From positions 2,272,001-2,336,000 of the forward strand of contig CAWGMQ010000010.1 in NCBI GenBank assembly GCA_963823665.1: a stretch of DNA of 64,000 nucleotides, in the 5' to 3' direction. A program made the position numbers and the translations under genes. Positions 1 through 64,000 of this stretch are shown here, piece after piece. The notes under the pieces are model-generated. The model saw only the letters and a list, made by a program, of their open reading frames with translations. It ran no database searches and was not told where the DNA came from. The stretch's first letter is position 1; each line of letters begins with the position of its first letter. Source of the stretch: an uncultured Planctomycetota bacterium. Lineage in GTDB: Bacteria; Planctomycetota; Planctomycetia; Isosphaerales; Isosphaeraceae.

Positions 1-1422
1 GGCCAGGATGCACACGAGCCCAATTCCCAGCCAGCGCGCGCTCCAGACGGCGCCGAACTGCTTGCCGCGGATGACCTCGCGCGGGGTCAAGAGAGTCGTC
101 GCCAGGCTGATCCAGGTATCCCCCTCTCGTTCGGACGTGATGCTCGAGGCCGCCGCCGCGCCGATCGGCAGGATGGCCAGCACCGCCAGCGCTGCGGTCG
201 ATGTCCGCAGGCCGAGGTTGATTTCATCCCAGATGCGCGTGCGGTGCTTGCCGCTGACCAGATCAGCAACCACGGATGCCGACATATCGGCGAGATAGCA
301 GCACAAAAGCACGATGAAGAACAGGGCAACCGGCCGGCTGCCCAGCCATTTCAGCCCGCCACCCATGCGCGTGAATCGCTCCTTCCAGAGCATCGGGTCT
401 TCGCCGCAAGAGGGACGGTCCCTTCGCGTGGCCAGAAGCGCATTGCGCGTGAGCGCGGCGGTCGCGCGTGCCTCGACGACCTGCCGGAACCGTGTGCGAA
501 TGCGAGTGAACCAGCCCGTCTGCGGTTTGGCGCCGGGCCAGGCCGTGCCGCGAAGGGGACGAAGCGTGGCAATGGCCACAATCAGGAAAAGTGAGCCGCC
601 GAGCGCCTGAATGCCCGACATCAATCCGAAGTTCCACTCAAACGAATTCCAGGAAGCCGCCCAGCCCGGAGTGAAGCCGATCATCGGGTTGTAGCTCCGC
701 ATGGTCGAGAGCGACCACACGTGAATCGGATTGAACGTGAGCAGTGCACGGTTCACCTGATCCGTCCAGCCCAGCGGCCCGTCTTCGAACAGAGCCGTGA
801 TTCCCTTCGTGAACGGCGCGGACAGCCAGATCGCTCCCAGACCATAAGTGGCCAGGATGGCGTCGCGCGGGCGCCTGGCCAGCACCGAGATCAGCGTCGA
901 GAATCCGGCCGCAAACAGCACCATGGTCGCCGTCCCCATGTAAACATAAAAGATGTTGACCGGATTCAGCCCGCCGTAGAGCATGAGCAAGCTGACGATC
1001 GGCAGACCAAGCGCAACGAACGCGACGACGTGAACGAGCCGCGCGCCGAGCTTGCCAAGCACGATCTCGGCACTCGAGAGCCGGCTGGCCAGCAGGTAAT
1101 GCAGTGTCTTTCTCTGGTACTCGTCGGGGATGATCCCGGCGACGAGCGCCGGGATCAGCAGCAAGAGCGCCAGCCCCTGCACGCCCGCGAACTGGATGAA
1201 CGCGTCTTCCGCGAAGGCCTGGACTTCCTCGAGCGAGCTCGGCTTGTAATAGAAGGGCCTCGCCCTGGCCCCCGCTTCGTGCTCCGCCTCCCAGTTGCGA
1301 AACAAGACCCAGAGCTGGCTGAGCAAGACCAGACCGTAGATCACTCTCAAAACGTAATACCGGCGGCGGCGCGACGTGGTGATCAGCTCATACCGCATTA
1401 CCGGGCCCAGGCTGAAGAACAT
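1..1422 (-). CDS. ABC-2-type transporter permease, planctomycete family (3' end outside window); paralogue of 1483-3258
   Basis: Not in the ORF track because it runs off the edge. Manual minus-strand translation from ATG at 1422 gives MFFSLGPVMRYELITTSRRRRYYVLRVIYGL...IIPDEYQRKTLHYLLASRLSSAEIVLGKLGARL, closely matching the neighbouring permease. Confidence 0.8.
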   Translation of the reverse strand, partial: MFFSLGPVMRYELITTSRRRRYYVLRVIYGLVLLSQLWVLFRNWEAEHEAGARARPFYYKPSSLEEVQAFAEDAFIQFAGVQGLALLLLIPALVAGIIPDEYQRKTLHYLLASRLSSAEIVLGKLGARLVHVVAFVALGLPIVSLLMLYGGLNPVNIFYVYMGTATMVLFAAGFSTLISVLARRPRDAILATYGLGAIWLSAPFTKGITALFEDGPLGWTDQVNRALLTFNPIHVWSLSTMRSYNPMIGFTPGWAASWNSFEWNFGLMSGIQALGGSLFLIVAIATLRPLRGTAWPGAKPQTGWFTRIRTRFRQVVEARATAALTRNALLATRRDRPSCGEDPMLWKERFTRMGGGLKWLGSRPVALFFIVLLCCYLADMSASVVADLVSGKHRTRIWDEINLGLRTSTAALAVLAILPIGAAAASSITSEREGDTWISLATTLLTPREVIRGKQFGAVWSARWLGIGLVCILA

Positions 1423-1482
1423 CAACGACTCCGAGAATAAACGGTTGATAGTGACTGAACGCCCTGGCGATGAATCCCGCGA

Positions 1483-3258
1483 TCAGGCTCGCCCCCACGT
1501 CGCTGCCAGGCGATTGATCGACCAGAGGCTCAGCAACCCCGCCAGGATCGAATTGACCGCCGAGAGAACGGCTGCGCCCACGAGGGGCGGAACGACGAAG
1601 TTTCTCCAGGAATAACCGGCAGGAATCTGCCCGGACCACATGTAGCGGACGTCGGCGTAGGAAGCCAGCGATTGCCAGAACATGACGGGCCAGCCGCTGG
1701 CCCACACGAACGCGAACATCACGACGAAGGTGAAGAACGCCGCGCGGGTCGAGTTGCGGGCGAGCGTCGAGGCGAGCACCCCGATCGCCGCGGTCAGCCA
1801 GGATGACGTCACCAGAATCGCCAGCGCCGCAATGAGTCCCAGTGGATGAAACGCTCCCAGGAGCGTGCCGGAGCCCAGGAGCGCGACGAGCCCGATCCCG
1901 AGCCAGCGCGCGCTCCAGATCGACCCGAGCATCTTTCCGCGAATGACTTCCACCGGTGTCAGCAATGTGGTCGCCAGACTCGTCCACGTGTCCTGCTCGC
2001 GCTCGGAAGTGATGCTCGCGGCCCCCGCCGCGCTGATCGGCAGCATGACGAGCGCCGCGAGAATGGCGCTCGAGGTGCGCAGGGCCGAGTTGATCTCGAG
2101 CCAGGTGTGGCCTTGCCACCACTGCCTCGAGAAGCCGGCGACCGCGGGCGCGGCCACGTCGAAGAGATAGCAACCCAGAAGCACGATGAAAAAAAGCGCC
2201 ACCGGCCTGCTCCCCAGCCACTTGAGGCCGCCACCCATGCGCGTGAATCGCTCTTTCCAGAGCATTGGATCGTCGCCGCACGACGGGCGATCGGGTCGCC
2301 TGGCGAGCAGCTCGTTTCGCGTGACCGCCGCCATGGCGCGCGCGTCGACGAACCGGCGGTACCGCCCGGTGAGCCGGGTGAACCACCCTGTCTGTGGCTG
2401 GGCGCCGGGCCACGAGCTGCCCCGAAGCGGCCGCAGCCCGGCTACCGCCACGCCGAGGAAGAGCAGACCGGAGAGCGTCTGGATGACCGCCATGATCGCA
2501 AAGTGCCACTCGAAGCCGATCCGGACTTGCAGGAACGGCAGCCGGGCCGTGTAAAACCACGGGTTATTCTGATAGGTCGCGTTCACCCAGACCTTGATGG
2601 GATTGGAGAGGATCAAGAAGTCGACCAAGGGCGGAACCCAGCCGAGCGGCCCCTCCAGCTCGAGCCCCTCGAGCCAGTGTGACGCCAGCAGCCAGACCAC
2701 CCCCAGCCCGTAAGTCGCCAGGATCGCGTCACGCGGCCGCCGCGCCAGAGTCGAGGTGAGAATCGAAAACCCCGACACGAAGAGCACGACCGTCGCCGTG
2801 CCCATGTAAACATAAAAGATGTTGACCGGATTGAGCCCGCCGTAAAGCATGAGCAACGCGACAACCGGCAGCCCGAGCGCGACAAACGCAACCACATGTA
2901 CGAGCCGTGCCCCCAGCTTGCCCAGCACGATCTCGGCGCTCGAAAGCCGGCTGGCCAGCAGGTAGTGCAGCGTCTTCCGCTGGTATTCGTCGGCGATAAC
3001 TCCGGCCACGAGTGCGGGTACGAGCAGCAAGAGACAAAGCCCCTGCACGCCCGCGAAATAGATGAATGCGCTTTCCGCAAACTCCTGGATCTGCGTCAGC
3101 GTGCCCCCTGCCGGGTGGTTCAGCTCCCACAACTGAAACAACATGGTGAGCTGAGTCAGCAAGAGAAGGCCGTAGATCACTCTCAGGAAGTAATACCGCC
3201 GGCGCCGCGACGTGGTGATCAGCTCATACCGCATCACCGGCCCCAGGCTCAGCATCAT
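1483..3258 (-). CDS. ABC-2-type transporter permease subunit with two permease repeats
   Basis: Multi-TM protein with IADEYQRKTLHYLLASRLSSAEIVLGKL and SITSEREQDTWTSLATTLLTPVEVIRGKM motifs. The ORF track starts at 3312; ATG 3258 follows a GGAG. Confidence 0.8.
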   Translation of the reverse strand: MMLSLGPVMRYELITTSRRRRYYFLRVIYGLLLLTQLTMLFQLWELNHPAGGTLTQIQEFAESAFIYFAGVQGLCLLLLVPALVAGVIADEYQRKTLHYLLASRLSSAEIVLGKLGARLVHVVAFVALGLPVVALLMLYGGLNPVNIFYVYMGTATVVLFVSGFSILTSTLARRPRDAILATYGLGVVWLLASHWLEGLELEGPLGWVPPLVDFLILSNPIKVWVNATYQNNPWFYTARLPFLQVRIGFEWHFAIMAVIQTLSGLLFLGVAVAGLRPLRGSSWPGAQPQTGWFTRLTGRYRRFVDARAMAAVTRNELLARRPDRPSCGDDPMLWKERFTRMGGGLKWLGSRPVALFFIVLLGCYLFDVAAPAVAGFSRQWWQGHTWLEINSALRTSSAILAALVMLPISAAGAASITSEREQDTWTSLATTLLTPVEVIRGKMLGSIWSARWLGIGLVALLGSGTLLGAFHPLGLIAALAILVTSSWLTAAIGVLASTLARNSTRAAFFTFVVMFAFVWASGWPVMFWQSLASYADVRYMWSGQIPAGYSWRNFVVPPLVGAAVLSAVNSILAGLLSLWSINRLAATWGRA

Positions 3259-3481
3259 CCATTGCTCCACACAAACCAGGATCTTCGTCCGACTTCTGTC
3301 CGAGAGATCCATTGAATCCTAATCAGTTCCGGAATTCCACGCCAGAATCGATTCCAATTTTCGCATTGAACCGGCGAGCGCTCCGGGGCGATAATACGGT
3401 GTAGTCCCTCCGTGCATCGCCCTCCCATGAATGAGCTTCCAGAACTAATGCTTCAGGAAACGCCAAGATTCGACCGCTGCA

Positions 3482-5844
3482 GTGCGCGCTTCGCGCGGAC
3501 TGGCCCACTTGAGGCTTCGGCCCGGTTTCTTCGTGCTCGGCTTGCTGGCACTCACTCCACGACTCGCGCCTGCCCAGGAGCCGGTCGATTTCCGGCGCGA
3601 CGTCTTGCCGATCCTGTCGCAAAACTGCTTCACCTGCCACGGGCCCGATTCCAAGACGCGTAAGGCCGATTTGCGGCTCGACCTCAAGGAGGGGGCCCTC
3701 AGAACCAAAGACCCGGTGATCGTGCCGGGCAAAAGCGGCGAGAGCGAGGTCTTCCATCGCGTCTCGAGCAAGGATCCCGACGAACTGATGCCGCCGCCGA
3801 AATCGGGCAAGAAGCTCTCACCGGCTCAAATCGAAGCCCTCAAGAGATGGATCGACCAGGGCGCGCAGTGGAAGGGGCACTGGGCGTTCGAGCCGATCAC
3901 CCGGCCGAGCCCGCCGCCAGTGCGTGAGGCGGCGTGGGTCAAGAACCCTATCGACCGATTTGTGCTCGCCGAGCTGGAATCCAAAGGGCTTGCGCCCAGT
4001 CCGGAGGCGGACCTGACCACGCTTGCTCAGACGGTTGAGCCTCGACCTGGCTGGAGTGCCGCCCGCACCGGAGGAGGTCGACGCATTCCTGGCTGCGGGA
4101 CCAAGGGCCTACGGAGAACACGTCGACCGTCTGCTGGCTTCGCCGCTCTACGGCGAGCGCATGGCGATGGACTGGCTCGACGGCGCCCGCTTTGCCGATA
4201 CCAACGGCTACCAGAACGACTTTGCCCGCACGATGTGGCCCTGGCGCAACTGGGTGATCGCCGCCTACAACCGCAACCAGCCGTTCGACCAGTTCCTGAC
4301 CGAGCAGCTCGCCGGCGACCTGCTGCCCAAGCCGTCACTCGGACAGAAAATCGCCACAGGCTTCAACCGCAACAACCGCACGGTCACCGAAGCCGGCTCG
4401 ATCGAGGAAGAATGGCGCATCGAGAATGCCGTCGACCGCGTCGAGACGACGGCGACCGTATTTCTGGGACTGACGATGGGCTGCGCCCGCTGCCACGACC
4501 ACAAGTTCGATCCGGTCTCGCAGCAGGAGTTCTACCAGTTCCTGGGGTTTTTCAACAGCGTCAACGAGCAAGGTGTATATACGGAAACTCGCGGTAATGT
4601 ACCGCCGCTCGTCCAGCTTCCGACCGAGAAAGACAACAAGCGGCAAAAGGAGCTCGAAATCGCCCTGGCCGCCGCCCAGAAGCGCGGGGACAAGAAGGAA
4701 ATCGATAAGTTCGACCAAGGAGAAGGAAGCGTTCTCAAAGGCGATCACCAGCGTGATGGTGATGGAAGACACACCCAAGCCACGGCCGACCTACGTGCTC
4801 AAGCGCGGCCGCTACGACATGCCTGACACGCGCCATGCAGCTCGAGCCTGGCGTGCCCGGTTCGCTGCCGGCCTTGCCCAAGGGTGCCCGGGCCAACCGT
4901 CTCGGGCCTGGCGGCCTGGCTCTGCTCGCCGGCGAACCCGCTCACCGCGCGGGTGGCCGTCAACCGAGTCTGGCAGCACCATTTCGGCACGGGGCTGGTG
5001 AAAACGGCCGAGAATTTCGGAGTTCAGGGCGAGCCGCCATCGCACCCGGAGCTGCTCGACTGGCTCTCGAGCGAGTTGATCGACTCCGGCTGGGACTTGA
5101 AGGGACTGCACCGCCTGATCGTGACGAGCGCCACTTTTCGCCAGCGATCCCGAGCGAGCGCCGCGTTACTGGCTCGCGACCCGGAAAACCGCCTGCTGGC
5201 GCGCGGACCGCGATTTCGCCTGCCGGCCGAGGTCGTGCGCGACAATGCTCTGGCGATCTCCGGCCTGCTCGTCAAGCGTCTGGGCGGCCCGTCGGTGAAG
5301 CCTTATCAGCCGGCCGGCCTCTGGGAAGAACTGGCCGGCGGCGCGGGCGAAGCACCCTACGTACAAGACAAGGGACACGAGCTCTACCGCCGCAGCCTCT
5401 ACGTCTACCGCAAGCGAACGGTGCCGCATCCGATCATGGCGAACTTCGATGCCCCCAGCCGCGAAGTCTGCCAGGTGAAGCGGCCGCGCACCAACACGCC
5501 GCTCCAGGCGCTCGAGCTGCTCAATGACCTGACCTACGTCGAGGCCGCGCGAAAGCTCGCCGAGACGGCGATCAAGGAGGGAGGCGCAACCGAATCCCAG
5601 CGCCTGGTTTATGCCTTCCGGCGCGCGCTCAGTCGATTGCCCTCGGCCGCCGAGCTCGAGTTTCTGCTGCGCGGGCTGAGCGCGATATCAAGAGACGTTT
5701 CGACAGGATCCTGCGGCCGCGCAGCAGTTCATTCAGCTTGGCGACAGCCCCCGGGATAACCAGGTCGAACCAGTTATGCTCGCGTCATACACAGCCTCTT
5801 GCAGTGTCATCCTGAATCTGGACGAAACCATCACGCTCGAATAA
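3482..5844 (+). CDS. PSD1/DUF1549/DUF1553 planctomycete cytochrome c domain protein (several frameshifts)
   Basis: Signal peptide, CFTCH and CARCH heme motifs, HWAF, NPIDRFV, LRRLSLDL, GEPPSHPELLDWL, TNTPLQAL and terminal LNLDETITLE* (TAA 5842-5844). Spread over ORFs 3482-4597, 4023-4826, 4573-5001 and 4884-5759. Confidence 0.9.
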
Positions 5845-5862
5845 TGAATCGCGAGGCCGAAA

Positions 5863-7343
5863 GTGGATGAACTCAAGCCCGTCCAGCACGCAAACCGAAG
5901 GGTGTTCCTCAAAAGCTCCGGGGTCGGTCTGGGCACGATCGCCCTCGGCTCCCTGCTCGCTCGCGACGGCCACGCTCGCCCCGGCGGCCTTGCCGATGCG
6001 CCAGCTCGTGGCGAGGCCTCCGCAGCGAATGCACCGCTCGCAGGCCTGCCGCATTTCCCGGCCAAAGCCAAGCGCGTGATCTATCTTTTCCAGTCGGGCG
6101 CTCCGTCGCAGATGGACCTCTTCGACGACAAGACGGCGATCTCCAGCCGGCGCGGCATCGAGCTGCCCGACTCGGTGCGGATGGGTCAGCGCATCACCAC
6201 GATGACCTCGGGCCAGAAGAGCTTTCCGGTCGCCCCGTCGATCTTCCGGTTCGCCCGGTACGGCCAGAGCGGTGCCGTCGCTCAGCGAGCTTCTGCCGCA
6301 CACGGCCGGCATCGTCGACGACATCTGCATCATCCGCTCGATGCAGACCGAGGCGATCAACCACGACCCGGCGATCACGTTCGTGCAGACGGGCTCGCAG
6401 CTCGCCGGGCAGGCCCAGCATGGGGTCATGGGTTGCGTACGGTCTGGGCAGCGAAAACCAGGACCTGCCCGCGTTCGTCGTGCTGCTCTCGCGCGGGCGG
6501 ACCGACCAGCCGCTCTATGACCGCCTCTGGGGCAGCGGCTTCTTGCCCACGCGCTACCAGGGAGTCAAGCTGCGCGGCGGCAAGGAGCCCGTCCTCTATC
6601 TCGCGAATCCCGCCGGCTGCGCCCGGCCGACCCGGCGGCAGATGCTCGACGAGATCGCCGCGCTCGACGGTTTGCACCACGACGAGACCGGCGATCCCGA
6701 GATCGTGACCCGCGTCGCCCAGTACGAGCTGGGCTATCGCATGCAAGCCTCGGTCCCCGAGCTGACCGACCTCTCGAGCGAGCCCAGCTCGATCCTCGAC
6801 CTGTACGGCCCCGATGTGCAGAAGCCCGGCAGCTACGCGGCCAACTGTCTGCTCGCCCGCCGCCTGGCCGAGCGCGGCGTGCGTTTCATTCAGCTCTATC
6901 ACATGGGCTGGGACCAGCACGGCGACCTGCCGGCCCAGATCCGCAGCCAGTGCAAGGACACCGATATGGCCTCCGCGGGCCTGATCAAGGACCTGAAGCA
7001 GCGCGGCCTGCTGGATGACACACTGGTGATCTGGGGCGGCGAGTTCGGCCGCACGATCTATTCGCAGGGCACGCTGACAGCGACAAACTACGGCCGAGAC
7101 CATCACCCGCGCTGCTTCACGATCTGGCTGGCCGGCGGCGGCATCAAGCCGGGCATGACGCTGGGCGAGACCGACGACTTCTCATACAACATCGTCAAGG
7201 ACCCGGTCGAGGTCTTCGACTTGAACGCCACGATCCTGCACTTGCTCGGGATCGACCACACGCGGCTGATCTACAAATTCCAGGGCCGCGACTTCCGGCT
7301 CACGGACGTGCAAGGTAAGGTCGTGAAGCCCATTCTCGCCTGA
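5863..7343 (+). CDS. DUF1501 domain protein (sulfatase-like, Tat-type RRxFLK signal); two frameshifts
   Basis: NRRVFLK leader, [34 protein letters not shown] and GRDHHPRCF. This is the usual partner downstream of PSD1 genes. Pieces lie in ORFs 5863, 6272 and 6420. Confidence 0.9.
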
Positions 7344-7380
7344 ACGCAGCGAACAGCCGGACGTCCGCGGAGAGCCCATT

Positions 7381-7440
7381 GTCGCCTTTCGCTCCGCGAA
7401 AGTGCATATTCCTTCGCGGTGCGAACGGCGACTTTGGTAG
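7381..7440. repeat. REP-like interspersed hairpin, copy A
   Basis: GTCGCCTTTCGCTCCGCGAAAG...CCTTCGCGGTGCGAACGGCGAC-TTTGGTAG forms an imperfect inverted repeat between convergent genes. A related copy lies inverted at 28608-28670. Confidence 0.75.
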
Positions 7441-7470
7441 TCGGTTGCTGGTTACGCTGAGGCCTCTTGT

Positions 7471-9537
7471 TCAACGTACGCCGTTCGGCGCCGATGACCG
7501 TTCCTTCAGCTTGGCGGCAACATCCGCAGCTTCGCGCGCGCCGAGGATGAAGACAAACAACCGTTCGCCCGCGTCAATCCGGGCTTCAGGCTGCGTCGCA
7601 CCGCCCGGTTCGACGCCGGTGACTGGCCCTGTCGCTGTGTACGGAGTCACCGGCTCCGGTCGCAGCCCCATGCAGATCGCCAGGTACGAGCCTGACGGAA
7701 TCTCACAAGCTACGTGAGATTGTCGCTCGATGATCGGGGAATACCTGGCCTGGGCCAAGCGGTCGTTGATGGCGGATTCAGTTTTGTTATGATGCGCGCC
7801 TTCGGCAATGAATGAAGAATCGCGCACGTCGACCGAGACGCGGATCTTGCCCGGGAGTATCGTACCTTTGACCTGGAGCATCGTGCCCAGGAACTCACCT
7901 CCCCAGGTTTTTACTTTGACGGTCGCCCGCGAGGACGGCATTTTCCCCTTGCCGGGTTGCTCTGCGTTCGGGTCGGAGCTCGGGCTCGGTGGACCTGCGA
8001 CTGGCATTTGTCCCTCGCTCTCGAGCTTCATACTCTCCACGAATCTCTGTTTATACTTCGGGCCGTTAAAGACCTTGGCCGATGCCTCCTCGAACGCCGT
8101 GATCTTGGGAGCGTGGACGACCTTCGTTCTGGCGTCCGCTCCGGCACGCTTCAACCAATCACCGAGCGTCTTCTCGTCGATGATCCACGCGGAGCAGTCG
8201 CGTTCCTGATCGGGAAGCTCGCGCTGCTCGAGAAGGAAACCACGCAGGCTTTTTGGATTGCCGGCAAGAAACCGGACGTCGTAGACAATCATCGAATCCA
8301 GGTCGTCCCGAGCGGGCGCAGGGACCGCGATCGGACGGGATCCCGTGTCTGTCGATGAAGATGCCTTCTGCGCCGGGGCCGCGGCCGGTTTCTCCGCGGT
8401 TTGAGCCACTGACTGGCCAGGGCGATCTTGCGCCACGCCGGCAGATGCGGCGAAAAGAGCAGAGAATCCGGCGGCGGGCAGCGCCGCCAAGGGCCACAAA
8501 TCGAATCGCTTTCGAGACGGCTTCATGCCGAGCAGCTCCTGAATACGTGGAAGAAGGAAAGTGGAATGACCGCCAAGCGTGCTGGCGCCCGCTGGCGCGG
8601 GGGCCGACGAGAGACGAAGAAGGGCAACCGATTCGAGCGCACCGGCCAGCGCCAGAGGGTCGCTCGTCAACCGAACCGCGAGGGCATCGGCACAGAACTC
8701 CCGCTGGCGGCGAAGTGATCGCGACAGCCAGTGAACGGCCGGGTGAAAGAACAGGAACATCTCCACCATTCGCTGGGCGAGGTTGATGATGTGGTCGAGC
8801 CGCCGCGCGTGGGCAAGCTCATGGGCCAGAATCGCCTCCAGGCGATCGCGTCGAATGCCGGCAATGGCGCGCCCGGGCAACAGTATCGCGGGGCGGAAGA
8901 TCCCACCGAGAAACGGTTCTTGCACCCGAGCATGCACGAGAACTGGCGGCACGCGCGCGAGTCTCAGCCGGCGCGCCATCGCGCCTGCCGTTCGCTGGAT
9001 GTGTTCCGCGGCGGGCTCCGCCTGCCGAGACAAACGAAGCAGGCTGTTTGCTCCGAGCACGAAGCAGCCTCCGATCGTCATCACACAGAGCAGCCAAACG
9101 GTAACCAGAAATGATCGAACACGATTGGCGACTCTCACAAAGCTCGCGAGTTGATCGCGGAAATCGAAAAACGATTGTGACTGCACGCGCTCCAGCGGCG
9201 CGACGGACATCCGCAAATGTTCCTCTTCGGCGACCGTCGTGGCCCGCTCGCCCGACCTCGTGACGGTGATCATCTCAAATGACGCGGTACGATCTAACGG
9301 TAAGAGAACTGCGATTGCGTGTTGCAAAGCCATGGCGAGCACGGGCCCGACGATAACCAGCACCAGCCCAGAAAGCAGTATCGCATGCCGAGCCCGATGA
9401 GTGCATTTCACCGCGGCCTGCAGGAGGAGGGCGGCCAGCGACGCCGTCAACAGCCCGATCCACACGCTGTGCAACAGCGCCGGCCAGATCCAGCGCGAGC
9501 TCAGCTCTCGCCACGCTTCGAGCGCAAAGGCTTGCAT
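7471..9537 (-). CDS. M56 family metallopeptidase (BlaR1/MecR1-like), copy A, with secretin-like C-terminal domain
   Basis: N-terminal TM helices, AILAHELAHARRLD (HExxH), FFHPAVHWLSRSLRRQREFCADA, and LLPRIQELL at the end of the domain. Confidence 0.9.
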   Translation of the reverse strand: MQAFALEAWRELSSRWIWPALLHSVWIGLLTASLAALLLQAAVKCTHRARHAILLSGLVLVIVGPVLAMALQHAIAVLLPLDRTASFEMITVTRSGERATTVAEEEHLRMSVAPLERVQSQSFFDFRDQLASFVRVANRVRSFLVTVWLLCVMTIGGCFVLGANSLLRLSRQAEPAAEHIQRTAGAMARRLRLARVPPVLVHARVQEPFLGGIFRPAILLPGRAIAGIRRDRLEAILAHELAHARRLDHIINLAQRMVEMFLFFHPAVHWLSRSLRRQREFCADALAVRLTSDPLALAGALESVALLRLSSAPAPAGASTLGGHSTFLLPRIQELLGMKPSRKRFDLWPLAALPAAGFSALFAASAGVAQDRPGQSVAQTAEKPAAAPAQKASSSTDTGSRPIAVPAPARDDLDSMIVYDVRFLAGNPKSLRGFLLEQRELPDQERDCSAWIIDEKTLGDWLKRAGADARTKVVHAPKITAFEEASAKVFNGPKYKQRFVESMKLESEGQMPVAGPPSPSSDPNAEQPGKGKMPSSRATVKVKTWGGEFLGTMLQVKGTILPGKIRVSVDVRDSSFIAEGAHHNKTESAINDRLAQARYSPIIERQSHVACEIPSGSYLAICMGLRPEPVTPYTATGPVTGVEPGGATQPEARIDAGERLFVFILGAREAADVAAKLKERSSAPNGVR

Positions 9538-9611
9538 CGAGCCGCTCCTTTCTCGGGTCTGGCCGCATGCCGGCTTTGAAAATCGTCGAGCAACGTGCGA
9601 ATCTGCTTCAT
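9501..9611 (-). pseudogene. Duplicated 3' stump of the blaI-like gene (36-codon ORF) overlapping the M56 copy A start
   Basis: MKQIRTLLDDFQSRHAARPEKGAARCKPLRSKRGES* versus the BlaI C-terminus TEIRSLLDDFQNRRTAKPEKGAARCKPSRSKRSES*. Both overlap the downstream M56 gene by 37 nt. Confidence 0.8.
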
Positions 9612-9684
9612 AGGGACCGGGACATCTGGCTGACGTACGTGCACCGCACGGTCGTCAGCGCGGTGCTCGCTTGATCTGGAAAAA

Positions 9685-11715
9685 TCACTTCTGGGGCTTC
9701 GCACCGGAATCGCCCTCTTCAATCCTCGTCGAGATCGGCAAATACTCCCGCCCGACTCCAACGCCGGCTGCATCAGCCGCTTCGCGCGCTCCGATGAGAA
9801 AAACAACCAGGCGGTCACCCGATCCGACCTCGGAATCCGGATAGGTCGCATCCCTTGGCGGAACGCCGCTGAGCGGTCCACTCGCCGCGTGCGCCGTCAC
9901 CGTCTCCGGACGAAGCCCCATGCAGATCGCAACATACCGTCCGGTGGGCACGTCACATGCCACAGTTGATCGCCGTTCGATGATCGCAGGCACATTCCTG
10001 TCACGTGCCGGACCGTTCTTCTCCCCGCTGGCTTCAGTCGTGAGCCGCAAATCACGAACATCCACCGTCAGGCGGATTTTCCCTGACAGGATCTTTCCCG
10101 TCATGGAGACCACGGGGCCGACGGGAATCTGTTCGACGATCGGCTTCGCCGATTGGATTCTCGGTGCACCATCCGGCTCGGGTTCGAGGTCAGTCACTTT
10201 TGTCGATATTGGGCTCGGTAGATGTGCACGCTTTCGTGCCAACTGCTGGCCGCTGATCGACGCCTGTGCGCCGTCATATGTCCGGACTGTCGGCGCCTGA
10301 AGCAGGTGGAAATGGACATCCCGCTGCGCGTGTGCAAGCCAGGCGTTAAGCGTTCTGCCGTCGATCACCCATGCCGTGCACTCACCGTCCTTCTTCGCGA
10401 GGTTCGGCCGGTCGTCAAGCAATGGGCGCCATCGATGCGCGTCACCGCTCAGTATTCGAACCTCGTACTCGATCGTCTTCGCGGAATCGACCGGCTGCGA
10501 TCCATAAGCAACTTGTAACGGAAGCGGCGCCCGCGCCGCTTCAGAGTTGTCAAGCGGCGGGGCTGCGGGTGCGTCGGTTACGGCGGCCGTTGCCCTCCCG
10601 GGCTTGTCATCCGCCACGCCAGCCGACACGGCCAGGAATGCAAGCAGCCCCGTCGCGGGCAGGGCGAAGAATGGCCAGGTACGGGTTCGAGTGCAAACAG
10701 GCTTCATGCCAAGCAACTCCTGAATGCGAGGAAGGAGAGAACTGGTTTCGCCGCCGGTCGAGCTGATGCCTACCGGCGTGTAACGGCACGCACGACGAAG
10801 AACTGCGACCCTTTCGAGAGCGTCGGCAAGCGCAAACGCATCCCCGGTTAAACGAGCGGCAGCCGCATCCGCGCAGAACTCGCGCTGTCGCCGCAATGAT
10901 CGAGAGAGCCAGTGAACGGCCGGATGAAAGAACAGGAGCATCTCCGCGAATCGCTGCGCCAAGTTAACGACATGATCGAGCCGCCGGAAATGGGCAAGTT
11001 CATGGGCGAGAATCGCGTCCACCGCATCACCGCGCGCGACGGCAACGAAGCGTGCAGGCAGTACGATGACGGGCCGGAGAATCCCGCAGAGAAACGGTTC
11101 TTCGACCCGCGTGTGCACCAGCACACGAGGTACCCGGCCCAGGCGGAGGCAGCGTGCCAGGGTGCGCACTCGACGCTGGATTGGTTGCGCCGCCGGCTCG
11201 GCCTCGCGACACACTCGCCGCAGGATTCCTGCGCCGAGCGAGAAATACGCAGCGATCAATGCCACACAAAGCACCCACACCGTGAGAATGAACCGACGAC
11301 CCGCAGTCACAACCCCGACGACGCTCGCCAGGCAATCGTTGACCACCATCGATCGCGTCGGCCGCTCCGGCACAATGCCCTCGCCACCAATCGCGCCCCC
11401 GACTGCACGGTGGCTCGCAACCGCTTCGCCCAGCTTCGCGCCGACTGTGATCTCCCATGTCACGTGCTGCGCCGCAGGCGAGCCCTTGGCAATCGCTCGC
11501 TGAAGACCCGTCGCGACCACCGGGCCCACGAGGACCAGAGCAAGCGCCCCCAGCAGAACTCCATGCCGGGCTCGATGGCAAAGCCGCGCCCGGGACTGGA
11601 AGAGGAGCGCAGCCGTCGACGCAGCCAGCACACCAATCCACACGCTATGCAATAGCGCCGGCCAGATCCAGCGTGCGCTCAGCTCTCGGACCGCTTCGAG
11701 CGTGAAGGCTTGCAT
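9685..11715 (-). CDS. M56 family metallopeptidase (BlaR1/MecR1-like), copy B, with secretin-like C-terminal domain
   Basis: AILAHELAHFRRLD and FFHPAVHWLSRSLRRQREFCADA. Collinear with copy A along its whole length. Confidence 0.9.
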   Translation of the reverse strand: MQAFTLEAVRELSARWIWPALLHSVWIGVLAASTAALLFQSRARLCHRARHGVLLGALALVLVGPVVATGLQRAIAKGSPAAQHVTWEITVGAKLGEAVASHRAVGGAIGGEGIVPERPTRSMVVNDCLASVVGVVTAGRRFILTVWVLCVALIAAYFSLGAGILRRVCREAEPAAQPIQRRVRTLARCLRLGRVPRVLVHTRVEEPFLCGILRPVIVLPARFVAVARGDAVDAILAHELAHFRRLDHVVNLAQRFAEMLLFFHPAVHWLSRSLRRQREFCADAAAARLTGDAFALADALERVAVLRRACRYTPVGISSTGGETSSLLPRIQELLGMKPVCTRTRTWPFFALPATGLLAFLAVSAGVADDKPGRATAAVTDAPAAPPLDNSEAARAPLPLQVAYGSQPVDSAKTIEYEVRILSGDAHRWRPLLDDRPNLAKKDGECTAWVIDGRTLNAWLAHAQRDVHFHLLQAPTVRTYDGAQASISGQQLARKRAHLPSPISTKVTDLEPEPDGAPRIQSAKPIVEQIPVGPVVSMTGKILSGKIRLTVDVRDLRLTTEASGEKNGPARDRNVPAIIERRSTVACDVPTGRYVAICMGLRPETVTAHAASGPLSGVPPRDATYPDSEVGSGDRLVVFLIGAREAADAAGVGVGREYLPISTRIEEGDSGAKPQK

Positions 11716-12137
11716 CGGGCCGCTCCTTTCTCGGGTTTGGCCGTGCGCCGATTCTGAAAATCGTCGAGCAGCGAGCGAATCTCCGTCAGCTCGGCTCCGG
11801 AGGGATTCGACTGGTCGAGCAAGTGCGCGACCAGCAAGCTGGCCGATCCGCTGTAGACGCGCTCGAGCGTCTCGCGCAGCATCGAGCGCAGAGTATGCTC
11901 TCGCGGCGACGCGGCCGCATACAGAAAGGCACGCCCGTGCGGCTCGCGCACGACCAGCCCCTTCTCGGTCATGACGTTGAGCAAGCTCATCACCGACGTG
12001 TAAGCCCGCGGCGGTTCATCCTGCTCGTTGACGACAGCAAGCACATCACGGACCGACGCGGCGCTGCCGCGAGTCCAGAGTATCTTCAGAATCTCGAGCT
12101 CACCCGGCGTGGGATGCTCGTGACGCGGGCGCGACAT
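11679..12137 (-). CDS. BlaI/MecI/CopY family transcriptional repressor
   Basis: PTPGELEILKILW...SVRDV...AYTSVMSLLNVMTEKGLV.R...GRAFLY winged-helix signature, directly upstream of M56. ATG at 12137 follows GGAGG. Confidence 0.92.
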   Translation of the reverse strand: MSRPRHEHPTPGELEILKILWTRGSAASVRDVLAVVNEQDEPPRAYTSVMSLLNVMTEKGLVVREPHGRAFLYAAASPREHTLRSMLRETLERVYSGSASLLVAHLLDQSNPSGAELTEIRSLLDDFQNRRTAKPEKGAARCKPSRSKRSES

Positions 12138-12187
12138 GGATGCGGACCTCCGTGCATGGGACCACTCGTTTCCAACCAACGAGTCGG

Positions 12188-12215
12188 ATCATACGGGTTT
12201 TGCCGTAGTTGTCAA
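12188..12215 (-). promoter_or_regulatory. Sigma70-type promoter of the blaI operon with overlapping candidate BlaI operator
   Basis: Minus strand reads TTGACA-N16-TATGAT. The inverted repeat TACGG-N6-CCGTA (12192-12207) overlaps the spacer and -10 element. Confidence 0.65.
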
Positions 12216-12240
12216 CGGTGAAACCAGTAGATTAGGTCCC

Positions 12241-12301
12241 TTGTCTTCTGGCCGATGCAAGGCTACGATCGCAGATACAGTCAATGACATTTGTCGTTGA
12301 C
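12241..12301 (+). promoter_or_regulatory. Candidate promoter and downstream palindromic operator for the DUF1559 gene
   Basis: TTGTCT-N17-TACGAT (12241-12269), followed by GTCAATGACA-TT-TGTCGTTGAC (12280-12301; 10-bp arms, 1 mismatch). Confidence 0.45.
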
Positions 12302-12336
12302 AACATGCCGCCCAGTGCGATCATCGGAGCTCCAGC

Positions 12337-13347
12337 ATGTCTGTTTCCATCACCTGCGAATGCGGCCGGTATCTGGAGGCGCCCGAATCCATCGCCGGCA
12401 CTCGCGTGCGCTGCCCCGATTGCGGGCGCGAGCTGATGGTACCCGAGCCAGTCGCCGGCGGAGAAGAGCTCGCCGATTCGTGGGAAGTGGCCAGGCCACG
12501 CACCAGCGGCAAGGCGATCTACAGCCTCTTTCTGGGCTGTCTGTTCTTTCTTGTGTGTTTCGCAGGCATGCTAGCGATCCACTTCGGCATCGAAGCGCTT
12601 CGTGAGATCAAACGGAGCAAGGGAGGGCTCCGCGGCCGGCGGATGGCTCTCGCCGGGATCGCTCTCGGCGTTATCGATTGCCTGCTCCTGATCGCGCTAT
12701 TCGTCCCTCCGCACCGCTCGGCTCGCGAGGCAGCCCGCCGCGCGCAGTGCGTGAACAATCTCAAGCAGCTTGGCCTGGCCCTGCAGGTCTACCATCAAGC
12801 GACCGGTAGTTTGCCCGCAGCGGCGATCACAGGCAAAGACGGCAAGCCGCTGCTCTCCTGGCGAGTCGCGTTACTACCGTTTATCGACACCGGCAGCCCC
12901 TACTGGAAGTTCCATCTCGACGAGCCTTGGGACAGCCCGCACAATATTGGGGTCGTCGAACTGATGCCGGCAATTTACCACTGCCCGAGCGACACCACTG
13001 GAAAATGGGGAATGACAGGCTACATGGCCGTCATCGGCGCCGGCACGGTCTTCCGTCCGGACTACCAGTCGGTGCATTTTCAGGACATTTCCGACGGCAC
13101 CGAGCAAACGATTCTCTTCGTCGAGTCGCCCCGGACCGTGCCGTGGACCAAGCCGGAGGACATCCCAATTGAAATGGTTCTCGCGCCAGATGGCCTCGGA
13201 AGCCATCACGGCTATCAGAACGACGGCTTCAATGCACTCTTTGCGAGCGGTACCGTCCGTTTCTTGAAGAGATCGATCACGCCCGGCACGTTGAGCGCGC
13301 TCTTTAGCCGCAACGGGGGCGAGGACGTCTCATCGGACAGTTATTGA
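12337..13347 (+). CDS. DUF1559 domain protein with N-terminal Zn-ribbon and DUF4190-like TM hairpin
   Basis: ITCECGR...VRCPDCG, RTSGKAIYSLFLG...GRRMALAGIALG, AREAARRAQCVNNLKQLGLAL, LSWRVALLPF, DEPWDSPHN and HxxxxxGFNALFASGTVRF. Confidence 0.9.
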   Translation: MSVSITCECGRYLEAPESIAGTRVRCPDCGRELMVPEPVAGGEELADSWEVARPRTSGKAIYSLFLGCLFFLVCFAGMLAIHFGIEALREIKRSKGGLRGRRMALAGIALGVIDCLLLIALFVPPHRSAREAARRAQCVNNLKQLGLALQVYHQATGSLPAAAITGKDGKPLLSWRVALLPFIDTGSPYWKFHLDEPWDSPHNIGVVELMPAIYHCPSDTTGKWGMTGYMAVIGAGTVFRPDYQSVHFQDISDGTEQTILFVESPRTVPWTKPEDIPIEMVLAPDGLGSHHGYQNDGFNALFASGTVRFLKRSITPGTLSALFSRNGGEDVSSDSY

Positions 13348-13409
13348 GATCGCGCGTGGCTCCCGCTCACCTTTCCCCCCTTTGCAAGGGGGGGAAACGG
13401 ATCGCGCGT
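13348..13409. repeat. C/G-run hairpin flanked by a 10-bp direct repeat; possible bidirectional terminator or REP-like insertion
   Basis: TTTCCCCCCTT-TGC-AAGGGGGGGAAA (13372-13397) lies between convergent genes, with GATCGCGCGT at both 13348-13357 and 13400-13409. Confidence 0.55.
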
Positions 13410-13442
13410 TCGCACTCTCATCTGTCAGATCTCACTCTTCGA

Positions 13443-15809
13443 TCATTTTGTCGCTTCTTCCCACCTCAATACGCTCAACGACAGCGCCGGAAACCGGAAC
13501 GAGAAACGCGGCGACTTGGGCGAGATCACCTCGGTCTGGCGGGCGATGATTCTCTCGGGCTCGGCGAAATTGTTCGTGGCGTCGGGCTCACCCGCGCTCT
13601 TTTGATCTGACAGCGTCCACACGACAACGCGGTCTGCCTGGCCGGCTTCATCCGTGAAGGACGAGAAATCGAGTGGGCGAGTGATCGGTTCGAGCGCATC
13701 ATTGACCGCGAAGAGGATCACCGCGTCTCCGCTGGGCGCGAGTGTCGCGCTCAGATCGGGGCCGACTGAAGTGGGCAGCGGCGATTCGATCTTGAGCGGC
13801 CGATCGCCGGCAAGCGTGGCGTAAAGCTGCTGAGCATAATAAGTCGGAGTCTTATAGAGCCGGTGGTTGTCGGTCTGGATGCAGCCCGAGCAGAAGCTGT
13901 TCACGAGGTTGGACCGGCAAGCGATCTGCACCAGGTCGCAATGCCGGTGAATCAAGTTGTGGTATCGCGAGCAGGCCAGTGCATTGGCCAGGTTCCAGAG
14001 CTGCCCCCTCCCCGGACCCCAATCGCCGCCCGTCGTGTTCCACTCGGTGACCGCGACGCCGATCGCCCGGCCGCCGGCATGCTCGCCAATCATCTTCCGC
14101 ACGGAAATGAGGCTGTCTTCCTCGGCGCGAAGATTGGCGCATTCGTAATGATGGGGTGAAACGTAGTTGAGCCACTTCCCCGCGCGCTGGAGCACGGTGG
14201 GCGTGGGATAGCTCGACATCAGCTCGATCGAGCCGTCCACGCGTCTTCATCGCTTCACAGAAGGCCGCCAGCCGAGCTTCGTAATCCGCACCGCTGCGCT
14301 CGTTGCCGACTTGCCAGAACTTCACGCGATGTGGTTCGGGGTGTCCGTTCTTCGCCCGGAGCGCGCCCATCGGCGTGTCGACCGCGCCATTCGAGATACT
14401 GCACAAGCGCGGCGGCATCATCGGGGTCGCGGCGGCTGAATCGCACGCAGATCAAGGGCTCGGCGTCGACCATCCGGCAGAACTGCACGAACTCTTCAAG
14501 CCCCGGCCCAGTGGGCTGAAGACCTCCCCATGCGCGGAAGGGACGGCGGTGGTCCGGATCGCCGATCGTGTCGCGCCATTCGAATTCACCCAGATTGGGA
14601 TCGTCGAGGGTGCTGCCGCCGAAGCGGATGATTCCCGGGCGCATCGCCTTCACCGCCGCGACAACGTCGGCCCGCCAGCCCCCTTTCGCGTCGACAGGCA
14701 TGAGTGAAGCGTTCTCGACCCAGAGCGTCCCGGGCCCGCTGAAATTCGATTGTCAGCGTGGCGTTCGTGTCGGTTCCCGAGGGAACGAGCGGCACTCGCC
14801 GCTTGGTCCAGTCCGGCGTCGTGTCGAGCTCCGCGGAGGCGTAAACCGTCGCATCGCGATGGAGCCGCACGCGGACCTTTCCGCTCAATCCACTTTGCTT
14901 GAGCAAGCAGGCAAAGTCACAGCCCACGCCGGCTTGTACGGCAATTCCATCCTGGGCGATCGCAACGGTGCACGGCGTTTGACCGACTGTCTCGATCTTG
15001 TAGGACTGTTCGCCGCTGACCTTGGTCGACTTGTCTCGCACGAAGCGTGCGCGATTGGTGGCCCCGCTCGGGTACCACGGCCGTTCGTGGAAGTCGGTCT
15101 CCTTCAGATAAGCGACCTTGTAAGGGCTGAGCCCCTCGAAGCTGCCGTCAAAGAGCTTCTCGGCCCACATGGCCGGCACCATCGTGCAGAGGTACTCGAT
15201 GAACTGGCCGTACTGATTAGGGTTGATGCGGCCGGGACGAAGGAACTCCCGTGTGATCTTGACCGGCGAATTGCCCGGATCGATTCTCTCGATCGCCATC
15301 CCGTCGAACCATGCCGTCCCGCGCCCTTTTCCATACCCGGCCAGGAACGGTGCGATCCGCACTTTGCCATCGGCGGGTGCAACGAATGCGAGGTCCACAC
15401 GAGTCCAGGGCGTGTCTCCCTCGTGGCTTTCGCCGCCGGCGATGGCGCTGCGGTCAGCCGAACGTTGGACTTGAAAAGTGCCCGAGACCTGGGCGTCAAG
15501 GCGCTCGAGGCCCTGCGTCTTGACCCATCCTGTGAATCGATAGCAGCACGACGGCTCGAGAGTGATGTCCTGGCCCAAGGCCGTGTCCGACGCCTCTTTC
15601 GCGTAGACACGAAGAGATTGACGGCCCTCGTGCGCGACGCCGCCGTCGAGCGCGACCGTGCTCGCAGGCCCATAGGTAATCAGTTGCCAGCCATCGAGCG
15701 CGCCGCCGGACTCAAATCCGGCGTTCTTCAATAGGACGGCGCGACTGCCGGGGCCGTCGCTTGAAGCGAGTCCCAGGAACGCCGCGATGATCGGAATGAA
15801 AAGGTTCAT
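13443..15809 (-). CDS. Secreted GH51-type alpha-L-arabinofuranosidase with N-terminal CBM4/9-like domain (frameshifted)
   Basis: Signal peptide, LKNAGFE carbohydrate-binding-like start, YGQFIEY, GWRADVVAAVKAMRPGIIRFGG, WQVGNE (acid/base), VTEWN (nucleophile), SNLVN and FPALSLSVL. Split over ORFs 14586-15935, 14255-14701, 13852-14421 and 13443-14240. Confidence 0.8.
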
Positions 15810-15958
15810 CAGTGCCCCGGTTTGCGTTTGTGTATTCTTCTTGCCGCTGACCACGGCCTCACCCGCTCGCAACGCCCCTCTTTTCATTATGGTCCGTGCG
15901 CTACAGAATGAACCATGAGCAGGAGGACGGGTCAAGTCCCTGAGGTGTCAGACCAAAA

Positions 15959-16984
15959 ATGCCCGATCTCATTGTCCCGGCCACGGTGATCGGAAGCTGG
16001 TCGTTCCCCGGCTGGTTCGAGAAATTCGCCGCCGATGTGAAAGAACATCCCGAGACGTTCGGCCCGGCCGATCGTGATGAGGCCGTGCGCGACGCCGTAC
16101 GTCTGGCCATCGACGACCAGCTTCGCGCGGGCCTCGACCGGATCACCGACGGCGAGATGCAGCGGGTCGATTTCAACCTGGGGTTTTACCAGCACCTCCA
16201 CGGCATCGAGCCGGTTCCTCGCGCCCGCCGCTGGGGTGCCCCCGCCCACGATCAACGCGACCGCTACAAGGCGATTGGCACGCTCAGAGCACCGAAGGGC
16301 CTGGGCACGGTCGAGGAGTATCGCCGCCTTCGCGAATTCACCACGGCCCCGGTCAAGATGCCCGTCCCCGGGCCATTCACACTCTCGGGCTGCATCGATT
16401 GTGGTACAGTCTATGATGGCCGAAACGCAGTCACCCGGGCGCTTGCGCCGATCGTCAACGCCGAGCTGAAAGCACTGGTGGCCGCGGGGGTTGATTTCAT
16501 CCAGCTCGACGAACCCAGCTTCGCCTGCCATCCGGGCGAGCCCGAATTCTTCCTGGAAACGTTGGCCAAGACCGTCGACGGAGTGAGCGCATACATCAGC
16601 ATGCATCTCTGTTTTGGCAACTACCGCGCCCGGGCCGTCGGGCATCGTTCGTACGCGCCGCTCATGCCGCATCTGGCCAGCGCACGCGTCAATCAGCTCG
16701 CACTCGAGTTCGCCAGCCGGGAAATGGCCGAGGTCGAGCTGCTCGAGACGCTGCCCGAAACGATGGACGTCGCCGTGGGCTTGGTCGACGTCAAGAACAC
16801 GTGGATCGAGCCTCCCGAGCTGATCGCCGAGCGCATCTGGAAGGTGTTTCGCCACGTCCACGCGCGCCGGGTTTCGATCACGCCCGATTGCGGCTTCTCG
16901 CAGACCGCGCGGTTCGTGGCGATTGCCAAGGCCAGAGCCCTGGTCGAGGGGGCCAGGCTGGTGCGGAAAAAGTTCAATGAATGA
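15959..16984 (+). CDS. Single-barrel cobalamin-independent methionine synthase II family protein (MetE C-terminal-like)
   Basis: TVIGSW, ITDGEMQR, IQLDEP, and Zn ligands in MHLCFGN, LEFA and PDCGF. At 341 aa it lacks the N-terminal barrel of full MetE. Confidence 0.85.
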   Translation: MPDLIVPATVIGSWSFPGWFEKFAADVKEHPETFGPADRDEAVRDAVRLAIDDQLRAGLDRITDGEMQRVDFNLGFYQHLHGIEPVPRARRWGAPAHDQRDRYKAIGTLRAPKGLGTVEEYRRLREFTTAPVKMPVPGPFTLSGCIDCGTVYDGRNAVTRALAPIVNAELKALVAAGVDFIQLDEPSFACHPGEPEFFLETLAKTVDGVSAYISMHLCFGNYRARAVGHRSYAPLMPHLASARVNQLALEFASREMAEVELLETLPETMDVAVGLVDVKNTWIEPPELIAERIWKVFRHVHARRVSITPDCGFSQTARFVAIAKARALVEGARLVRKKFNE

Positions 16985-17051
16985 TCGAGTGAGGTCGCCG
17001 GGACGACTCGGTTCGGGCTGGCTCCGGCGGCGAGCGCTGGGAGAATAACGG

Positions 17052-18591
17052 ATGAGCATCACGCTGGGCATCGACGTCGGAACTTCCGCAACCAAGACGC
17101 TGGCAATCGACGAAACCGGGGCGATCCTGGCGTCGGCCTCCGCCGAGTATCCGTGTGATCATCCCCGCCCGGGGTGGTCCGAGCAGCATCCGGATCTGTG
17201 GTGGGAGGCGACGAAGAAGACGATCGGCCGGATCCTGGGCTCCGGCCGAGTGCCCGCAAAAAGCATCGCCGGAATCGGCTTGAGCGGCCAGATGCACGGT
17301 TCGGTTTGTCTTGATGGAACCGGAGCGGTCATCCGTCCCGCGCTGCTCTGGAACGATCAGCGCACCGCGGCGGAATGCTCGGAAATCGAAGCGAAGGCCG
17401 GCGGCCGCGAGGCCTTGATCCGCATGGTCGCCAACCCTGCACTCACCGGATTCACTGCACCCAAGCTTCTGTGGGTGCGCGAATCACGAGCCGAAGAACT
17501 GGGAGCGGGTGCGGCAGGTCCTCCTTCCCAAGGACTACGTGCGTTTTCGGCTCACGGGCACGTACGCGACCGAGGTCAGCGACGCTTCGGGAACACTGTT
17601 GCTCGACGTGGCCAACCGCCGCTGGAGCGGCGAGCTACTTTCCAGGCTCGGGATCGAACAAGCGATCTTGCCCGCTTGCTACGAAAGCCCCGAGGTGTCC
17701 GGGAAAGTGAGCGAGCTGGGCGCAAGAGCCACTGGACTTCCCGTCGGCGTCCCGGTGGTCGGAGGCGGCGGCGACCAGCCCGCAGGCGCGGTCGGCAACG
17801 GCATCGTGCGTCAGGGCGTGGTCTCGGCGACGATGGGAACTTCCGGAGTGGTCTTTGCCCACGCTGACTCGCTCGGGTTCGACCCGCTCGGCCGCCTGCA
17901 GCGCGGCTGCCATGCCGTGCCCGGAGCGTGGCACGTGATGGGCGTGGTGCTCTCGGCCGGCGGCAGCCTGCAATGGTTCCGCAACGAGCTCGGTAAGGCC
18001 GAAATGGCCGTCGCCAAGCAGAAGGGCGAAGACCCCTACTTCATCCTGACCGACGAGGCCGCGCTCGCCGGTCCCGGCGCCGAGGGGCTCTTCTTCCTGC
18101 CGTATCTGACCGGCGAGCGAACTCCCCATTTCGACCCCGACGCCAAAGGCGCGTGGATCGGCCTGACCGTCCGACACGGCCGGGCGCACATGATCCGCAG
18201 CGTGCTGGAAGGGGCCACGTTCGCCATGCGAGACAGCCTCGAGCTGATCCGCGAAATGGGCGTTGCCATCGAACAGGTGCGAGTCTCCGGCGGCGGCGCC
18301 AGGAACGCTCTCTGGAGGCAAATCCAGGCTGATATTTACGGCTGCGACGTCCACACGCTCAACTCAACCGAGGGACCGGCCTTCGGCGTGGCGCTCCTGG
18401 CCCAGGTTGGAACCGGCGCGTTCAAGTCGGTGCCGGAAGCATGCGACGCGACCATCCGGTCCGTCGACTCGACCGCGGTCGACCCGCGCGCGATGGCTTT
18501 TTACAACCGAGCCTATGCCGTTTACCGGCGGCTTTACCTCGATCTCCGCCAGTCGTTCAAGACGATCAGCGGGCTCGTTTCGGAAGGGTGA
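17052..18591 (+). CDS. xylB: Xylulokinase (FGGY family); one frameshift near 17485-17510
   Basis: LGIDVGTS, GWSEQHP, IGLSGQMHG, LWNDQRT, LLPKDYVRF, GGGDQ, FLPYLTGERTPH and SGGGA. Confidence 0.92.
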
Positions 18592-18617
18592 GGACGCAGC
18601 GCGGAGGGGGTGAACGT

Positions 18618-20840
18618 TTGGGTCGGAAACGGGGGCGGGCGGCGACGGCGACCTTGAAGACCGCGGGCGCGGTTCGGCAGACGGCGCCGGCGGCTTTGCC
18701 GAAGCCGGCTGCGTCCGGTGACGGCGGCTCACCCGTAACGAGCCCGGGTCGCGCACGCATTCGATCCCACGTCTGGATTGGCTTGGCAGTAGCGGGGCTG
18801 CTCTTGCTTCATTACGCCGTGGCCGCCCGGAGCCTGCTCGAGGAAAACCCGACGATCGACGAGGTCGTGCACCTGCCCGCCGGAGTGACGTACTGGCAAC
18901 GCGGCACCTTTCGCCTGTACCACCATAATCCGCCGCTGGTGAAATTGGTGGCGGCCCTTCCGGTCGTCTGGTCAGGAGTGGTCACGGCGCCGCTGTATGA
19001 ATCCGGCAGTTGGAAGTCGGCAGTCCCCAGTCAAGCGGCGTTTGGCCACCTTTTCGCAGCCCTCAACGCCGAGCGGTTCTTTGAGTTGTTTCAGCTTGCA
19101 AGGCTCATGATGCCTCTTTTTTCCGTGCTGGGGGGGCTGGTCGTGTTTGAATGGTCGCGCCGGCTATACGGCATATGGGGAGGGTTCTTGAGTCTCGCGC
19201 TCTGGGTCTTTTGCCCGAACGTCCTTGCGCACGGGCGATTGATCACGACCGACATGGGGTCGACGTCACTTGGAGTCGCGGCGACGTTTGTCTTCTGGCT
19301 GTATCTTCAGAAACCAAGCTGGCGCCGGGCCGTCGCCGCGGGCGTTCTGCTGGGATTGGCGGAGCTCACCAAGTTCAGCATGCTGCTGCTCTACGCTGTC
19401 TGGCCGATTCTGTGGCTCTGCCAGGTCATCGTGGTGTGGCCCCGGACGGAACGGCTCGCCCGCGCTCGGCGTGGCCTGGTCCACGGCGCTGTGATCGTCA
19501 CGATCTCGTTCTTGACGATCGATGCCGGCTATCTATTCGAGGGAGTTGGGAAGCCGCTCGGCCGGTTTGAATTCGGTTCCCGAACTCTGACGACATGGGT
19601 CAGGCCCGGGATGAAGCGCCCGCACAGCCCCAACCCGCTCCTGGACGTGGTCTGGCAGTTCCGCGTCAACCGATTCCGGGGAACGTGGCTTGCCGGCATT
19701 CCCTGCCCCTTACCCGAGCACTATGTGCTCGGATTCGACGAACAGAAGATCGAGACCGAGGGCGTGCCGCGGCAATGGGATGAGGCGGATTTCGCAGACA
19801 AGAGCGCGAGAGAGCGAGCGAAGCCCGGCGCCACTGACATCGAGGCAAAGGCCGATGCCGTCGCCCGGCTATTGAGCGCACCGGAGATTCCCGTCCAAGG
19901 CATCGAAGGCTACCCCGTCTACTTGAACGGCGACATTCGCCGAACCGGGTGGTGGTATTATTTTCCGCTCACGCTTGTCTTCAAGATCCCGGAGGGGACC
20001 TGGATCTTGATTCTGCTGTCTCTTGCCGCCGGCGTGGCGACCATTCGATCGCGCGCGTCAGTTGCGCAGGAGCTTGTGCTGTGCACAGTGCCGGTCGTCG
20101 TCCTGTTCTCGATGAGTTTCCTGACTGATATTAACATCGGCTTGCGCTACGTGCTTCCAATTTTTCCTTATATGTTTATTTTTATAGGAAAGGTGGCTCC
20201 GTGGATACTCGCGATGGCAGGGCTCAAGAAGCAAATGATGGGCTCGCTCGCGGCCGGTTCGCTCGCGCTTGTGATTGCGGCGACAGCGCTCGTTCACCCC
20301 CACTACCTCGCCTATTTCAACTGGGCCTCGGGCGGGCCTGATCGAGTGCCGCCGCATCTGATCGACAGCAATCTCGACTGGGGGCAAGATCTCGTCGGGC
20401 TAGAGCGATGGTGCAAGGAGAAGATTCCCGGTGAGCCGATCGGTCTGGCCTATTTCGGTCAGATCAACCCGTCCATCTTTGCGATGCGCGGAGAGTCGTT
20501 CCCGTGGTTTCTGGCACCAGTACGGCCAGGAAGCACGCAACGGATGCCAATGGATTCGAAGCTCGCTGCTGAACTGATCGGCCCGGCGCGACAGCTCGAG
20601 CCCGGGTACTACGCTGTGAGCGTCAGTTCGCTTTACGGGCTCCCTTGGCGATTCTATGATCCGGCGCCCGTGGCGCTTCTGCCGGCATGGAATGCGTCGA
20701 AACCCGGCGCTTTCAGCTATTTTCGCGAGCTGACGCCAATCAAAATAATCGGCCACTCGATCAACATCTATCGGCTGAGTGCAGACGACGCCGTCCGTCT
20801 GAATTCGGACCTCGGGGTGGGAGGCAAGAGGCCGGGCTGA
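18618..20840 (+). CDS. GT-C fold membrane glycosyltransferase (GT39/ArnT/PMT-like)
   Basis: PTIDEVVHL loop after the first TM helix, HNPPLVK, LAHGRLITTD, TKFS, IGLRYVLP and DSNLDWGQDL. Start moved to TTG 18618 after GGAGG because the ORF-track start overlaps xylB. Confidence 0.8.
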   Translation: MGRKRGRAATATLKTAGAVRQTAPAALPKPAASGDGGSPVTSPGRARIRSHVWIGLAVAGLLLLHYAVAARSLLEENPTIDEVVHLPAGVTYWQRGTFRLYHHNPPLVKLVAALPVVWSGVVTAPLYESGSWKSAVPSQAAFGHLFAALNAERFFELFQLARLMMPLFSVLGGLVVFEWSRRLYGIWGGFLSLALWVFCPNVLAHGRLITTDMGSTSLGVAATFVFWLYLQKPSWRRAVAAGVLLGLAELTKFSMLLLYAVWPILWLCQVIVVWPRTERLARARRGLVHGAVIVTISFLTIDAGYLFEGVGKPLGRFEFGSRTLTTWVRPGMKRPHSPNPLLDVVWQFRVNRFRGTWLAGIPCPLPEHYVLGFDEQKIETEGVPRQWDEADFADKSARERAKPGATDIEAKADAVARLLSAPEIPVQGIEGYPVYLNGDIRRTGWWYYFPLTLVFKIPEGTWILILLSLAAGVATIRSRASVAQELVLCTVPVVVLFSMSFLTDINIGLRYVLPIFPYMFIFIGKVAPWILAMAGLKKQMMGSLAAGSLALVIAATALVHPHYLAYFNWASGGPDRVPPHLIDSNLDWGQDLVGLERWCKEKIPGEPIGLAYFGQINPSIFAMRGESFPWFLAPVRPGSTQRMPMDSKLAAELIGPARQLEPGYYAVSVSSLYGLPWRFYDPAPVALLPAWNASKPGAFSYFRELTPIKIIGHSINIYRLSADDAVRLNSDLGVGGKRPG

Positions 20841-20859
20841 AGCCAAAACGAGCGTCGTC

Positions 20860-21761
20860 TCAATCGCTCGGCTTCCGGCAGACGTACACCTGCGCCAGAT
20901 CATCCTCGCTGACCGGACCGAAGTGGACTTCGGTCTGGAACCCTGCTTGTGAGAGCACCTCCGGCAGGTCAGTCCCCAACTCGGTGGAGACGGGATAGCC
21001 CCAGTCGCCGCCGGGATGACAGATGCGCGGCAGTAGATCGCAGATCGACCCGTCGGGCCTCACCGTCGAGCGAGCAATCGTCTGCTTCGTGCCCGGAAGG
21101 ACAGGCACCGTGAAGACATGTCGCCCTCCCGGCGCCAGCACGCGGTGAATTTCGCGGAGGGCCGCGTGCAGGTCGGGCACATGCTCGAGGGTCTCCGAGG
21201 TCAAGATCAGGTCGAACGAATTTTCGCGGTAGGTCAATCGAGTGAGATCCTCTGATCGTGCCCCACCCGGAGCAACACTGGGGTGATCGGCCTCGCCGCT
21301 AAAATCCGACCCCGCATAAAACGGCAGTGTCCGAACGAACGAGTGCACACCGTCAATCCTGTTAATCTCAGCCACGCGAAGCTCGCGGGTCTCGGGCAAG
21401 AGGACCCAGCGCGCAGACACGGGGCAGGGGGGGCCGCGCCCGGGTCGAGCGACAGCAAGACCTGAGCGAGCCGCCGGCCCCGCAGCTTGGCGCCGCAGTG
21501 CGCGCAATCGCCAGATTCCTTGCGAGCCAGGGCTTCCGCCAGGCGAGGCGAGAGGCCCCAGAGTTCTGCAAGTCTGGGCGTGACCACCCGGCGCCGGTAA
21601 ATGAAGATCGCATTTCGCCCGCAGACGATACACCGTCCGAACCGGCCGGATGCAACCGCACCCAGGTAATCGTAAGCGATCCACGCGCCGTGATGGACGG
21701 CGTTCCAGATCGGAACCACGAAGGGCTTCAGGCCGGTTTTGAGCCGAGCGCGGAGTGACAT
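20860..21761 (-). CDS. Class I SAM-dependent methyltransferase with N-terminal Cys motifs (frameshift near 21420)
   Basis: CIVCG and CAHCG at the N-terminus, then EDLTRLTYRENSFDLILTSETLEHVPD...EIHRVLAPGGRHVFTVP. Confidence 0.8.
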
Positions 21762-21895
21762 GGAGGGTTGAGCGGGGTCATCCGTCAGCGTTCGATGAGA
21801 CAGCCACGACTACACAGAGTATAATGGATGCAACAGAAGCGGTCTGTGGAGTGGGCCGTTCTTGTTGCTGGCTGTCTTGAAGCGGAGGGCGAAGC

Positions 21896-22267
21896 ATGGC
21901 AAAGGTCGACACGAGAGCCGCTGCTCCGTCTGGTGAAGACCGCGCAACGATGCACAACTTGTATCGAGAGGGGGGCCTCGATCGCCAAATGGCTCCTCAC
22001 ATTGTCTACGCGGAAGCCACTTGCCCTCATCCCGGCTGTTCACAGCCCATGCAAGCCCTTGACTTCCGACTCGAGGATCACGGACGGGCGATCCACGATC
22101 CGCTCGTTCGTGCCTGGTGGAACGATACGGGATTCGTCGGCCGATGCCCGCAGTGCCACGGGTGGATTCACTTCACCATCCGAACGAAGGCGGCCATCAC
22201 GGACGAGGAAGCGGCCCGCTATCCCCGCCTGCCGGACGACTGGCACGTCAATGCGACGATCCTTTGA
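21896..22267 (+). CDS. Hypothetical protein, probable Zn-binding (CPHPGC...CPQC)
   Basis: GGAGG RBS upstream of the ATG, GC3-rich codon use, two Cys pairs and a normal amino-acid composition. Confidence 0.65.
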   Translation: MAKVDTRAAAPSGEDRATMHNLYREGGLDRQMAPHIVYAEATCPHPGCSQPMQALDFRLEDHGRAIHDPLVRAWWNDTGFVGRCPQCHGWIHFTIRTKAAITDEEAARYPRLPDDWHVNATIL

Positions 22268-22975
22268 GGCGGCCGGAATGCGCGGGGCTCGTTTTGAACA
22301 CTGCATGGCCAGGTCGGATTGCGCTGGCGGCAGCCGAGCCTCGAAGTTCGTGACCGCCTTTCCGTGCCTGTTGAACAGGGCAGTTTCAATCTGCACCGCC
22401 AGGACCGCGCGACTCCAACCATGTTCGACCGTCTTCGCGGCATACCAAAGCCGCTGGGCTCGGTCCTTCACTTTCTGAATCAAGATCACATTATGCCCCC
22501 ACGGAAGACCGACAACTTCGGCGGGAGGCTTTTCACTCTCTAATTGTCGCACAGCCTGTGCGACTTTTGGCAAGCCCTTGGTTTGTCGCACAGCCTGTGC
22601 GACTTTTCGATCGTCTTCCAATTGTCGCACAGCTTGTGCGACTTTTTCCGCCAGCCTATACGCCAGGTAAAATGCCCGCATCCGGAAGACGTTGCTCCGG
22701 GAGAAACCGGTGACGCCCGGGAACGCCTTTCTTAAGTCGTCCGCGAGGCGTTCCAGAACGTTTTGCCCCCAACCTGCTTGCTCTTGCCGCTCACAGATCA
22801 AGCGCCCGATGTCCCAGTAAAGTTGAATCACCTCTCGGTTGGCCGCGAGGATTGCCTTCGTCTGCGCTCGCTGAATGCGATTCTTGAGCGAGTCCAGAAA
22901 CGCAGCGTAGCCGGCGGGCCGGCCGGCGGTCGCTCGTTTGATCCTCGTCGTCGTCGTCTTCTTCTTTCGGGCCAT
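22248..22975 (-). pseudogene. DUF1016/YhcG family protein, N-terminal domain only (nuclease domain lost)
   Basis: YAAFLDSLKNRIQRAQ..N.EVIQLYWDIG...WG..VLERLADDL...GFSRSNVFRMRAFY...LPWGHN...WY...HGWSR...TNFEARLPPAQSDLAMQ. Similarity stops where the family continues with xKDPY; restoring one G gives QVFK and a stop at 22248. Confidence 0.85.
22544..22646. repeat. Three 25-bp palindromic direct repeats (period 39 bp) in frame inside the DUF1016 gene
   Basis: TTGTCGCACAGC(C/T)TGTGCGACTTTT at 22544, 22583 and 22622, separated by unique 14-bp spacers. Each encodes KVAQAVRQ. Confidence 0.95.
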
Positions 22976-23096
22976 CAGCCTGACTCCACCGGAATCGTCG
23001 TAATGTAGGCGAAAAAAAAACGCTCTCGACGATGGTGTCGTCTTTCGGCGCGCTCCGACGCGCACGCTGTTACGCGACAACACGATCCCGGTCGCC

Positions 23097-23125
23097 TTGA
23101 CCCCACGCCCTTCTTCGATTACGAT
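23097..23125 (+). promoter_or_regulatory. Sigma70-type promoter of ispG
   Basis: TTGACC-N17-TACGAT, about 70 nt upstream of the ispG ATG. Confidence 0.65.
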
Positions 23126-23196
23126 GGGTGCATGTGTTCGGCGCAAGCTGTACGCGCGCAATTGTTTGTTGCATCACGACTTCAGGACGCAAATCA

Positions 23197-24366
23197 ATGG
23201 CCTACGCGACGACCGTCGAGCGCCACAAGACCCGTGAAGTGGGCCTTGGAGGGCAGATTGTCGGGGGTGACAATCCCGTCTCGGTGCAGTCGATGACCAC
23301 CACCAACACCTTCGACGTTGCCCAGACGCTCGCTCAGATTCACCGGCTCGAAGAGGTTGGGTGCGAGATCGTGCGCGTGACCGTGCCCAAGAAGGAAGAC
23401 GTTGAAGCCGTCAAGTTGATTCGTGACCAGATCAGCATCCCCTTGATTGCCGATATCCATTATGATTACCGCATGGCGCTGCAATGCCTGGACGCGGTGA
23501 CTCCCTCCGGAAAGCACGCCGTCGACAAGATCCGGATCAACCCCGGCAATATCGGCGGCGAAGAGCGATTCATGGAAATCGTGCGCAAGGCGCGTGATAA
23601 AGGCATCCCGATGCGTGTCGGGGTAAATTCGGGGAGCCTTGAGAAAGACCTGATCGACAAGTACGGGTATCCTTGCCCCGAAGCGATGGTCGAGAGCGCG
23701 CTGCGGTACATCGAGATGGCCGAGCGGCTCGGCTACAAGCTCATGATCATCAGCCTGAAGGCCAGCCATGTGCCCACTGCCGTCGCTTGCTACACGCAGT
23801 ACGCAGCGCAGAGCGACTACCCCACGCACGTAGGCATCACCGAGGCCGGCTCCCGTGAGTATGGCACGCTCAAGAGCGCGGCCGGCATCGGGGCGGTGCT
23901 CCTGCGCGGTATCGGCGATACGATTCGCGTTTCCCTCCTGGGTGACCCCGTGCCCGAGATTGCGGCTGGGTTTGACATCTTGCGCGCCTGCGACCGGCGG
24001 GTGACCAAGCCCGAGGTCGTCGCTTGCCCCACCTGCGGGCGGCTTGACATCGACCTCGAGCGCATCGTGGCCGAAGTCGAAGACAAGATGAAGGACATGA
24101 AGAACCCGCTGCGCATCAGCATCCTGGGCTGCCTGGTCAACGGCTTCGGCGAAGCCAAGGAGGCCGATCTGGGCATCGCCGCAGGCGCCGGCAAGGGCAT
24201 CATTTTCAAGCGCGGTGTGCCGATTCGCCACGTCAAGGAAGCCGACATGGTGCAGGCCCTGCTTGAGGAAGTTGAGCGGTTTGACGAAGAGACTCGTCCG
24301 CTCGATTCGTACATCGAGAAGGAAAAGCAGAAGCAGCAGAAGCTGGCCTTGCCGGTGCTGAACTGA
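23197..24366 (+). CDS. ispG: (E)-4-hydroxy-3-methylbut-2-enyl-diphosphate synthase
   Basis: VSVQSMT, PLIADIHY, KIRINPGNIG, RVGVNSGSL, HVGITEAG, GIGDTIRVSL, and Fe-S ligands CPTCGR and GCLVNGFGE. Confidence 0.97.
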   Translation: MAYATTVERHKTREVGLGGQIVGGDNPVSVQSMTTTNTFDVAQTLAQIHRLEEVGCEIVRVTVPKKEDVEAVKLIRDQISIPLIADIHYDYRMALQCLDAVTPSGKHAVDKIRINPGNIGGEERFMEIVRKARDKGIPMRVGVNSGSLEKDLIDKYGYPCPEAMVESALRYIEMAERLGYKLMIISLKASHVPTAVACYTQYAAQSDYPTHVGITEAGSREYGTLKSAAGIGAVLLRGIGDTIRVSLLGDPVPEIAAGFDILRACDRRVTKPEVVACPTCGRLDIDLERIVAEVEDKMKDMKNPLRISILGCLVNGFGEAKEADLGIAAGAGKGIIFKRGVPIRHVKEADMVQALLEEVERFDEETRPLDSYIEKEKQKQQKLALPVLN

Positions 24367-24375
24367 GGCGATTGA

Positions 24376-25845
24376 TCAGCCCTGCTTGAGCCCGATTGAG
24401 ACGCATTTGGTTTCCAGGTAGGCATCGAGCCCTTCGATGCCCAGCTCGCGGCCCATGCCTGATTCCTTCATGCCGCCGAAGGGGCATTGCGGCGTGGCGG
24501 GGACCGGGTCGTTGATGCCGATGATGCCCGCTTCGAGGCCTTCGGCCATGCGAGTGGCGACCGTCAGGTCATTGGTGAAGACATACGCGGCCAGCCCGTA
24601 CGGCGTATTGTTGGCGGCGGCAATTACGTCGTCGATTTTCGAGAAGTCGATGAGCGGCATGACGGGTGCGAAGGGCTCTTCGGTCATGACCTGCATGCCA
24701 TTCGTGACCTCACGCAGCACGGTCGGCTCGAACCAGAAGCCTTTTGAAAAGCGGGTCGAGCGGGCACCGCCGGTCAAGACCTTGGCACCCTTGCCGCGGG
24801 CATCGTCCACGAGCGCCGCGGTCTTTTCAAGTGCCTTGGCCTCGAACATCGGGCCGACCTGCACGCCCGGCTCCAGTCCGTTGCCGATGTTGAGCTTCTT
24901 CGTCAGCTCGACGGCGGCCTCGGTGAAGCCCTTGGCGATCTTCTCGTGCAGGTAGAACCTCGACGGCGAGATGCACACCTGGCCGTTATTGCGGAACTTG
25001 CCCAGTACGGCTGCCTGTGCGACCTGCTCGATGTCGGCGTCCGGAAAAACGATCAGCGGTGCGTGCCCGCCCAGTTCGAGGCTCAGCCGCTTGACCTGCG
25101 CGGCCGATCGCTTGATCAGTTCCTTGCCGACCTCGGTCGACCCCGTGAAGCTGATCTTGCGCACGGCCGGGCTCTCGAAGAAGACGTCGGCAAGCGCGCG
25201 CGAGGGCCCAAGCACCAGGTTCGCCACGCCCGGCGGCGCGCCGGCATCGGCAAGGCATGCGAACATCTGGATCAAGGTCAGCGGAGTCTGGTCCGCCGGC
25301 CGGCTCACGACCGTGCAGCCCGCTGCCATCGCCGCCGCGATCTTCCGGCTGGGCAGCGCGGCCGGGAAATTCCACGGGGTGATCGTGCACACGACGCCGA
25401 CGGGATGCTTGATCGCGTAATAGCGCTTGGCGATGTTGGCCGGCGGAATGATCCTCCCATACGTGCGCTTGCCCTCCTCGGCAAACCACTCGAACGTATC
25501 GGCCGCGTGCAGCACCTCGGTCTTGGCCTCGGCCAGCGGCTTGCCCTGCTCCATCGTCAGTGTTCGACCGATCGTCTCGACGCGGTCGCGCATCAACTCG
25601 GCCGTTTTCTTCAAGACCTTACCGCGGTCATACGCCGACAAGGCGCGCCAGGCAGGAAACGCCCGGCTCGCCGCATCGATCGCGCGCCGGGCTTCGTCAG
25701 CGGATCCATAAGCCACCTCCGCGACCACCGACTCATCCGCCGGATTGATCACAGCCAGCGTCTTGCCCGTAAGCGCGTCGCACCACGCACCCTCGATGTA
25801 CATCTGCGTCGGAATCTTCTCTGCAACTGCGGTCGACATGGGCAT
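24376..25845 (-). CDS. gabD: NAD(P)-dependent succinate-semialdehyde dehydrogenase family aldehyde dehydrogenase
   Basis: ITPWNFP, ISFTGSTEVG, LELGGHAP, KFRNNGQVC, EEPFAP and PFGGMKESGMGRE. Confidence 0.85.
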   Translation of the reverse strand: MPMSTAVAEKIPTQMYIEGAWCDALTGKTLAVINPADESVVAEVAYGSADEARRAIDAASRAFPAWRALSAYDRGKVLKKTAELMRDRVETIGRTLTMEQGKPLAEAKTEVLHAADTFEWFAEEGKRTYGRIIPPANIAKRYYAIKHPVGVVCTITPWNFPAALPSRKIAAAMAAGCTVVSRPADQTPLTLIQMFACLADAGAPPGVANLVLGPSRALADVFFESPAVRKISFTGSTEVGKELIKRSAAQVKRLSLELGGHAPLIVFPDADIEQVAQAAVLGKFRNNGQVCISPSRFYLHEKIAKGFTEAAVELTKKLNIGNGLEPGVQVGPMFEAKALEKTAALVDDARGKGAKVLTGGARSTRFSKGFWFEPTVLREVTNGMQVMTEEPFAPVMPLIDFSKIDDVIAAANNTPYGLAAYVFTNDLTVATRMAEGLEAGIIGINDPVPATPQCPFGGMKESGMGRELGIEGLDAYLETKCVSIGLKQG

Positions 25846-26152
25846 CTCGCTCCCCTCGTGGCTCAACCTTGCTGTGATACGAATGACGCGGCCGGATCTC
25901 CTCGGACTACCAGAGGCCCGGCTTCTTGCATCGTAAAGGCATGATCAAGTGCCAGGATAGCGGCCGTGTGAACCACATTCAATGACGGGCCTCAGCGGAG
26001 AGGCTGTGCCTCCCCACCTACGAGTCTTTCCCAAATCGCCCATTCTCAAACGATAACTCGCTAAACCCGGAGCAACCGGCTCAACTCTCCCGATCGTTCC
26101 AGCCGATATCTAAGTACAAGGCATATCACCGGGCGCGAGCGGTATAGCAAGC

Positions 26153-26821
26153 ATGGATGTAGCGTCCCTTTCTTTAGCCTGTGAGTGGAGCATGATCGCA
26201 TTCACGTGCCAGGTTCAACGGAATCCTGGAGCTCCGTCAGTTGCTCGCCGCAGGTCAGGCTTTCAGCCTGACGTTCGGCCTTCAAGAAGGCACCAGATCA
26301 CTCGGCTGGCTGGGATTGCGCTCTTGGTCGTGTCGTGTCAACTCGGGGCCTCGCATACAGCTTCGGCCTCACCGATCAAGCACTCGCATCCTCTCTCGGA
26401 AACAGCACGTCTCGACGCGGAGCTTGGTCATTCCTGGGCCGCTTATTTGATGGCGGGGCCGAGCGTGTGGACCAAGGTTATCCATCCAGAAGTGACTCCT
26501 GACCTTCGCACGGCGATCTGGCAGGCGCTCGGGAGCACGGACGCGGCGTCGAACCCGATGGTGGAATTCCTGCTCTGGAAACAGAGCCTCGACCCGGCCC
26601 GATTCGCCCGATATCACCCCCACGTTGCGCCGATTCTCAACCGGATTTCGACGGCGAGCCTGGGAAGTCAGACGACCGCGCCCTCGACATCGACGAGCAC
26701 CAGCACGACCCCGATCATACAGCCCCAGACACTGACGCCAGCCGTTCCCGAGCCCGGCCCTTGGCTGCTGGCCCTGGGGATGACCGGATGGGGCCTCTGG
26801 TGGCGCAGGCGGCCGCGGTGA
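26153..26821 (+). CDS. PEP-CTERM sorting domain protein
   Basis: Hydrophobic signal-like segment, Ser/Thr-rich linker, and C-terminal VPEP plus TM helix plus RRRPR. The start codon is uncertain. Confidence 0.8.
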   Translation: MDVASLSLACEWSMIAFTCQVQRNPGAPSVARRRSGFQPDVRPSRRHQITRLAGIALLVVSCQLGASHTASASPIKHSHPLSETARLDAELGHSWAAYLMAGPSVWTKVIHPEVTPDLRTAIWQALGSTDAASNPMVEFLLWKQSLDPARFARYHPHVAPILNRISTASLGSQTTAPSTSTSTSTTPIIQPQTLTPAVPEPGPWLLALGMTGWGLWWRRRPR

Positions 26822-26950
26822 GTGACGAAACAGCGGGGCGATGGTAAATTCGAGCGGCAAGCTTACACGTGAACCGCCCGACACACGCCCTTGTCCGGTT
26901 GTTGGTGGAGAGATTCGAGGCTTCGGGCCAGGCCGAGCAACACGGAACGG

Positions 26951-28541
26951 ATGATGTCAGACAAACCGCGATATTTCATCACGACGGCGATCGACTACCC
27001 CAACAGCCGGCCGCACATCGGCACGGCGTTCGAGAAGATCGGGGCCGACGTGCAAGCCCGCTTCCGCCGCATGGAGGGCTTCGACGTCCACTTCTTGATG
27101 GGGAACGACGAGAACACGATCAAGGTGCCCCAGCGCGCCCGCGACCTGGGCGTGAGCCCCCAGGAATACGTGGATGACATGGCGCGGCAGTTCCAGGACG
27201 TCTGGCGCGCGCTCGACATCTCGTACGACGAATTCATCCAGACGAGCGAGCCGCGGCACCATACCGGCTGCCAGAAGTTCATCCAGGCCGTCTTCGATGC
27301 GGGCGACATCTACAAAGGCGTGTATCAAGGCCACTACTGCAACGGCTGCGAGACCTTCAAGACCGAGAAGGAAGTGGAAGAAGGCAACGGGAGGTGCCCG
27401 AATCACCCGAACACTGCGCTCGTCTGGCTCGAAGAGAACAACTACTTCTTCCGCCTCTCGGCCTATCGCGACAAGCTGCTCGCGCACTATGCGGCCCATC
27501 CCGAGTTCATTCAGCCCGAAAGCCGGCGCAACGAGGTGGTGAACCTGGTCGAGACCGAGCTCAGGGATATTGCCATCACCCGCAAAGGGTTCTCCTGGGG
27601 CATCAAGGTGCCGTTCGACCCCGAGCAGACGATCTACGTCTGGTTCGACGCCTTGCTCAACTACATCACCGCGATCGGCTACGGGACCGACGAAGAGCGA
27701 TTCAGGAAGATCTGGCCGGCGAGCGTGCACGTCATCGGCAAGGACATCACTCGGTTCCACTGCGCTTTATGGCCGGCCATGCTAATGTCGGCCGGAGTGC
27801 CGCTGCCTGAGCGCGTGTTCGGCCACGGCTTCGTCTATCGCAAGAATGAAGAAACCGGCGAGGTGCAGAAGCTTTCGCAAGACGCTGGGAAACGTCGTCG
27901 AGCCCATGGAGCTCATCGACAAGTTCTCCGTCGAGGGCTTTCGGTACTATTTCATGAGCCAGTGCCCCTTCGGCGGCGACGGCGAGTTTTCGTTCGAGCG
28001 CTTTGCGGAGACGTACAACAGCGGTCTGGCCAATAACCTGGGGAACCTTTACAGCCGCATCCTGACGATGTGCATCAAGTATTTCGACGGCCGGTTCGAG
28101 AATGCCGCGGCCGTCGATGTGACTCAGTGGCGGCGTGGTGTCGATATGGCTGACCTGGTCTCGTCGCTCCGAATCGCGATCGGCTCGTTCGACTACAGCT
28201 CGTCATTGCAGCGGATCTGGCGCGACGTGATTGACGTGGCCAACCGATACATCCAGGAGACGGAGCCGTTCAAGCTGGCGAAGACCGATCTGGAAGCCTG
28301 CCGCGCCGTGCTGGTGAACCTCGCCGAGTGGCTGCGGGTAGCCGCGATCTTGATCAAGCCTTTTCTCCCGCGCACGGCCGAGACGTTTTACCGGGCGTTC
28401 AATTTCGAAGAGATTCGGGCGTGGGATCAGGTCAGCTATACGGATGCGGCGGCGCCGCAACTACCGGGTCTGCTCAATGTCACAGCTCCGATAAGCGGCG
28501 GCAAGCCGGCGCCGCTGTTTCCGAAGATTGAAGCGCGGTGA
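26951..28541 (+). CDS. metG: Methionine--tRNA ligase, short form; one frameshift near 27878
   Basis: FITTAIDYPNSRPHIGT (HIGH-like), G.DE, CNGC...CPNH knuckle, YVWFDALLNY, IGKDITRFH, KLS[+1]KTLGN (KMSKS-like) and LANNLGNL. Confidence 0.93.
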
Positions 28542-28552
28542 GTTTTCTTAAT

Positions 28553-28577
28553 GTAGCAGGCACACGCCGTGTGCCGT
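28553..28577 (+). repeat. GTAG-type REP-like element
   Basis: GTAG-CA-GGCACAC-GCC-GTGTGCC: a GTAG tetranucleotide followed by a perfect 7-bp hairpin, just after the metG stop. Confidence 0.55.
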
Positions 28578-28607
28578 AACTGGATTACATCGCGCGGACT
28601 GCGACTA

Positions 28608-28670
28608 CTACCAAAGTCGCACTTCGCGCCTGAAAAGCGGACGCACTTTCGCGGAGCGAAAGGCGACTTT
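28608..28670. repeat. REP-like interspersed hairpin, copy B (inverted relative to 7381-7440)
   Basis: Reverse complement reads GTCGCCTTTCGCTCCGCGAAAGTGC...GCGACTTTGGTAG. The first 25 bp and last 13 bp are identical to copy A, and it also lies between convergent genes. Confidence 0.75.
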
Positions 28671-29034
28671 AGTTTGGGGCAAACTTGTCCGCGAGTTCCA
28701 GCGTGCCCCACACGAAGAGCCCGACTACGAATCCGGAAACCGCACCGACAAACGTTGCGCTGAGCAAAACCGCCAAGCTCACGCCGTAGTTGGTGGTTGC
28801 GGCAATATACGCCGTCCAACCGTAATACACCACGATTCCCCCCGCGATGCCGCCCAGAATTCCTCCTCCATCCCGCCACCGGTGAATGAGAGCCCCAATG
28901 AGCTGCCCCGGGACGAGAGCAAAAAGGAGTTTCACCGTCAGATCCAATATGCGACAGAGCGCGAAGAACAGCGCGCACCCGGCAACCACGACCATTATCT
29001 GCCCGAGAGTAAAACGCACATTCGGTCGGTTCAT
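28669..29034 (-). CDS. Small membrane protein with planctomycete-type RFTLxxxMxxVA N-terminus
   Basis: 121 aa with about four hydrophobic segments; begins VRFTLGQIMVVVAGCALFFAL. Confidence 0.7.
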   Translation of the reverse strand: MNRPNVRFTLGQIMVVVAGCALFFALCRILDLTVKLLFALVPGQLIGALIHRWRDGGGILGGIAGGIVVYYGWTAYIAATTNYGVSLAVLLSATFVGAVSGFVVGLFVWGTLELADKFAPN

Positions 29035-29073
29035 GGGTGCTGCTCGGAGTGCGGCCGGAAGCGTACGCGATCC

Positions 29074-30519
29074 TCATTCCACGTTGACGCTGTCGAGACC
29101 TGTCGTCGACAGAACGTGGCGCCGGGATTCGACGGCAGGCTCGATCGGCAGCGTCACCATCATCTCCGTGCCGCCGGCCTTTCCACCGTGTGCTTCGATC
29201 GTACCGCCGTGGGCGCCTGCAATCCACTTGCAGATGCTGAGACCCAATCCGCAGCCAAGCGAGGCTCGGGCGGGGTCGACTTGATAGAACCGCTCGAACA
29301 CGTGCGGCAGGTGCTCCGGAGGAATCCCGATGCCGGTGTCCGTGACGCGGAGCACCGCGGCTGCGTCAGTCACCTCCACTCGCACGGTCACGGAGCCGCC
29401 TGCATCTGTGAAGCGGATCGCATTGTCAAGGAGGTTGGTGACCAGTTGCCGGAGCCGTGACGGGTCTCCCTCGATCACCACGGGCTGCGAGCTCTCGGCA
29501 ACGAGACGAACTCCCTTGTCGTCCGCGACCGGCTCGAACATCTCCACCACGTCGCGCACCAGCACAGCCAGATCGACTGATTCTCGTGTGATGGCAATTT
29601 CACCCGCATCGGACCGTGCCAGTAGCAACAGGCCATTCACCAGAGCGGTCAATCGCTCGCACTGGCTACTGAGCGTGCAGAGGGTTTCCTGATACTCGTC
29701 GGGCGCTCGGGGCTTTTGCAAGGCAAGCTCGATCGCCGCTTGCATCGCTCCCAGCGGGCTGCGCAGCTCGTGCGAGGCATCCGCGGTGAAGCGACTAGCC
29801 TGTGTATGAAAGGCCGCCAGGCGGTCGAGCAAGCCGTTGATCGTCGCGGCAAGCTCGTCGAGCTCGTCGCCGGATCCCGTTCGCGGCAAGCGCTCGGAGA
29901 GATTCTTGGCATCCAGTCGCCGGGCCGAGCGGATGCTCTGGGCGATGGGACGCAATGCTTGCCGCGACAGCAAGACGCCCCCCGCGGCGGCAAGGATGAG
30001 CACGGCAAGGGCCCCTCCGGCGATCTGCCGGTCGAATGCTGCGATGGTCTCTTCGGTCTCGGCCAGAGACATCCCCAGCTCGAGCGAAAGCCCCGCGCTC
30101 GCCGAGGTAGCCGTGAGCACGCGGAATTTACTGGAAACGCCCACAAGCTCGATCGTACGGGGCGAACGCGGCGGCGCCGGCCTCGCGGCCAACAGCTCCG
30201 CTGCATTCGTGAGCGGCGAGTGGGAGACTCTCGATCGCTCGCGGAGGACGACAATCAGCCCCTCGGGCTCGTACGCCATGACCTCGCGGCCGATCTCGGC
30301 ATCTAGCTCTTCCCGGCCGCCGGGCCGTTCATCCCTGACGACCGCGAGCAGCTCGGCCGCCTTGCGCTCGAGAAAGGCGTCGTTGCGGGATTCCAGCACG
30401 CGAACCAGCCCAACATGCACACAGAGAAAGCCGGCCGCCATCGTCCCGGCCAGAACCAGGCCCCACCACAGCATGAGCCTGGTTCGCAGCCCAAGCGGCC
30501 TACGTCTCGCGGATGACAT
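29074..30519 (-). CDS. Sensor histidine kinase with HAMP domain (CusS/heavy-metal-sensor-like)
   Basis: Two TM helices, HAMP (GDELDELAATIN), H-box FTADASHELRSPL, N-box NLLDNAIRF, G1 DTGIGI, and FERFYQVD...GLGLSI. Confidence 0.92.
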   Translation of the reverse strand: MSSARRRPLGLRTRLMLWWGLVLAGTMAAGFLCVHVGLVRVLESRNDAFLERKAAELLAVVRDERPGGREELDAEIGREVMAYEPEGLIVVLRERSRVSHSPLTNAAELLAARPAPPRSPRTIELVGVSSKFRVLTATSASAGLSLELGMSLAETEETIAAFDRQIAGGALAVLILAAAGGVLLSRQALRPIAQSIRSARRLDAKNLSERLPRTGSGDELDELAATINGLLDRLAAFHTQASRFTADASHELRSPLGAMQAAIELALQKPRAPDEYQETLCTLSSQCERLTALVNGLLLLARSDAGEIAITRESVDLAVLVRDVVEMFEPVADDKGVRLVAESSQPVVIEGDPSRLRQLVTNLLDNAIRFTDAGGSVTVRVEVTDAAAVLRVTDTGIGIPPEHLPHVFERFYQVDPARASLGCGLGLSICKWIAGAHGGTIEAHGGKAGGTEMMVTLPIEPAVESRRHVLSTTGLDSVNVE

Positions 30520-31171
30520 AGCCCACTCCACGCAGCGTGTGGATCAGGGACCGATCAAACCCGCGATCGACCTTGTTCCTCAGCCGATTGATGTGAACAT
30601 CCACGACGTTCGTCAAGCCGTCGAACTCGTAATTCCACACATGTTCCTGGATCATCGTCCTGCTCACGACTTGCCCTGCGTGGCGCATCAGGTACTGGAG
30701 CAGAACGAATTGCTTGGCGGAAAGATCGATGCGTTTGCCGCTTCGTTCCACCACGCGCGTCGCGGGATCGAGGGACAATTCACCGACCCGCAAGATCGCC
30801 TGAGGGATGTCGGGTCCTCGGCGCAGCACGACCCGGATCCGGGCAAGCAGCTCGGCAAAAGAAAACGGCTTGATCAGGTAGTCGTCCGCACCGGAATCGA
30901 GCCCAGCGACCCGGTCGTCCACCGCGCTCTTCGCGGTCAGGAAGATGGCGGGCGTGCGTACGTCACCATTGCGCAAGCTGCGCAGGAGGTCCAATCCATC
31001 CCGGCCAGGAAGCATGCGATCGAGGATGAGCAAGTCATAAACGCCGGTTGCCGCGTGCACAAAGCCTTCGTTGCCGTCGGTAACGAGGTCGACCGCGAAT
31101 CCGTGTTCGATCAAGCCTCGCTTCAGATACGGCCCCATGTCCGGGTTGTCTTCCACCACCAGCACGCGCAT
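30500..31171 (-). CDS. OmpR-family response regulator (CusR/CopR-like)
   Basis: MRVLVVED, LLILDRMLPG, FLTAK, GADDYLIKPF, and NVVDVHINRLRNKVD...LIHTLRGVGY. Confidence 0.93.
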   Translation of the reverse strand: MRVLVVEDNPDMGPYLKRGLIEHGFAVDLVTDGNEGFVHAATGVYDLLILDRMLPGRDGLDLLRSLRNGDVRTPAIFLTAKSAVDDRVAGLDSGADDYLIKPFSFAELLARIRVVLRRGPDIPQAILRVGELSLDPATRVVERSGKRIDLSAKQFVLLQYLMRHAGQVVSRTMIQEHVWNYEFDGLTNVVDVHINRLRNKVDRGFDRSLIHTLRGVGYVIRET

Positions 31172-31246
31172 CGCCACGAAGCTCCGGGTCAAGATCGCGC
31201 AAGTTCCCGCACGTCACATTCTAATCGGCGCGACCGCTCCATGGGG

Positions 31247-31268
31247 AAGATTACAGTCCTGTCATCTT
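31247..31268. promoter_or_regulatory. CusR/CopR-box-like inverted repeat
   Basis: AAGATTACA-GTCC-TGTCATCTT (9-bp arms, 1 mismatch), matching the ATGACA-N4-TGTCAT core, between the regulator and the divergent DUF1559 gene. Confidence 0.65.
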
Positions 31269-31346
31269 GACGCCACGCTCCGGTCATGTCGCAGAACTAT
31301 ACTGGTTTCCCTTGCAGATCGAGATTGCCGTTTTCGAAGGCTGCGA

Positions 31347-32273
31347 ATGCAGAATCGACGTCTAATCAGCAAAGCGATGCCGGGTTTCACGTTGATCGAG
31401 CTCCTGGTGGTCGTCACGATCATCAGCGTGTTGATCGCGCTCTTGCTGCCCGCGGTGCAAGGCGCTCGCGAAGGCGCGCGACGAGCACAGTGTATCAATA
31501 ACCTCAAGCAGCTTGGGCTGGCACTCCACAACTACGAGAACGCGACTCGGGTTTTCCCGCCGGGTTACATCTCGAATTTCGATGCAAGTGGAAACGACAC
31601 CGGCCCGGGCTGGGGCTGGGTTGGCATGATTCTGCCGCAATTCGAGCAACGGTCGCTTTTTGATGCGGTCAACTTCACGCGAGCGATCGAGGATACTTCG
31701 AACGCGAGCTGCCTCGGTCCGCGACTCTCGGTCTGCCTTTGTCCGTCGGATGATGCTCCGCTGTCGTGGCTGGCCGTGGCGCGCGATGCCAGCGGCAATC
31801 CGGTCCGGAGCATCTGCCAGGTGCCGTCGGCGAACTACGTGGGCATGTACGGGACGAGCGACCCGGGAATCGACGGCGGCGGCATCTTTTTCCGCGACAG
31901 CAATATCGGCATCCCCAACATCACCGACGGAACGGCGCAGACGATCGCCGTCGGCGAGCGAGGCCATGCGCTCGGCGAAGCGACGTGGGTCGGATCGGTG
32001 ACTGGTGCGTCGCTTTATCCCGTGGATGACGACGGAGTGGGTTATCCGCGAGTGGAGAGCGGCCCGGGGATGATCCTGGGACACGCCGGCGGTAGTCTCG
32101 GCCCGGGCGACCCGAACGGCGAAGTCAACCAGTTCTACAGCCGGCATCCCGGCGGCGTGAACTTCCTTTTTGCCGACGGTCACGTCTCGTTCCTCAAGAC
32201 GTCGATGCCCAACCTGACCTTCCGCGCCCTCGCCACGCGGGCGGGCGGCGAGATGATCTCCGGAGATTATTGA
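31347..32273 (+). CDS. DUF1559 domain protein with prepilin-type N-terminal cleavage/methylation site
   Basis: GFTLIELLVVVTIISVLIALLLPAVQGAREGARRAQCINNLKQLGLALHNY...CPSD...ITDGTAQT...SRHPGGVNFLFADGHV (H-X9-DG). Confidence 0.93.
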   Translation: MQNRRLISKAMPGFTLIELLVVVTIISVLIALLLPAVQGAREGARRAQCINNLKQLGLALHNYENATRVFPPGYISNFDASGNDTGPGWGWVGMILPQFEQRSLFDAVNFTRAIEDTSNASCLGPRLSVCLCPSDDAPLSWLAVARDASGNPVRSICQVPSANYVGMYGTSDPGIDGGGIFFRDSNIGIPNITDGTAQTIAVGERGHALGEATWVGSVTGASLYPVDDDGVGYPRVESGPGMILGHAGGSLGPGDPNGEVNQFYSRHPGGVNFLFADGHVSFLKTSMPNLTFRALATRAGGEMISGDY

Positions 32274-32548
32274 TCATGCGCCATGTCCAGATCGGTGTCT
32301 TGATGCTGATTTTCACCGCCGGCTGCGCAGGTTCTCCGCCGAAGAGCGACCCGGTCATCCCCATCGACGAGGTGCCGCCAATCGTCATGGAGACTGCCAA
32401 GAAGACTCTCCCGGGCTACACGTTCGACACCGTCTACAAGATGAAGGTCAACGGCAAGGATGCCTACGAGGTTCGCGGCAAGGACAATCGAGGCAAGGTC
32501 CGTGAAGTCGAGGTGAGTGCCGACGGCGAGGTGCTCGAGATCGAGTAA
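32270..32548 (+). CDS. Small lipoprotein with PepSY-like/beta-lactamase-inhibitor-like domain
   Basis: Lipobox-like FTAGC, then IDEVPPIVMETAKK...YEVRG...GKVREVEVSADGEVLEIE. Overlaps the DUF1559 stop (TTGA). Confidence 0.75.
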   Translation: MIMRHVQIGVLMLIFTAGCAGSPPKSDPVIPIDEVPPIVMETAKKTLPGYTFDTVYKMKVNGKDAYEVRGKDNRGKVREVEVSADGEVLEIE

Positions 32549-32681
32549 GCCAGTCCCGGCAGAGCTAGTCACCATTCCATCATGATGTTAGAATCAGTCG
32601 GCCAGGGGTGACCTGGTAAGGAAGGCATCAAACGAACGACAGATTGCTTCACGGTTGAGCGGGGCTCTGCGGAGGAACGGG

Positions 32682-34352
32682 ATGCAGCTCAGGCAAGGAC
32701 GCCAGGGGTCGGGGTTTCGTTTGCGGCGCCTGGCCGCCCTTCCCGAACCCGCTTCGACAACGGAACTGGCTTCGATCTCCGGCTCGCCGCTTTCGCGCCG
32801 GGAGCTCGCCCTGGGAACCCTGGTCTTCCTCGGGTTCTTCACGCTGTTTCTGCTCAAAGCACCCGGCGTGGGGTTTTACTTCACCAGCTCCGACCACGGG
32901 TTTCAGCTCAGCGTCGGCACGCAGGTGTTACTCGGCAGAGTGCCCGGCACCGACGTCGTCATCGGCTATGGACCGCTCGTGATGTACACGAGCGCGCTCG
33001 GGCTCTGGCTGACCAGTTACTCGTTGATCGGTGAGACAATCATCTGTTCGATCGGGCACGCGTTTTCGCTCTTCCTGATCTATCATCTTGTTTCGCGCTA
33101 CGCGTCGAAGCGCCTGGGGCTCGTTGCGGCGGGATTTGGCTTCTTACTTCAGATCCGTCTCTACAAGTGGTACGTCTGGCTGATTCCACTGGCCGTGCTC
33201 TGGGTCTGGCATCGTTTCTTGAATGCCCGGCCCCAGCAGCGAGGGCGCTGGATCGCCGCGACCGGATCGATCCTGGGCGCATGCTGGCTCTACCGGCCCG
33301 ATTTCGGGACGACCGAGACGGCGGTCGTTGTCGTTCTCCTGGGCCTCTTCGAGGCCTGCAAACCTGGGCGAACCGCAGGCCGCGTGGTCAAAGCGCTGGG
33401 GATTCTCATCGCGTCCGCTTCGGTGCTTCCTCTGGCATGGCTCGGCTACCTGGCCTTGGACGTTGGCTTGGGTGCTCCGTTTACATACCTTGAGACCACG
33501 GTGACGGCAGCCCTGGCGGTTTCGCGAGGACTCGCGCATCCGCCTCCGCCGATCCGGAGCGTCTTGCTGGCGCACGCGCTGCTCCCGGCAACGTACCTCT
33601 TCGTCGTGGGTGCCTGCTTGCTCCGTATCAAGAAAGGCTTGCGCGATGCATTTTCCTGGTTCTTGCTCGCTTCCGCCATGGCTGGACTCGCGTGCGAGCA
33701 CCAATCCCTGCATCGCATGGACCCGGGCCACCTTTTGCAGGTGCTCTCGCCGGCGATCGTCTGTGCTGGGCTGCTGGCATCGTGGATGATCCGAGGGCTC
33801 GACGGTCTGGTGCAGAGCGGGCGGCTCAGGCTCTGCGCACGCTGGGCCGGTGTGGGTTACGCGCTCGTCCTGGCATTGCTCGGCATGAAGCTCGCGCGGT
33901 TTGGTCAGGTTGATCTCGACCCATTCTCATTCTGGCCGTACGAGCGGTACGCTCGCCTGGCGAGCCCCCTGAGCGACGCCGCGACTGACCCGCGAGCGGC
34001 CGCGGCGGCCTTTGTTGCACGGCAGACCAGCACTTCCGACTCGATCCTGGTTTTCCCACTGAACCCGCAGTTCTACTCCTTTGCGCAGCGGCGGATCAGC
34101 GGGCGGCTGCACGCGTATTATCCTGGGGTCCTGGACACGCCGCGGTGTCAAGCCGACAACCTGGCGGCGATCCAAGCCGATATGCCCACGGTGGTGATTG
34201 TCCCTTCCGACTGGGACAGTACCCAGGAGGGTGTCGGTGACGAACTCGTGCGCGACTGCCGGAGATCTCACGCATACGTCGAACACTTCATTCGCCAGAA
34301 TTATCCGCGCGTCGTGCTCAACAGCGGCGGAAACATGGTACTGAGCCGCTGA
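32682..34352 (+). CDS. Polytopic membrane protein, probable GT-C glycosyltransferase
   Basis: About 11-12 TM helices, an acidic residue in the first external loop (SSDHG...YGPL) and a soluble C-terminal domain. Converges on a GtrB-like GT2. Start uncertain (32655 or 32682). Confidence 0.55.
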   Translation: MQLRQGRQGSGFRLRRLAALPEPASTTELASISGSPLSRRELALGTLVFLGFFTLFLLKAPGVGFYFTSSDHGFQLSVGTQVLLGRVPGTDVVIGYGPLVMYTSALGLWLTSYSLIGETIICSIGHAFSLFLIYHLVSRYASKRLGLVAAGFGFLLQIRLYKWYVWLIPLAVLWVWHRFLNARPQQRGRWIAATGSILGACWLYRPDFGTTETAVVVVLLGLFEACKPGRTAGRVVKALGILIASASVLPLAWLGYLALDVGLGAPFTYLETTVTAALAVSRGLAHPPPPIRSVLLAHALLPATYLFVVGACLLRIKKGLRDAFSWFLLASAMAGLACEHQSLHRMDPGHLLQVLSPAIVCAGLLASWMIRGLDGLVQSGRLRLCARWAGVGYALVLALLGMKLARFGQVDLDPFSFWPYERYARLASPLSDAATDPRAAAAAFVARQTSTSDSILVFPLNPQFYSFAQRRISGRLHAYYPGVLDTPRCQADNLAAIQADMPTVVIVPSDWDSTQEGVGDELVRDCRRSHAYVEHFIRQNYPRVVLNSGGNMVLSR

Positions 34353-34492
34353 TTCCTGCGTGATCTCAAGCTCACGATGTGTAGTTTGAATCGGGACGCT
34401 CGACCGAACGTCGCGTGGGTATGGCGGCCGGTCGACTGGCACGCACAGCGGGCGATTGAGCCGGGTCGGCGCGGGTAACCCGGCGATGCGAG

Positions 34493-35494
34493 TCAGCCGA
34501 GGTCGCGGCTTGGCCATCGTCCGTCCCGATGCGCTCGATCGTCGCCGGAGCCACGCTGCCGGACGCTTCTCACGGTGTATTGGGGCTTGCGGTTCACATT
34601 GAGATGCAGCCGGCCGAGATACTCGCCGATCATGCCGAGGGCCAGCAGTTGCGTGCCGCCAACCACCAGGATCGCGATGATTGTTGATGCATACCCCGGC
34701 ACGCTGATGCGGGAGCGAAGGAACTCGAAGAGATAGAACAAGGCCGCGCAGAACCCGCTGGCGGAAAGCGCCAGGCCGAACCACGAGACGATTCGCAGCG
34801 GCAACAGGGTGAAGTTCGTGAACAAGTTGAGCGCCAGAATGATCAGCTTGGCGACGTTGTACCCGGAGCGCCCCGCCGCCCGCGTGTGATGCTCCACCTG
34901 CACCTGGCCGATGCGCTGCGTATTCCACGCAAGCAGCCCGTCGACGAAAGTGAAGTTCCAGTCGTAGGAAAGGATGCTCAGCAAGAGCGGCCGGTGAATT
35001 GCGCGGAATGACGTGATGGTCACATCGTTCTGGAAAGTGAATCGGTAGAACGCGCCGACCAGCGCCGAGCCGGCGTTCCTCCAGGCGCTGTGGCGTTTGG
35101 ACGAGTAGACGCCGTAGACCAGATCAAACCTGCCGGTGCGGATCTTCTCGATGAGCTTGGGAATCTCCTCGGGCGGGTTCTGCAGGTCGTCGTCGAGCGT
35201 GATGATAAATTCGCCTCCGGCGTGGCGAAACCCGCACATGAGGGCGTTGTGCTGCCCGTAGTTGCGCATGAGCTGGATCACGACGACTCGATCCGGGTTG
35301 GCCGCCTGGAGGTCGAGGAGCAACCGGAAGGATCCGTCTCCGCCGCCGTCTTCGACGAACACCAGCTCGTAAGGCAGACCAGTCGCTTCGAGCGTGCGCG
35401 ATAGACGCTCCACGAGCGCAGGCAGCGACGCTTCAGATCGATAGACCGGCACAACCACCGAGACTAAAGCTCTGGACATCGACGACTCCGTCAC
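34493..35494 (-). CDS. GT2 polyprenol-phosphate glycosyltransferase (GtrB/ArnC-like)
   Basis: SVVVPVYRS, VEDGGGD, RNYGQHNALMCG, TLDDDLQNPPEEI, two C-terminal TM helices and GMIGEYLGR. Confidence 0.9.
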   Translation of the reverse strand: MTESSMSRALVSVVVPVYRSEASLPALVERLSRTLEATGLPYELVFVEDGGGDGSFRLLLDLQAANPDRVVVIQLMRNYGQHNALMCGFRHAGGEFIITLDDDLQNPPEEIPKLIEKIRTGRFDLVYGVYSSKRHSAWRNAGSALVGAFYRFTFQNDVTITSFRAIHRPLLLSILSYDWNFTFVDGLLAWNTQRIGQVQVEHHTRAAGRSGYNVAKLIILALNLFTNFTLLPLRIVSWFGLALSASGFCAALFYLFEFLRSRISVPGYASTIIAILVVGGTQLLALGMIGEYLGRLHLNVNRKPQYTVRSVRQRGSGDDRAHRDGRWPSRDLG

Positions 35495-35541
35495 GAGATC
35501 CGCTCGAGCCCGCCCTGGATCTCGCGCTCTCGAGGATCCGC

Positions 35542-36771
35542 CTAGGCCGCGAGAATGTGGGCGCCCTTCGTATGCTTCTGAAGGTAATGGCGGATCTCTT
35601 TGACAACTCGAGTCTGCTCTTCCTCCGTGATCGCATGAAAGAGCGGCAGTCGCAGCAGGCGACGGCTCAAGTCTTCGGTCACGGGGAGATCGCCCTCGCG
35701 GTAGCCATAACGCCGACCCATCGGCGAGGAATGCAGGGGCACATAATGAAACACGGCCAGGATCTCCTCGGAGAGGAGATGCTCGATCAAGGCATCGCGC
35801 ACTGCCTGGCAGGCGACGATGATGTAAAAGAGATGGTGATTGCTGTGGCAGTCCGCCGGCACATACGGCAGACGCAACAGCCCTTGCGCTTCCAGCGGAG
35901 CAAGCTGCTCTCGATAGAACTCGAATCGCCGCCGCCGCACCTCGGTGATTTCGTCCATCATCTCCAGTTGTGCATACAGGAACGCCGAGCAGATCTCACT
36001 GGGGACGTAGCTCGAGCCGATATCGACCCAGGTGTACTTGTCGACCTGGCCGCGATAGAACTGCTTGCGATTGGTGCCCTTGTCGCGGAGGATCTCCGCT
36101 CGTTCGAGCAAGCCGGGATCGTTGACACAAAGCGCGCCGCCCTCGCCGCAGATGAAGTTCTTCGTTTCGTGGAAGCTGAAGGCGCCCAGGTCGCCGATCG
36201 ATCCCAGTGCACGGCCGTTTTGAAAAGCATTGACTCCTTGAGCGGCGTCCTCGATGACCTTGAGTCCACGGTCGCGTGCAATCTCCATGATGCGATCCAT
36301 CCGGCATCCGATTCCGGCGTAGTGCACGGGCAGGATGGCCTTGGTGCGCGGGGTGATCGCCGATTCGATCTTCGTTTCGTCGATATTAAGTGATTCGCGG
36401 CGGATGTCGACGAAGACGGGGCGGGCCCCCAGGCGCGCGACGGCATTGGCGGTCGAGACAAAGGTGAACGACGGCAGGATCGCTTCATCCCCCGGCCCCA
36501 GGCCCGCGAGGATCGCGGCGGTTTCGAGCGCCGCGGTACATGACGGAGTCAACAAGACATGAGGAATCCCGAATTGTCGCTCGAGCAGTTGGGCGCACGC
36601 CTTCGTGAAATATCCGTCGCCGCCGATATTCCCCTTGGTCACGGCCTCGGCAATGTATTCAAGCTCTCTACCGACAATGAACGGCTTGTTGAACGGGATC
36701 GACCGTGAAGCGCCGCGATCTTCGCCTCGCGTGTGCTCGGCGGTCCGATCATGAGCGGACATGACGCTCAC
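35542..36771 (-). CDS. rffA: dTDP-4-amino-4,6-dideoxygalactose transaminase (DegT/DnrJ family)
   Basis: IPFNKP, LLTPSCTAALE, PSFTFVSTANA, PVHYAG, EDAAQG, FSFHETKN..CGEGGAL, KGTNR..F.RGQVDKYTWVDIGSSY and VFHYVPLH. Also known as wecE. Confidence 0.92.
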   Translation of the reverse strand: MSVMSAHDRTAEHTRGEDRGASRSIPFNKPFIVGRELEYIAEAVTKGNIGGDGYFTKACAQLLERQFGIPHVLLTPSCTAALETAAILAGLGPGDEAILPSFTFVSTANAVARLGARPVFVDIRRESLNIDETKIESAITPRTKAILPVHYAGIGCRMDRIMEIARDRGLKVIEDAAQGVNAFQNGRALGSIGDLGAFSFHETKNFICGEGGALCVNDPGLLERAEILRDKGTNRKQFYRGQVDKYTWVDIGSSYVPSEICSAFLYAQLEMMDEITEVRRRRFEFYREQLAPLEAQGLLRLPYVPADCHSNHHLFYIIVACQAVRDALIEHLLSEEILAVFHYVPLHSSPMGRRYGYREGDLPVTEDLSRRLLRLPLFHAITEEEQTRVVKEIRHYLQKHTKGAHILAA

Positions 36772-37226
36772 CCCGCATTCTCTGGAGCCGGCCGGCTTGA
36801 GCGGCCCTTCTGTCAGGCAGTCGGCGGTCGATTGCTCTGTCTGTCGCGGTCCTGACTCAGAAACCCGGCAGCGGCAATCCCACTCCCGGGATGCGCCACA
36901 TCATCACGCCGGGTGGGGCGACATCCTAGATCGGTGCATCAATTCGGTCAACCCGCATAACCTTCCGGACCCTCCATCACGGCATCCAAACCGAGGGCAC
37001 AGCCGACAACCGCGGCACAGCCGGATTCAACCCGCGCCGAGCCCGGGTTGATGCCGCCGTCGCTACCCGATGAAACGCGGCGTCCCTGCGACATCCGCTC
37101 AAGCCATCCTGAACCGTAAAGAATCGTCAAATCCAGGTTTTCCTGGCTGCTCTAAGTTCCGAATTACGATAATATTTCGAACACTCACTCCTACCTAATC
37201 TTCAGGAAGTTTGCTCGGTGGGGCAG

Positions 37227-38453
37227 ATGAGCATGGAGGATCGCGAGCGCACCCTGGTTGTTTTGCTTTCGATGCACCGCTGCGGCTCGAGCCTGACGAC
37301 CCAGGTCTTGCAGCGGCTGGGGATGTCGCTCGGACCGTTTGAATTGATTGGCGCCGAGCCGACCAATCCCTATGGTCACTTCGAGGCGGTGCCGTTCCAC
37401 AGCTTGAATCGGCGCGTCCAGAGCTTGGCGTTTGGATTCCCTGATGACTTGCCCGATTCGCCAGAGGTGCTCGAGCGGTTTATCGGGACGAAAGGTCACT
37501 GGGATCCCGACATCTACATCCCGGATGAGTTCCTGGCCGAAGGTCGCTCGCTCATCCGCACGCTGATCGACTCGGGAGAAGTGTCGGGTTTCAAGGACCC
37601 GCGCACGGTGCTCACCTGGCCCTTCTGGGAGCAGGTGCTCGCGAGTTTTCCGGATGTGCGAGTTATTCCGCTCGGGCTGATCCGCTCTCCGCATGAGATC
37701 GCCATGAGCCTCGTCGCGCGGCGAGGCGGGTGGCTGGGCTACTGGTCTTCCCTGGACGTGATCGCCGTGCATTTTCGGCGTCAGCGGCAGATTCTTGAGA
37801 TCCGCGAAGACCGAATTCCTTCGTTGTGCTTCGGCAACCCGGCTTATCTACAAACACTGGAACTGGCTGCCAAGAAAGCTGGGTTGCCCTGGAGCGCGGC
37901 GGCCGTGCTCGAGCAATTTGACAGCTCGGCCGTCCATCAATTGCCGGCAGCGGTGGCGCATGACGCCCAGGAATTGTTCGAGGCGATCTGCGGTGACGTC
38001 GCAGCGGCCTGCGACGCCGATACCAGCCGGGCACGTCTGGAAAAGGATGCCCGGTACCTGGAGGGCCTCCGGCTCGATCAGTGGAAGAGCAGCAAGCTGA
38101 AAGACTCGGCAGAGCGCCTGGACAGCTTCCGGCTCTCCGCGCGAGTGACTGATCTCGAGAGGGAGCTAGCCGAGGCCCGCAACCAACTGACAGTGGCCGC
38201 GATTGCCCGTAGTGACGTTCAGTCACGACTAAACGACGTTCAGTCGCAATTTAGCGACCTTCAGTCGCGATTAATCGAGGCGCAGCACCACGAGCTAGAG
38301 ACACTGCGCGAGATGAGCCAGTTGTGCGACCGCCTGGCGCGGTTCGAAGGGCATCCGATCCTGGGGATTGTCCTCCGTGGCCGGAGGCGCCTCAAGCGGC
38401 TGATTCATTCCACTCGCGAGGCGACGCCTGCCGAGCGCAATGGCTTTCATTAA
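37227..38453 (+). CDS. Sulfotransferase-family protein with C-terminal coiled coil
   Basis: VLLSMHRCGSSL (PSB-like), NPYGHFE, GFKDPRT and IRSPHEIAMSL, followed by a heptad-rich tail and an Arg-rich amphipathic helix. Confidence 0.75.
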   Translation: MSMEDRERTLVVLLSMHRCGSSLTTQVLQRLGMSLGPFELIGAEPTNPYGHFEAVPFHSLNRRVQSLAFGFPDDLPDSPEVLERFIGTKGHWDPDIYIPDEFLAEGRSLIRTLIDSGEVSGFKDPRTVLTWPFWEQVLASFPDVRVIPLGLIRSPHEIAMSLVARRGGWLGYWSSLDVIAVHFRRQRQILEIREDRIPSLCFGNPAYLQTLELAAKKAGLPWSAAAVLEQFDSSAVHQLPAAVAHDAQELFEAICGDVAAACDADTSRARLEKDARYLEGLRLDQWKSSKLKDSAERLDSFRLSARVTDLERELAEARNQLTVAAIARSDVQSRLNDVQSQFSDLQSRLIEAQHHELETLREMSQLCDRLARFEGHPILGIVLRGRRRLKRLIHSTREATPAERNGFH

Positions 38454-39551
38454 GCGAAGCGCTCGCCAGGATCGAGACAATTCGATGAGCGGCCTGCCCG
38501 TCACCGTACGGGCTCTTGCCACAGGCCATCGAGCGGTATGCAGCCGGATCGCAGAGCAGCCGTGAGCATTCCTCCACGATCACCGCCGTGTCATGGCCGA
38601 CCAGCCGCGCCACACCCAGCTCGATCGCTTCCGGTCGCTCGCTTTCGTTGCGCAGCACGAGCACAGGCTTGCCCAGCGCGGGCGCCTCTTCCTGCACGCC
38701 GCCTGAATCCGTGAGCACGAGAGCGGCCATCTTCATCGCCGAGACGAACGGGCCGTACTGCATAGGCTCGCACAGATGCACGCGCGGAAAAGCGGCCATC
38801 AAGCGGGGAACCACCGTCTTCACCGCGGGGTTGGGGTGCACCGGCCAGAGGAATTCGACCTCCGGATGCCGCTTGTGAAGCAGGCCAATTGCCGCACAGA
38901 TCCGCTCGAGCGGACCGCCGAATGAATCACGGCGATGCACCGTCACGAGCACCAGCCGCTTGCGTGGATCGAGCCGCACACCGATCGGTCGGTCGCGCTG
39001 CGAGGTGGAGAGGAGTGCATCGATCACGGTGTTGCCGGTCACGTGAATCGTGGCCGGGTTGATTCCTTCCTTGAGCAAGTTCTCTCGTGCAAGAGCTGTC
39101 GGAGCGAAGTGAATCGACGCGAGGTGCGACGCCACGACACGGTTCGCCTCCTCGGGAAAAGGGCGCAGGAGATCTCCGCTGCGCAGACCGGCTTCCATGT
39201 GGGCGAAGGGGATCTCGAGCCGGGATGAGGCAAGGGCCGCGGCCAGCACGCTGGTGGTATCGCCCTGGGCGAGCACCACGTCGGGGCGCTCGTGAGCGAG
39301 CGAGCGCATGCAAGCTCTCGCACCAGATGAGCCGCCAGGCGATCCGGCGGCAATGCGAGCTTCATCACCGCCAGGTCAATGTCTGGCTCGATACCGTTGC
39401 CGGCGAGCACGCTTTGCACCAGCTCGCAATGCTGCCCGGTCAGAAGGACTCGGGGGCGAGCCCACGAAGCCTGACGCAGAGCCAGCACGACCGGGGCCAT
39501 CTTGATCGCCTCGGGTCGAGTGCCGATCGTGCACACGATGGTCTTCATCAT
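38392..39551 (-). CDS. wecB: UDP-N-acetylglucosamine 2-epimerase (non-hydrolysing); frameshift near 39305
   Basis: IGTRPEAIKMAPV, TGQH, QGDTTS, HMEAGLRS, PFPEEANR, TGNTVIDAL, VHPNP, TDSGGVQEEAP and PYGDG. Confidence 0.93.
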
Positions 39552-39565
39552 CGGCAGGGTATCCT

Positions 39566-40695
39566 TCACGCCGGCTTCGACCAGCGCCGCCATGCCGAAC
39601 GGGCCGAGCGGGCCAGCGAAAGTGCCCTGGGAGGAGCTGATTTCTTGAGCATCCTGACCAGTGGCCGCAACCGCTCGGCCGGGCCGTGAAGCTCGAACCA
39701 GCGCTGGTAAGAGTGACCGCTCGTCGCAAACGGGTCCGGAAAGTGGATCGCCAGATCGTCGCGGCTCCGATAGACCAGCCGGTGCGCATCCGTGATTCGC
39801 CGGCCGCTCTGGAATGAGTTAAAGACGCAGTCGATGGCACCCAGCGTTTCCTGGCCAAGCTCCCGGCACCGCGCGATGTACCAGTCGCGCAAATCGTACA
39901 GTACGGGGCTCTGCGACCCGTAGCGATCGAGCATGCGCGCTGCGCCCCGGAGTCAAAGCCCGAGAAGTGGTAGAACACAAGGGGCCGGTCATTGATCCGG
40001 ATCTCGTAAGGAGCCGTGCCTGTGGCCCGCCGATGAGTGAGGTTCCATGTCGCGACGTTAAATTCGGGCTCGCGCACGATCGCGATGTCGTCGAAATACG
40101 CTGGCGCCAGGTCGACCCAGCGCTGGTCGGTGAAGAGGCCGCTCTTGACATCGTCGTAGCAGAACTGTCTGAGCCGGTCGGCCCACCAGTCGATGAACCT
40201 GCGCCCTTGGGAGCTAACCCGAACCGCCAGGAACCCCAGGTTGTAGATTCCGTGCCGCAGGGCGCAGAGCTCGTTGTCAAGGATCGCCTGGTGAAGAGTC
40301 TCGGGCTCGGCCAGGTGCGGCGTGAGCAGGATGCTGCTCGAGTCGAGCTTTCGCTCGAGCGCATCGAGCCGGCCCAGCACCACGATGTCGGGATCGAAGT
40401 AATAGATGCGCTCGGCACCGAAACGGTCAGCGATGTGCTGGAACGCGGTTCCCTTCACGGCCGTGCACAGCTCCACCAGCCGGTGCTTGAAAATCCAGGA
40501 CGGCAGGTTGTCGATCGGCAGGTCCTTGATGTTGATGATGCTGTCGAAGGCGCCGGTTGTGATGCTCGGGCACGGCGGCAGCTCGTCGCAGAGCACGACG
40601 TGAAAGACCGCCTCGGGGTGAAGACGCTTCACGGAAATAGCCAGCGCCGCCGCCTTGGGCAGGTAGTTGGCGGTGATGCTAGTGAAAATGTGCAT
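39566..40695 (-). CDS. GT-A fold glycosyltransferase (GT8-like), copy 1; frameshift near 39940
   Basis: MHIFTSITANYLPKA, ELCTAVKG, YYFDPDI (DxD), LTPH, YNLGF, FTDQRW and FYHFSG. Paralogue of 56303-57460. Confidence 0.8.
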
Positions 40696-42211
40696 GTCGC
40701 CTCCGTGAGACGCCCAGCGGGCTTGGACGTTGCGAGTGGAGCTCGTGAGCGCAAGCGCCGCGGGTGCGGCGCTCGTCGTCCTCTGCAAATTCGTAATAGG
40801 ATGTGAGCGTATCCGGATAATACGCCGGTGTCGGCGCCGGAGGCGGACTGCCGGCCCCGGAGAGCCAGTGCGCGGCAGCCAGGAGCTCGTCGTTGATCTG
40901 GCCGGGAGAAAGCTCGATCTGGAGCGGCCGGCCCCAGCCCCAGTTTCGCACTCGGAGAGCCTGGGCCCCCAGATCGAAGCAGATGACGAACAGTCCCGCG
41001 GCCATTGCGATCGAAAGAGTGTACATGTACGATTCCGGGCACTCGGACGGGAGGAAGGCCAGGTGGGGGCGCCGGGAGGCAAGGAGATCGAAAACGTCGT
41101 GCTCGCGGTAGCCTCCGGTGATGTGCACGTTGCCCAGGCGCAGAAGCGCGGCGTCACGGTCGCTGGAGCCGATCAGGTGAAACTCGAGCGGCAGCCCGCG
41201 CAGGCGGGCGTCGGAAGCGCACGCGAGGAGGCGCTCCGAGCCTTTGACCGCGACCAGCGTGCCGATCAAGGCCACTCGAATGGCTTCGTCGCCGCGAAGG
41301 GGTCGCGCGACCTCTTGGACGATCGTGAGTGATTCCTCGTGCGGCCGGAGCGTCAATTCGAGGCCGGGGAAATAGCGGCCGAGCCGGCTCGCGACATCCG
41401 TGCTGGGCACAAACACCCGCCGGGCCCCCGCGAGCCGCCGTGCGTAACGCTCACGCCACGAGGCGATCGACTCGGTAACGCGGCGGCCGCAATCGTCGCC
41501 AAGCTGAGCGAGGCACCGGTTGCACCCCGCTTCATCGGGCTCGCCGCAATAGCGGCCGCCCGAGCTGATCAAATTGATGCGCGGGCAGATCGTGTGGTAG
41601 TCGTGAATCGTCCAGTCGTACGAGACGCCGCGCGCGGCCAGGGCGTCGAAGAGAGATTCGGGCAGCCCCAGTGCATGGTGCACGTGCGCATGCACGGGCG
41701 CGATCGCCCCCAGCATCTCCGCGATCGATTCGCGATCGACATTCGACTCGCGGCACCAGAGCGTTTCGCGGCGATCGTCGCGTTCTTCCCAGAGGATCCG
41801 CCCGGCCTGACTGGGGCGCACCACGATCGGCCGCACGCCTTCGTTTTTGAGCGCGTACTCGAGATCGCCGATGTGCCGTTCGGTGCCGCCGCCGCACCGG
41901 TGGTTGATCAAGAGGAAGACCGGTCGATTGTCCGCGACCCAGGGGCGGGTATGGAAGTGCCGCAGGCGCGAGTGCTCGGCCAGCCGAGCTGCGATTTGCG
42001 ACAGCTTTCTGCGCAAGAGCGAACGCGCTCCCTGTCGCTCGAGGGCGGTGAACAAACGCGGGAGCCAGTGCCGCACATTCCGCATCTGGCTCGGAACGCT
42101 TTGAATTCGCATCCTTTGTCCCCGCCGTCCTTGGTGCGGGACCGGAACCACGAGAAGCGGCGATCCATCCCGCCGCGCAACCTGCACTGGGAGCGGGAGT
42201 TCTAACCTCAA
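40679..42211 (-). CDS. GT-B (GT4-like) glycosyltransferase, copy 1
   Basis: HRCGGGTERH, HAHVHH, TIHDYHTICPR, Cys cluster YCGEP...CNRC, VKGSE and PSECPESYMYTLS. The true start may be nearer 42112. Confidence 0.82.
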   Translation of the reverse strand: MRLELPLPVQVARRDGSPLLVVPVPHQGRRGQRMRIQSVPSQMRNVRHWLPRLFTALERQGARSLLRRKLSQIAARLAEHSRLRHFHTRPWVADNRPVFLLINHRCGGGTERHIGDLEYALKNEGVRPIVVRPSQAGRILWEERDDRRETLWCRESNVDRESIAEMLGAIAPVHAHVHHALGLPESLFDALAARGVSYDWTIHDYHTICPRINLISSGGRYCGEPDEAGCNRCLAQLGDDCGRRVTESIASWRERYARRLAGARRVFVPSTDVASRLGRYFPGLELTLRPHEESLTIVQEVARPLRGDEAIRVALIGTLVAVKGSERLLACASDARLRGLPLEFHLIGSSDRDAALLRLGNVHITGGYREHDVFDLLASRRPHLAFLPSECPESYMYTLSIAMAAGLFVICFDLGAQALRVRNWGWGRPLQIELSPGQINDELLAAAHWLSGAGSPPPAPTPAYYPDTLTSYYEFAEDDERRTRGACAHELHSQRPSPLGVSRRRHAHFH

Positions 42212-42372
42212 GCGATGGAAGTGTCAATTGTGAATTCGTGCGTGTGTTGCTGCAGACGGCACGAGACTGCACTTGCCGCCTCCGCGTGGACGAGGTTTAA
42301 TCTGCGGTTCCGTCGCTGGATGGATCCGGCGAGTGAACCGGAGCGGTTAACCGGCGTTCAGGATGAAGGCCG

Positions 42373-43800
42373 ATGAGCCTGGCTGAGCAAGTTCGCCCGC
42401 TGCTCGCAACGATCGCCCCGCCATCGAGTGTGCGGAGGCGAGTGCTCCGGTTCGGCTATCGGAGGATCCGTTCACTGTCCGAGCTTCTCTGCCGGCGAGG
42501 CTTGACGCGCGGAGCCGAGGCAATCCCAGAGCATCCGCAGGCGACGGCAGCAACGATCCGCCCGATCGGCGCCGATCGGATCGGGCCGCGCCAGGTCCTC
42601 GTGATCGACCACCGGCTTCCAACTCCCGATCGCGATAGTGGGTCTGTTCGCATGATGGAGCTCATCCGCGCGATCGGGCTCCGTGGTCATCAGGTCACGT
42701 TCATTCCCAACAATCAGGCCGTGTTTTCGCCTTATCGCGAAGACCTGGAGCGCGCTGGAATCGAGGTCGTCTATCCGCCGCGCTACCGATCAACCGAGGA
42801 ATTCCTGAGCAAATACGGCCACGAATTCCGCCTGGCGATCATCGCCCGCGCCGACGTGGCCGATCGGCACATGGACACGGTGCGACGACACGCGCCCCAG
42901 GCCAGAATCGTGTTCGACACCGTGGACCTCTGCTTCTTGCGCGAAGAGCGTCAGGCCCAGATCGCAGGGGACGAAAGCCTCAAGGCGGCTGCCTCTCTCC
43001 GCAAGGAACAGGAGCTTCGGCTGGCCAGGAGTGCGGATCTCACCCTGGTCGTGAGCGCGATCGAGAAGGCTGTGCTCGAGGCCGAATGCGGGCCGGAGGC
43101 CGACGTCCGTATCCTTTCGAATATCCATCCCGTCGAGACAAGAACGCCACCGGGCTACGACGAGCGACGCGATATTCTGTTCATCGGCGGGTTTGATCAT
43201 CAGCCCAACGTCGACGCGGTGCTCTTCTTCGCGCACGAGATCTTCCCGCTCGTGCGGGAGCGCATTCCGGGCGCCCGTTTTCAGGTCATCGGCCCTTATC
43301 CCAGGCCGGAAATCAGCCGGCTTGCCTCGGACAGCACCCAGATCCTGGGGTTCGTTCCGGACGTGAAACCGCATTTCGACAGGGCCCGCCTCTCGGTCGC
43401 GCCGCTGCGATTCGGGGCCGGCGTCAAAGGCAAGGTGAACCAGAGCATGTCGCTGGGCGTGCCCACCGTAGTCACCCCCGTCGCGGCCGAGGGGATGTAT
43501 CTGACGCATGAAGTCGACGCCATGATCGCCGACGGAGCCGAGCACTTTGCCGATGCCGTCGTGCGGCTCTGGTCGTCACCGGACCTCTGGCGGAAGATCT
43601 CGGAGAACGGCATCCGCAGCCTGCAACGACACTTCTCTGTTCTTGCCGCGACCGGGCCCATTGAAGAGCTTCTAGCATGGGCCGGCCTGTCGGCAACCGT
43701 CAAGTTCCAGGAGGAGCGCGGCCATGAGCGAGCGAGGTCTCGATCGCGGACTGAGGGCGGATCCAGTAGCGGATCGAGCACGGTCAGAATCGCTTCGTAG
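42373..43800 (+). CDS. GT4-like glycosyltransferase
   Basis: LVIDHRLPTPDRDSGS.RM, FDTVDL, FIGGFDHQPNVDAV and APLRFGAGVKGKV.QSM..GVP.V.T..AAEGM. Confidence 0.87.
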   Translation: MSLAEQVRPLLATIAPPSSVRRRVLRFGYRRIRSLSELLCRRGLTRGAEAIPEHPQATAATIRPIGADRIGPRQVLVIDHRLPTPDRDSGSVRMMELIRAIGLRGHQVTFIPNNQAVFSPYREDLERAGIEVVYPPRYRSTEEFLSKYGHEFRLAIIARADVADRHMDTVRRHAPQARIVFDTVDLCFLREERQAQIAGDESLKAAASLRKEQELRLARSADLTLVVSAIEKAVLEAECGPEADVRILSNIHPVETRTPPGYDERRDILFIGGFDHQPNVDAVLFFAHEIFPLVRERIPGARFQVIGPYPRPEISRLASDSTQILGFVPDVKPHFDRARLSVAPLRFGAGVKGKVNQSMSLGVPTVVTPVAAEGMYLTHEVDAMIADGAEHFADAVVRLWSSPDLWRKISENGIRSLQRHFSVLAATGPIEELLAWAGLSATVKFQEERGHERARSRSRTEGGSSSGSSTVRIAS

Positions 43801-45063
43801 CAAACTGATACGCCGGCCGTCAGATATCTTCCGCAAGCCAGCCGCGCGCCCGCGCCAAGGGCGAAGCCCGCCGACATCGTCCTTATCGCCGGCTTCCTGG
43901 TTGCGATCAGCCTGCCGCTCCTGGGCTTGCTTTTCTCGCTCGACCGGGGATTCGTTCTCGACGAGAAGCGAACGCTCACGCCACGGCCCCGGCTCAAGGC
44001 GCACATGAAGGTGCTGGCCGCGTTCCCTGCCCGGTTCGAAGCGTTCTTCAATGACCAATTTGGATTCCGCAAGCGGCTGATCTACGGGCTCAATGTGACG
44101 AAGGTCGTGGCGCTTGGCGTCTCGCCCCATCCCAAAGTGATCTTCGGATCCAAGGGGTGGCTCTACTACGGCGACAAGGATGTCCCGTACTACCGAGCCG
44201 TGGAGCCTCTGACTGAGGCGCAGCTCGAAGCCTGGCAGAAACGGCTCGAACAGCGGCAATCGTGGCTCGCGGACCGCGGCATCCCCTACCTGTTTGTCAT
44301 CACACCGCTCAAGAGCACGGTCTATCCCGAGTATATGCCGCGCACGTATAACCGGATCGGAACGACGTCGCGCCTCGACCAGCTCATGGCGCACTTGAGG
44401 GCGCACTCCGGCCTCAATGTCATCGATCTGCGCGCGGCGATCCTGGACGAGAAAACGCGCAATCAGGTGTTTTACCGCACCGACACGCACTGGAACACCC
44501 GGGGCTCGTACGTCGGCTACACCCACATTCTGAAGGCGCTCTCGCGCTGGTTTCCTCAGCTCGAGGCCATTCCGATCTCGGCATTCGAGGAGTTCCACTA
44601 TTTTTCCGAGCCGGGGCGAGACCTGCCGTCGCTGCTGGGGATGGAACCCTACTTCTGGGATCGCTACGTCGACATGAAACGGACGAGGCCGGGTCTTGCG
44701 CATGAGATCACGCCACCGCCGCCGGCGAGCAAGCTGGTGGATCGCGGCCCCGACATCTTGTACGAGCACCCCGATGCCCGATTGCCGAGGGCCGTCATGT
44801 TCCGCGACTCATACGCGGGCTGGCTCATTCCGCTGCTCTCGGAGAATTTCAGCCACATTCTCTACACGTGGCAGTACACCTTCGACAAAGAGATCGTCGA
44901 GCGAGAGAACCCCGACGTGGTGATCCAGGAACTGGTCGAGCGGGTGCTGATGGAAGACACGCCGCCGGCGCCGTACGCGCAGAGCGCGGGGTCTGGAGAC
45001 CCGCGCCCAACAACCCGGCATATGATGGTGGGTTTCACCCACCCTACGGAGTCGAAAAGCTAG
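43724..45063 (+). CDS. AlgJ/AlgX-like SGNH polysaccharide O-acetyltransferase (probable 5' frameshift)
   Basis: TM anchor, EKRTL, FNDQFGFR, VIFGSKGWLY, P.KSTVYPEY, YRTDTHWN, RDSY and PDVVIQELVER. A strong AGGAGG RBS precedes ATG 43724, but the main frame is that of ORF 43927-45063. Confidence 0.8.
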
Positions 45064-46013
45064 ACTTCGACCCACTCGAGGTGTGCCACCTTGGGCAGCA
45101 GCTCTTGGCGTGCCCAGGTCACGAACGGCCGGTCCACGCACGACTCGATACTCACCCCCGGCAAGACATCTTCCCCGATCCCGTCGGCGACGAATACGGC
45201 GTTGAACCCGAGCCGCTGCACACCGGCCAGCCGATAGCCTTTTTTCTTGCCGAGCTTCACGAAAGCCGGCAGGCTGGCGCCTGAGTAGATCAGAAAGCGG
45301 TCGATCGGCGGGGTCTTGAACGTATCGGAGTACGGGACCGTGACGGCGCGATCCGGCCCCCAGATGCACTGCACTTCGGCGATCACCACGCGGGGCCGAA
45401 TCACGTCGATCGCTTCCCAGACCCAGTAGTCCACGCCGTCCAGATCGAGAGACAGCAGGTCGACCTGCCCTTCAAAGCCATTCATTCTGATCAAATCGTT
45501 GATGTTCTCGCGTGTGATCCACGCATGGACAAACCTGGGCGGGAGCGGACTGGTATCGGGAAGCCGGGCGTAATAGGCACGCCCTCGTTCAACGAGACGA
45601 ATGTCGCCGTCAAAGAGCAATCCGTTCCAGCCGTGGTTCACGATCAGATTTGCCGTGTTGCACTCGATTCCATCTCCGGCGCAGATCTCGACGCAGCGGC
45701 GCCCGCCCATGCCGAGCAGACTGAAAACGTAGAGCAGGATGCCATCCTCGCCGTTCTGGCTGAAGGCGCGGAACTCGGTGTCTTCAAACGAGGGCAGGGG
45801 GGCTTTTCCGCGGGCGAGCTCGCGGTACTGGTTGGCGAGGATCAACTGCGACACCTTGTCGGCGGTACCGACCGTTCCGCCGGCAGACCGCTCGAGCAAG
45901 GATCGCAGGCCGGCCAGGTCGCGCTTGAACGGGCCCATGCCGAGCGTGTTGAGCACCGAGAGACAGCTTTCCGCGTCAGGCTTCTCATGAGTCGTCCTTT
46001 TCTGGAAAGTCAA
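45060..46013 (-). CDS. FkbM-like/methyltransferase-fold protein
   Basis: FSQNGEDGIL, VEICAGDG.ECNT, DLLSLDLDGVDYWVW, PRVVIAE and GASL.A...L...KGY.L.....NAVFV. Confidence 0.7.
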   Translation of the reverse strand: MTFQKRTTHEKPDAESCLSVLNTLGMGPFKRDLAGLRSLLERSAGGTVGTADKVSQLILANQYRELARGKAPLPSFEDTEFRAFSQNGEDGILLYVFSLLGMGGRRCVEICAGDGIECNTANLIVNHGWNGLLFDGDIRLVERGRAYYARLPDTSPLPPRFVHAWITRENINDLIRMNGFEGQVDLLSLDLDGVDYWVWEAIDVIRPRVVIAEVQCIWGPDRAVTVPYSDTFKTPPIDRFLIYSGASLPAFVKLGKKKGYRLAGVQRLGFNAVFVADGIGEDVLPGVSIESCVDRPFVTWARQELLPKVAHLEWVEV

Positions 46014-46043
46014 CCGGGTGCGCAGGCCGGCGCCCGGCGCTCA

Positions 46044-47822
46044 TCAAATGCGTTTGCCTTTGATCGACGGACGAAGCCGTCTCAGCTCGCGCCCGAGCCG
46101 CCGCTCTACTGCGGTATGGAGCGCATACCACGCCTGACGGACGCCGGCTGCCGGCCCCTCCGGTACCGCGTGCGCCGCATCGACGCGGACCGGCCCGCCT
46201 GCCGGCTGCGACCAGCTCAGAATCGCGTCGCGGAGCATTCGCCTCGCCTGAAGCGAACGTTCCGAGGGATTGAGCACAACCGAGCGGTACACGCGAATCA
46301 CGGCATCGGCGATCGCACCGCGCGGCGCCAGCACGATTTCCGCCGGCGAGATTCCCAGCTCGGAGGCGATCCGGTCGCGAGAGTCTTGCGAGTGAGCCAG
46401 GATACCTTGAGCGCACATCAGAGCGAGTGAGCCTGTGGTGCCCTCGGCATCGTGAATTGCACCTAGGCGGGCTGTTGCCGTCGCTTCCCGGGAAGTCCGG
46501 TCGTCAACGGTCAGAACAACGTGCGCCCCAGAGCCGTAGGGGATCGCCAGCTCCTCGCGAGTGATGAACCCCGCCGGTTTGTGAATGACCGCGAAATCGT
46601 CGCGCCAGGATTCCGGTGTGATGTGCGGCGCGCAGAATCCTGCGGCTTGCGCCTTTTCGTTGACCAGCAGCCACAGATCGACCTCGGGGGCCTGCGCGAG
46701 CGATTGTGCCAGTTTGATCGCGTCCGTCCGCGCGGGCTCATTGGTAGTGGCGACGTGCCGGATGTCGAGGGCAACGCGCAGCTTGCCGGTGCGCAGGAAT
46801 TCGATGGCATGCCGGGGCAGTTGCCCGTCCAGGCTATGCTCGAAGCCGGCGAGTTGATGCGCGCGGTACGGATGTCGTTCCTCGAGGATCGCTCGATCTC
46901 GCGCGGGCAGAAAGCCACCATCGTCGTCCGCATTCAATCCGGCCGGCAAATGCTCGACGTACGCGTGATTGGATCGCTTGCCGAGAAAGCCGACCGTCTG
47001 GGCGCGCATGACCCAGTCTTCGATGGCGGATTGAAGGGTCGAGAACCGGGGATCCAGCAAACCGATCGCGTCGATGATCGGCCCGCGCAGATAAACGCAC
47101 GGCCCGTGTACGCCAGGTGCGCTCGTCGCCCGCGGGAGGCAGGAGAAAGCTTTGCTCGCCAGGCACTCGTCGATTCCGGCGTGGCGATTGTCGTGTGTTT
47201 GGATCGAGCGGTCGAGCACGCTCAGAATCGACAGCGGCCACGCGAAGGCAACGCGCTCTTCGGAGTGAGCGACGGCCGAAAGCTCGGTGAGCCAGCCGGG
47301 CGTGACCATCGTGCCGGGCGCGAGGAGAAGACAATCCCCTCCGCGCTCGCGCAGGCCGAGGTTCCAGGCTTGCGTATCAACGGGATGATGCGAGTGCCGC
47401 ACAATGTGGACGGCCGGGCTGCTCTGAGCGAGGCTCTCCAGCTCAGGCTCCTGGGCAAGCGCCGTGACCAGGATCAAGCGGCGCAAAACCGGGTCGCCTG
47501 GCTCGAGAACTCGTCGCAGGGAGCGGATCGTGGTCGGCGTCACCCAGTCCACGGCGACGATGACATCGGCGGTCCTTGCCGGCGGCATTCCCATCTCCAG
47601 AGGGGCCAAGCTCGGAATCGTTGCTCGGTCGGGACGCATCGATCGACTGAGAGGGTATACTCCCATCGCGCACTGACGGTCAAGATGAATTGGATGGGTC
47701 GGGCCGCTCGATTGCTCGAGGTGCAACGTCGGGAAGAAGCACTTTCGCCGAGTAAAGATGCCGGCGGCTGCGTCGAGAAGATTTACTTCGGGTGGGTCTT
47801 TCTGAGGCAGTTCTGAAACCAA
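46044..47822 (-). CDS. Degenerate GT2 plus truncated GT4 fusion; paralogue of 60543-62288
   Basis: GT2-like N-half (DVIV, WNLGL, VTPGWLTEL, CVYLR..IIDAIGLLD, EDWVMRA..GF) followed by GKLRVALD and a C-terminus shared with the 60543 gene, but no EGFGLP domain. Start is probably downstream of 47822. Confidence 0.65.
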   Translation of the reverse strand: MVSELPQKDPPEVNLLDAAAGIFTRRKCFFPTLHLEQSSGPTHPIHLDRQCAMGVYPLSRSMRPDRATIPSLAPLEMGMPPARTADVIVAVDWVTPTTIRSLRRVLEPGDPVLRRLILVTALAQEPELESLAQSSPAVHIVRHSHHPVDTQAWNLGLRERGGDCLLLAPGTMVTPGWLTELSAVAHSEERVAFAWPLSILSVLDRSIQTHDNRHAGIDECLASKAFSCLPRATSAPGVHGPCVYLRGPIIDAIGLLDPRFSTLQSAIEDWVMRAQTVGFLGKRSNHAYVEHLPAGLNADDDGGFLPARDRAILEERHPYRAHQLAGFEHSLDGQLPRHAIEFLRTGKLRVALDIRHVATTNEPARTDAIKLAQSLAQAPEVDLWLLVNEKAQAAGFCAPHITPESWRDDFAVIHKPAGFITREELAIPYGSGAHVVLTVDDRTSREATATARLGAIHDAEGTTGSLALMCAQGILAHSQDSRDRIASELGISPAEIVLAPRGAIADAVIRVYRSVVLNPSERSLQARRMLRDAILSWSQPAGGPVRVDAAHAVPEGPAAGVRQAWYALHTAVERRLGRELRRLRPSIKGKRI

Positions 47823-47826
47823 TCCG

Positions 47827-48945
47827 TCACGTCCGCGAGCGCGATCCCGAACCGGTCTCGCTTGACTGTTCCGTTTCGAGCCGTGCCCTGGCCGCGATCA
47901 TCGTTTGGTGCAGCTTTTTCTGAAGCAGCCGTTTCGGCGGAAGGTCCGTCAGGTAGGACGCCACCCGGATGCCGCTTTTGTCGAGTTGGAGCAGTTCAAC
48001 TCGCTCATCTCCCTTGTCGGCGCACAGAATCAGCCCGATTGGAGCACCCTCGCCACGTTCCATCTCGTGCTTTTCCAACCAGCGGAGGTACAATTCCATC
48101 TGCCCCTTGTCGCCGGCCTTGAAGCGCTCCAATTTGAGTTCGACTGCAACCAATCGCCGGAGTTTTCGGTGGTAGAAGAGTAGATCGAGATAGAAGTCTT
48201 CGCCGTCGATCACGATTCGCTTTTGTCTCGTGATGAAGCTGAAACCCGCGCCCAACTCCAGGATGAACCGCTCCATCTCCCGCAAGATCGCCGCTTCGAG
48301 GTCTTTCTCATCGTACGTATCTTTGAGGCCCAAGAACTCCAGGAAATAAGGATCGCGGAACACGAGGTCGGGCGTAAGCGTTTCTCCGCCCCGGAGCTTC
48401 GTCAATTCTTGCTTGATCAGTTCTTCGGGCTTCCTCGACAGAGCGGTTCGCTCGAAGAGCATCCCGCCGATTTTCGCTCGAAGCGCCCTGACGCCCCACC
48501 GTTCAATCCGGCACATTTCGGCGTAGAACTCTCGCTGGAGCAAATCCTTGAGTTGCAAGATCTCGATGAAGTGGCTCCAGCTCAATTGTCTCGACAGTGT
48601 CGAGACAATTTCTCCGTCCGGGAAGGATTCGGCGAATTTGATCATGCGGAACAGATTCGGTCGCGAGTAGCCGCTGCCGAATTCCACACTCAATTGTCTC
48701 GACAGCGTCGAGACAATCTGCTCGCCGTACGCGGCGCGCCGGGAATCGAGGATATCGCCTCGGATGCGCTGCCCCACCTGCCAATAGTGCATCACCAGCG
48801 CCGAGTTGACAGCCTGGAACACCCCAAAACGCGCGGAGCGTATCAGGTGGCGGAGATCCTTGATCAGCTTCGCCGGGGAGCGCACATCACGCAGCGGCAC
48901 ACGCACCATCGGCACGTTCTGGTTTTTTGCTCGTTTCCTGGCCAT
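47827..48945 (-). CDS. DUF1016/YhcG family PD-(D/E)XK nuclease domain protein
   Basis: VNSALVMHYWQVG, AAYGEQIV, YSRPNLFRM, LSWSHF, REFYAEMC, FRDPYFLEFLGL, EKDLE, ELGAGF, DLLFYHRKLRRLVAVELK, GQMELYL and PIGLILC. Confidence 0.93.
   Translation of the reverse strand: MARKRAKNQNVPMVRVPLRDVRSPAKLIKDLRHLIRSARFGVFQAVNSALVMHYWQVGQRIRGDILDSRRAAYGEQIVSTLSRQLSVEFGSGYSRPNLFRMIKFAESFPDGEIVSTLSRQLSWSHFIEILQLKDLLQREFYAEMCRIERWGVRALRAKIGGMLFERTALSRKPEELIKQELTKLRGGETLTPDLVFRDPYFLEFLGLKDTYDEKDLEAAILREMERFILELGAGFSFITRQKRIVIDGEDFYLDLLFYHRKLRRLVAVELKLERFKAGDKGQMELYLRWLEKHEMERGEGAPIGLILCADKGDERVELLQLDKSGIRVASYLTDLPPKRLLQKKLHQTMIAARARLETEQSSETGSGSRSRT
48581..48717. repeat. Two 29-bp palindromic direct repeats, 108 bp apart, in frame inside the DUF1016 gene
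   Basis: CTCAATTGTCTCGACAG(T/C)GTCGAGACAAT at 48581 and 48689. Positions 48584-48610 form a perfect palindrome with 13-bp arms. Each copy encodes IVSTLSRQLS. Confidence 0.95.
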
Positions 48946-49146
48946 GCCTCAAGATTAACGTAAGCCGCGGCTAAATCCACACAGCCCCAGGACCAGGCCC
49001 TCTTTTCTTCTCGAAGCGGCGACGATAGCTTGAACCACGCGCCCGGCGGGGAGACAGGAACCCGGACGACGCCGCGCCGGTCCTCCCGTCAGATTCGCGG
49101 GCCATGGAACCCGGTCGGAACCGAATTCTCACGGAGGCGATCAATC

Positions 49147-50203
49147 TTGGAACCGCTCGGCGTTCTGGTCCTCGGAGTCGGAGGCAATGTCAGCCAGGGG
49201 ATCTTGAAGGCGCTGGCCCTTTGCAAGCTGCCGGTGCGGGTAGTGGGGGCGTGCATCAGCCCGCTCTCGCTGGGGCTCTACACGGTTGACCGCGCGTACG
49301 TCTCGCCCCTGGCGAATGACCCTGCTTTCGTTGACTGGCTGGTCGCAACCTGTCGCGCCGAGGGCGTTCGCGCTGTTCTGTCGGGCGTCGAGCCGGTGCT
49401 TGCGGTCCTGGCGCGCCAACAGGCCCGCATACGGGCTGAGTCCGGGGCCGTTTGCGTGGTTGCTCCCCCGGATGTCCTTGCCATTGGCGACGATAAGCTC
49501 GAGAACCTGCCGCTGGCTCAAAGCCCAGGGGTTCCATGCCCCGCGCTGCTGCGATGCCGGGGATCGCGACGGCCTGGAAAAACTCGTGGCGGCTTGCGGC
49601 TTCCCGCTCTTCGCCAAGCCGCGGGCGGGCAAATCCGCCCAAGGGGTCATGGAAATCCGCGATCGCGCTGCTCTTGCTCTGGTCGCCGGCCGTCCCGAGT
49701 ATGTCGTTCAGGAACTCCTCGGCGATGCCGGCAGTGAGTACACCGCCGGCTGCTTCACGGACCGCGACGGCCGGGTGCGCGGCACGATCACGATGAGGCG
49801 CGATCTGCTCGAGGGAACGACCTACCGCGCCGTGGCGGGGGCGTTCCCCGAGGTCCGGCATGAGGCCGAGCGGATTGCCGGGGCGTTGAACCCGATGGGG
49901 CCGTGCAATGTGCAGATGCGGGTTGCACACGGGCGCCCCGTCTGTTTCGAAATCAACGTGCGATTCTCCGGCACGACGCCCGTGCGGGCCCGACTGGGGT
50001 TCAATGACGTGGAGGCCGCGCTAAGGCATTACGTCCTCGGGGAACCGGCCGTCGATTTGCCGGTCGTGACTCAGGGGATTGCCCTTCGTTACTGGAACGA
50101 GGTCTACGTCGATCCTTCGGCTCATGAGGAACTCGTGCGTGCGGGGCGTCTGGGTTGTCCGCGGGGCTACCCGATCACGGTCGAAGATTACGGAGCCCGA
50201 TGA
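49147..50203 (+). CDS. ATP-grasp domain protein (carbamoyl-phosphate synthase-like); frameshift near 49500
   Basis: VLVLGVGG, IGDDK, FPLFAKPR.GKSAQG, VVQELL...EYT and GPCNVQ...FEINVRFSG. TTG start follows GGAGG. Confidence 0.82.
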
Positions 50204-50424
50204 TGCGCGTCCGCCGGCGATTTGCCTAACGTCCGCAGTTTACCCTCGATCACTCCATCCTGGCGGTTGCTGACGATCATGCACACGGCATTGGTCGATG
50301 ACATCCACCGCCCTCGGACAACTTTTTCGAACCCGCATTCCCACGTCGGCCGATTGAGGTGATAGTGGCGCGATGCCTTTTATCGTGTTGCAGAGCCCGT
50401 GGGCACATTCTTTGGAACGGATTC

Positions 50425-51414
50425 ATGCAAACTGCGCTCGCGCCAATCGGGACCGCCCGAAACGTGCTTCTGGACCAGGCGAACACCGACGACTACAACC
50501 GGCTCGTGACCGAAGAGCTTGAACACTTCAATGAAATTGCCGTCACCGAAGGGCTGACCGAAGGCGGCATCCACGCCCACCGATGCTGGAGCTTCTATTT
50601 TGCGCATCTGTACTCAAAGCACTTCGGGCTTTCATTCTATGACGCCGTCTGGGCGGCACTTGACGGGCGAAAAGCGGCCCGCGTGCTGAGCCTGGGCTGC
50701 GGGTACGGCGGCCACGACCTGGAGATCGCCCGCAAGGCCCCGGATCTTGGTGAGTTGATCGCCGTGGACTTGAATCCCCGCGTCTACGACTCGGCCTCGC
50801 GCCGCGCGGCGGACGAGGGGCTGCCGATCTTCTTTGAACCGCTCGACCTCAATCGCGTCGAGATTGCGCCGGGATACTTCGACGTGATCTACGCTGTGGC
50901 GTCGATCCATCATATTTTGAACCTCGAGCATTTGCTCTCCCAGGTGCACCGCGGGCTGAAGGACGACGGGAAGCTGATCGTCTTCGACATCATCGGCAAG
51001 ACCCAGGTCGAGTTCTGGCGTGAGAACGTCGAATACGCCGCGCGGGTGGTCAAGCGGCTGGCGTCACGCTTTGGCCTGAGAGCCGGGCGCCGGCGGCCGC
51101 TCAAGCGATTATTCTTCGACCCTTACACCATCATTTCGCCGTATGTCGAACCCGTGATTCAAACGGGAATGGAAGGCATTCGCCAGGAAGAGATCGCGCC
51201 CTTGCTCGACCGCTCGTTTCAGGCGGAGAAGGTGTTTTACTTCGACGCCTACATGCGGCTGATCTGCACGAACGGAACGCTCGGCCCGCGCCTTGACCCG
51301 GACATCGTCGGGAATCGCACCCTGCTCGAATCGCTCTTCGACGAGGAGATGGAGCTGATCGCCGCGGGCAAGCTACGGCCTACCGAGCTGTTCGGGATCT
51401 ATTGCAAAAAATAA
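50425..51414 (+). CDS. Class I SAM-dependent methyltransferase
   Basis: VLSLGCGYGG, AVDL, DLN, FDVIYAVASIHH and LKDDGKL. Confidence 0.85.
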   Translation: MQTALAPIGTARNVLLDQANTDDYNRLVTEELEHFNEIAVTEGLTEGGIHAHRCWSFYFAHLYSKHFGLSFYDAVWAALDGRKAARVLSLGCGYGGHDLEIARKAPDLGELIAVDLNPRVYDSASRRAADEGLPIFFEPLDLNRVEIAPGYFDVIYAVASIHHILNLEHLLSQVHRGLKDDGKLIVFDIIGKTQVEFWRENVEYAARVVKRLASRFGLRAGRRRPLKRLFFDPYTIISPYVEPVIQTGMEGIRQEEIAPLLDRSFQAEKVFYFDAYMRLICTNGTLGPRLDPDIVGNRTLLESLFDEEMELIAAGKLRPTELFGIYCKK

Positions 51415-51434
51415 AGAGCCCGCATCAAGCCGGC

Positions 51435-54400
51435 TCAGGCGGGCTTCCGCAGGGCGGAGGACGCCGAGGCTTTTGTTGATTCGCCGGGATGGGCGAGAGC
51501 GAAGGCGATCACGTTGCGGACTTCGAGGTAGGCCTCGCCGCAGCAGGCTGCGAGCTCGCCGGCGGGCCGGCCTCGGTCCAGAATCCAGCGAGGCTTGCCA
51601 GCCAGGGCCTCCGGCGCGAGCTTCTCGAGACGATCGAGCTCGGCGGCGTCTTCGTAGAAGAAGCCGCGGGCCTCGTTCAGGATCAAAGAACCCACCCGTC
51701 GCGCATCCGGGTCCGGCGCCGAGTCGTTGAAGGAATGAAGCACGCTCCTGGCATGGAATACACAGGGGATGAGCGGCTCGGTGCGCGAGGCGAGCACCAG
51801 GCGGTCGGCCGCGGCCAGGTGGGAATGCACCACGTCGATTCGCAACAAGTGAGCGAGCTCGCCGAGCACAGTCGCGCAGCGCGCACGACGACGCGGTTTC
51901 TCGTCCGCGATCCGCTCATCGGCGAGCGACCAGGGATTGGGGCCGATCGTCCCCTCGACGAAAATCAGCCGAGGGCTCAACCGATGCTTCGTAGCGTCGT
52001 CGACCAGGTTCGGCCGGGCGTTACAGAGAAAAACGGCGTGCTCGCGCACCAGGGCATTGGCCAGCTCGATGACTCGTTCGGTTTCGTCGTGCGCTGCCAG
52101 GTCAGACACGACCAGAAGCACCCGGATCGCGCTCGGATCCTCGAGCCGTGAGTCGACGACCGAGCGCAGCCGCGCGACCGGTTCTTCCAGAAGTGCGTTC
52201 GCGGAGAGTGCAGGGCGTTTGAGATCGAGGCGCTCAGGAGAGCTCGTTGTATTCGAAGATGCTTCTCGCCAGACTGCCGGAGACCGCCCGTGCCGAGACC
52301 GGGTAGGTCTCGAGCACTCTCGCTTTGACGTAGAGCGATTCCTGTGCCTGCGAATCGTCGCGAATGCTCCGGTGGGTGACGGTCGCCTCGTGACGGCGGT
52401 AGAGGTTCAAGACTTCCGGCAGGTAATTCACTCGCGCCCCGCGGATGATCATCACGTAGAGCAGCCAGTCTCCGGCGAATTTGAGCTTCTTGAGCTCATC
52501 GGCGAAGTCGAGATGATCGGGCCTGCGAAAGACGACCGCGCTTGCGTTGGGGATCGTGTTCTTCTGGGAGAGGGCGAACTCGACTTCCTGGGCCGCAATC
52601 GCCGAAAAATGGCGGCGCCAGTGGACGGTGCAGATATCGTCGGTGTGCGCGAGGAAGTCGTCGGCGAGTCGCTCGCCTCGCGAACCGATCAAGGCCGACT
52701 GGCAATACGCCAGCGCGACGTCGGGATCAAAGAACTCTGGCACCAGCCGCTCGAGAAAGCACGGGTGGGCCGAGTCGTCCGATTCGGCGATCCAGACCAG
52801 ATCGCCGGTGGCCAGCGAAAGGCCCTTGAGCCATTGCAGGAAGGTGCTGCCGTTGTTCTTTTCGTTGACCACGATCTGGATCGGCACGCTCGAATTCCGG
52901 GCCAGGCGCCGCACGACCTCGACACTGTCATCCGGAGAGGCGTTGTCCAGAAAGATGATCTCATGAGGCGGCAGGGTCTGGTCGATGATGCTCTGGATCC
53001 GTTCCTCGAGATAGTGGGCGTAGCGATAGTTGGGAACGATCACCGAGACCTTGGGTCGCTGCGCAGGCCGGTAGTGGTAATCGGTCTGGAGGATTCCCAG
53101 AAGCTCGTGCAGGAAGCTTGTCCACGTGAAGCGGCTCCGGATTCGATCGCGGCCGCGGCGGCCCATCTCGAGCCGGAGCGGGTCGTCGGCGAGCAGGTCG
53201 CGAATGGCCCTTGCCATCGCGGCCAGATCGAGGTACGGAACACAGATACCGGCATCCCCGAGCACTTCGGGTGCCCCACCGGCGCCCGAGAACGCCACGA
53301 CCGCCATACCGCTTTCCATGGCCTCCATGTTGACCAGCGGACAGGGGTCTTCTCGCGACGTGAGTGCGAACAGGTCGGCGGCCATGTAGTAGGAAGTCAC
53401 CGTCCTGCGAGGTCCGACGAAGCGAATGCGGTCGTCGAGACCGCCGGACCGGCAGTCGTGCAACAGCCAGCGCCGCAGGGTTTCGTCAATGAATTCACCG
53501 ACCCAGACGAACCAGGTCCCGGGCTCTTCACCGGCCTCTGCCTCCTCGAGCAAGACCCTGCGTGCCACGTTGACGAAGAGGTCTGGCCCTTTTCTCAGAT
53601 CCACAGTTCCGCAGCCGAGCACGATCCTGGCATCATCAGGCAGCTCCAGCTCGCGGCGAACCTGGAGTCGAAGTGATCGGCGGTCGAGGCCCAGGGTGCG
53701 AGGATCCTGGCCGTTAAAATTCGTCTTGATCCGGTTCTCATCGATCCGGAATTGAGCGGCCAGCGCGGCCCGCACCGCCTGCGACGGCACCATGATCGTC
53801 CTGGACGCGCGCGCGATCACCTCGATCGACCGGTCTCCGCCCAGCAGTGAGATGAACGTCGGCAGCTCGTGAATCCAGGAGAGTACCTCGACGTGGAATT
53901 CGGCAAACGCCTCCGGGAACTGGCCGACGGCGAGCGTGTTGCACACGGCGACGCCGCGGCTCGAGAAGTCGTGAAATGCGGAGGCGATCAAACGGGGAAC
54001 GTCATGCCGCTTGAATCCCTGGGCCACGAGCCATTCGACTTCCAGGGTCGGGGCGAAGCGGGCGAACGAATCTGCAAGCTCGCCTCCCGTGAGCAGCACG
54101 ACAAAGCACTCGATTCCGGGCGTCTTCGAAAGTTCCTCCGCAACCCGAAGCAGGCAGAGCGGTGCGCCCGTGCGCCAGGCGCAATGGGAGACCAGAAGCA
54201 CCTTGAACTGGTCGGGCGATCGGTTTCCGGCGCCCTGTTCGTGCCCGAGGAATCGCCACGGCAGCCTGCGAAACCGGTCGACCGCCGTATCTTTTCGGCG
54301 AACGGCTCGTGCGAGAAACCCCATTTCGGCAGCGCACCGGGCAACACGGCTGCTGCGCAGCTTTCGGAGCAATTGCTCGTGAGCCCTCCGCAGCGTGACG

Positions 54401-54699
54401 CCGATGCCGATGGCGCGAGCTGTCTTCAAGAACCGTGAAGCCAGCATCCAGCAGCGGCCCAGAAGTGTTTCAGGACGGAGGATCCTGGTGCGCAAGCGAC
54501 TCAAGCGAGAAATCAGCAGCCAGCTCAGGCTGGACTGAATTTCGCTCAATCGATCTTCGGAAATCTCAAGCTCGCGCCGGAGAGCGACATTGCTCTTGCG
54601 TAACTCATCCAATTCCTTGCGAGCGTGCTTGAGCTCTTCATTGTGCAGCAGAGAGCGCGCTTGAAGAGATTCCTGCTCAAACGTCTCGTTTGCTTCCAT
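51435..54699 (-). CDS. Multidomain glycosyltransferase: coiled coil, GT4, GT2, then GT4 N-half; frameshift near 52240
   Basis: SHCAWRTGAP, RKGPDLF and LTSREDPCPLVNMEAM (GT4); VSVIVPNY, LDNASPD, WIAESDD, NTIPNAS and GDW (GT2). Continues into ORF 51435-52121 (RVLLVV, IDVVHSH). The ORF-track start is 54870. Confidence 0.85.
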
Positions 54700-54884
54700 G
54701 AATCGGCGGGCTCCGTCCAGCTCGGTGTCGAGCCGGGGTTTTATAGCAGCAGGCGCCCTATCTGGCAATCCAAACGCGTCAAGTCGCGCCTTGATCTGGA
54801 CACGGAACGCGATCTGCTGTACCAGATCACTGCATTTGGAAAGCCCATCGACCCTTTTCAGGACGCTCAACCCACGGAGTTCTG

Positions 54885-56264
54885 ATGGCGACCAATCTCA
54901 CGGCGAATCGGATAGCGATTCGGATCAGAAACGCGCGCGGCAGGTTGGCGCGAGTCATCAATCGGCTGAGGAAGCCGGGAACGTCCAGAATCGTCCCTGC
55001 GGCGCTCGAGGCAGCGACCGCCCGCGCGGTTCTCGAAGTGACATCCATCGGAAACAAGCCGGTTGAGTCGGGCTTGCTGGCGATCGAGGGCTGGGCGTGT
55101 TCGGGTGAGGAGGTGCTCAAGGAAGGTTTGGTCGAGCTGGCGGTCGACGATGAGAAAGAATGGGTAGAGCTCACGAACCGCGTAGACCGCCCGGGCGGCT
55201 CGACCGGGAACGATGGAGCTCGAACCGGCTTCCAGGCTGCGATCAACACGTTCCTGCTTTCCAACGGCGCCCACCGGGCTCGTTTGCGGGTGAAGACCGG
55301 TTCCGGACAGGTCGCCGCGAACAGAGACGCCACGTTTCGGGTGCACAACTCCGGCTCGCTTGCCGAGACCACGACTCGCCTCATCAAGAGTGCCGCTGGC
55401 CACAAACGAATCCTGGTTGACCCGATCGACTCGTCGGATTTTCCGTTCGCCAAAGCCGGCGAGGTGGCATGGTTCGAGCGACCAGACGCCGAGCGCCATG
55501 TCGCCGACGTCATGCGCCGGCACGGCCTGCCGGCGATGTACGAACCCCACTTACATCATTTTCTGCGCGAGGGCTACATCGTCCTCGAAGGTCTGGTACC
55601 GCAGGAGGTTTGCCAGCAAATCAACAGTGACATGGATGCCCTGTTCGCCACGGGCTTCTATCGGCTCGAGTTCAAGGGGCAACGATTCGAGCACTTGTAC
55701 GAGCACAGCAAGGCGACGCGCGATCTCTGGACTCACCCCGAAATCCTGAAACTGCTCACCGCCATCTTCGACGACCAGGCCGTCCCCTGTCAGACGCTCA
55801 ACTTCATCCACGGCAGCCAGCAGGGAATTCACCACGACCTGATCCATTTGACGCCCTTTCCCCAGGGCCTCATGTGCGGGGTTTGGGTGTCGCTCGAGGA
55901 CATCCACCCCGACGCCGGTCCGCTCATCGTCTATCCCGGGAGTCACCGCCTGCCTCGACTCTACACTCGCACGGTCGGCACCGAGAAAGTTCGTCCGGGC
56001 TCGAGCTGGGCGGAATTTGCAGCCCGGTATTCACCGAAGGTTATGGAGCAGATCAACCAGGCCGGGCTCGAGCCGGTGTACTATACCCCGAAGGCGGGCT
56101 CGGCACTGATCTGGCACGAAAACCTGGCGCACGGCGGCTCACCCCGCAAGAATGACGAGTTGACTCGCAAGTCGATGGTGAGCCATTACTTTGCCCGCGG
56201 CTCCGTCGCCTTCTACGACAGCACGGGCGTACCCGCCGGGAAGTCACCCGCGGACGACGATTGA
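54885..56264 (+). CDS. Phytanoyl-CoA dioxygenase (PhyH)-family Fe(II)/2-oxoglutarate oxygenase with N-terminal beta-rich extension
   Basis: EGYIVL, GSQQGIHHD (HxD), GVWVSLEDI..DAGPL..YPGSHR, WHENLAHGG and TRKS.V.HY. Confidence 0.85.
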   Translation: MATNLTANRIAIRIRNARGRLARVINRLRKPGTSRIVPAALEAATARAVLEVTSIGNKPVESGLLAIEGWACSGEEVLKEGLVELAVDDEKEWVELTNRVDRPGGSTGNDGARTGFQAAINTFLLSNGAHRARLRVKTGSGQVAANRDATFRVHNSGSLAETTTRLIKSAAGHKRILVDPIDSSDFPFAKAGEVAWFERPDAERHVADVMRRHGLPAMYEPHLHHFLREGYIVLEGLVPQEVCQQINSDMDALFATGFYRLEFKGQRFEHLYEHSKATRDLWTHPEILKLLTAIFDDQAVPCQTLNFIHGSQQGIHHDLIHLTPFPQGLMCGVWVSLEDIHPDAGPLIVYPGSHRLPRLYTRTVGTEKVRPGSSWAEFAARYSPKVMEQINQAGLEPVYYTPKAGSALIWHENLAHGGSPRKNDELTRKSMVSHYFARGSVAFYDSTGVPAGKSPADDD

Positions 56265-56302
56265 TCTTCGCTTCTGGCAGCTTCCCAATCGCTCGCGGAG
56301 CG

Positions 56303-57460
56303 TCACGCCGGCTTCGACCAGCGTCGCCAAGCTGCGCGAGCAGAGCGGGCAAGGCGACGAGCCGGCGGAGGAGTCTTCTCGCGCAGGAGTCGAAGGAACG
56401 AAATCGGCGGCACGCTGGCGCCGTGGCCTTCATACCAGTTGTAGTAGGATCGGTTGGCATCGCTGGTCTGGTAGGGATCGGGAAAGCCGTGAATGAGGTC
56501 TTCCCGGTGGCGATAGGTCAGACGATGGCGCTCCGTGATCCGCTGGCCGTTCTCGAACGAATTGTAGATGCATTCGAGGCCGCCCAAGGTTGACTGCCCC
56601 AGCTCCTCGCACCGCGCGATGTACCAGTCGCGCAACTCGAAGAGCACGGGGCTGTGCGCCCCGTATCGATCGAGCATGATCTTCTGGGCGCCGCTGTCGA
56701 AGCCCGAAAAGTGGTAAAACACGAGAGGGCGACCGTTGATCAGGATTTCATAGGGCGCGGATCCGGTGGCAGTACGGTGGGTCAGATTCCAGGTTGCGAC
56801 ATTGTACTGTGGGTCGCGCATGATCTTGATGTCGTCAAAGAACGCCGGTGCCAGGTCGATCCAGCGCTGATCGGTGAACAGGCCCGAAGGGATATCGTCG
56901 TAGCAGAAACGGCGCAGCCGATCGGCCCACCAGTCGACGAAGCTGCGCCCCTCTTCGGTCATTCGCACGGCAAGGAACCCAAGGTTATAGACACCGTGCT
57001 TCAAGGAGCAGACTTCGTTATCGATCATCGCCTGCAGATCGGTTTCGGGTTTACATTGGTGCGGTGTGAGCAGAACACTGCACCCGTCGAGCGTGCGCTC
57101 CATGTCGTCGAGGGACCCCAGCACCACGATGTCCGGATCAAAGTAGTAGATGCGCTCGGCACCGAACCGGTCGGCGATGTACTGGAAAGCGGTACCCTTC
57201 ACGGCCGTGCAGAGCTCCACGAGCCGATGTTTGAAAATCCACGAATTCAGATTCTCGATGGGAAGGTCGGTGACGTTGATGATGGAATCGAAGGGAGCCG
57301 TGACGCTTTCCGGGCAGTCCGGCATCCGGTCGCACAGGACGAGATGAAACACCGCCTGGGGATGCTGCCGCTTGACTGAATGAGCCAGCGCGGCGGCCTT
57401 GGGCAGGTAGTTTGCAGTGATGCTCGTAAATACGTGCATTTTTACTCCTGTGTAGGCCAT
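56303..57460 (-). CDS. GT-A fold glycosyltransferase (GT8-like), copy 2
   Basis: MHVFTSITANYLPKA, YYFDPDI and FYHFSG; ends AWRRWSKPA like copy 1. Confidence 0.82.
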   Translation of the reverse strand: MAYTGVKMHVFTSITANYLPKAAALAHSVKRQHPQAVFHLVLCDRMPDCPESVTAPFDSIINVTDLPIENLNSWIFKHRLVELCTAVKGTAFQYIADRFGAERIYYFDPDIVVLGSLDDMERTLDGCSVLLTPHQCKPETDLQAMIDNEVCSLKHGVYNLGFLAVRMTEEGRSFVDWWADRLRRFCYDDIPSGLFTDQRWIDLAPAFFDDIKIMRDPQYNVATWNLTHRTATGSAPYEILINGRPLVFYHFSGFDSGAQKIMLDRYGAHSPVLFELRDWYIARCEELGQSTLGGLECIYNSFENGQRITERHRLTYRHREDLIHGFPDPYQTSDANRSYYNWYEGHGASVPPISFLRLLREKTPPPARRLARSARAAWRRWSKPA

Positions 57461-57533
57461 GCGGATCGATTGCGGGAATCCTGTCGAGCTCCGCGGGCAA
57501 GCCGCCTGCGACGAGAGGCCCTGGTTCCGGACC

Positions 57534-59319
57534 TCACTGGTAGAGCGGAATGGCCGGTCCGCGATCGAAATGCGGTCTCGAGTCGGTGTTCGAGCAGCTC
57601 CGGCACGCAGTGCCGAGAAAGCCGGCCAGCTCGGCCTTCGTGAAGTCGTAGTAGGAGGTCAGGAGCCTGGAGTAGGCTGCCGCGGGTGCCGGCTCAAGCG
57701 GCGTCGCGCCCGTCGACAATAAATGAGCGCATGAAACGAGCGCGTCGTTGATCTGGTCGGCACGCGATTCGAGAGGCAGGACTTTACTCCACTTCCAGTT
57801 TCGCAGCCGCTCGGCCTGCGCACCGAGGTCGAAGGACACGACGAACATCCTTGCGGCCAGGGCGACTGATAGCGTGTACATGAACGTCTCGGGCCAGAGC
57901 GACGGCAAGAAAGCCAGATGACAGCGTTCATTCCTGAGGCGATGGAACACTTCGCGCTCGCGATACGCTCCGGTGATGTGAACGTTGCCGAGCCGGGCGA
58001 ACTCGCGGTCGCGGTCAGTCGATCCCACGACGTGGAATTCCAGCGGGAGCTGACGGCCGAGCGCATCGCGAGCGCAAGCGAGAAGTGCCTCGGAGCCTTT
58101 GATCTGAACGATCGAGCCGAGCACCGCGACGCGAACCACGTCACCGGAGCGCAAGGGCGCCGCGACGCTCGCCAAGTCGGGCAGGCTCTCGAAATGGGGC
58201 CGGAGTAGAATCGGCAAGTCTGGGAAATAACGCCTCAACCTGCGGCGAACATCGTCGCTGGGCGCGAACACCCGGCGAGCGTTCTGGAGGCTGCGTGAAA
58301 AGCGATCTCGCCAGCTCGCGATCGAATCGGCGACACGCTTGCCATTGTAGTCACCCAGACGGGCCAGGCAGCGATTGCAGCCCTCCTCATCCGGCTCGCC
58401 GCAATAACTCCCGTTCGCCCGATTGAGATGCGCTCGGGGGCAGATCGCGAAATAATCATGGATGGTCCAGTCATAAGAGACGCCGGACTCGGGTAGCCAT
58501 TCGAGGAAGCTAGGCGGCAGCCCCATCACATGATGAACGTGCGCGTGCACCGGCCTGAGCAGTTGCAGCAGCTCGTCGAAGCTCTCGCGATCGCCAGGAA
58601 ACTCTCGGGACCACAGGACGTACCAGAAATCGTCGCGCTCTTCCGTGATCAGGGAACCCGTCGCGCCGGCGCGAACAAGTACCGGGCGCACTCCCTCGTG
58701 CTTGAGAGCCGCCGCGAGCTCACGAACGTGTCGCTCTGTGCCACCGCCGCCCCGGTGAGTGACCAGAAGGAAGACCGGCTTCTCGTTCGACGGGTGAAGA
58801 GCCCTGGTTTCACTGCGCAGGGTTCCGGGAACGGCTTCTCTGTCGTGGAGAATCGATCCTGCCGGCCGGCTCGCCGCTTGGGGCTAAATCGGACGCGCCG
58901 CTCATCGGAACTGCCGGCGAGCGGTGACGCAATCGAGAGAGTGCGATCGCCCGGCGAAGTTTGCTCAGAAACTGGGCCAACTGCCAGCTTCTCGACGATT
59001 GGATCTCGGCGAGCGCCGACTCGTAATGGCGGACCCTGGCGCACTCGTGCTCCAGCTCGTTCCTGAGTGGGGTCAGCACGACACCCCTGTCCTCGAGCTC
59101 GGCAATCTCGCGATGCAAACCGACGACGATCGCTTGCTCTTGTTCGAGCTCGCGGCTCACCTGCGCAAACACGGCATCCTGATCACGCCTGTCGCGCCGA
59201 GCTCGGGCAATGAATGATCGATTGACTCGGAGCCTGGACGATGAACCGAGTTGATTCGACCAGAACTCATACAGCCTCCCATCCGTGAGCTCTTGCTCCG
59301 GCGCCGATCGCATATACAC
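57534..59319 (-). CDS. GT-B (GT4-like) glycosyltransferase, copy 2, with N-terminal coiled coil; frameshift near 58810-58900
   Basis: ORF 58810-59319 (coiled coil, EIQSSRSWQL) joins the frame containing HRGGGGTERH, TIHDYFAICPR, YCGEP..CNRC and PSLWPETFMYTLS. Confidence 0.8.
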
Positions 59320-59351
59320 ACATTTACAATACTATTCCAAGAAGGCGGCTG

Positions 59352-59380
59352 ACTTTATCTGAGCCGCGCGGGGCTGTCAA
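59352..59380 (-). promoter_or_regulatory. Sigma70-type promoter for the GT4/GT-A copy 2 pair
   Basis: Minus strand reads TTGACA-N17-TAAAGT, about 35 nt upstream of the ORF start. Confidence 0.55.
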
Positions 59381-59453
59381 CCGATTCCTCAGCGAGACTT
59401 ACGACGCTTGTGGTTCCACCTCCCTACGAGCGGCCGGCTGAGGGTGCGGCCCC

Positions 59454-60407
59454 TTAGCGGGTCATGACAATGACGACCTGTTCGTTCAAGAGGTCGTCGC
59501 GTGAATACAGCTCGAGCAGATCGGGTGGGATCTCGTAGGGAGAGTCTTGTGTCGTGAGGAAAGAGTGAGTCGTGAAGCCCGCCTTCTGAACGTGCTCGGT
59601 CAGCTCCTTGACGGTGATGCGGTTGAGGCTATGGAACCCGTCGATGATCATGTCGCAAACGGAATCCACCGATCGCTCGTCGAAGCCCGCGTCACGATGG
59701 GCCGCAGGCACGTTGTCCAAGCTTCCTGTGCGAAGTCGTTTGAACAACTCCTCCTGCGACAGCTTGAGATGGACCCAGGGCTCATCGAGAATGTGCCGGA
59801 GATGGCCACCATGCGGCGAGTAGTAAAGCGGCGCTATCTGGAGAAAGAAAGCCCCTCCCGGCCTGAGCACCCGGTGGATCTCGCCGAGAGCGAATGGGAC
59901 ATCGGCGACGTGCTCGAAGACGGACCATGCAAATACGCCGTCGAATGTGCCGGTTTCAAAGGCCAGGGGTTCGTCGGCGCGAACGCGTTTCAGGCTGACT
60001 TTCGGGAACCCATTTCCGGGGCCGAACATCCTGTCGAATCGATCCTCGACTCCAACGAAATCGGGCATGACATCGACGCCGTGGACTTCCCTGACGAACC
60101 GCGCCAGGCCCTTGGCCATGAGACCTTCGCCGCAGCCGAAGTCGAGGATCTTCGATTCCTTGAGCGGCAGCAGCTCGGCCAGTTGCGTGGCAACGATTCG
60201 TGGCACCTTGATGAAGTGCTCGTAAAACCAAAGATCGTGGGTGGCGAGAGCCTCAAGCTCGGGCGATTCCGGAGGCAAAGGCACTGGGGGAGCCGGAGCC
60301 GCCGCTTGCGCTGCGTGAGACGGCCGCAAAGCGCGGCGGAGCGAGCAAGGCGCCCATCGGCTCCGTAGCACGCGACCGACAATCCGGCGAAGGGTTTTGG
60401 CCGGCAT
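59454..60407 (-). CDS. Class I SAM-dependent methyltransferase
   Basis: ILDFGCGEG, GVDV, and FDGVFAWSVFEHV.D...EIHRVLRPGG...PLYYSPHGGH. Confidence 0.88.
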   Translation of the reverse strand: MPAKTLRRIVGRVLRSRWAPCSLRRALRPSHAAQAAAPAPPVPLPPESPELEALATHDLWFYEHFIKVPRIVATQLAELLPLKESKILDFGCGEGLMAKGLARFVREVHGVDVMPDFVGVEDRFDRMFGPGNGFPKVSLKRVRADEPLAFETGTFDGVFAWSVFEHVADVPFALGEIHRVLRPGGAFFLQIAPLYYSPHGGHLRHILDEPWVHLKLSQEELFKRLRTGSLDNVPAAHRDAGFDERSVDSVCDMIIDGFHSLNRITVKELTEHVQKAGFTTHSFLTTQDSPYEIPPDLLELYSRDDLLNEQVVIVMTR

Positions 60408-60542
60408 CGCTGTCCTTCCTTGGACGGGAGAATGAGCTCGAGAGCCCGGACCGGGTAGGGTAGCGAAGCATTATATGAGATGGGCGGACGCACACAAGCT
60501 GACTTGCAATTCCCTGCGCGAGCGCGCGCTTATCGTGAAATC

Positions 60543-62288
60543 TTATCGGCGGCGAGAACCGCGGAACCGCGTGATTTTGCGTCGGAATCGCGCGTGCAAT
60601 GCCGTTTTCAGGCCGTGCCACGACTCGCGAACACCCGGCGGATCAGTTGCATTCGTGCATTGCCGCGAGTTCCTATTGGACCAATCGACGATTGCCTCAC
60701 GCAATGAGCGCCGCAGACACAATGAGCGAACGGATGGGTGCAAGATGGCTGAACGATATGCCTCGAAAGTCGCGCGTGCGGTTTTTTCCCAACTGAAATC
60801 GCGGACACGGTGGTATCCCCGTTTGCGCAGATTTTCACGCAGCGCTCTGTCGGCGGCGACGGATTGCATGGCGCGGCAAAGCGAATCGGGCGACAGGCTG
60901 TCGGCGAAGAGCGCGCCGTCGCCGCAGACCTCCGGCATGGCCGATGCCGGCAGTGCGATCACGGGCGTGCCGAGGGCCATCGCTTCGAGCGGCGGCAAGC
61001 CGAACCCTTCGTAGAGGGAGGCGAACACGAGCGCCTCGGCATGTGCGTAGAGACGAACGAGATGCTGCTGCGGGACGGGACCGAGAAAGACCACGCCGCT
61101 GGGGGCAGCCGCGTGCTCAAGATCGGGATACAGGGCGTTACGCGCGCCAGAGGAATAACCGGCGAGAACCAGGCCTGGAGGCTCACCGCGGTTCCATCGC
61201 GCTCTCAGACGCGCATACGCGTCGAGCAGCGTAGCCAGGTTCTTGTGAGGATAGTCGCTCGACACGCTGAAAAAGTATCGCTCCGGCATGCGGCGGATCG
61301 GTCGGATCGCCCTGGCATCGGCCGCGTTTCCATGCTCTGCTCCGTGCATGACGACTGGGATTTCCGAGTGCGGGATGCCAAATTCGGCGGCGATCTCGTC
61401 TCGTACACTGTGCGATATCGCGATGACCCGCTGCACGGCCGGCAGCACGAGCCGGCTGGTTGCGCGATAGGTGTCAAACCTCGACTCCGAAGCAAACACC
61501 AGAGGAATGCGGAATGCGATCAAGTCTTGATAGGTGATCACCAGGTGAGCATTTGACTCGAAGAGCAGGCGGAGCTCTCCGGGATCGAGCACCTGCGCGG
61601 GCTTGTGGATCAAGTCGACGTCGTCGGCCCATGCCGCGGCAGGGACGATGCGTCCGCGCAATCCCCGGGCCTGGGCCGGGTTTTGAACCAGGAGCGTGAG
61701 CTCGAGCTCGGGCAGCTTGACCAGCTCGCGGGCGAGGCTGACGGCGTACGTGCGGGTGCCGACCTGCTCTCGAGGCAGGTCGCGCAGGTCGAGCGCGACC
61801 CGGAGTTTTCCAAGGCTTTCGACCCGGGAATCACATGATGCCCGGCATCGGGCTGGTTCGCCTGCGTTCGCTCGGTGCGCGGCGTCATGCGCGATGCTCG
61901 CCTCGGCGCGCGACTGGCTGGACAATCCACCCTCCCGAGGAGTCGGAGCCCTCAACGCCACAAGACAACGGCGATGGACGGTTTCTGTGAAGTAAGCCAC
62001 GGAACCCGATCGAAGACGATGACCCGGCGCGGCGCATGCTAGTGTTTCCTTCAACTTTGGTCCAGCCCCGGTTGGCCCGGCAAAGACAATTCGGTCCAAG
62101 GATCGGTTGTGGGCGGCTGGCTCCCCCGGTATCCACGATTCCGAACTGAGCTTGTCGCTTTGGCCCGAAACAGCTAAGAAATGCCACTGGGATGCCATCA
62201 TGCCTGCTGAGATTGTACCGGCAAGGGGAACAGGATGTTCAGGAATCCTCGAGCCAGTCGCCGCCGCCCGTGCCGGAGCCGAGCTCAC
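60543..62288 (-). CDS. GT4 family glycosyltransferase
   Basis: LRVALD..GTRTY, TYQDLI, IAISHSV, PHKNL, SLYEGFGLPPLEAMALGTPV and FSWEKTA. The N-terminal ~155 aa look low-quality and the start is uncertain. Confidence 0.85.
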   Translation of the reverse strand: MSSAPARAAATGSRIPEHPVPLAGTISAGMMASQWHFLAVSGQSDKLSSESWIPGEPAAHNRSLDRIVFAGPTGAGPKLKETLACAAPGHRLRSGSVAYFTETVHRRCLVALRAPTPREGGLSSQSRAEASIAHDAAHRANAGEPARCRASCDSRVESLGKLRVALDLRDLPREQVGTRTYAVSLARELVKLPELELTLLVQNPAQARGLRGRIVPAAAWADDVDLIHKPAQVLDPGELRLLFESNAHLVITYQDLIAFRIPLVFASESRFDTYRATSRLVLPAVQRVIAISHSVRDEIAAEFGIPHSEIPVVMHGAEHGNAADARAIRPIRRMPERYFFSVSSDYPHKNLATLLDAYARLRARWNRGEPPGLVLAGYSSGARNALYPDLEHAAAPSGVVFLGPVPQQHLVRLYAHAEALVFASLYEGFGLPPLEAMALGTPVIALPASAMPEVCGDGALFADSLSPDSLCRAMQSVAADRALRENLRKRGYHRVRDFSWEKTARATFEAYRSAILHPSVRSLCLRRSLREAIVDWSNRNSRQCTNATDPPGVRESWHGLKTALHARFRRKITRFRGSRRR

Positions 62289-62447
62289 TACTCATCTTTG
62301 CGGGCTTGGCGGCCGCGATTTCCGTGCATCGCCGCATGAATCGCAAGCCCAAACAGCGGTGATGGGAGTCGCGTGGCGCGCCTCGTCGTCGCGCTCGACC
62401 GAAAAATGGCGGCCGAGGACAGAAGGTCAAGAGAAGCGGCGGGGACC

Positions 62448-63644
62448 ATGTCTGAACAACGGTCGCTAGCGCGGACTCGTCCTACAGTGATGCTCACACC
62501 CATCGATCAGCCGGCCGTGCGGCTGATTGCCTTTCATCTCCCGCAGTTCCACCCCGTGCCGGAAAACGATCGATGGTGGGGTACGGGGTTCACCGAGTGG
62601 ACGAACGTCGCCAGGGCAAAGCCTCTATTCCAGGGCCACTATCAGCCCCGTCTGCCGGCAGACCTGGGTTACTACGACCTGAGGGTGCCGGAGACGCGTC
62701 AAGCGCAGGCTGAACTCGCGAGCCAGTACGGAATCGAGGGGTTCTGTTACTGGCACTACTGGTTCCACGGAACTCGACTGCTCGAAAGACCGGTTGACGA
62801 GATTCTTGCCTCGGGCGAGCCCGACTTCCCGTTTTGCCTGGCCTGGGCGAACGAGTCGTGGTCGCGGAGCTGGCTAGGCGACGAGCGCGAGATCTTGATC
62901 GAGCAAAGGTACTCGGAGGGAGACGACCGGGGGCATGCCCGATGGCTGGCGCGCGCATTTGCCGACCCTCGCTACATCCACGTAAACGGCAGACCGATGC
63001 TCGTGATTTACAAGCCGCTCTCGCTGCCGGACGCGAAGCGGACCACGGAGATCTTTCGCGATGAATGCCGCAAGCTCGGCGGGCCCGAGCCTTACCTGGT
63101 CGGCATCGACGCGCACTGCCCGGGCACCGACATGCGCGCGCTCGGCTTCGACATGACCGAGCATCACGAGCCGCAACTGGGCGCGCTCGGGCCCGACGCG
63201 TTCATCGACGGGCCGCGCCGGTCCAAGATCCTGCGGAATCTGCGGCAAGGCATCATCAGCGCGAGCCTCAAGGTTTATTCGCATCGACGAGCGGTCGGGT
63301 GGATGGCGCAGGTGCGGCCGCCGTTCCCGCACTTTCCCTGCTGCTTCACCGGCTGGGACAACACGGCCCGACGGGTCGCTGACGCGATCGTGATGATCGA
63401 CTCCGGCCCCGAGATCTTCGCCAGCCAGCTCGAGCTCCTGTCCAGGAGCGTGCTGCACAGGGAGCGTGAGGAGCGCGTGGTGTTCATCAACGCGTGGAAC
63501 GAATGGGCCGAGGGGATGTACCTCGAGCCCGACGTGAAATTCGGGCACGAATATTTAAATGCTGTTGCGCAAGTCCTCGAGGAAGTGTCAAAGTCGGCGG
63601 GAACGAGGTCGGATCGCGTGTTGCTTTCGGCGAAGGCGTGTTGA
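62448..63644 (+). CDS. WbsX-family glycosyltransferase / GH99-like domain protein
   Basis: RLIAFHLPQFHPVPENDRWWG.GFTEWTNV, LGYYDLR, FCYWHYWF, WANESW, GWDNTAR and FINAWNEWAEG.YLEPD. Confidence 0.92.
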   Translation: MSEQRSLARTRPTVMLTPIDQPAVRLIAFHLPQFHPVPENDRWWGTGFTEWTNVARAKPLFQGHYQPRLPADLGYYDLRVPETRQAQAELASQYGIEGFCYWHYWFHGTRLLERPVDEILASGEPDFPFCLAWANESWSRSWLGDEREILIEQRYSEGDDRGHARWLARAFADPRYIHVNGRPMLVIYKPLSLPDAKRTTEIFRDECRKLGGPEPYLVGIDAHCPGTDMRALGFDMTEHHEPQLGALGPDAFIDGPRRSKILRNLRQGIISASLKVYSHRRAVGWMAQVRPPFPHFPCCFTGWDNTARRVADAIVMIDSGPEIFASQLELLSRSVLHREREERVVFINAWNEWAEGMYLEPDVKFGHEYLNAVAQVLEEVSKSAGTRSDRVLLSAKAC

Positions 63645-63818
63645 TTGAGCCGCCTGAAGCGTCACGAGGCGCCGTTCAAATCGCGCCCTACCGCGTGCCG
63701 AGACGGGTCAATCGTTGGCGATCACAAGTCGGGTTCCGACGTTCGTCTGGAGCGTGCGATGGTAGAATTGAAAGCAAGTCGGCGCCTGTGGAGCATTCTG
63801 GCCAGATGCCTCGTAAAT

Positions 63819-64000
63819 GTGATTGGAACCGACCGGCCCGGAGCGCGTAATGCGAGGATTACGCGATTACTCGAGCATACGGCTCCGCTCCTCTTCGTCG
63901 CGATCGCGGCGATACCGCTCTTTCGCAGGCTTCGTCATCCCACGATTGTGGGGGACGACGTGACGAGGCTCGTGGCCCTGATCGAGCGGCCCTTTCGCGA
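63819..64000 (+). CDS. 5' part of a probable membrane protein (possible GT-C), runs off the window
   Basis: Open frame reads ...TRLLEHTAPLLFVAIAAIPLFRRLRHPTIVGDDVTRLVALIERPFR: a TM helix followed by a DD motif. Confidence 0.4.
   Translation, partial: MIGTDRPGARNARITRLLEHTAPLLFVAIAAIPLFRRLRHPTIVGDDVTRLVALIERPFR

What the first reader, a model, noticed from the sequence alone, without database searches (positions are those of the whole stretch)
22544..48717. Two unlinked DUF1016/YhcG genes carry repeated in-frame DNA palindromes in the same register with compensated, different arms
Seen in sequence: on the coding strand gene 1 has AAA GTC GCA CAG GCT GTG CGA CAA (KVAQAVRQ, 3 copies) and gene 2 has ATT GTC TCG ACA CTG TCG AGA CAA TTG (IVSTLSRQL, 2 copies). 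Both fit GTC-N6-N-N6'-GAC-AA with the symmetry centre on the first base of the same codon. The N6 arms (GCACAG vs TCGACA) differ at 5 of 6 positions yet stay self-complementary. In both genes a copy lies upstream of the conserved L(P/S)W(G/S)H motif. Protein-level selection alone would not maintain DNA symmetry. Established: the family couples an N-terminal domain to a PD-(D/E)XK nuclease domain, and its function is poorly defined. Inference: this is a hypervariable cassette acting as both DNA site and peptide. It could be a self-recognised operator or target whose sequence co-varies with the helix it encodes, or a hairpin module that is copied or swapped to re-programme nuclease specificity.
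Basis: partly seen in the sequence, partly recalled or inferred. Interest (0 to 1): 0.85.

Follow-up and report, generated by a model that had tools for sequence, protein, structure and literature searches.

The report
Nuclease reads site in own gene
A widespread, untested bacterial nuclease family (YhcG/DUF1016, present in E. coli K-12) carries a DNA palindrome inside its own gene whose individual bases change in step with individual amino acids on the protein's DNA-reading surface, so each protein most likely docks on its own gene, and the family offers a natural, testable protein-DNA recognition code.

Summary
The palindromes are real and family-wide: 164 of 217 homologues pair at least 8 of 9 positions at one fixed codon, against 1.7 expected from synonymous resampling. 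This scan noted them before in other genomes. New here is why they vary. The N-terminal domain has a ParB/Spo0J-type DNA-binding fold, and six or seven residues at ParB's DNA-contacting positions each co-vary with one base pair of the half-site: Arg before the conserved Asn goes with G at position 7 in 35.5 versus 0 of 40 independent pairs, and no residue tracks another residue's base. The code predicts 89% of bases in held-out genes (nearest homologue 80%) and holds for displaced and non-coding copies. So the site is the protein's own binding site (about 0.9, not shown biochemically). The encoded peptide is a passenger, not the recognition helix. Most likely purpose: promoter-independent self-restraint of a mobile, candidate defence nuclease (PADLOC PDC-S02); rivals are an aba-like DNA switch and site-directed mobility. 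Gene 1 is truncated and lacks the nuclease. Not found in ten literature searches.

The parts
47827..48945 (-). Gene 2: intact YhcG/DUF1016, 372 aa; ParB-type DNA-binding domain plus PD-(D/E)XK nuclease; PADLOC PDC-S02
48584..48610 (.). Gene 2 site 1: perfect 27-bp palindrome, centre 48597, first base of the codon six before the conserved Trp (the family's canonical place)
48692..48718 (.). Gene 2 site 2: second cognate copy, centre 48705, 108 bp upstream, written into the helix before the recognition helix; evolves in concert with site 1 in this subfamily
48643..48672 (-). Gene 2 recognition helix (GYSRPNLFRM): residues reading half-site positions 5-9
48565..48585 (-). Gene 2 WSH helix (ParB G201/R204 equivalents): residues reading positions 3 and 4
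48481..48501 (-). Gene 2 WGVR helix start (ParB SVR motif equivalent): residues reading positions 2 and 3
48130..48195 (-). Gene 2 nuclease active-site motifs (D ... ELK), NucS/EndoMS-like fold
22301..22975 (-). Gene 1: DUF1016 N-terminal domain from the likely ATG at 22975 to the break at about 22301; frame runs on in unrelated sequence to 22040; nuclease half absent
22542..22568 (.). Gene 1 palindrome copy, centre 22555
22581..22607 (.). Gene 1 palindrome copy, centre 22594
22620..22646 (.). Gene 1 palindrome copy, centre 22633 (innermost pair mismatched)
22679..22708 (-). Gene 1 recognition helix (GFSRSNVFRM)
22400..22507 (-). Gene 1 WGH helix to WSR helix: inner-base specificity residues

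Best explanation
Each YhcG protein binds, through a ParB/Spo0J-type domain and presumably as two copies, the roughly 27-bp palindrome (AT-rich ends, variable 8-bp half-sites, purine-S-pyrimidine centre) written into its own gene; residue and base change together, giving dozens of orthogonal specificities (inferred from covariation and fold, about 0.9; binding not shown). The peptide is whatever the site happens to encode in a tolerant helix. Purpose (inferred): negative feedback. The gene arrives alone inside foreign operons and is read from whatever promoter lies upstream; a site inside the reading frame travels with it and lets the protein block its own transcription, keeping a potentially harmful nuclease low, with extra copies or copies near the start codon tuning the strength and different specificities keeping co-resident paralogues independent.
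For: Symmetry at silent positions (210 of 219 paired at position 7 against 74 expected). Residue-base code with a clean diagonal on independent pairs, predictive on 70 held-out genes, chemically ordinary (Arg/Lys with G, Glu with C, Val/Leu/Ile with A:T). Covarying columns fall at ParB N178, G201, R204 and the SVR motif. How strictly a pair stays symmetric depends on the reading residue (p 0.002-0.02 for four of six tests, four wrong-pair controls not significant). When the canonical site decays a cognate one is found elsewhere in or near the gene in 19 of 27 cases (my reading), several within 160 bp of the start codon. Single-gene insertions between hsdM and hsdS, mod and res, cas7 and cas1, folK and tyrS. 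Co-resident paralogues share a site in 1 of 101 pairs, about 5 expected (p about 0.03).
Against: No binding, expression or toxicity data. A site 230-340 bp into a gene is not a classical operator, and a roadblock effect is untested; B. subtilis Spo0J at native level does not silence neighbours (PMC7333895, passages). Genes lacking the nuclease keep the site about as often as intact ones (22 of 25 against 330 of 353), so dependence on nuclease activity is not shown. Structural scores are middling (Z 7.1; Foldseek E 0.15). Positions 8-9 are predicted poorly. The column equivalent to ParB R173 is not a main determinant. Copies at rearrangement junctions are not explained by repression.
Confidence: 0.55

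Rival explanations
1. Binding is real but the site is an activity switch, like BstA's aba element: docking on its own gene holds the nuclease inactive or sequestered, and loss of the site (host DNA breakdown, DNA-mimic proteins, loss of the element) releases it as an abortive-infection or addiction effector.
For: Family is PADLOC candidate PDC-S02, from genes embedded in BREX, DISARM and type I R-M (10.1101/2024.01.29.577857, passages); R-M, methylase or CRISPR neighbours at 12 of 65 loci; DUF1016 enriched 17-fold beside invertible genes (PMC9881135, passages); cognate protein-DNA pairs exist in BstA-aba (PMC8585504, passages); site position is flexible.
Against: PDC systems are untested; most neighbours are not defence genes and there was no background control; one to three sites bind only a few molecules; only 12 of 50,697 GenBank phage records carry the gene, unlike prophage-borne bstA.
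Confidence: 0.2
2. Binding is real and serves mobility: the nuclease cuts at or beside cognate sites, so the sites act as junctions for insertion, deletion or homing of the single gene and cargo.
For: In E. coli the yhcG-free gltD-nanQ junction (946 of 5426 genomes) holds one palindrome identical to the first in-gene copy of common yhcG alleles, while filled alleles carry a different one at the same distance from the stop, and K-12's gltF-yhcG island is bracketed by two. Truncations, deletions and IS insertions end in sites (L481, L009, L304, L478). An orphan site with a few codons of gene remnant follows a stop codon in this genome (L351). Patchy spread, 9 matches in this genome.
Against: Flanking copies are rare (15 in 1.6 Mb; none around either window gene); a homing nuclease would cut its own gene; palindromes and direct repeats attract IS elements and deletions without any nuclease; direction of the E. 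coli events is not resolved.
Confidence: 0.15
3. The palindromes are selfish or mutational: template switching keeps the arms alike and nothing binds them.
For: Such conversion is proposed for coding palindromes of hairworm mitochondria (PMC6649704, passages); it may help arms and copies change together here.
Against: It cannot make residues 50-110 bp away track single base pairs, make symmetry depend on the residue, or fix a purine at a fourfold silent position in 179 of 179 genes while 56 of them are unpaired there.
Confidence: 0.03
4. The signal is an mRNA hairpin, or the peptide itself is the specificity module and the covariation is protein-protein contact.
For: The repeats fold as RNA (z -3.6 to -5.6); half of the palindrome's bases are non-silent, so residue-residue coupling could mimic part of the signal.
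Against: No G-U bias (32 G-T against 51 A-C mismatches); the code holds in 84 genes with displaced copies (Arg with G 29 of 29) and for non-coding copies; the fold is a double-stranded DNA reader.
Confidence: 0.05

Closest known systems
ParB-parS and Noc-NBS (Jalal et al. 2020, PMC7383237; passages and section 9 read)
   Same: Same DNA-binding fold; palindromic site read by the recognition helix plus two later helices; outer bases by the recognition helix, inner bases by the G201/R204 helix; a few residues switch specificity.
   Different: No ParB N-terminal CTPase domain; C-terminal nuclease instead; half-sites three (rarely two) bases apart with AT-rich ends; at least 87 half-site variants instead of a handful; the site lies in the protein's own reading frame in nearly every member. 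(That one B. subtilis parS lies inside spo0J is recalled, not checked.)
BstA and its aba element (Owen et al. 2021, PMC8585504; passages read)
   Same: DNA-binding defence-type protein with a cognate, variant-specific DNA element overlapping its own gene.
   Different: aba is 63 bp with direct repeats at the start codon, not a palindrome; KilA-N-like domain, no nuclease; defence shown for BstA, untested for YhcG; no residue-base code in the passages read.
Coding palindromes of Nematomorpha mitochondria (Mikhailov et al. 2019, PMC6649704; passages read)
   Same: Perfect inverted repeats inside coding sequence, preferring the register with paired first codon positions.
   Different: Long, gained and lost at many places, attributed to conversion; here short, at fixed places and coupled to protein residues.
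PADLOC candidate PDC-S02 / Pfam DUF1016_N + YhcG_C
   Same: The genes are members.
   Different: I found no description of the site, the ParB-type reader or the code in the searches made.
NucS/EndoMS
   Same: Best structural match of the nuclease domain (Z 10.6, rmsd 2.8, 107 residues).
   Different: Different N-terminal domain; no evidence here for mismatch cleavage.

Membership tests
YhcG/DUF1016 (PDC-S02) | DUF1016_N domain (PF17761) over cut-off | tested here: met
   both genes, E 2e-41 and 4e-44; PDC-S02 models
YhcG/DUF1016 (PDC-S02) | C-terminal YhcG_C PD-(D/E)XK domain with catalytic motif, gene 2 | tested here: met
   E 1e-45; D and ELK motifs present
YhcG/DUF1016 (PDC-S02) | C-terminal YhcG_C domain, gene 1 | tested here: not met
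   no hit; none of the genome's 6 YhcG_C matches lies near it
YhcG/DUF1016 (PDC-S02) | anti-phage activity | not testable with these tools
   PDC systems are described as untested
ParB/Noc/KorB | ParB-type helical DNA-binding domain | tested here: met
   HHalign 91.7%, E 7.6e-7, 76 columns; HTH_ParB in 25 of 98 members at E up to 0.1, best 8.5e-7; best structural hits ParB-parS Z 7.1 and Spo0J Z 6.9 (middling scores)
ParB/Noc/KorB | N-terminal ParB CTPase domain | tested here: not met
   no such Pfam hit; the model has one long helix before the DNA-binding domain
ParB/Noc/KorB | binds a palindromic site through the same helices | tested here: inconclusive
   strong covariation at equivalent columns; no binding assay
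ParB/Noc/KorB | parA partner or partition role | tested here: not met
   no ParA-type hit among window neighbours or the 120 flanking frames of 65 loci
BstA-aba self-immunity | cognate DNA element in the protein's own locus | tested here: met
   (cognate by covariation)
BstA-aba self-immunity | KilA-N-like domain | tested here: not met
   no KilA-N hit; ParB-type fold instead
BstA-aba self-immunity | element suppresses abortive infection | not testable with these tools
   needs phage assays
REP/RPE/MITE-type dispersed palindromes | many dispersed copies of one sequence in the genome | tested here: not met
   each window palindrome occurs only in its own gene
Known structured RNA | Rfam match | tested here: not met
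   0 matches in the window

The most novel reading that the evidence does not exclude
RhuM genes carry a similar in-frame palindrome (seen at L261), so this may be a general design of solitary mobile DNA-binding genes.
Probability: 0.35. Interest if true: 0.93.

Novelty: new variant of a known kind. Interest (0 to 1): 0.83.

Why it matters
It gives a first mechanism-level handle on a family found in bacteria, archaea, plasmids and prophages and in E. coli K-12 (yhcG), with exact predicted sites and residues to mutate. Protein and site lie within about 200 bp of one gene, so every sequenced member is a matched protein-site pair: a large natural data set for how ParB-fold proteins change specificity, a question so far studied on one ParB/Noc pair, and a source of orthogonal DNA-binding parts or programmable nucleases. 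It also explains why a candidate defence gene that lands in foreign operons could control itself without its own promoter.

Tried and rejected
Single-protein search of viral contigs found no relative. No solved structure matched by sequence; no NCBIfam family; no Rfam family. The dimer prediction for the N-terminal domain gave no verdict (score 0.20, mark 0.42). No sigma-70-type promoter near gene 2; composition shows only a mild GC dip. The sequence beyond gene 1's break is unique in the genome, so not a repeated IS. Metagenome contigs were not scanned and the whole genome was not scanned base by base for palindromes; only patterns were used. Regex anchoring lost 70 of 169 frames and was replaced by HMM mapping. 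Output was cut, so the independent-pair tests were rerun. Test that the site depends on an intact nuclease: no difference. Mismatch-by-residue tests for R versus others at position 4 and Y at position 6 were not significant. The Arg-at-position-2 rule did not reach significance on independent pairs (4.4 versus 0 of 12, p 0.125). Rejected: dispersed mobile repeat, RNA hairpin, pure template switching, peptide as recognition helix. Literature searches found no description; the library lacks most subscription papers, and the supplementary tables of 10.1101/2024.01.29.577857, which may define PDC-S02, were not seen.
Full report
Observation. Both open frames are DUF1016_N genes on the minus strand. 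Gene 2 is intact. Gene 1 breaks off at about 22301, has no nuclease domain, none of the genome's six YhcG_C matches lies near it, and the sequence beyond the break is unique. The genome has nine DUF1016_N matches, with different palindromes; the two window sequences occur only in their own genes. DUF1559 and PEP-CTERM genes suggest a planctomycete (inference).

The family. I gathered loci from this phylum, viral contigs and GTDB genomes and mapped them to one profile: 336 frames covered the domain, 307 distinct. Without choosing the centre, 164 of 217 short-linker genes passed at that codon against 1.7 expected when the same peptide was recoded with the gene's own codon use. Silent positions pair as well: 210 of 219, 101 of 122, 208 of 219, 182 of 185, 166 of 172 against 74, 30, 64, 45, 25 expected. 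The site is about 27 bp: AT-rich ends, a variable half-site (87 variants of positions 3-9) and a purine-S-pyrimidine centre. Mismatches show no G-U bias (32 G-T, 51 A-C), which points to DNA. The register is the one that constrains the protein least (PMC6649704, passages).

The reader domain. A model of the N-terminal domain (pLDDT 92) matched best the ParB-parS complex 6s6h (Z 7.1, rmsd 4.5, 103 residues) and Spo0J (Z 6.9, rmsd 2.5, 89), with KorB, SopB and VirB lower; these scores are middling, and Foldseek's top rows, also ParB, had E 0.15 or worse. Sequence agrees independently: HHalign against 28 ParB domains gave 91.7%, E 7.6e-7, and 25 of 98 members hit HTH_ParB. The nuclease domain is closest to NucS/EndoMS. 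The palindrome's peptide aligns to the helix between ParB's recognition helix and its GHAR helix, which is not among the DNA-contacting helices named by Jalal et al. (PMC7383237, section 9; helix assignment inferred).

The code. Mutual information between each half-site base and every well-filled protein column outside the linker picked, unprompted, columns on those DNA-contacting helices: position 7 with the residue before the Asn (z 13.6), 5 and 6 with Asn+3, 8 and 9 with Asn+2 (weaker), 4 with Trp+4 (z 8.7), 3 with Trp+30 and Trp+1. By the alignment and the paper's numbering these are ParB 174, N178, 177, R204, the SVR motif and G201; the R173 column itself is not a main determinant. In 354 genes Arg before the Asn went with G at 7 in 123 of 128, other common residues in 3 of 192; Arg/Lys at Trp+4 with C in 77 of 81; Glu at Asn+2 with C at 8 in 24 of 24. 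On a FastTree tree built without the linker and these columns, independent pairs went the same way 35.5 versus 0 of 40 (p 6e-11), 13.5 versus 0.5 of 22, 13.9 versus 0 of 18, 9.8 versus 0 of 12, 17.8 versus 0.5 of 27, 9.1 versus 0 of 11; of 90 cells none linking a residue to another residue's base position reached 0.05, and the position-2 rule was not significant. Leaving out whole clusters, the code predicted 79% of bases against 54% for random variable columns and 61% for the nearest outside homologue; positions 8-9 were no better than the majority base, and the columns had been chosen on these data. On 74 genes fetched afterwards (70 with a palindrome; median best identity to training 72%, many alike) it predicted 89% of 528 bases against 80% and 59%; Arg gave G in 31 of 31, others in 0 of 36; at positions 5 and 8 the nearest homologue did slightly better. 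Among close pairs, Asn+3 differed in 42 of 70 pairs with different sites and 1 of 51 with the same site.

It is not protein-protein coupling or copying. The rule holds in 84 genes whose copies are displaced into inserted linkers (Arg with G 29 of 29; others 3 of 48) and for several non-coding copies. Pairs read by long hydrogen-bonding residues stay symmetric more strictly than those under small residues (four of six tests p 0.002-0.02; four wrong-pair controls not significant), and the base next to the centre is a purine in 179 of 179 fourfold codons though unpaired in 56.

Where the sites are. Gene 2's second copy is typical of its subfamily: 37 of 47 copies at that place fit their protein's code, and where the two copies differ the code favours one or the other. 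Of 27 of 381 genes without a linker palindrome, 19 have by my reading a relocated, degenerate or one-base-shorter site in or beside the gene. Flanking copies are uncommon (15 in 1.6 Mb, 0 in one shuffle; a few are really in-gene) and gather near start and stop codons. Co-resident paralogues share a site in 1 of 101 pairs; about 5 were expected from rounded identity-matched rates (p about 0.03), a weak result. Intact and nuclease-less genes keep the site alike (330 of 353; 22 of 25).

Context. The family is PADLOC's untested candidate PDC-S02. Of 65 loci (120 of 149 flanking frames scanned), 12 had restriction-modification, methylase or CRISPR neighbours, several as single insertions inside the operon, five had integrases, resolvases or transposases, and others housekeeping genes; there was no background control. 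It occurs on 441 plasmid records and 12 phage records. E. coli K-12 yhcG has three copies 39 bp apart, like gene 1, and further copies just after gltD and after yhcG; the code got 5 of 8 bases of its first copy, and its second and third copies break the position-7 rule. An allele with Arg before the Asn has G at 7. The yhcG-free junction, in 946 of 5426 genomes, holds one palindrome identical to the first in-gene copy of common alleles. This, and breaks ending in sites, keeps the mobility rival alive.

Verdict. Shown: symmetry selected at DNA level; residue-specific covariation; ParB-type fold by sequence and model. Inferred: binding of each protein to its own site (about 0.9). Conjectured: purpose, with self-repression first (0.55), an aba-like switch (0.2; PMC8585504, passages) and site-directed mobility (0.15). 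Earlier notes of this scan had the palindrome in other genomes, some ascribing it to copying errors, and one had a like code for ORF6N; two word look-ups found no YhcG code, and I noted the idea before seeing the ORF6N note. Ten paper searches found no description; PMC4316617 and 10.1101/2024.04.30.591980 (passages) mention the family without it. Subscription papers and preprint supplements were not seen.

Noticed in passing
L351:1501-1527 (G000:C3:1599090): Orphan perfect family-type palindrome just after the stop of an unrelated gene, followed by a few codons resembling the Trp motif; best fits the code of gene 2 and of L007.
   Followed up: partly
L361:1501-1527 (G000:C10:1576027): Second orphan near-palindrome of the family type in this genome, best fit to paralogue L003.
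   Followed up: partly
L009 (G000:C7:1100431-1100625): Paralogue remnant that jumps from the canonical site to the start of the nuclease region, as a deletion between the site and the +165 copy seen in its subfamily would give.
   Followed up: no
L261:1653-2669; L148: A RhuM-Fic gene carries its own in-frame palindrome (at L261:1872); similar ones flank L148. Other families may share the design.
   Followed up: partly
L299, about 90 bp before the start codon (Methanoregula): Three family-type sites in tandem that share their AATT ends (23-bp period), hinting at joining or cutting at the AT-rich ends.
   Followed up: no
L304 and L478: Insertions inside a site: an IS-like element in site 2 of a Tautonia gene and IS1 in the third copy of an E. 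coli allele.
   Followed up: partly
L043, L204, L130, L131, L148, L155, L027, L056, L260: Variants with a two-base instead of three-base centre, in the linker or outside the gene; implies a changed dimer geometry.
   Followed up: partly
L476:2145 and 10483 (E. coli K-12): Family-type sites lie 14 bases after the stops of both gltD and yhcG, bracketing the gltF-yhcG island.
   Followed up: partly
L039, L050, L054, L423, L428: DUF1016 domains in open frames of 700-900 codons, possibly fusions with long N-terminal parts.
   Followed up: no
window 7471-11715: Two tandem BlaR1/M56-type peptidase genes.
   Followed up: no
window 34493-63644: Gene 2 sits alone inside a long polysaccharide and glycosyltransferase cluster; gene 1 is divergent from gcpE.
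   Followed up: partly
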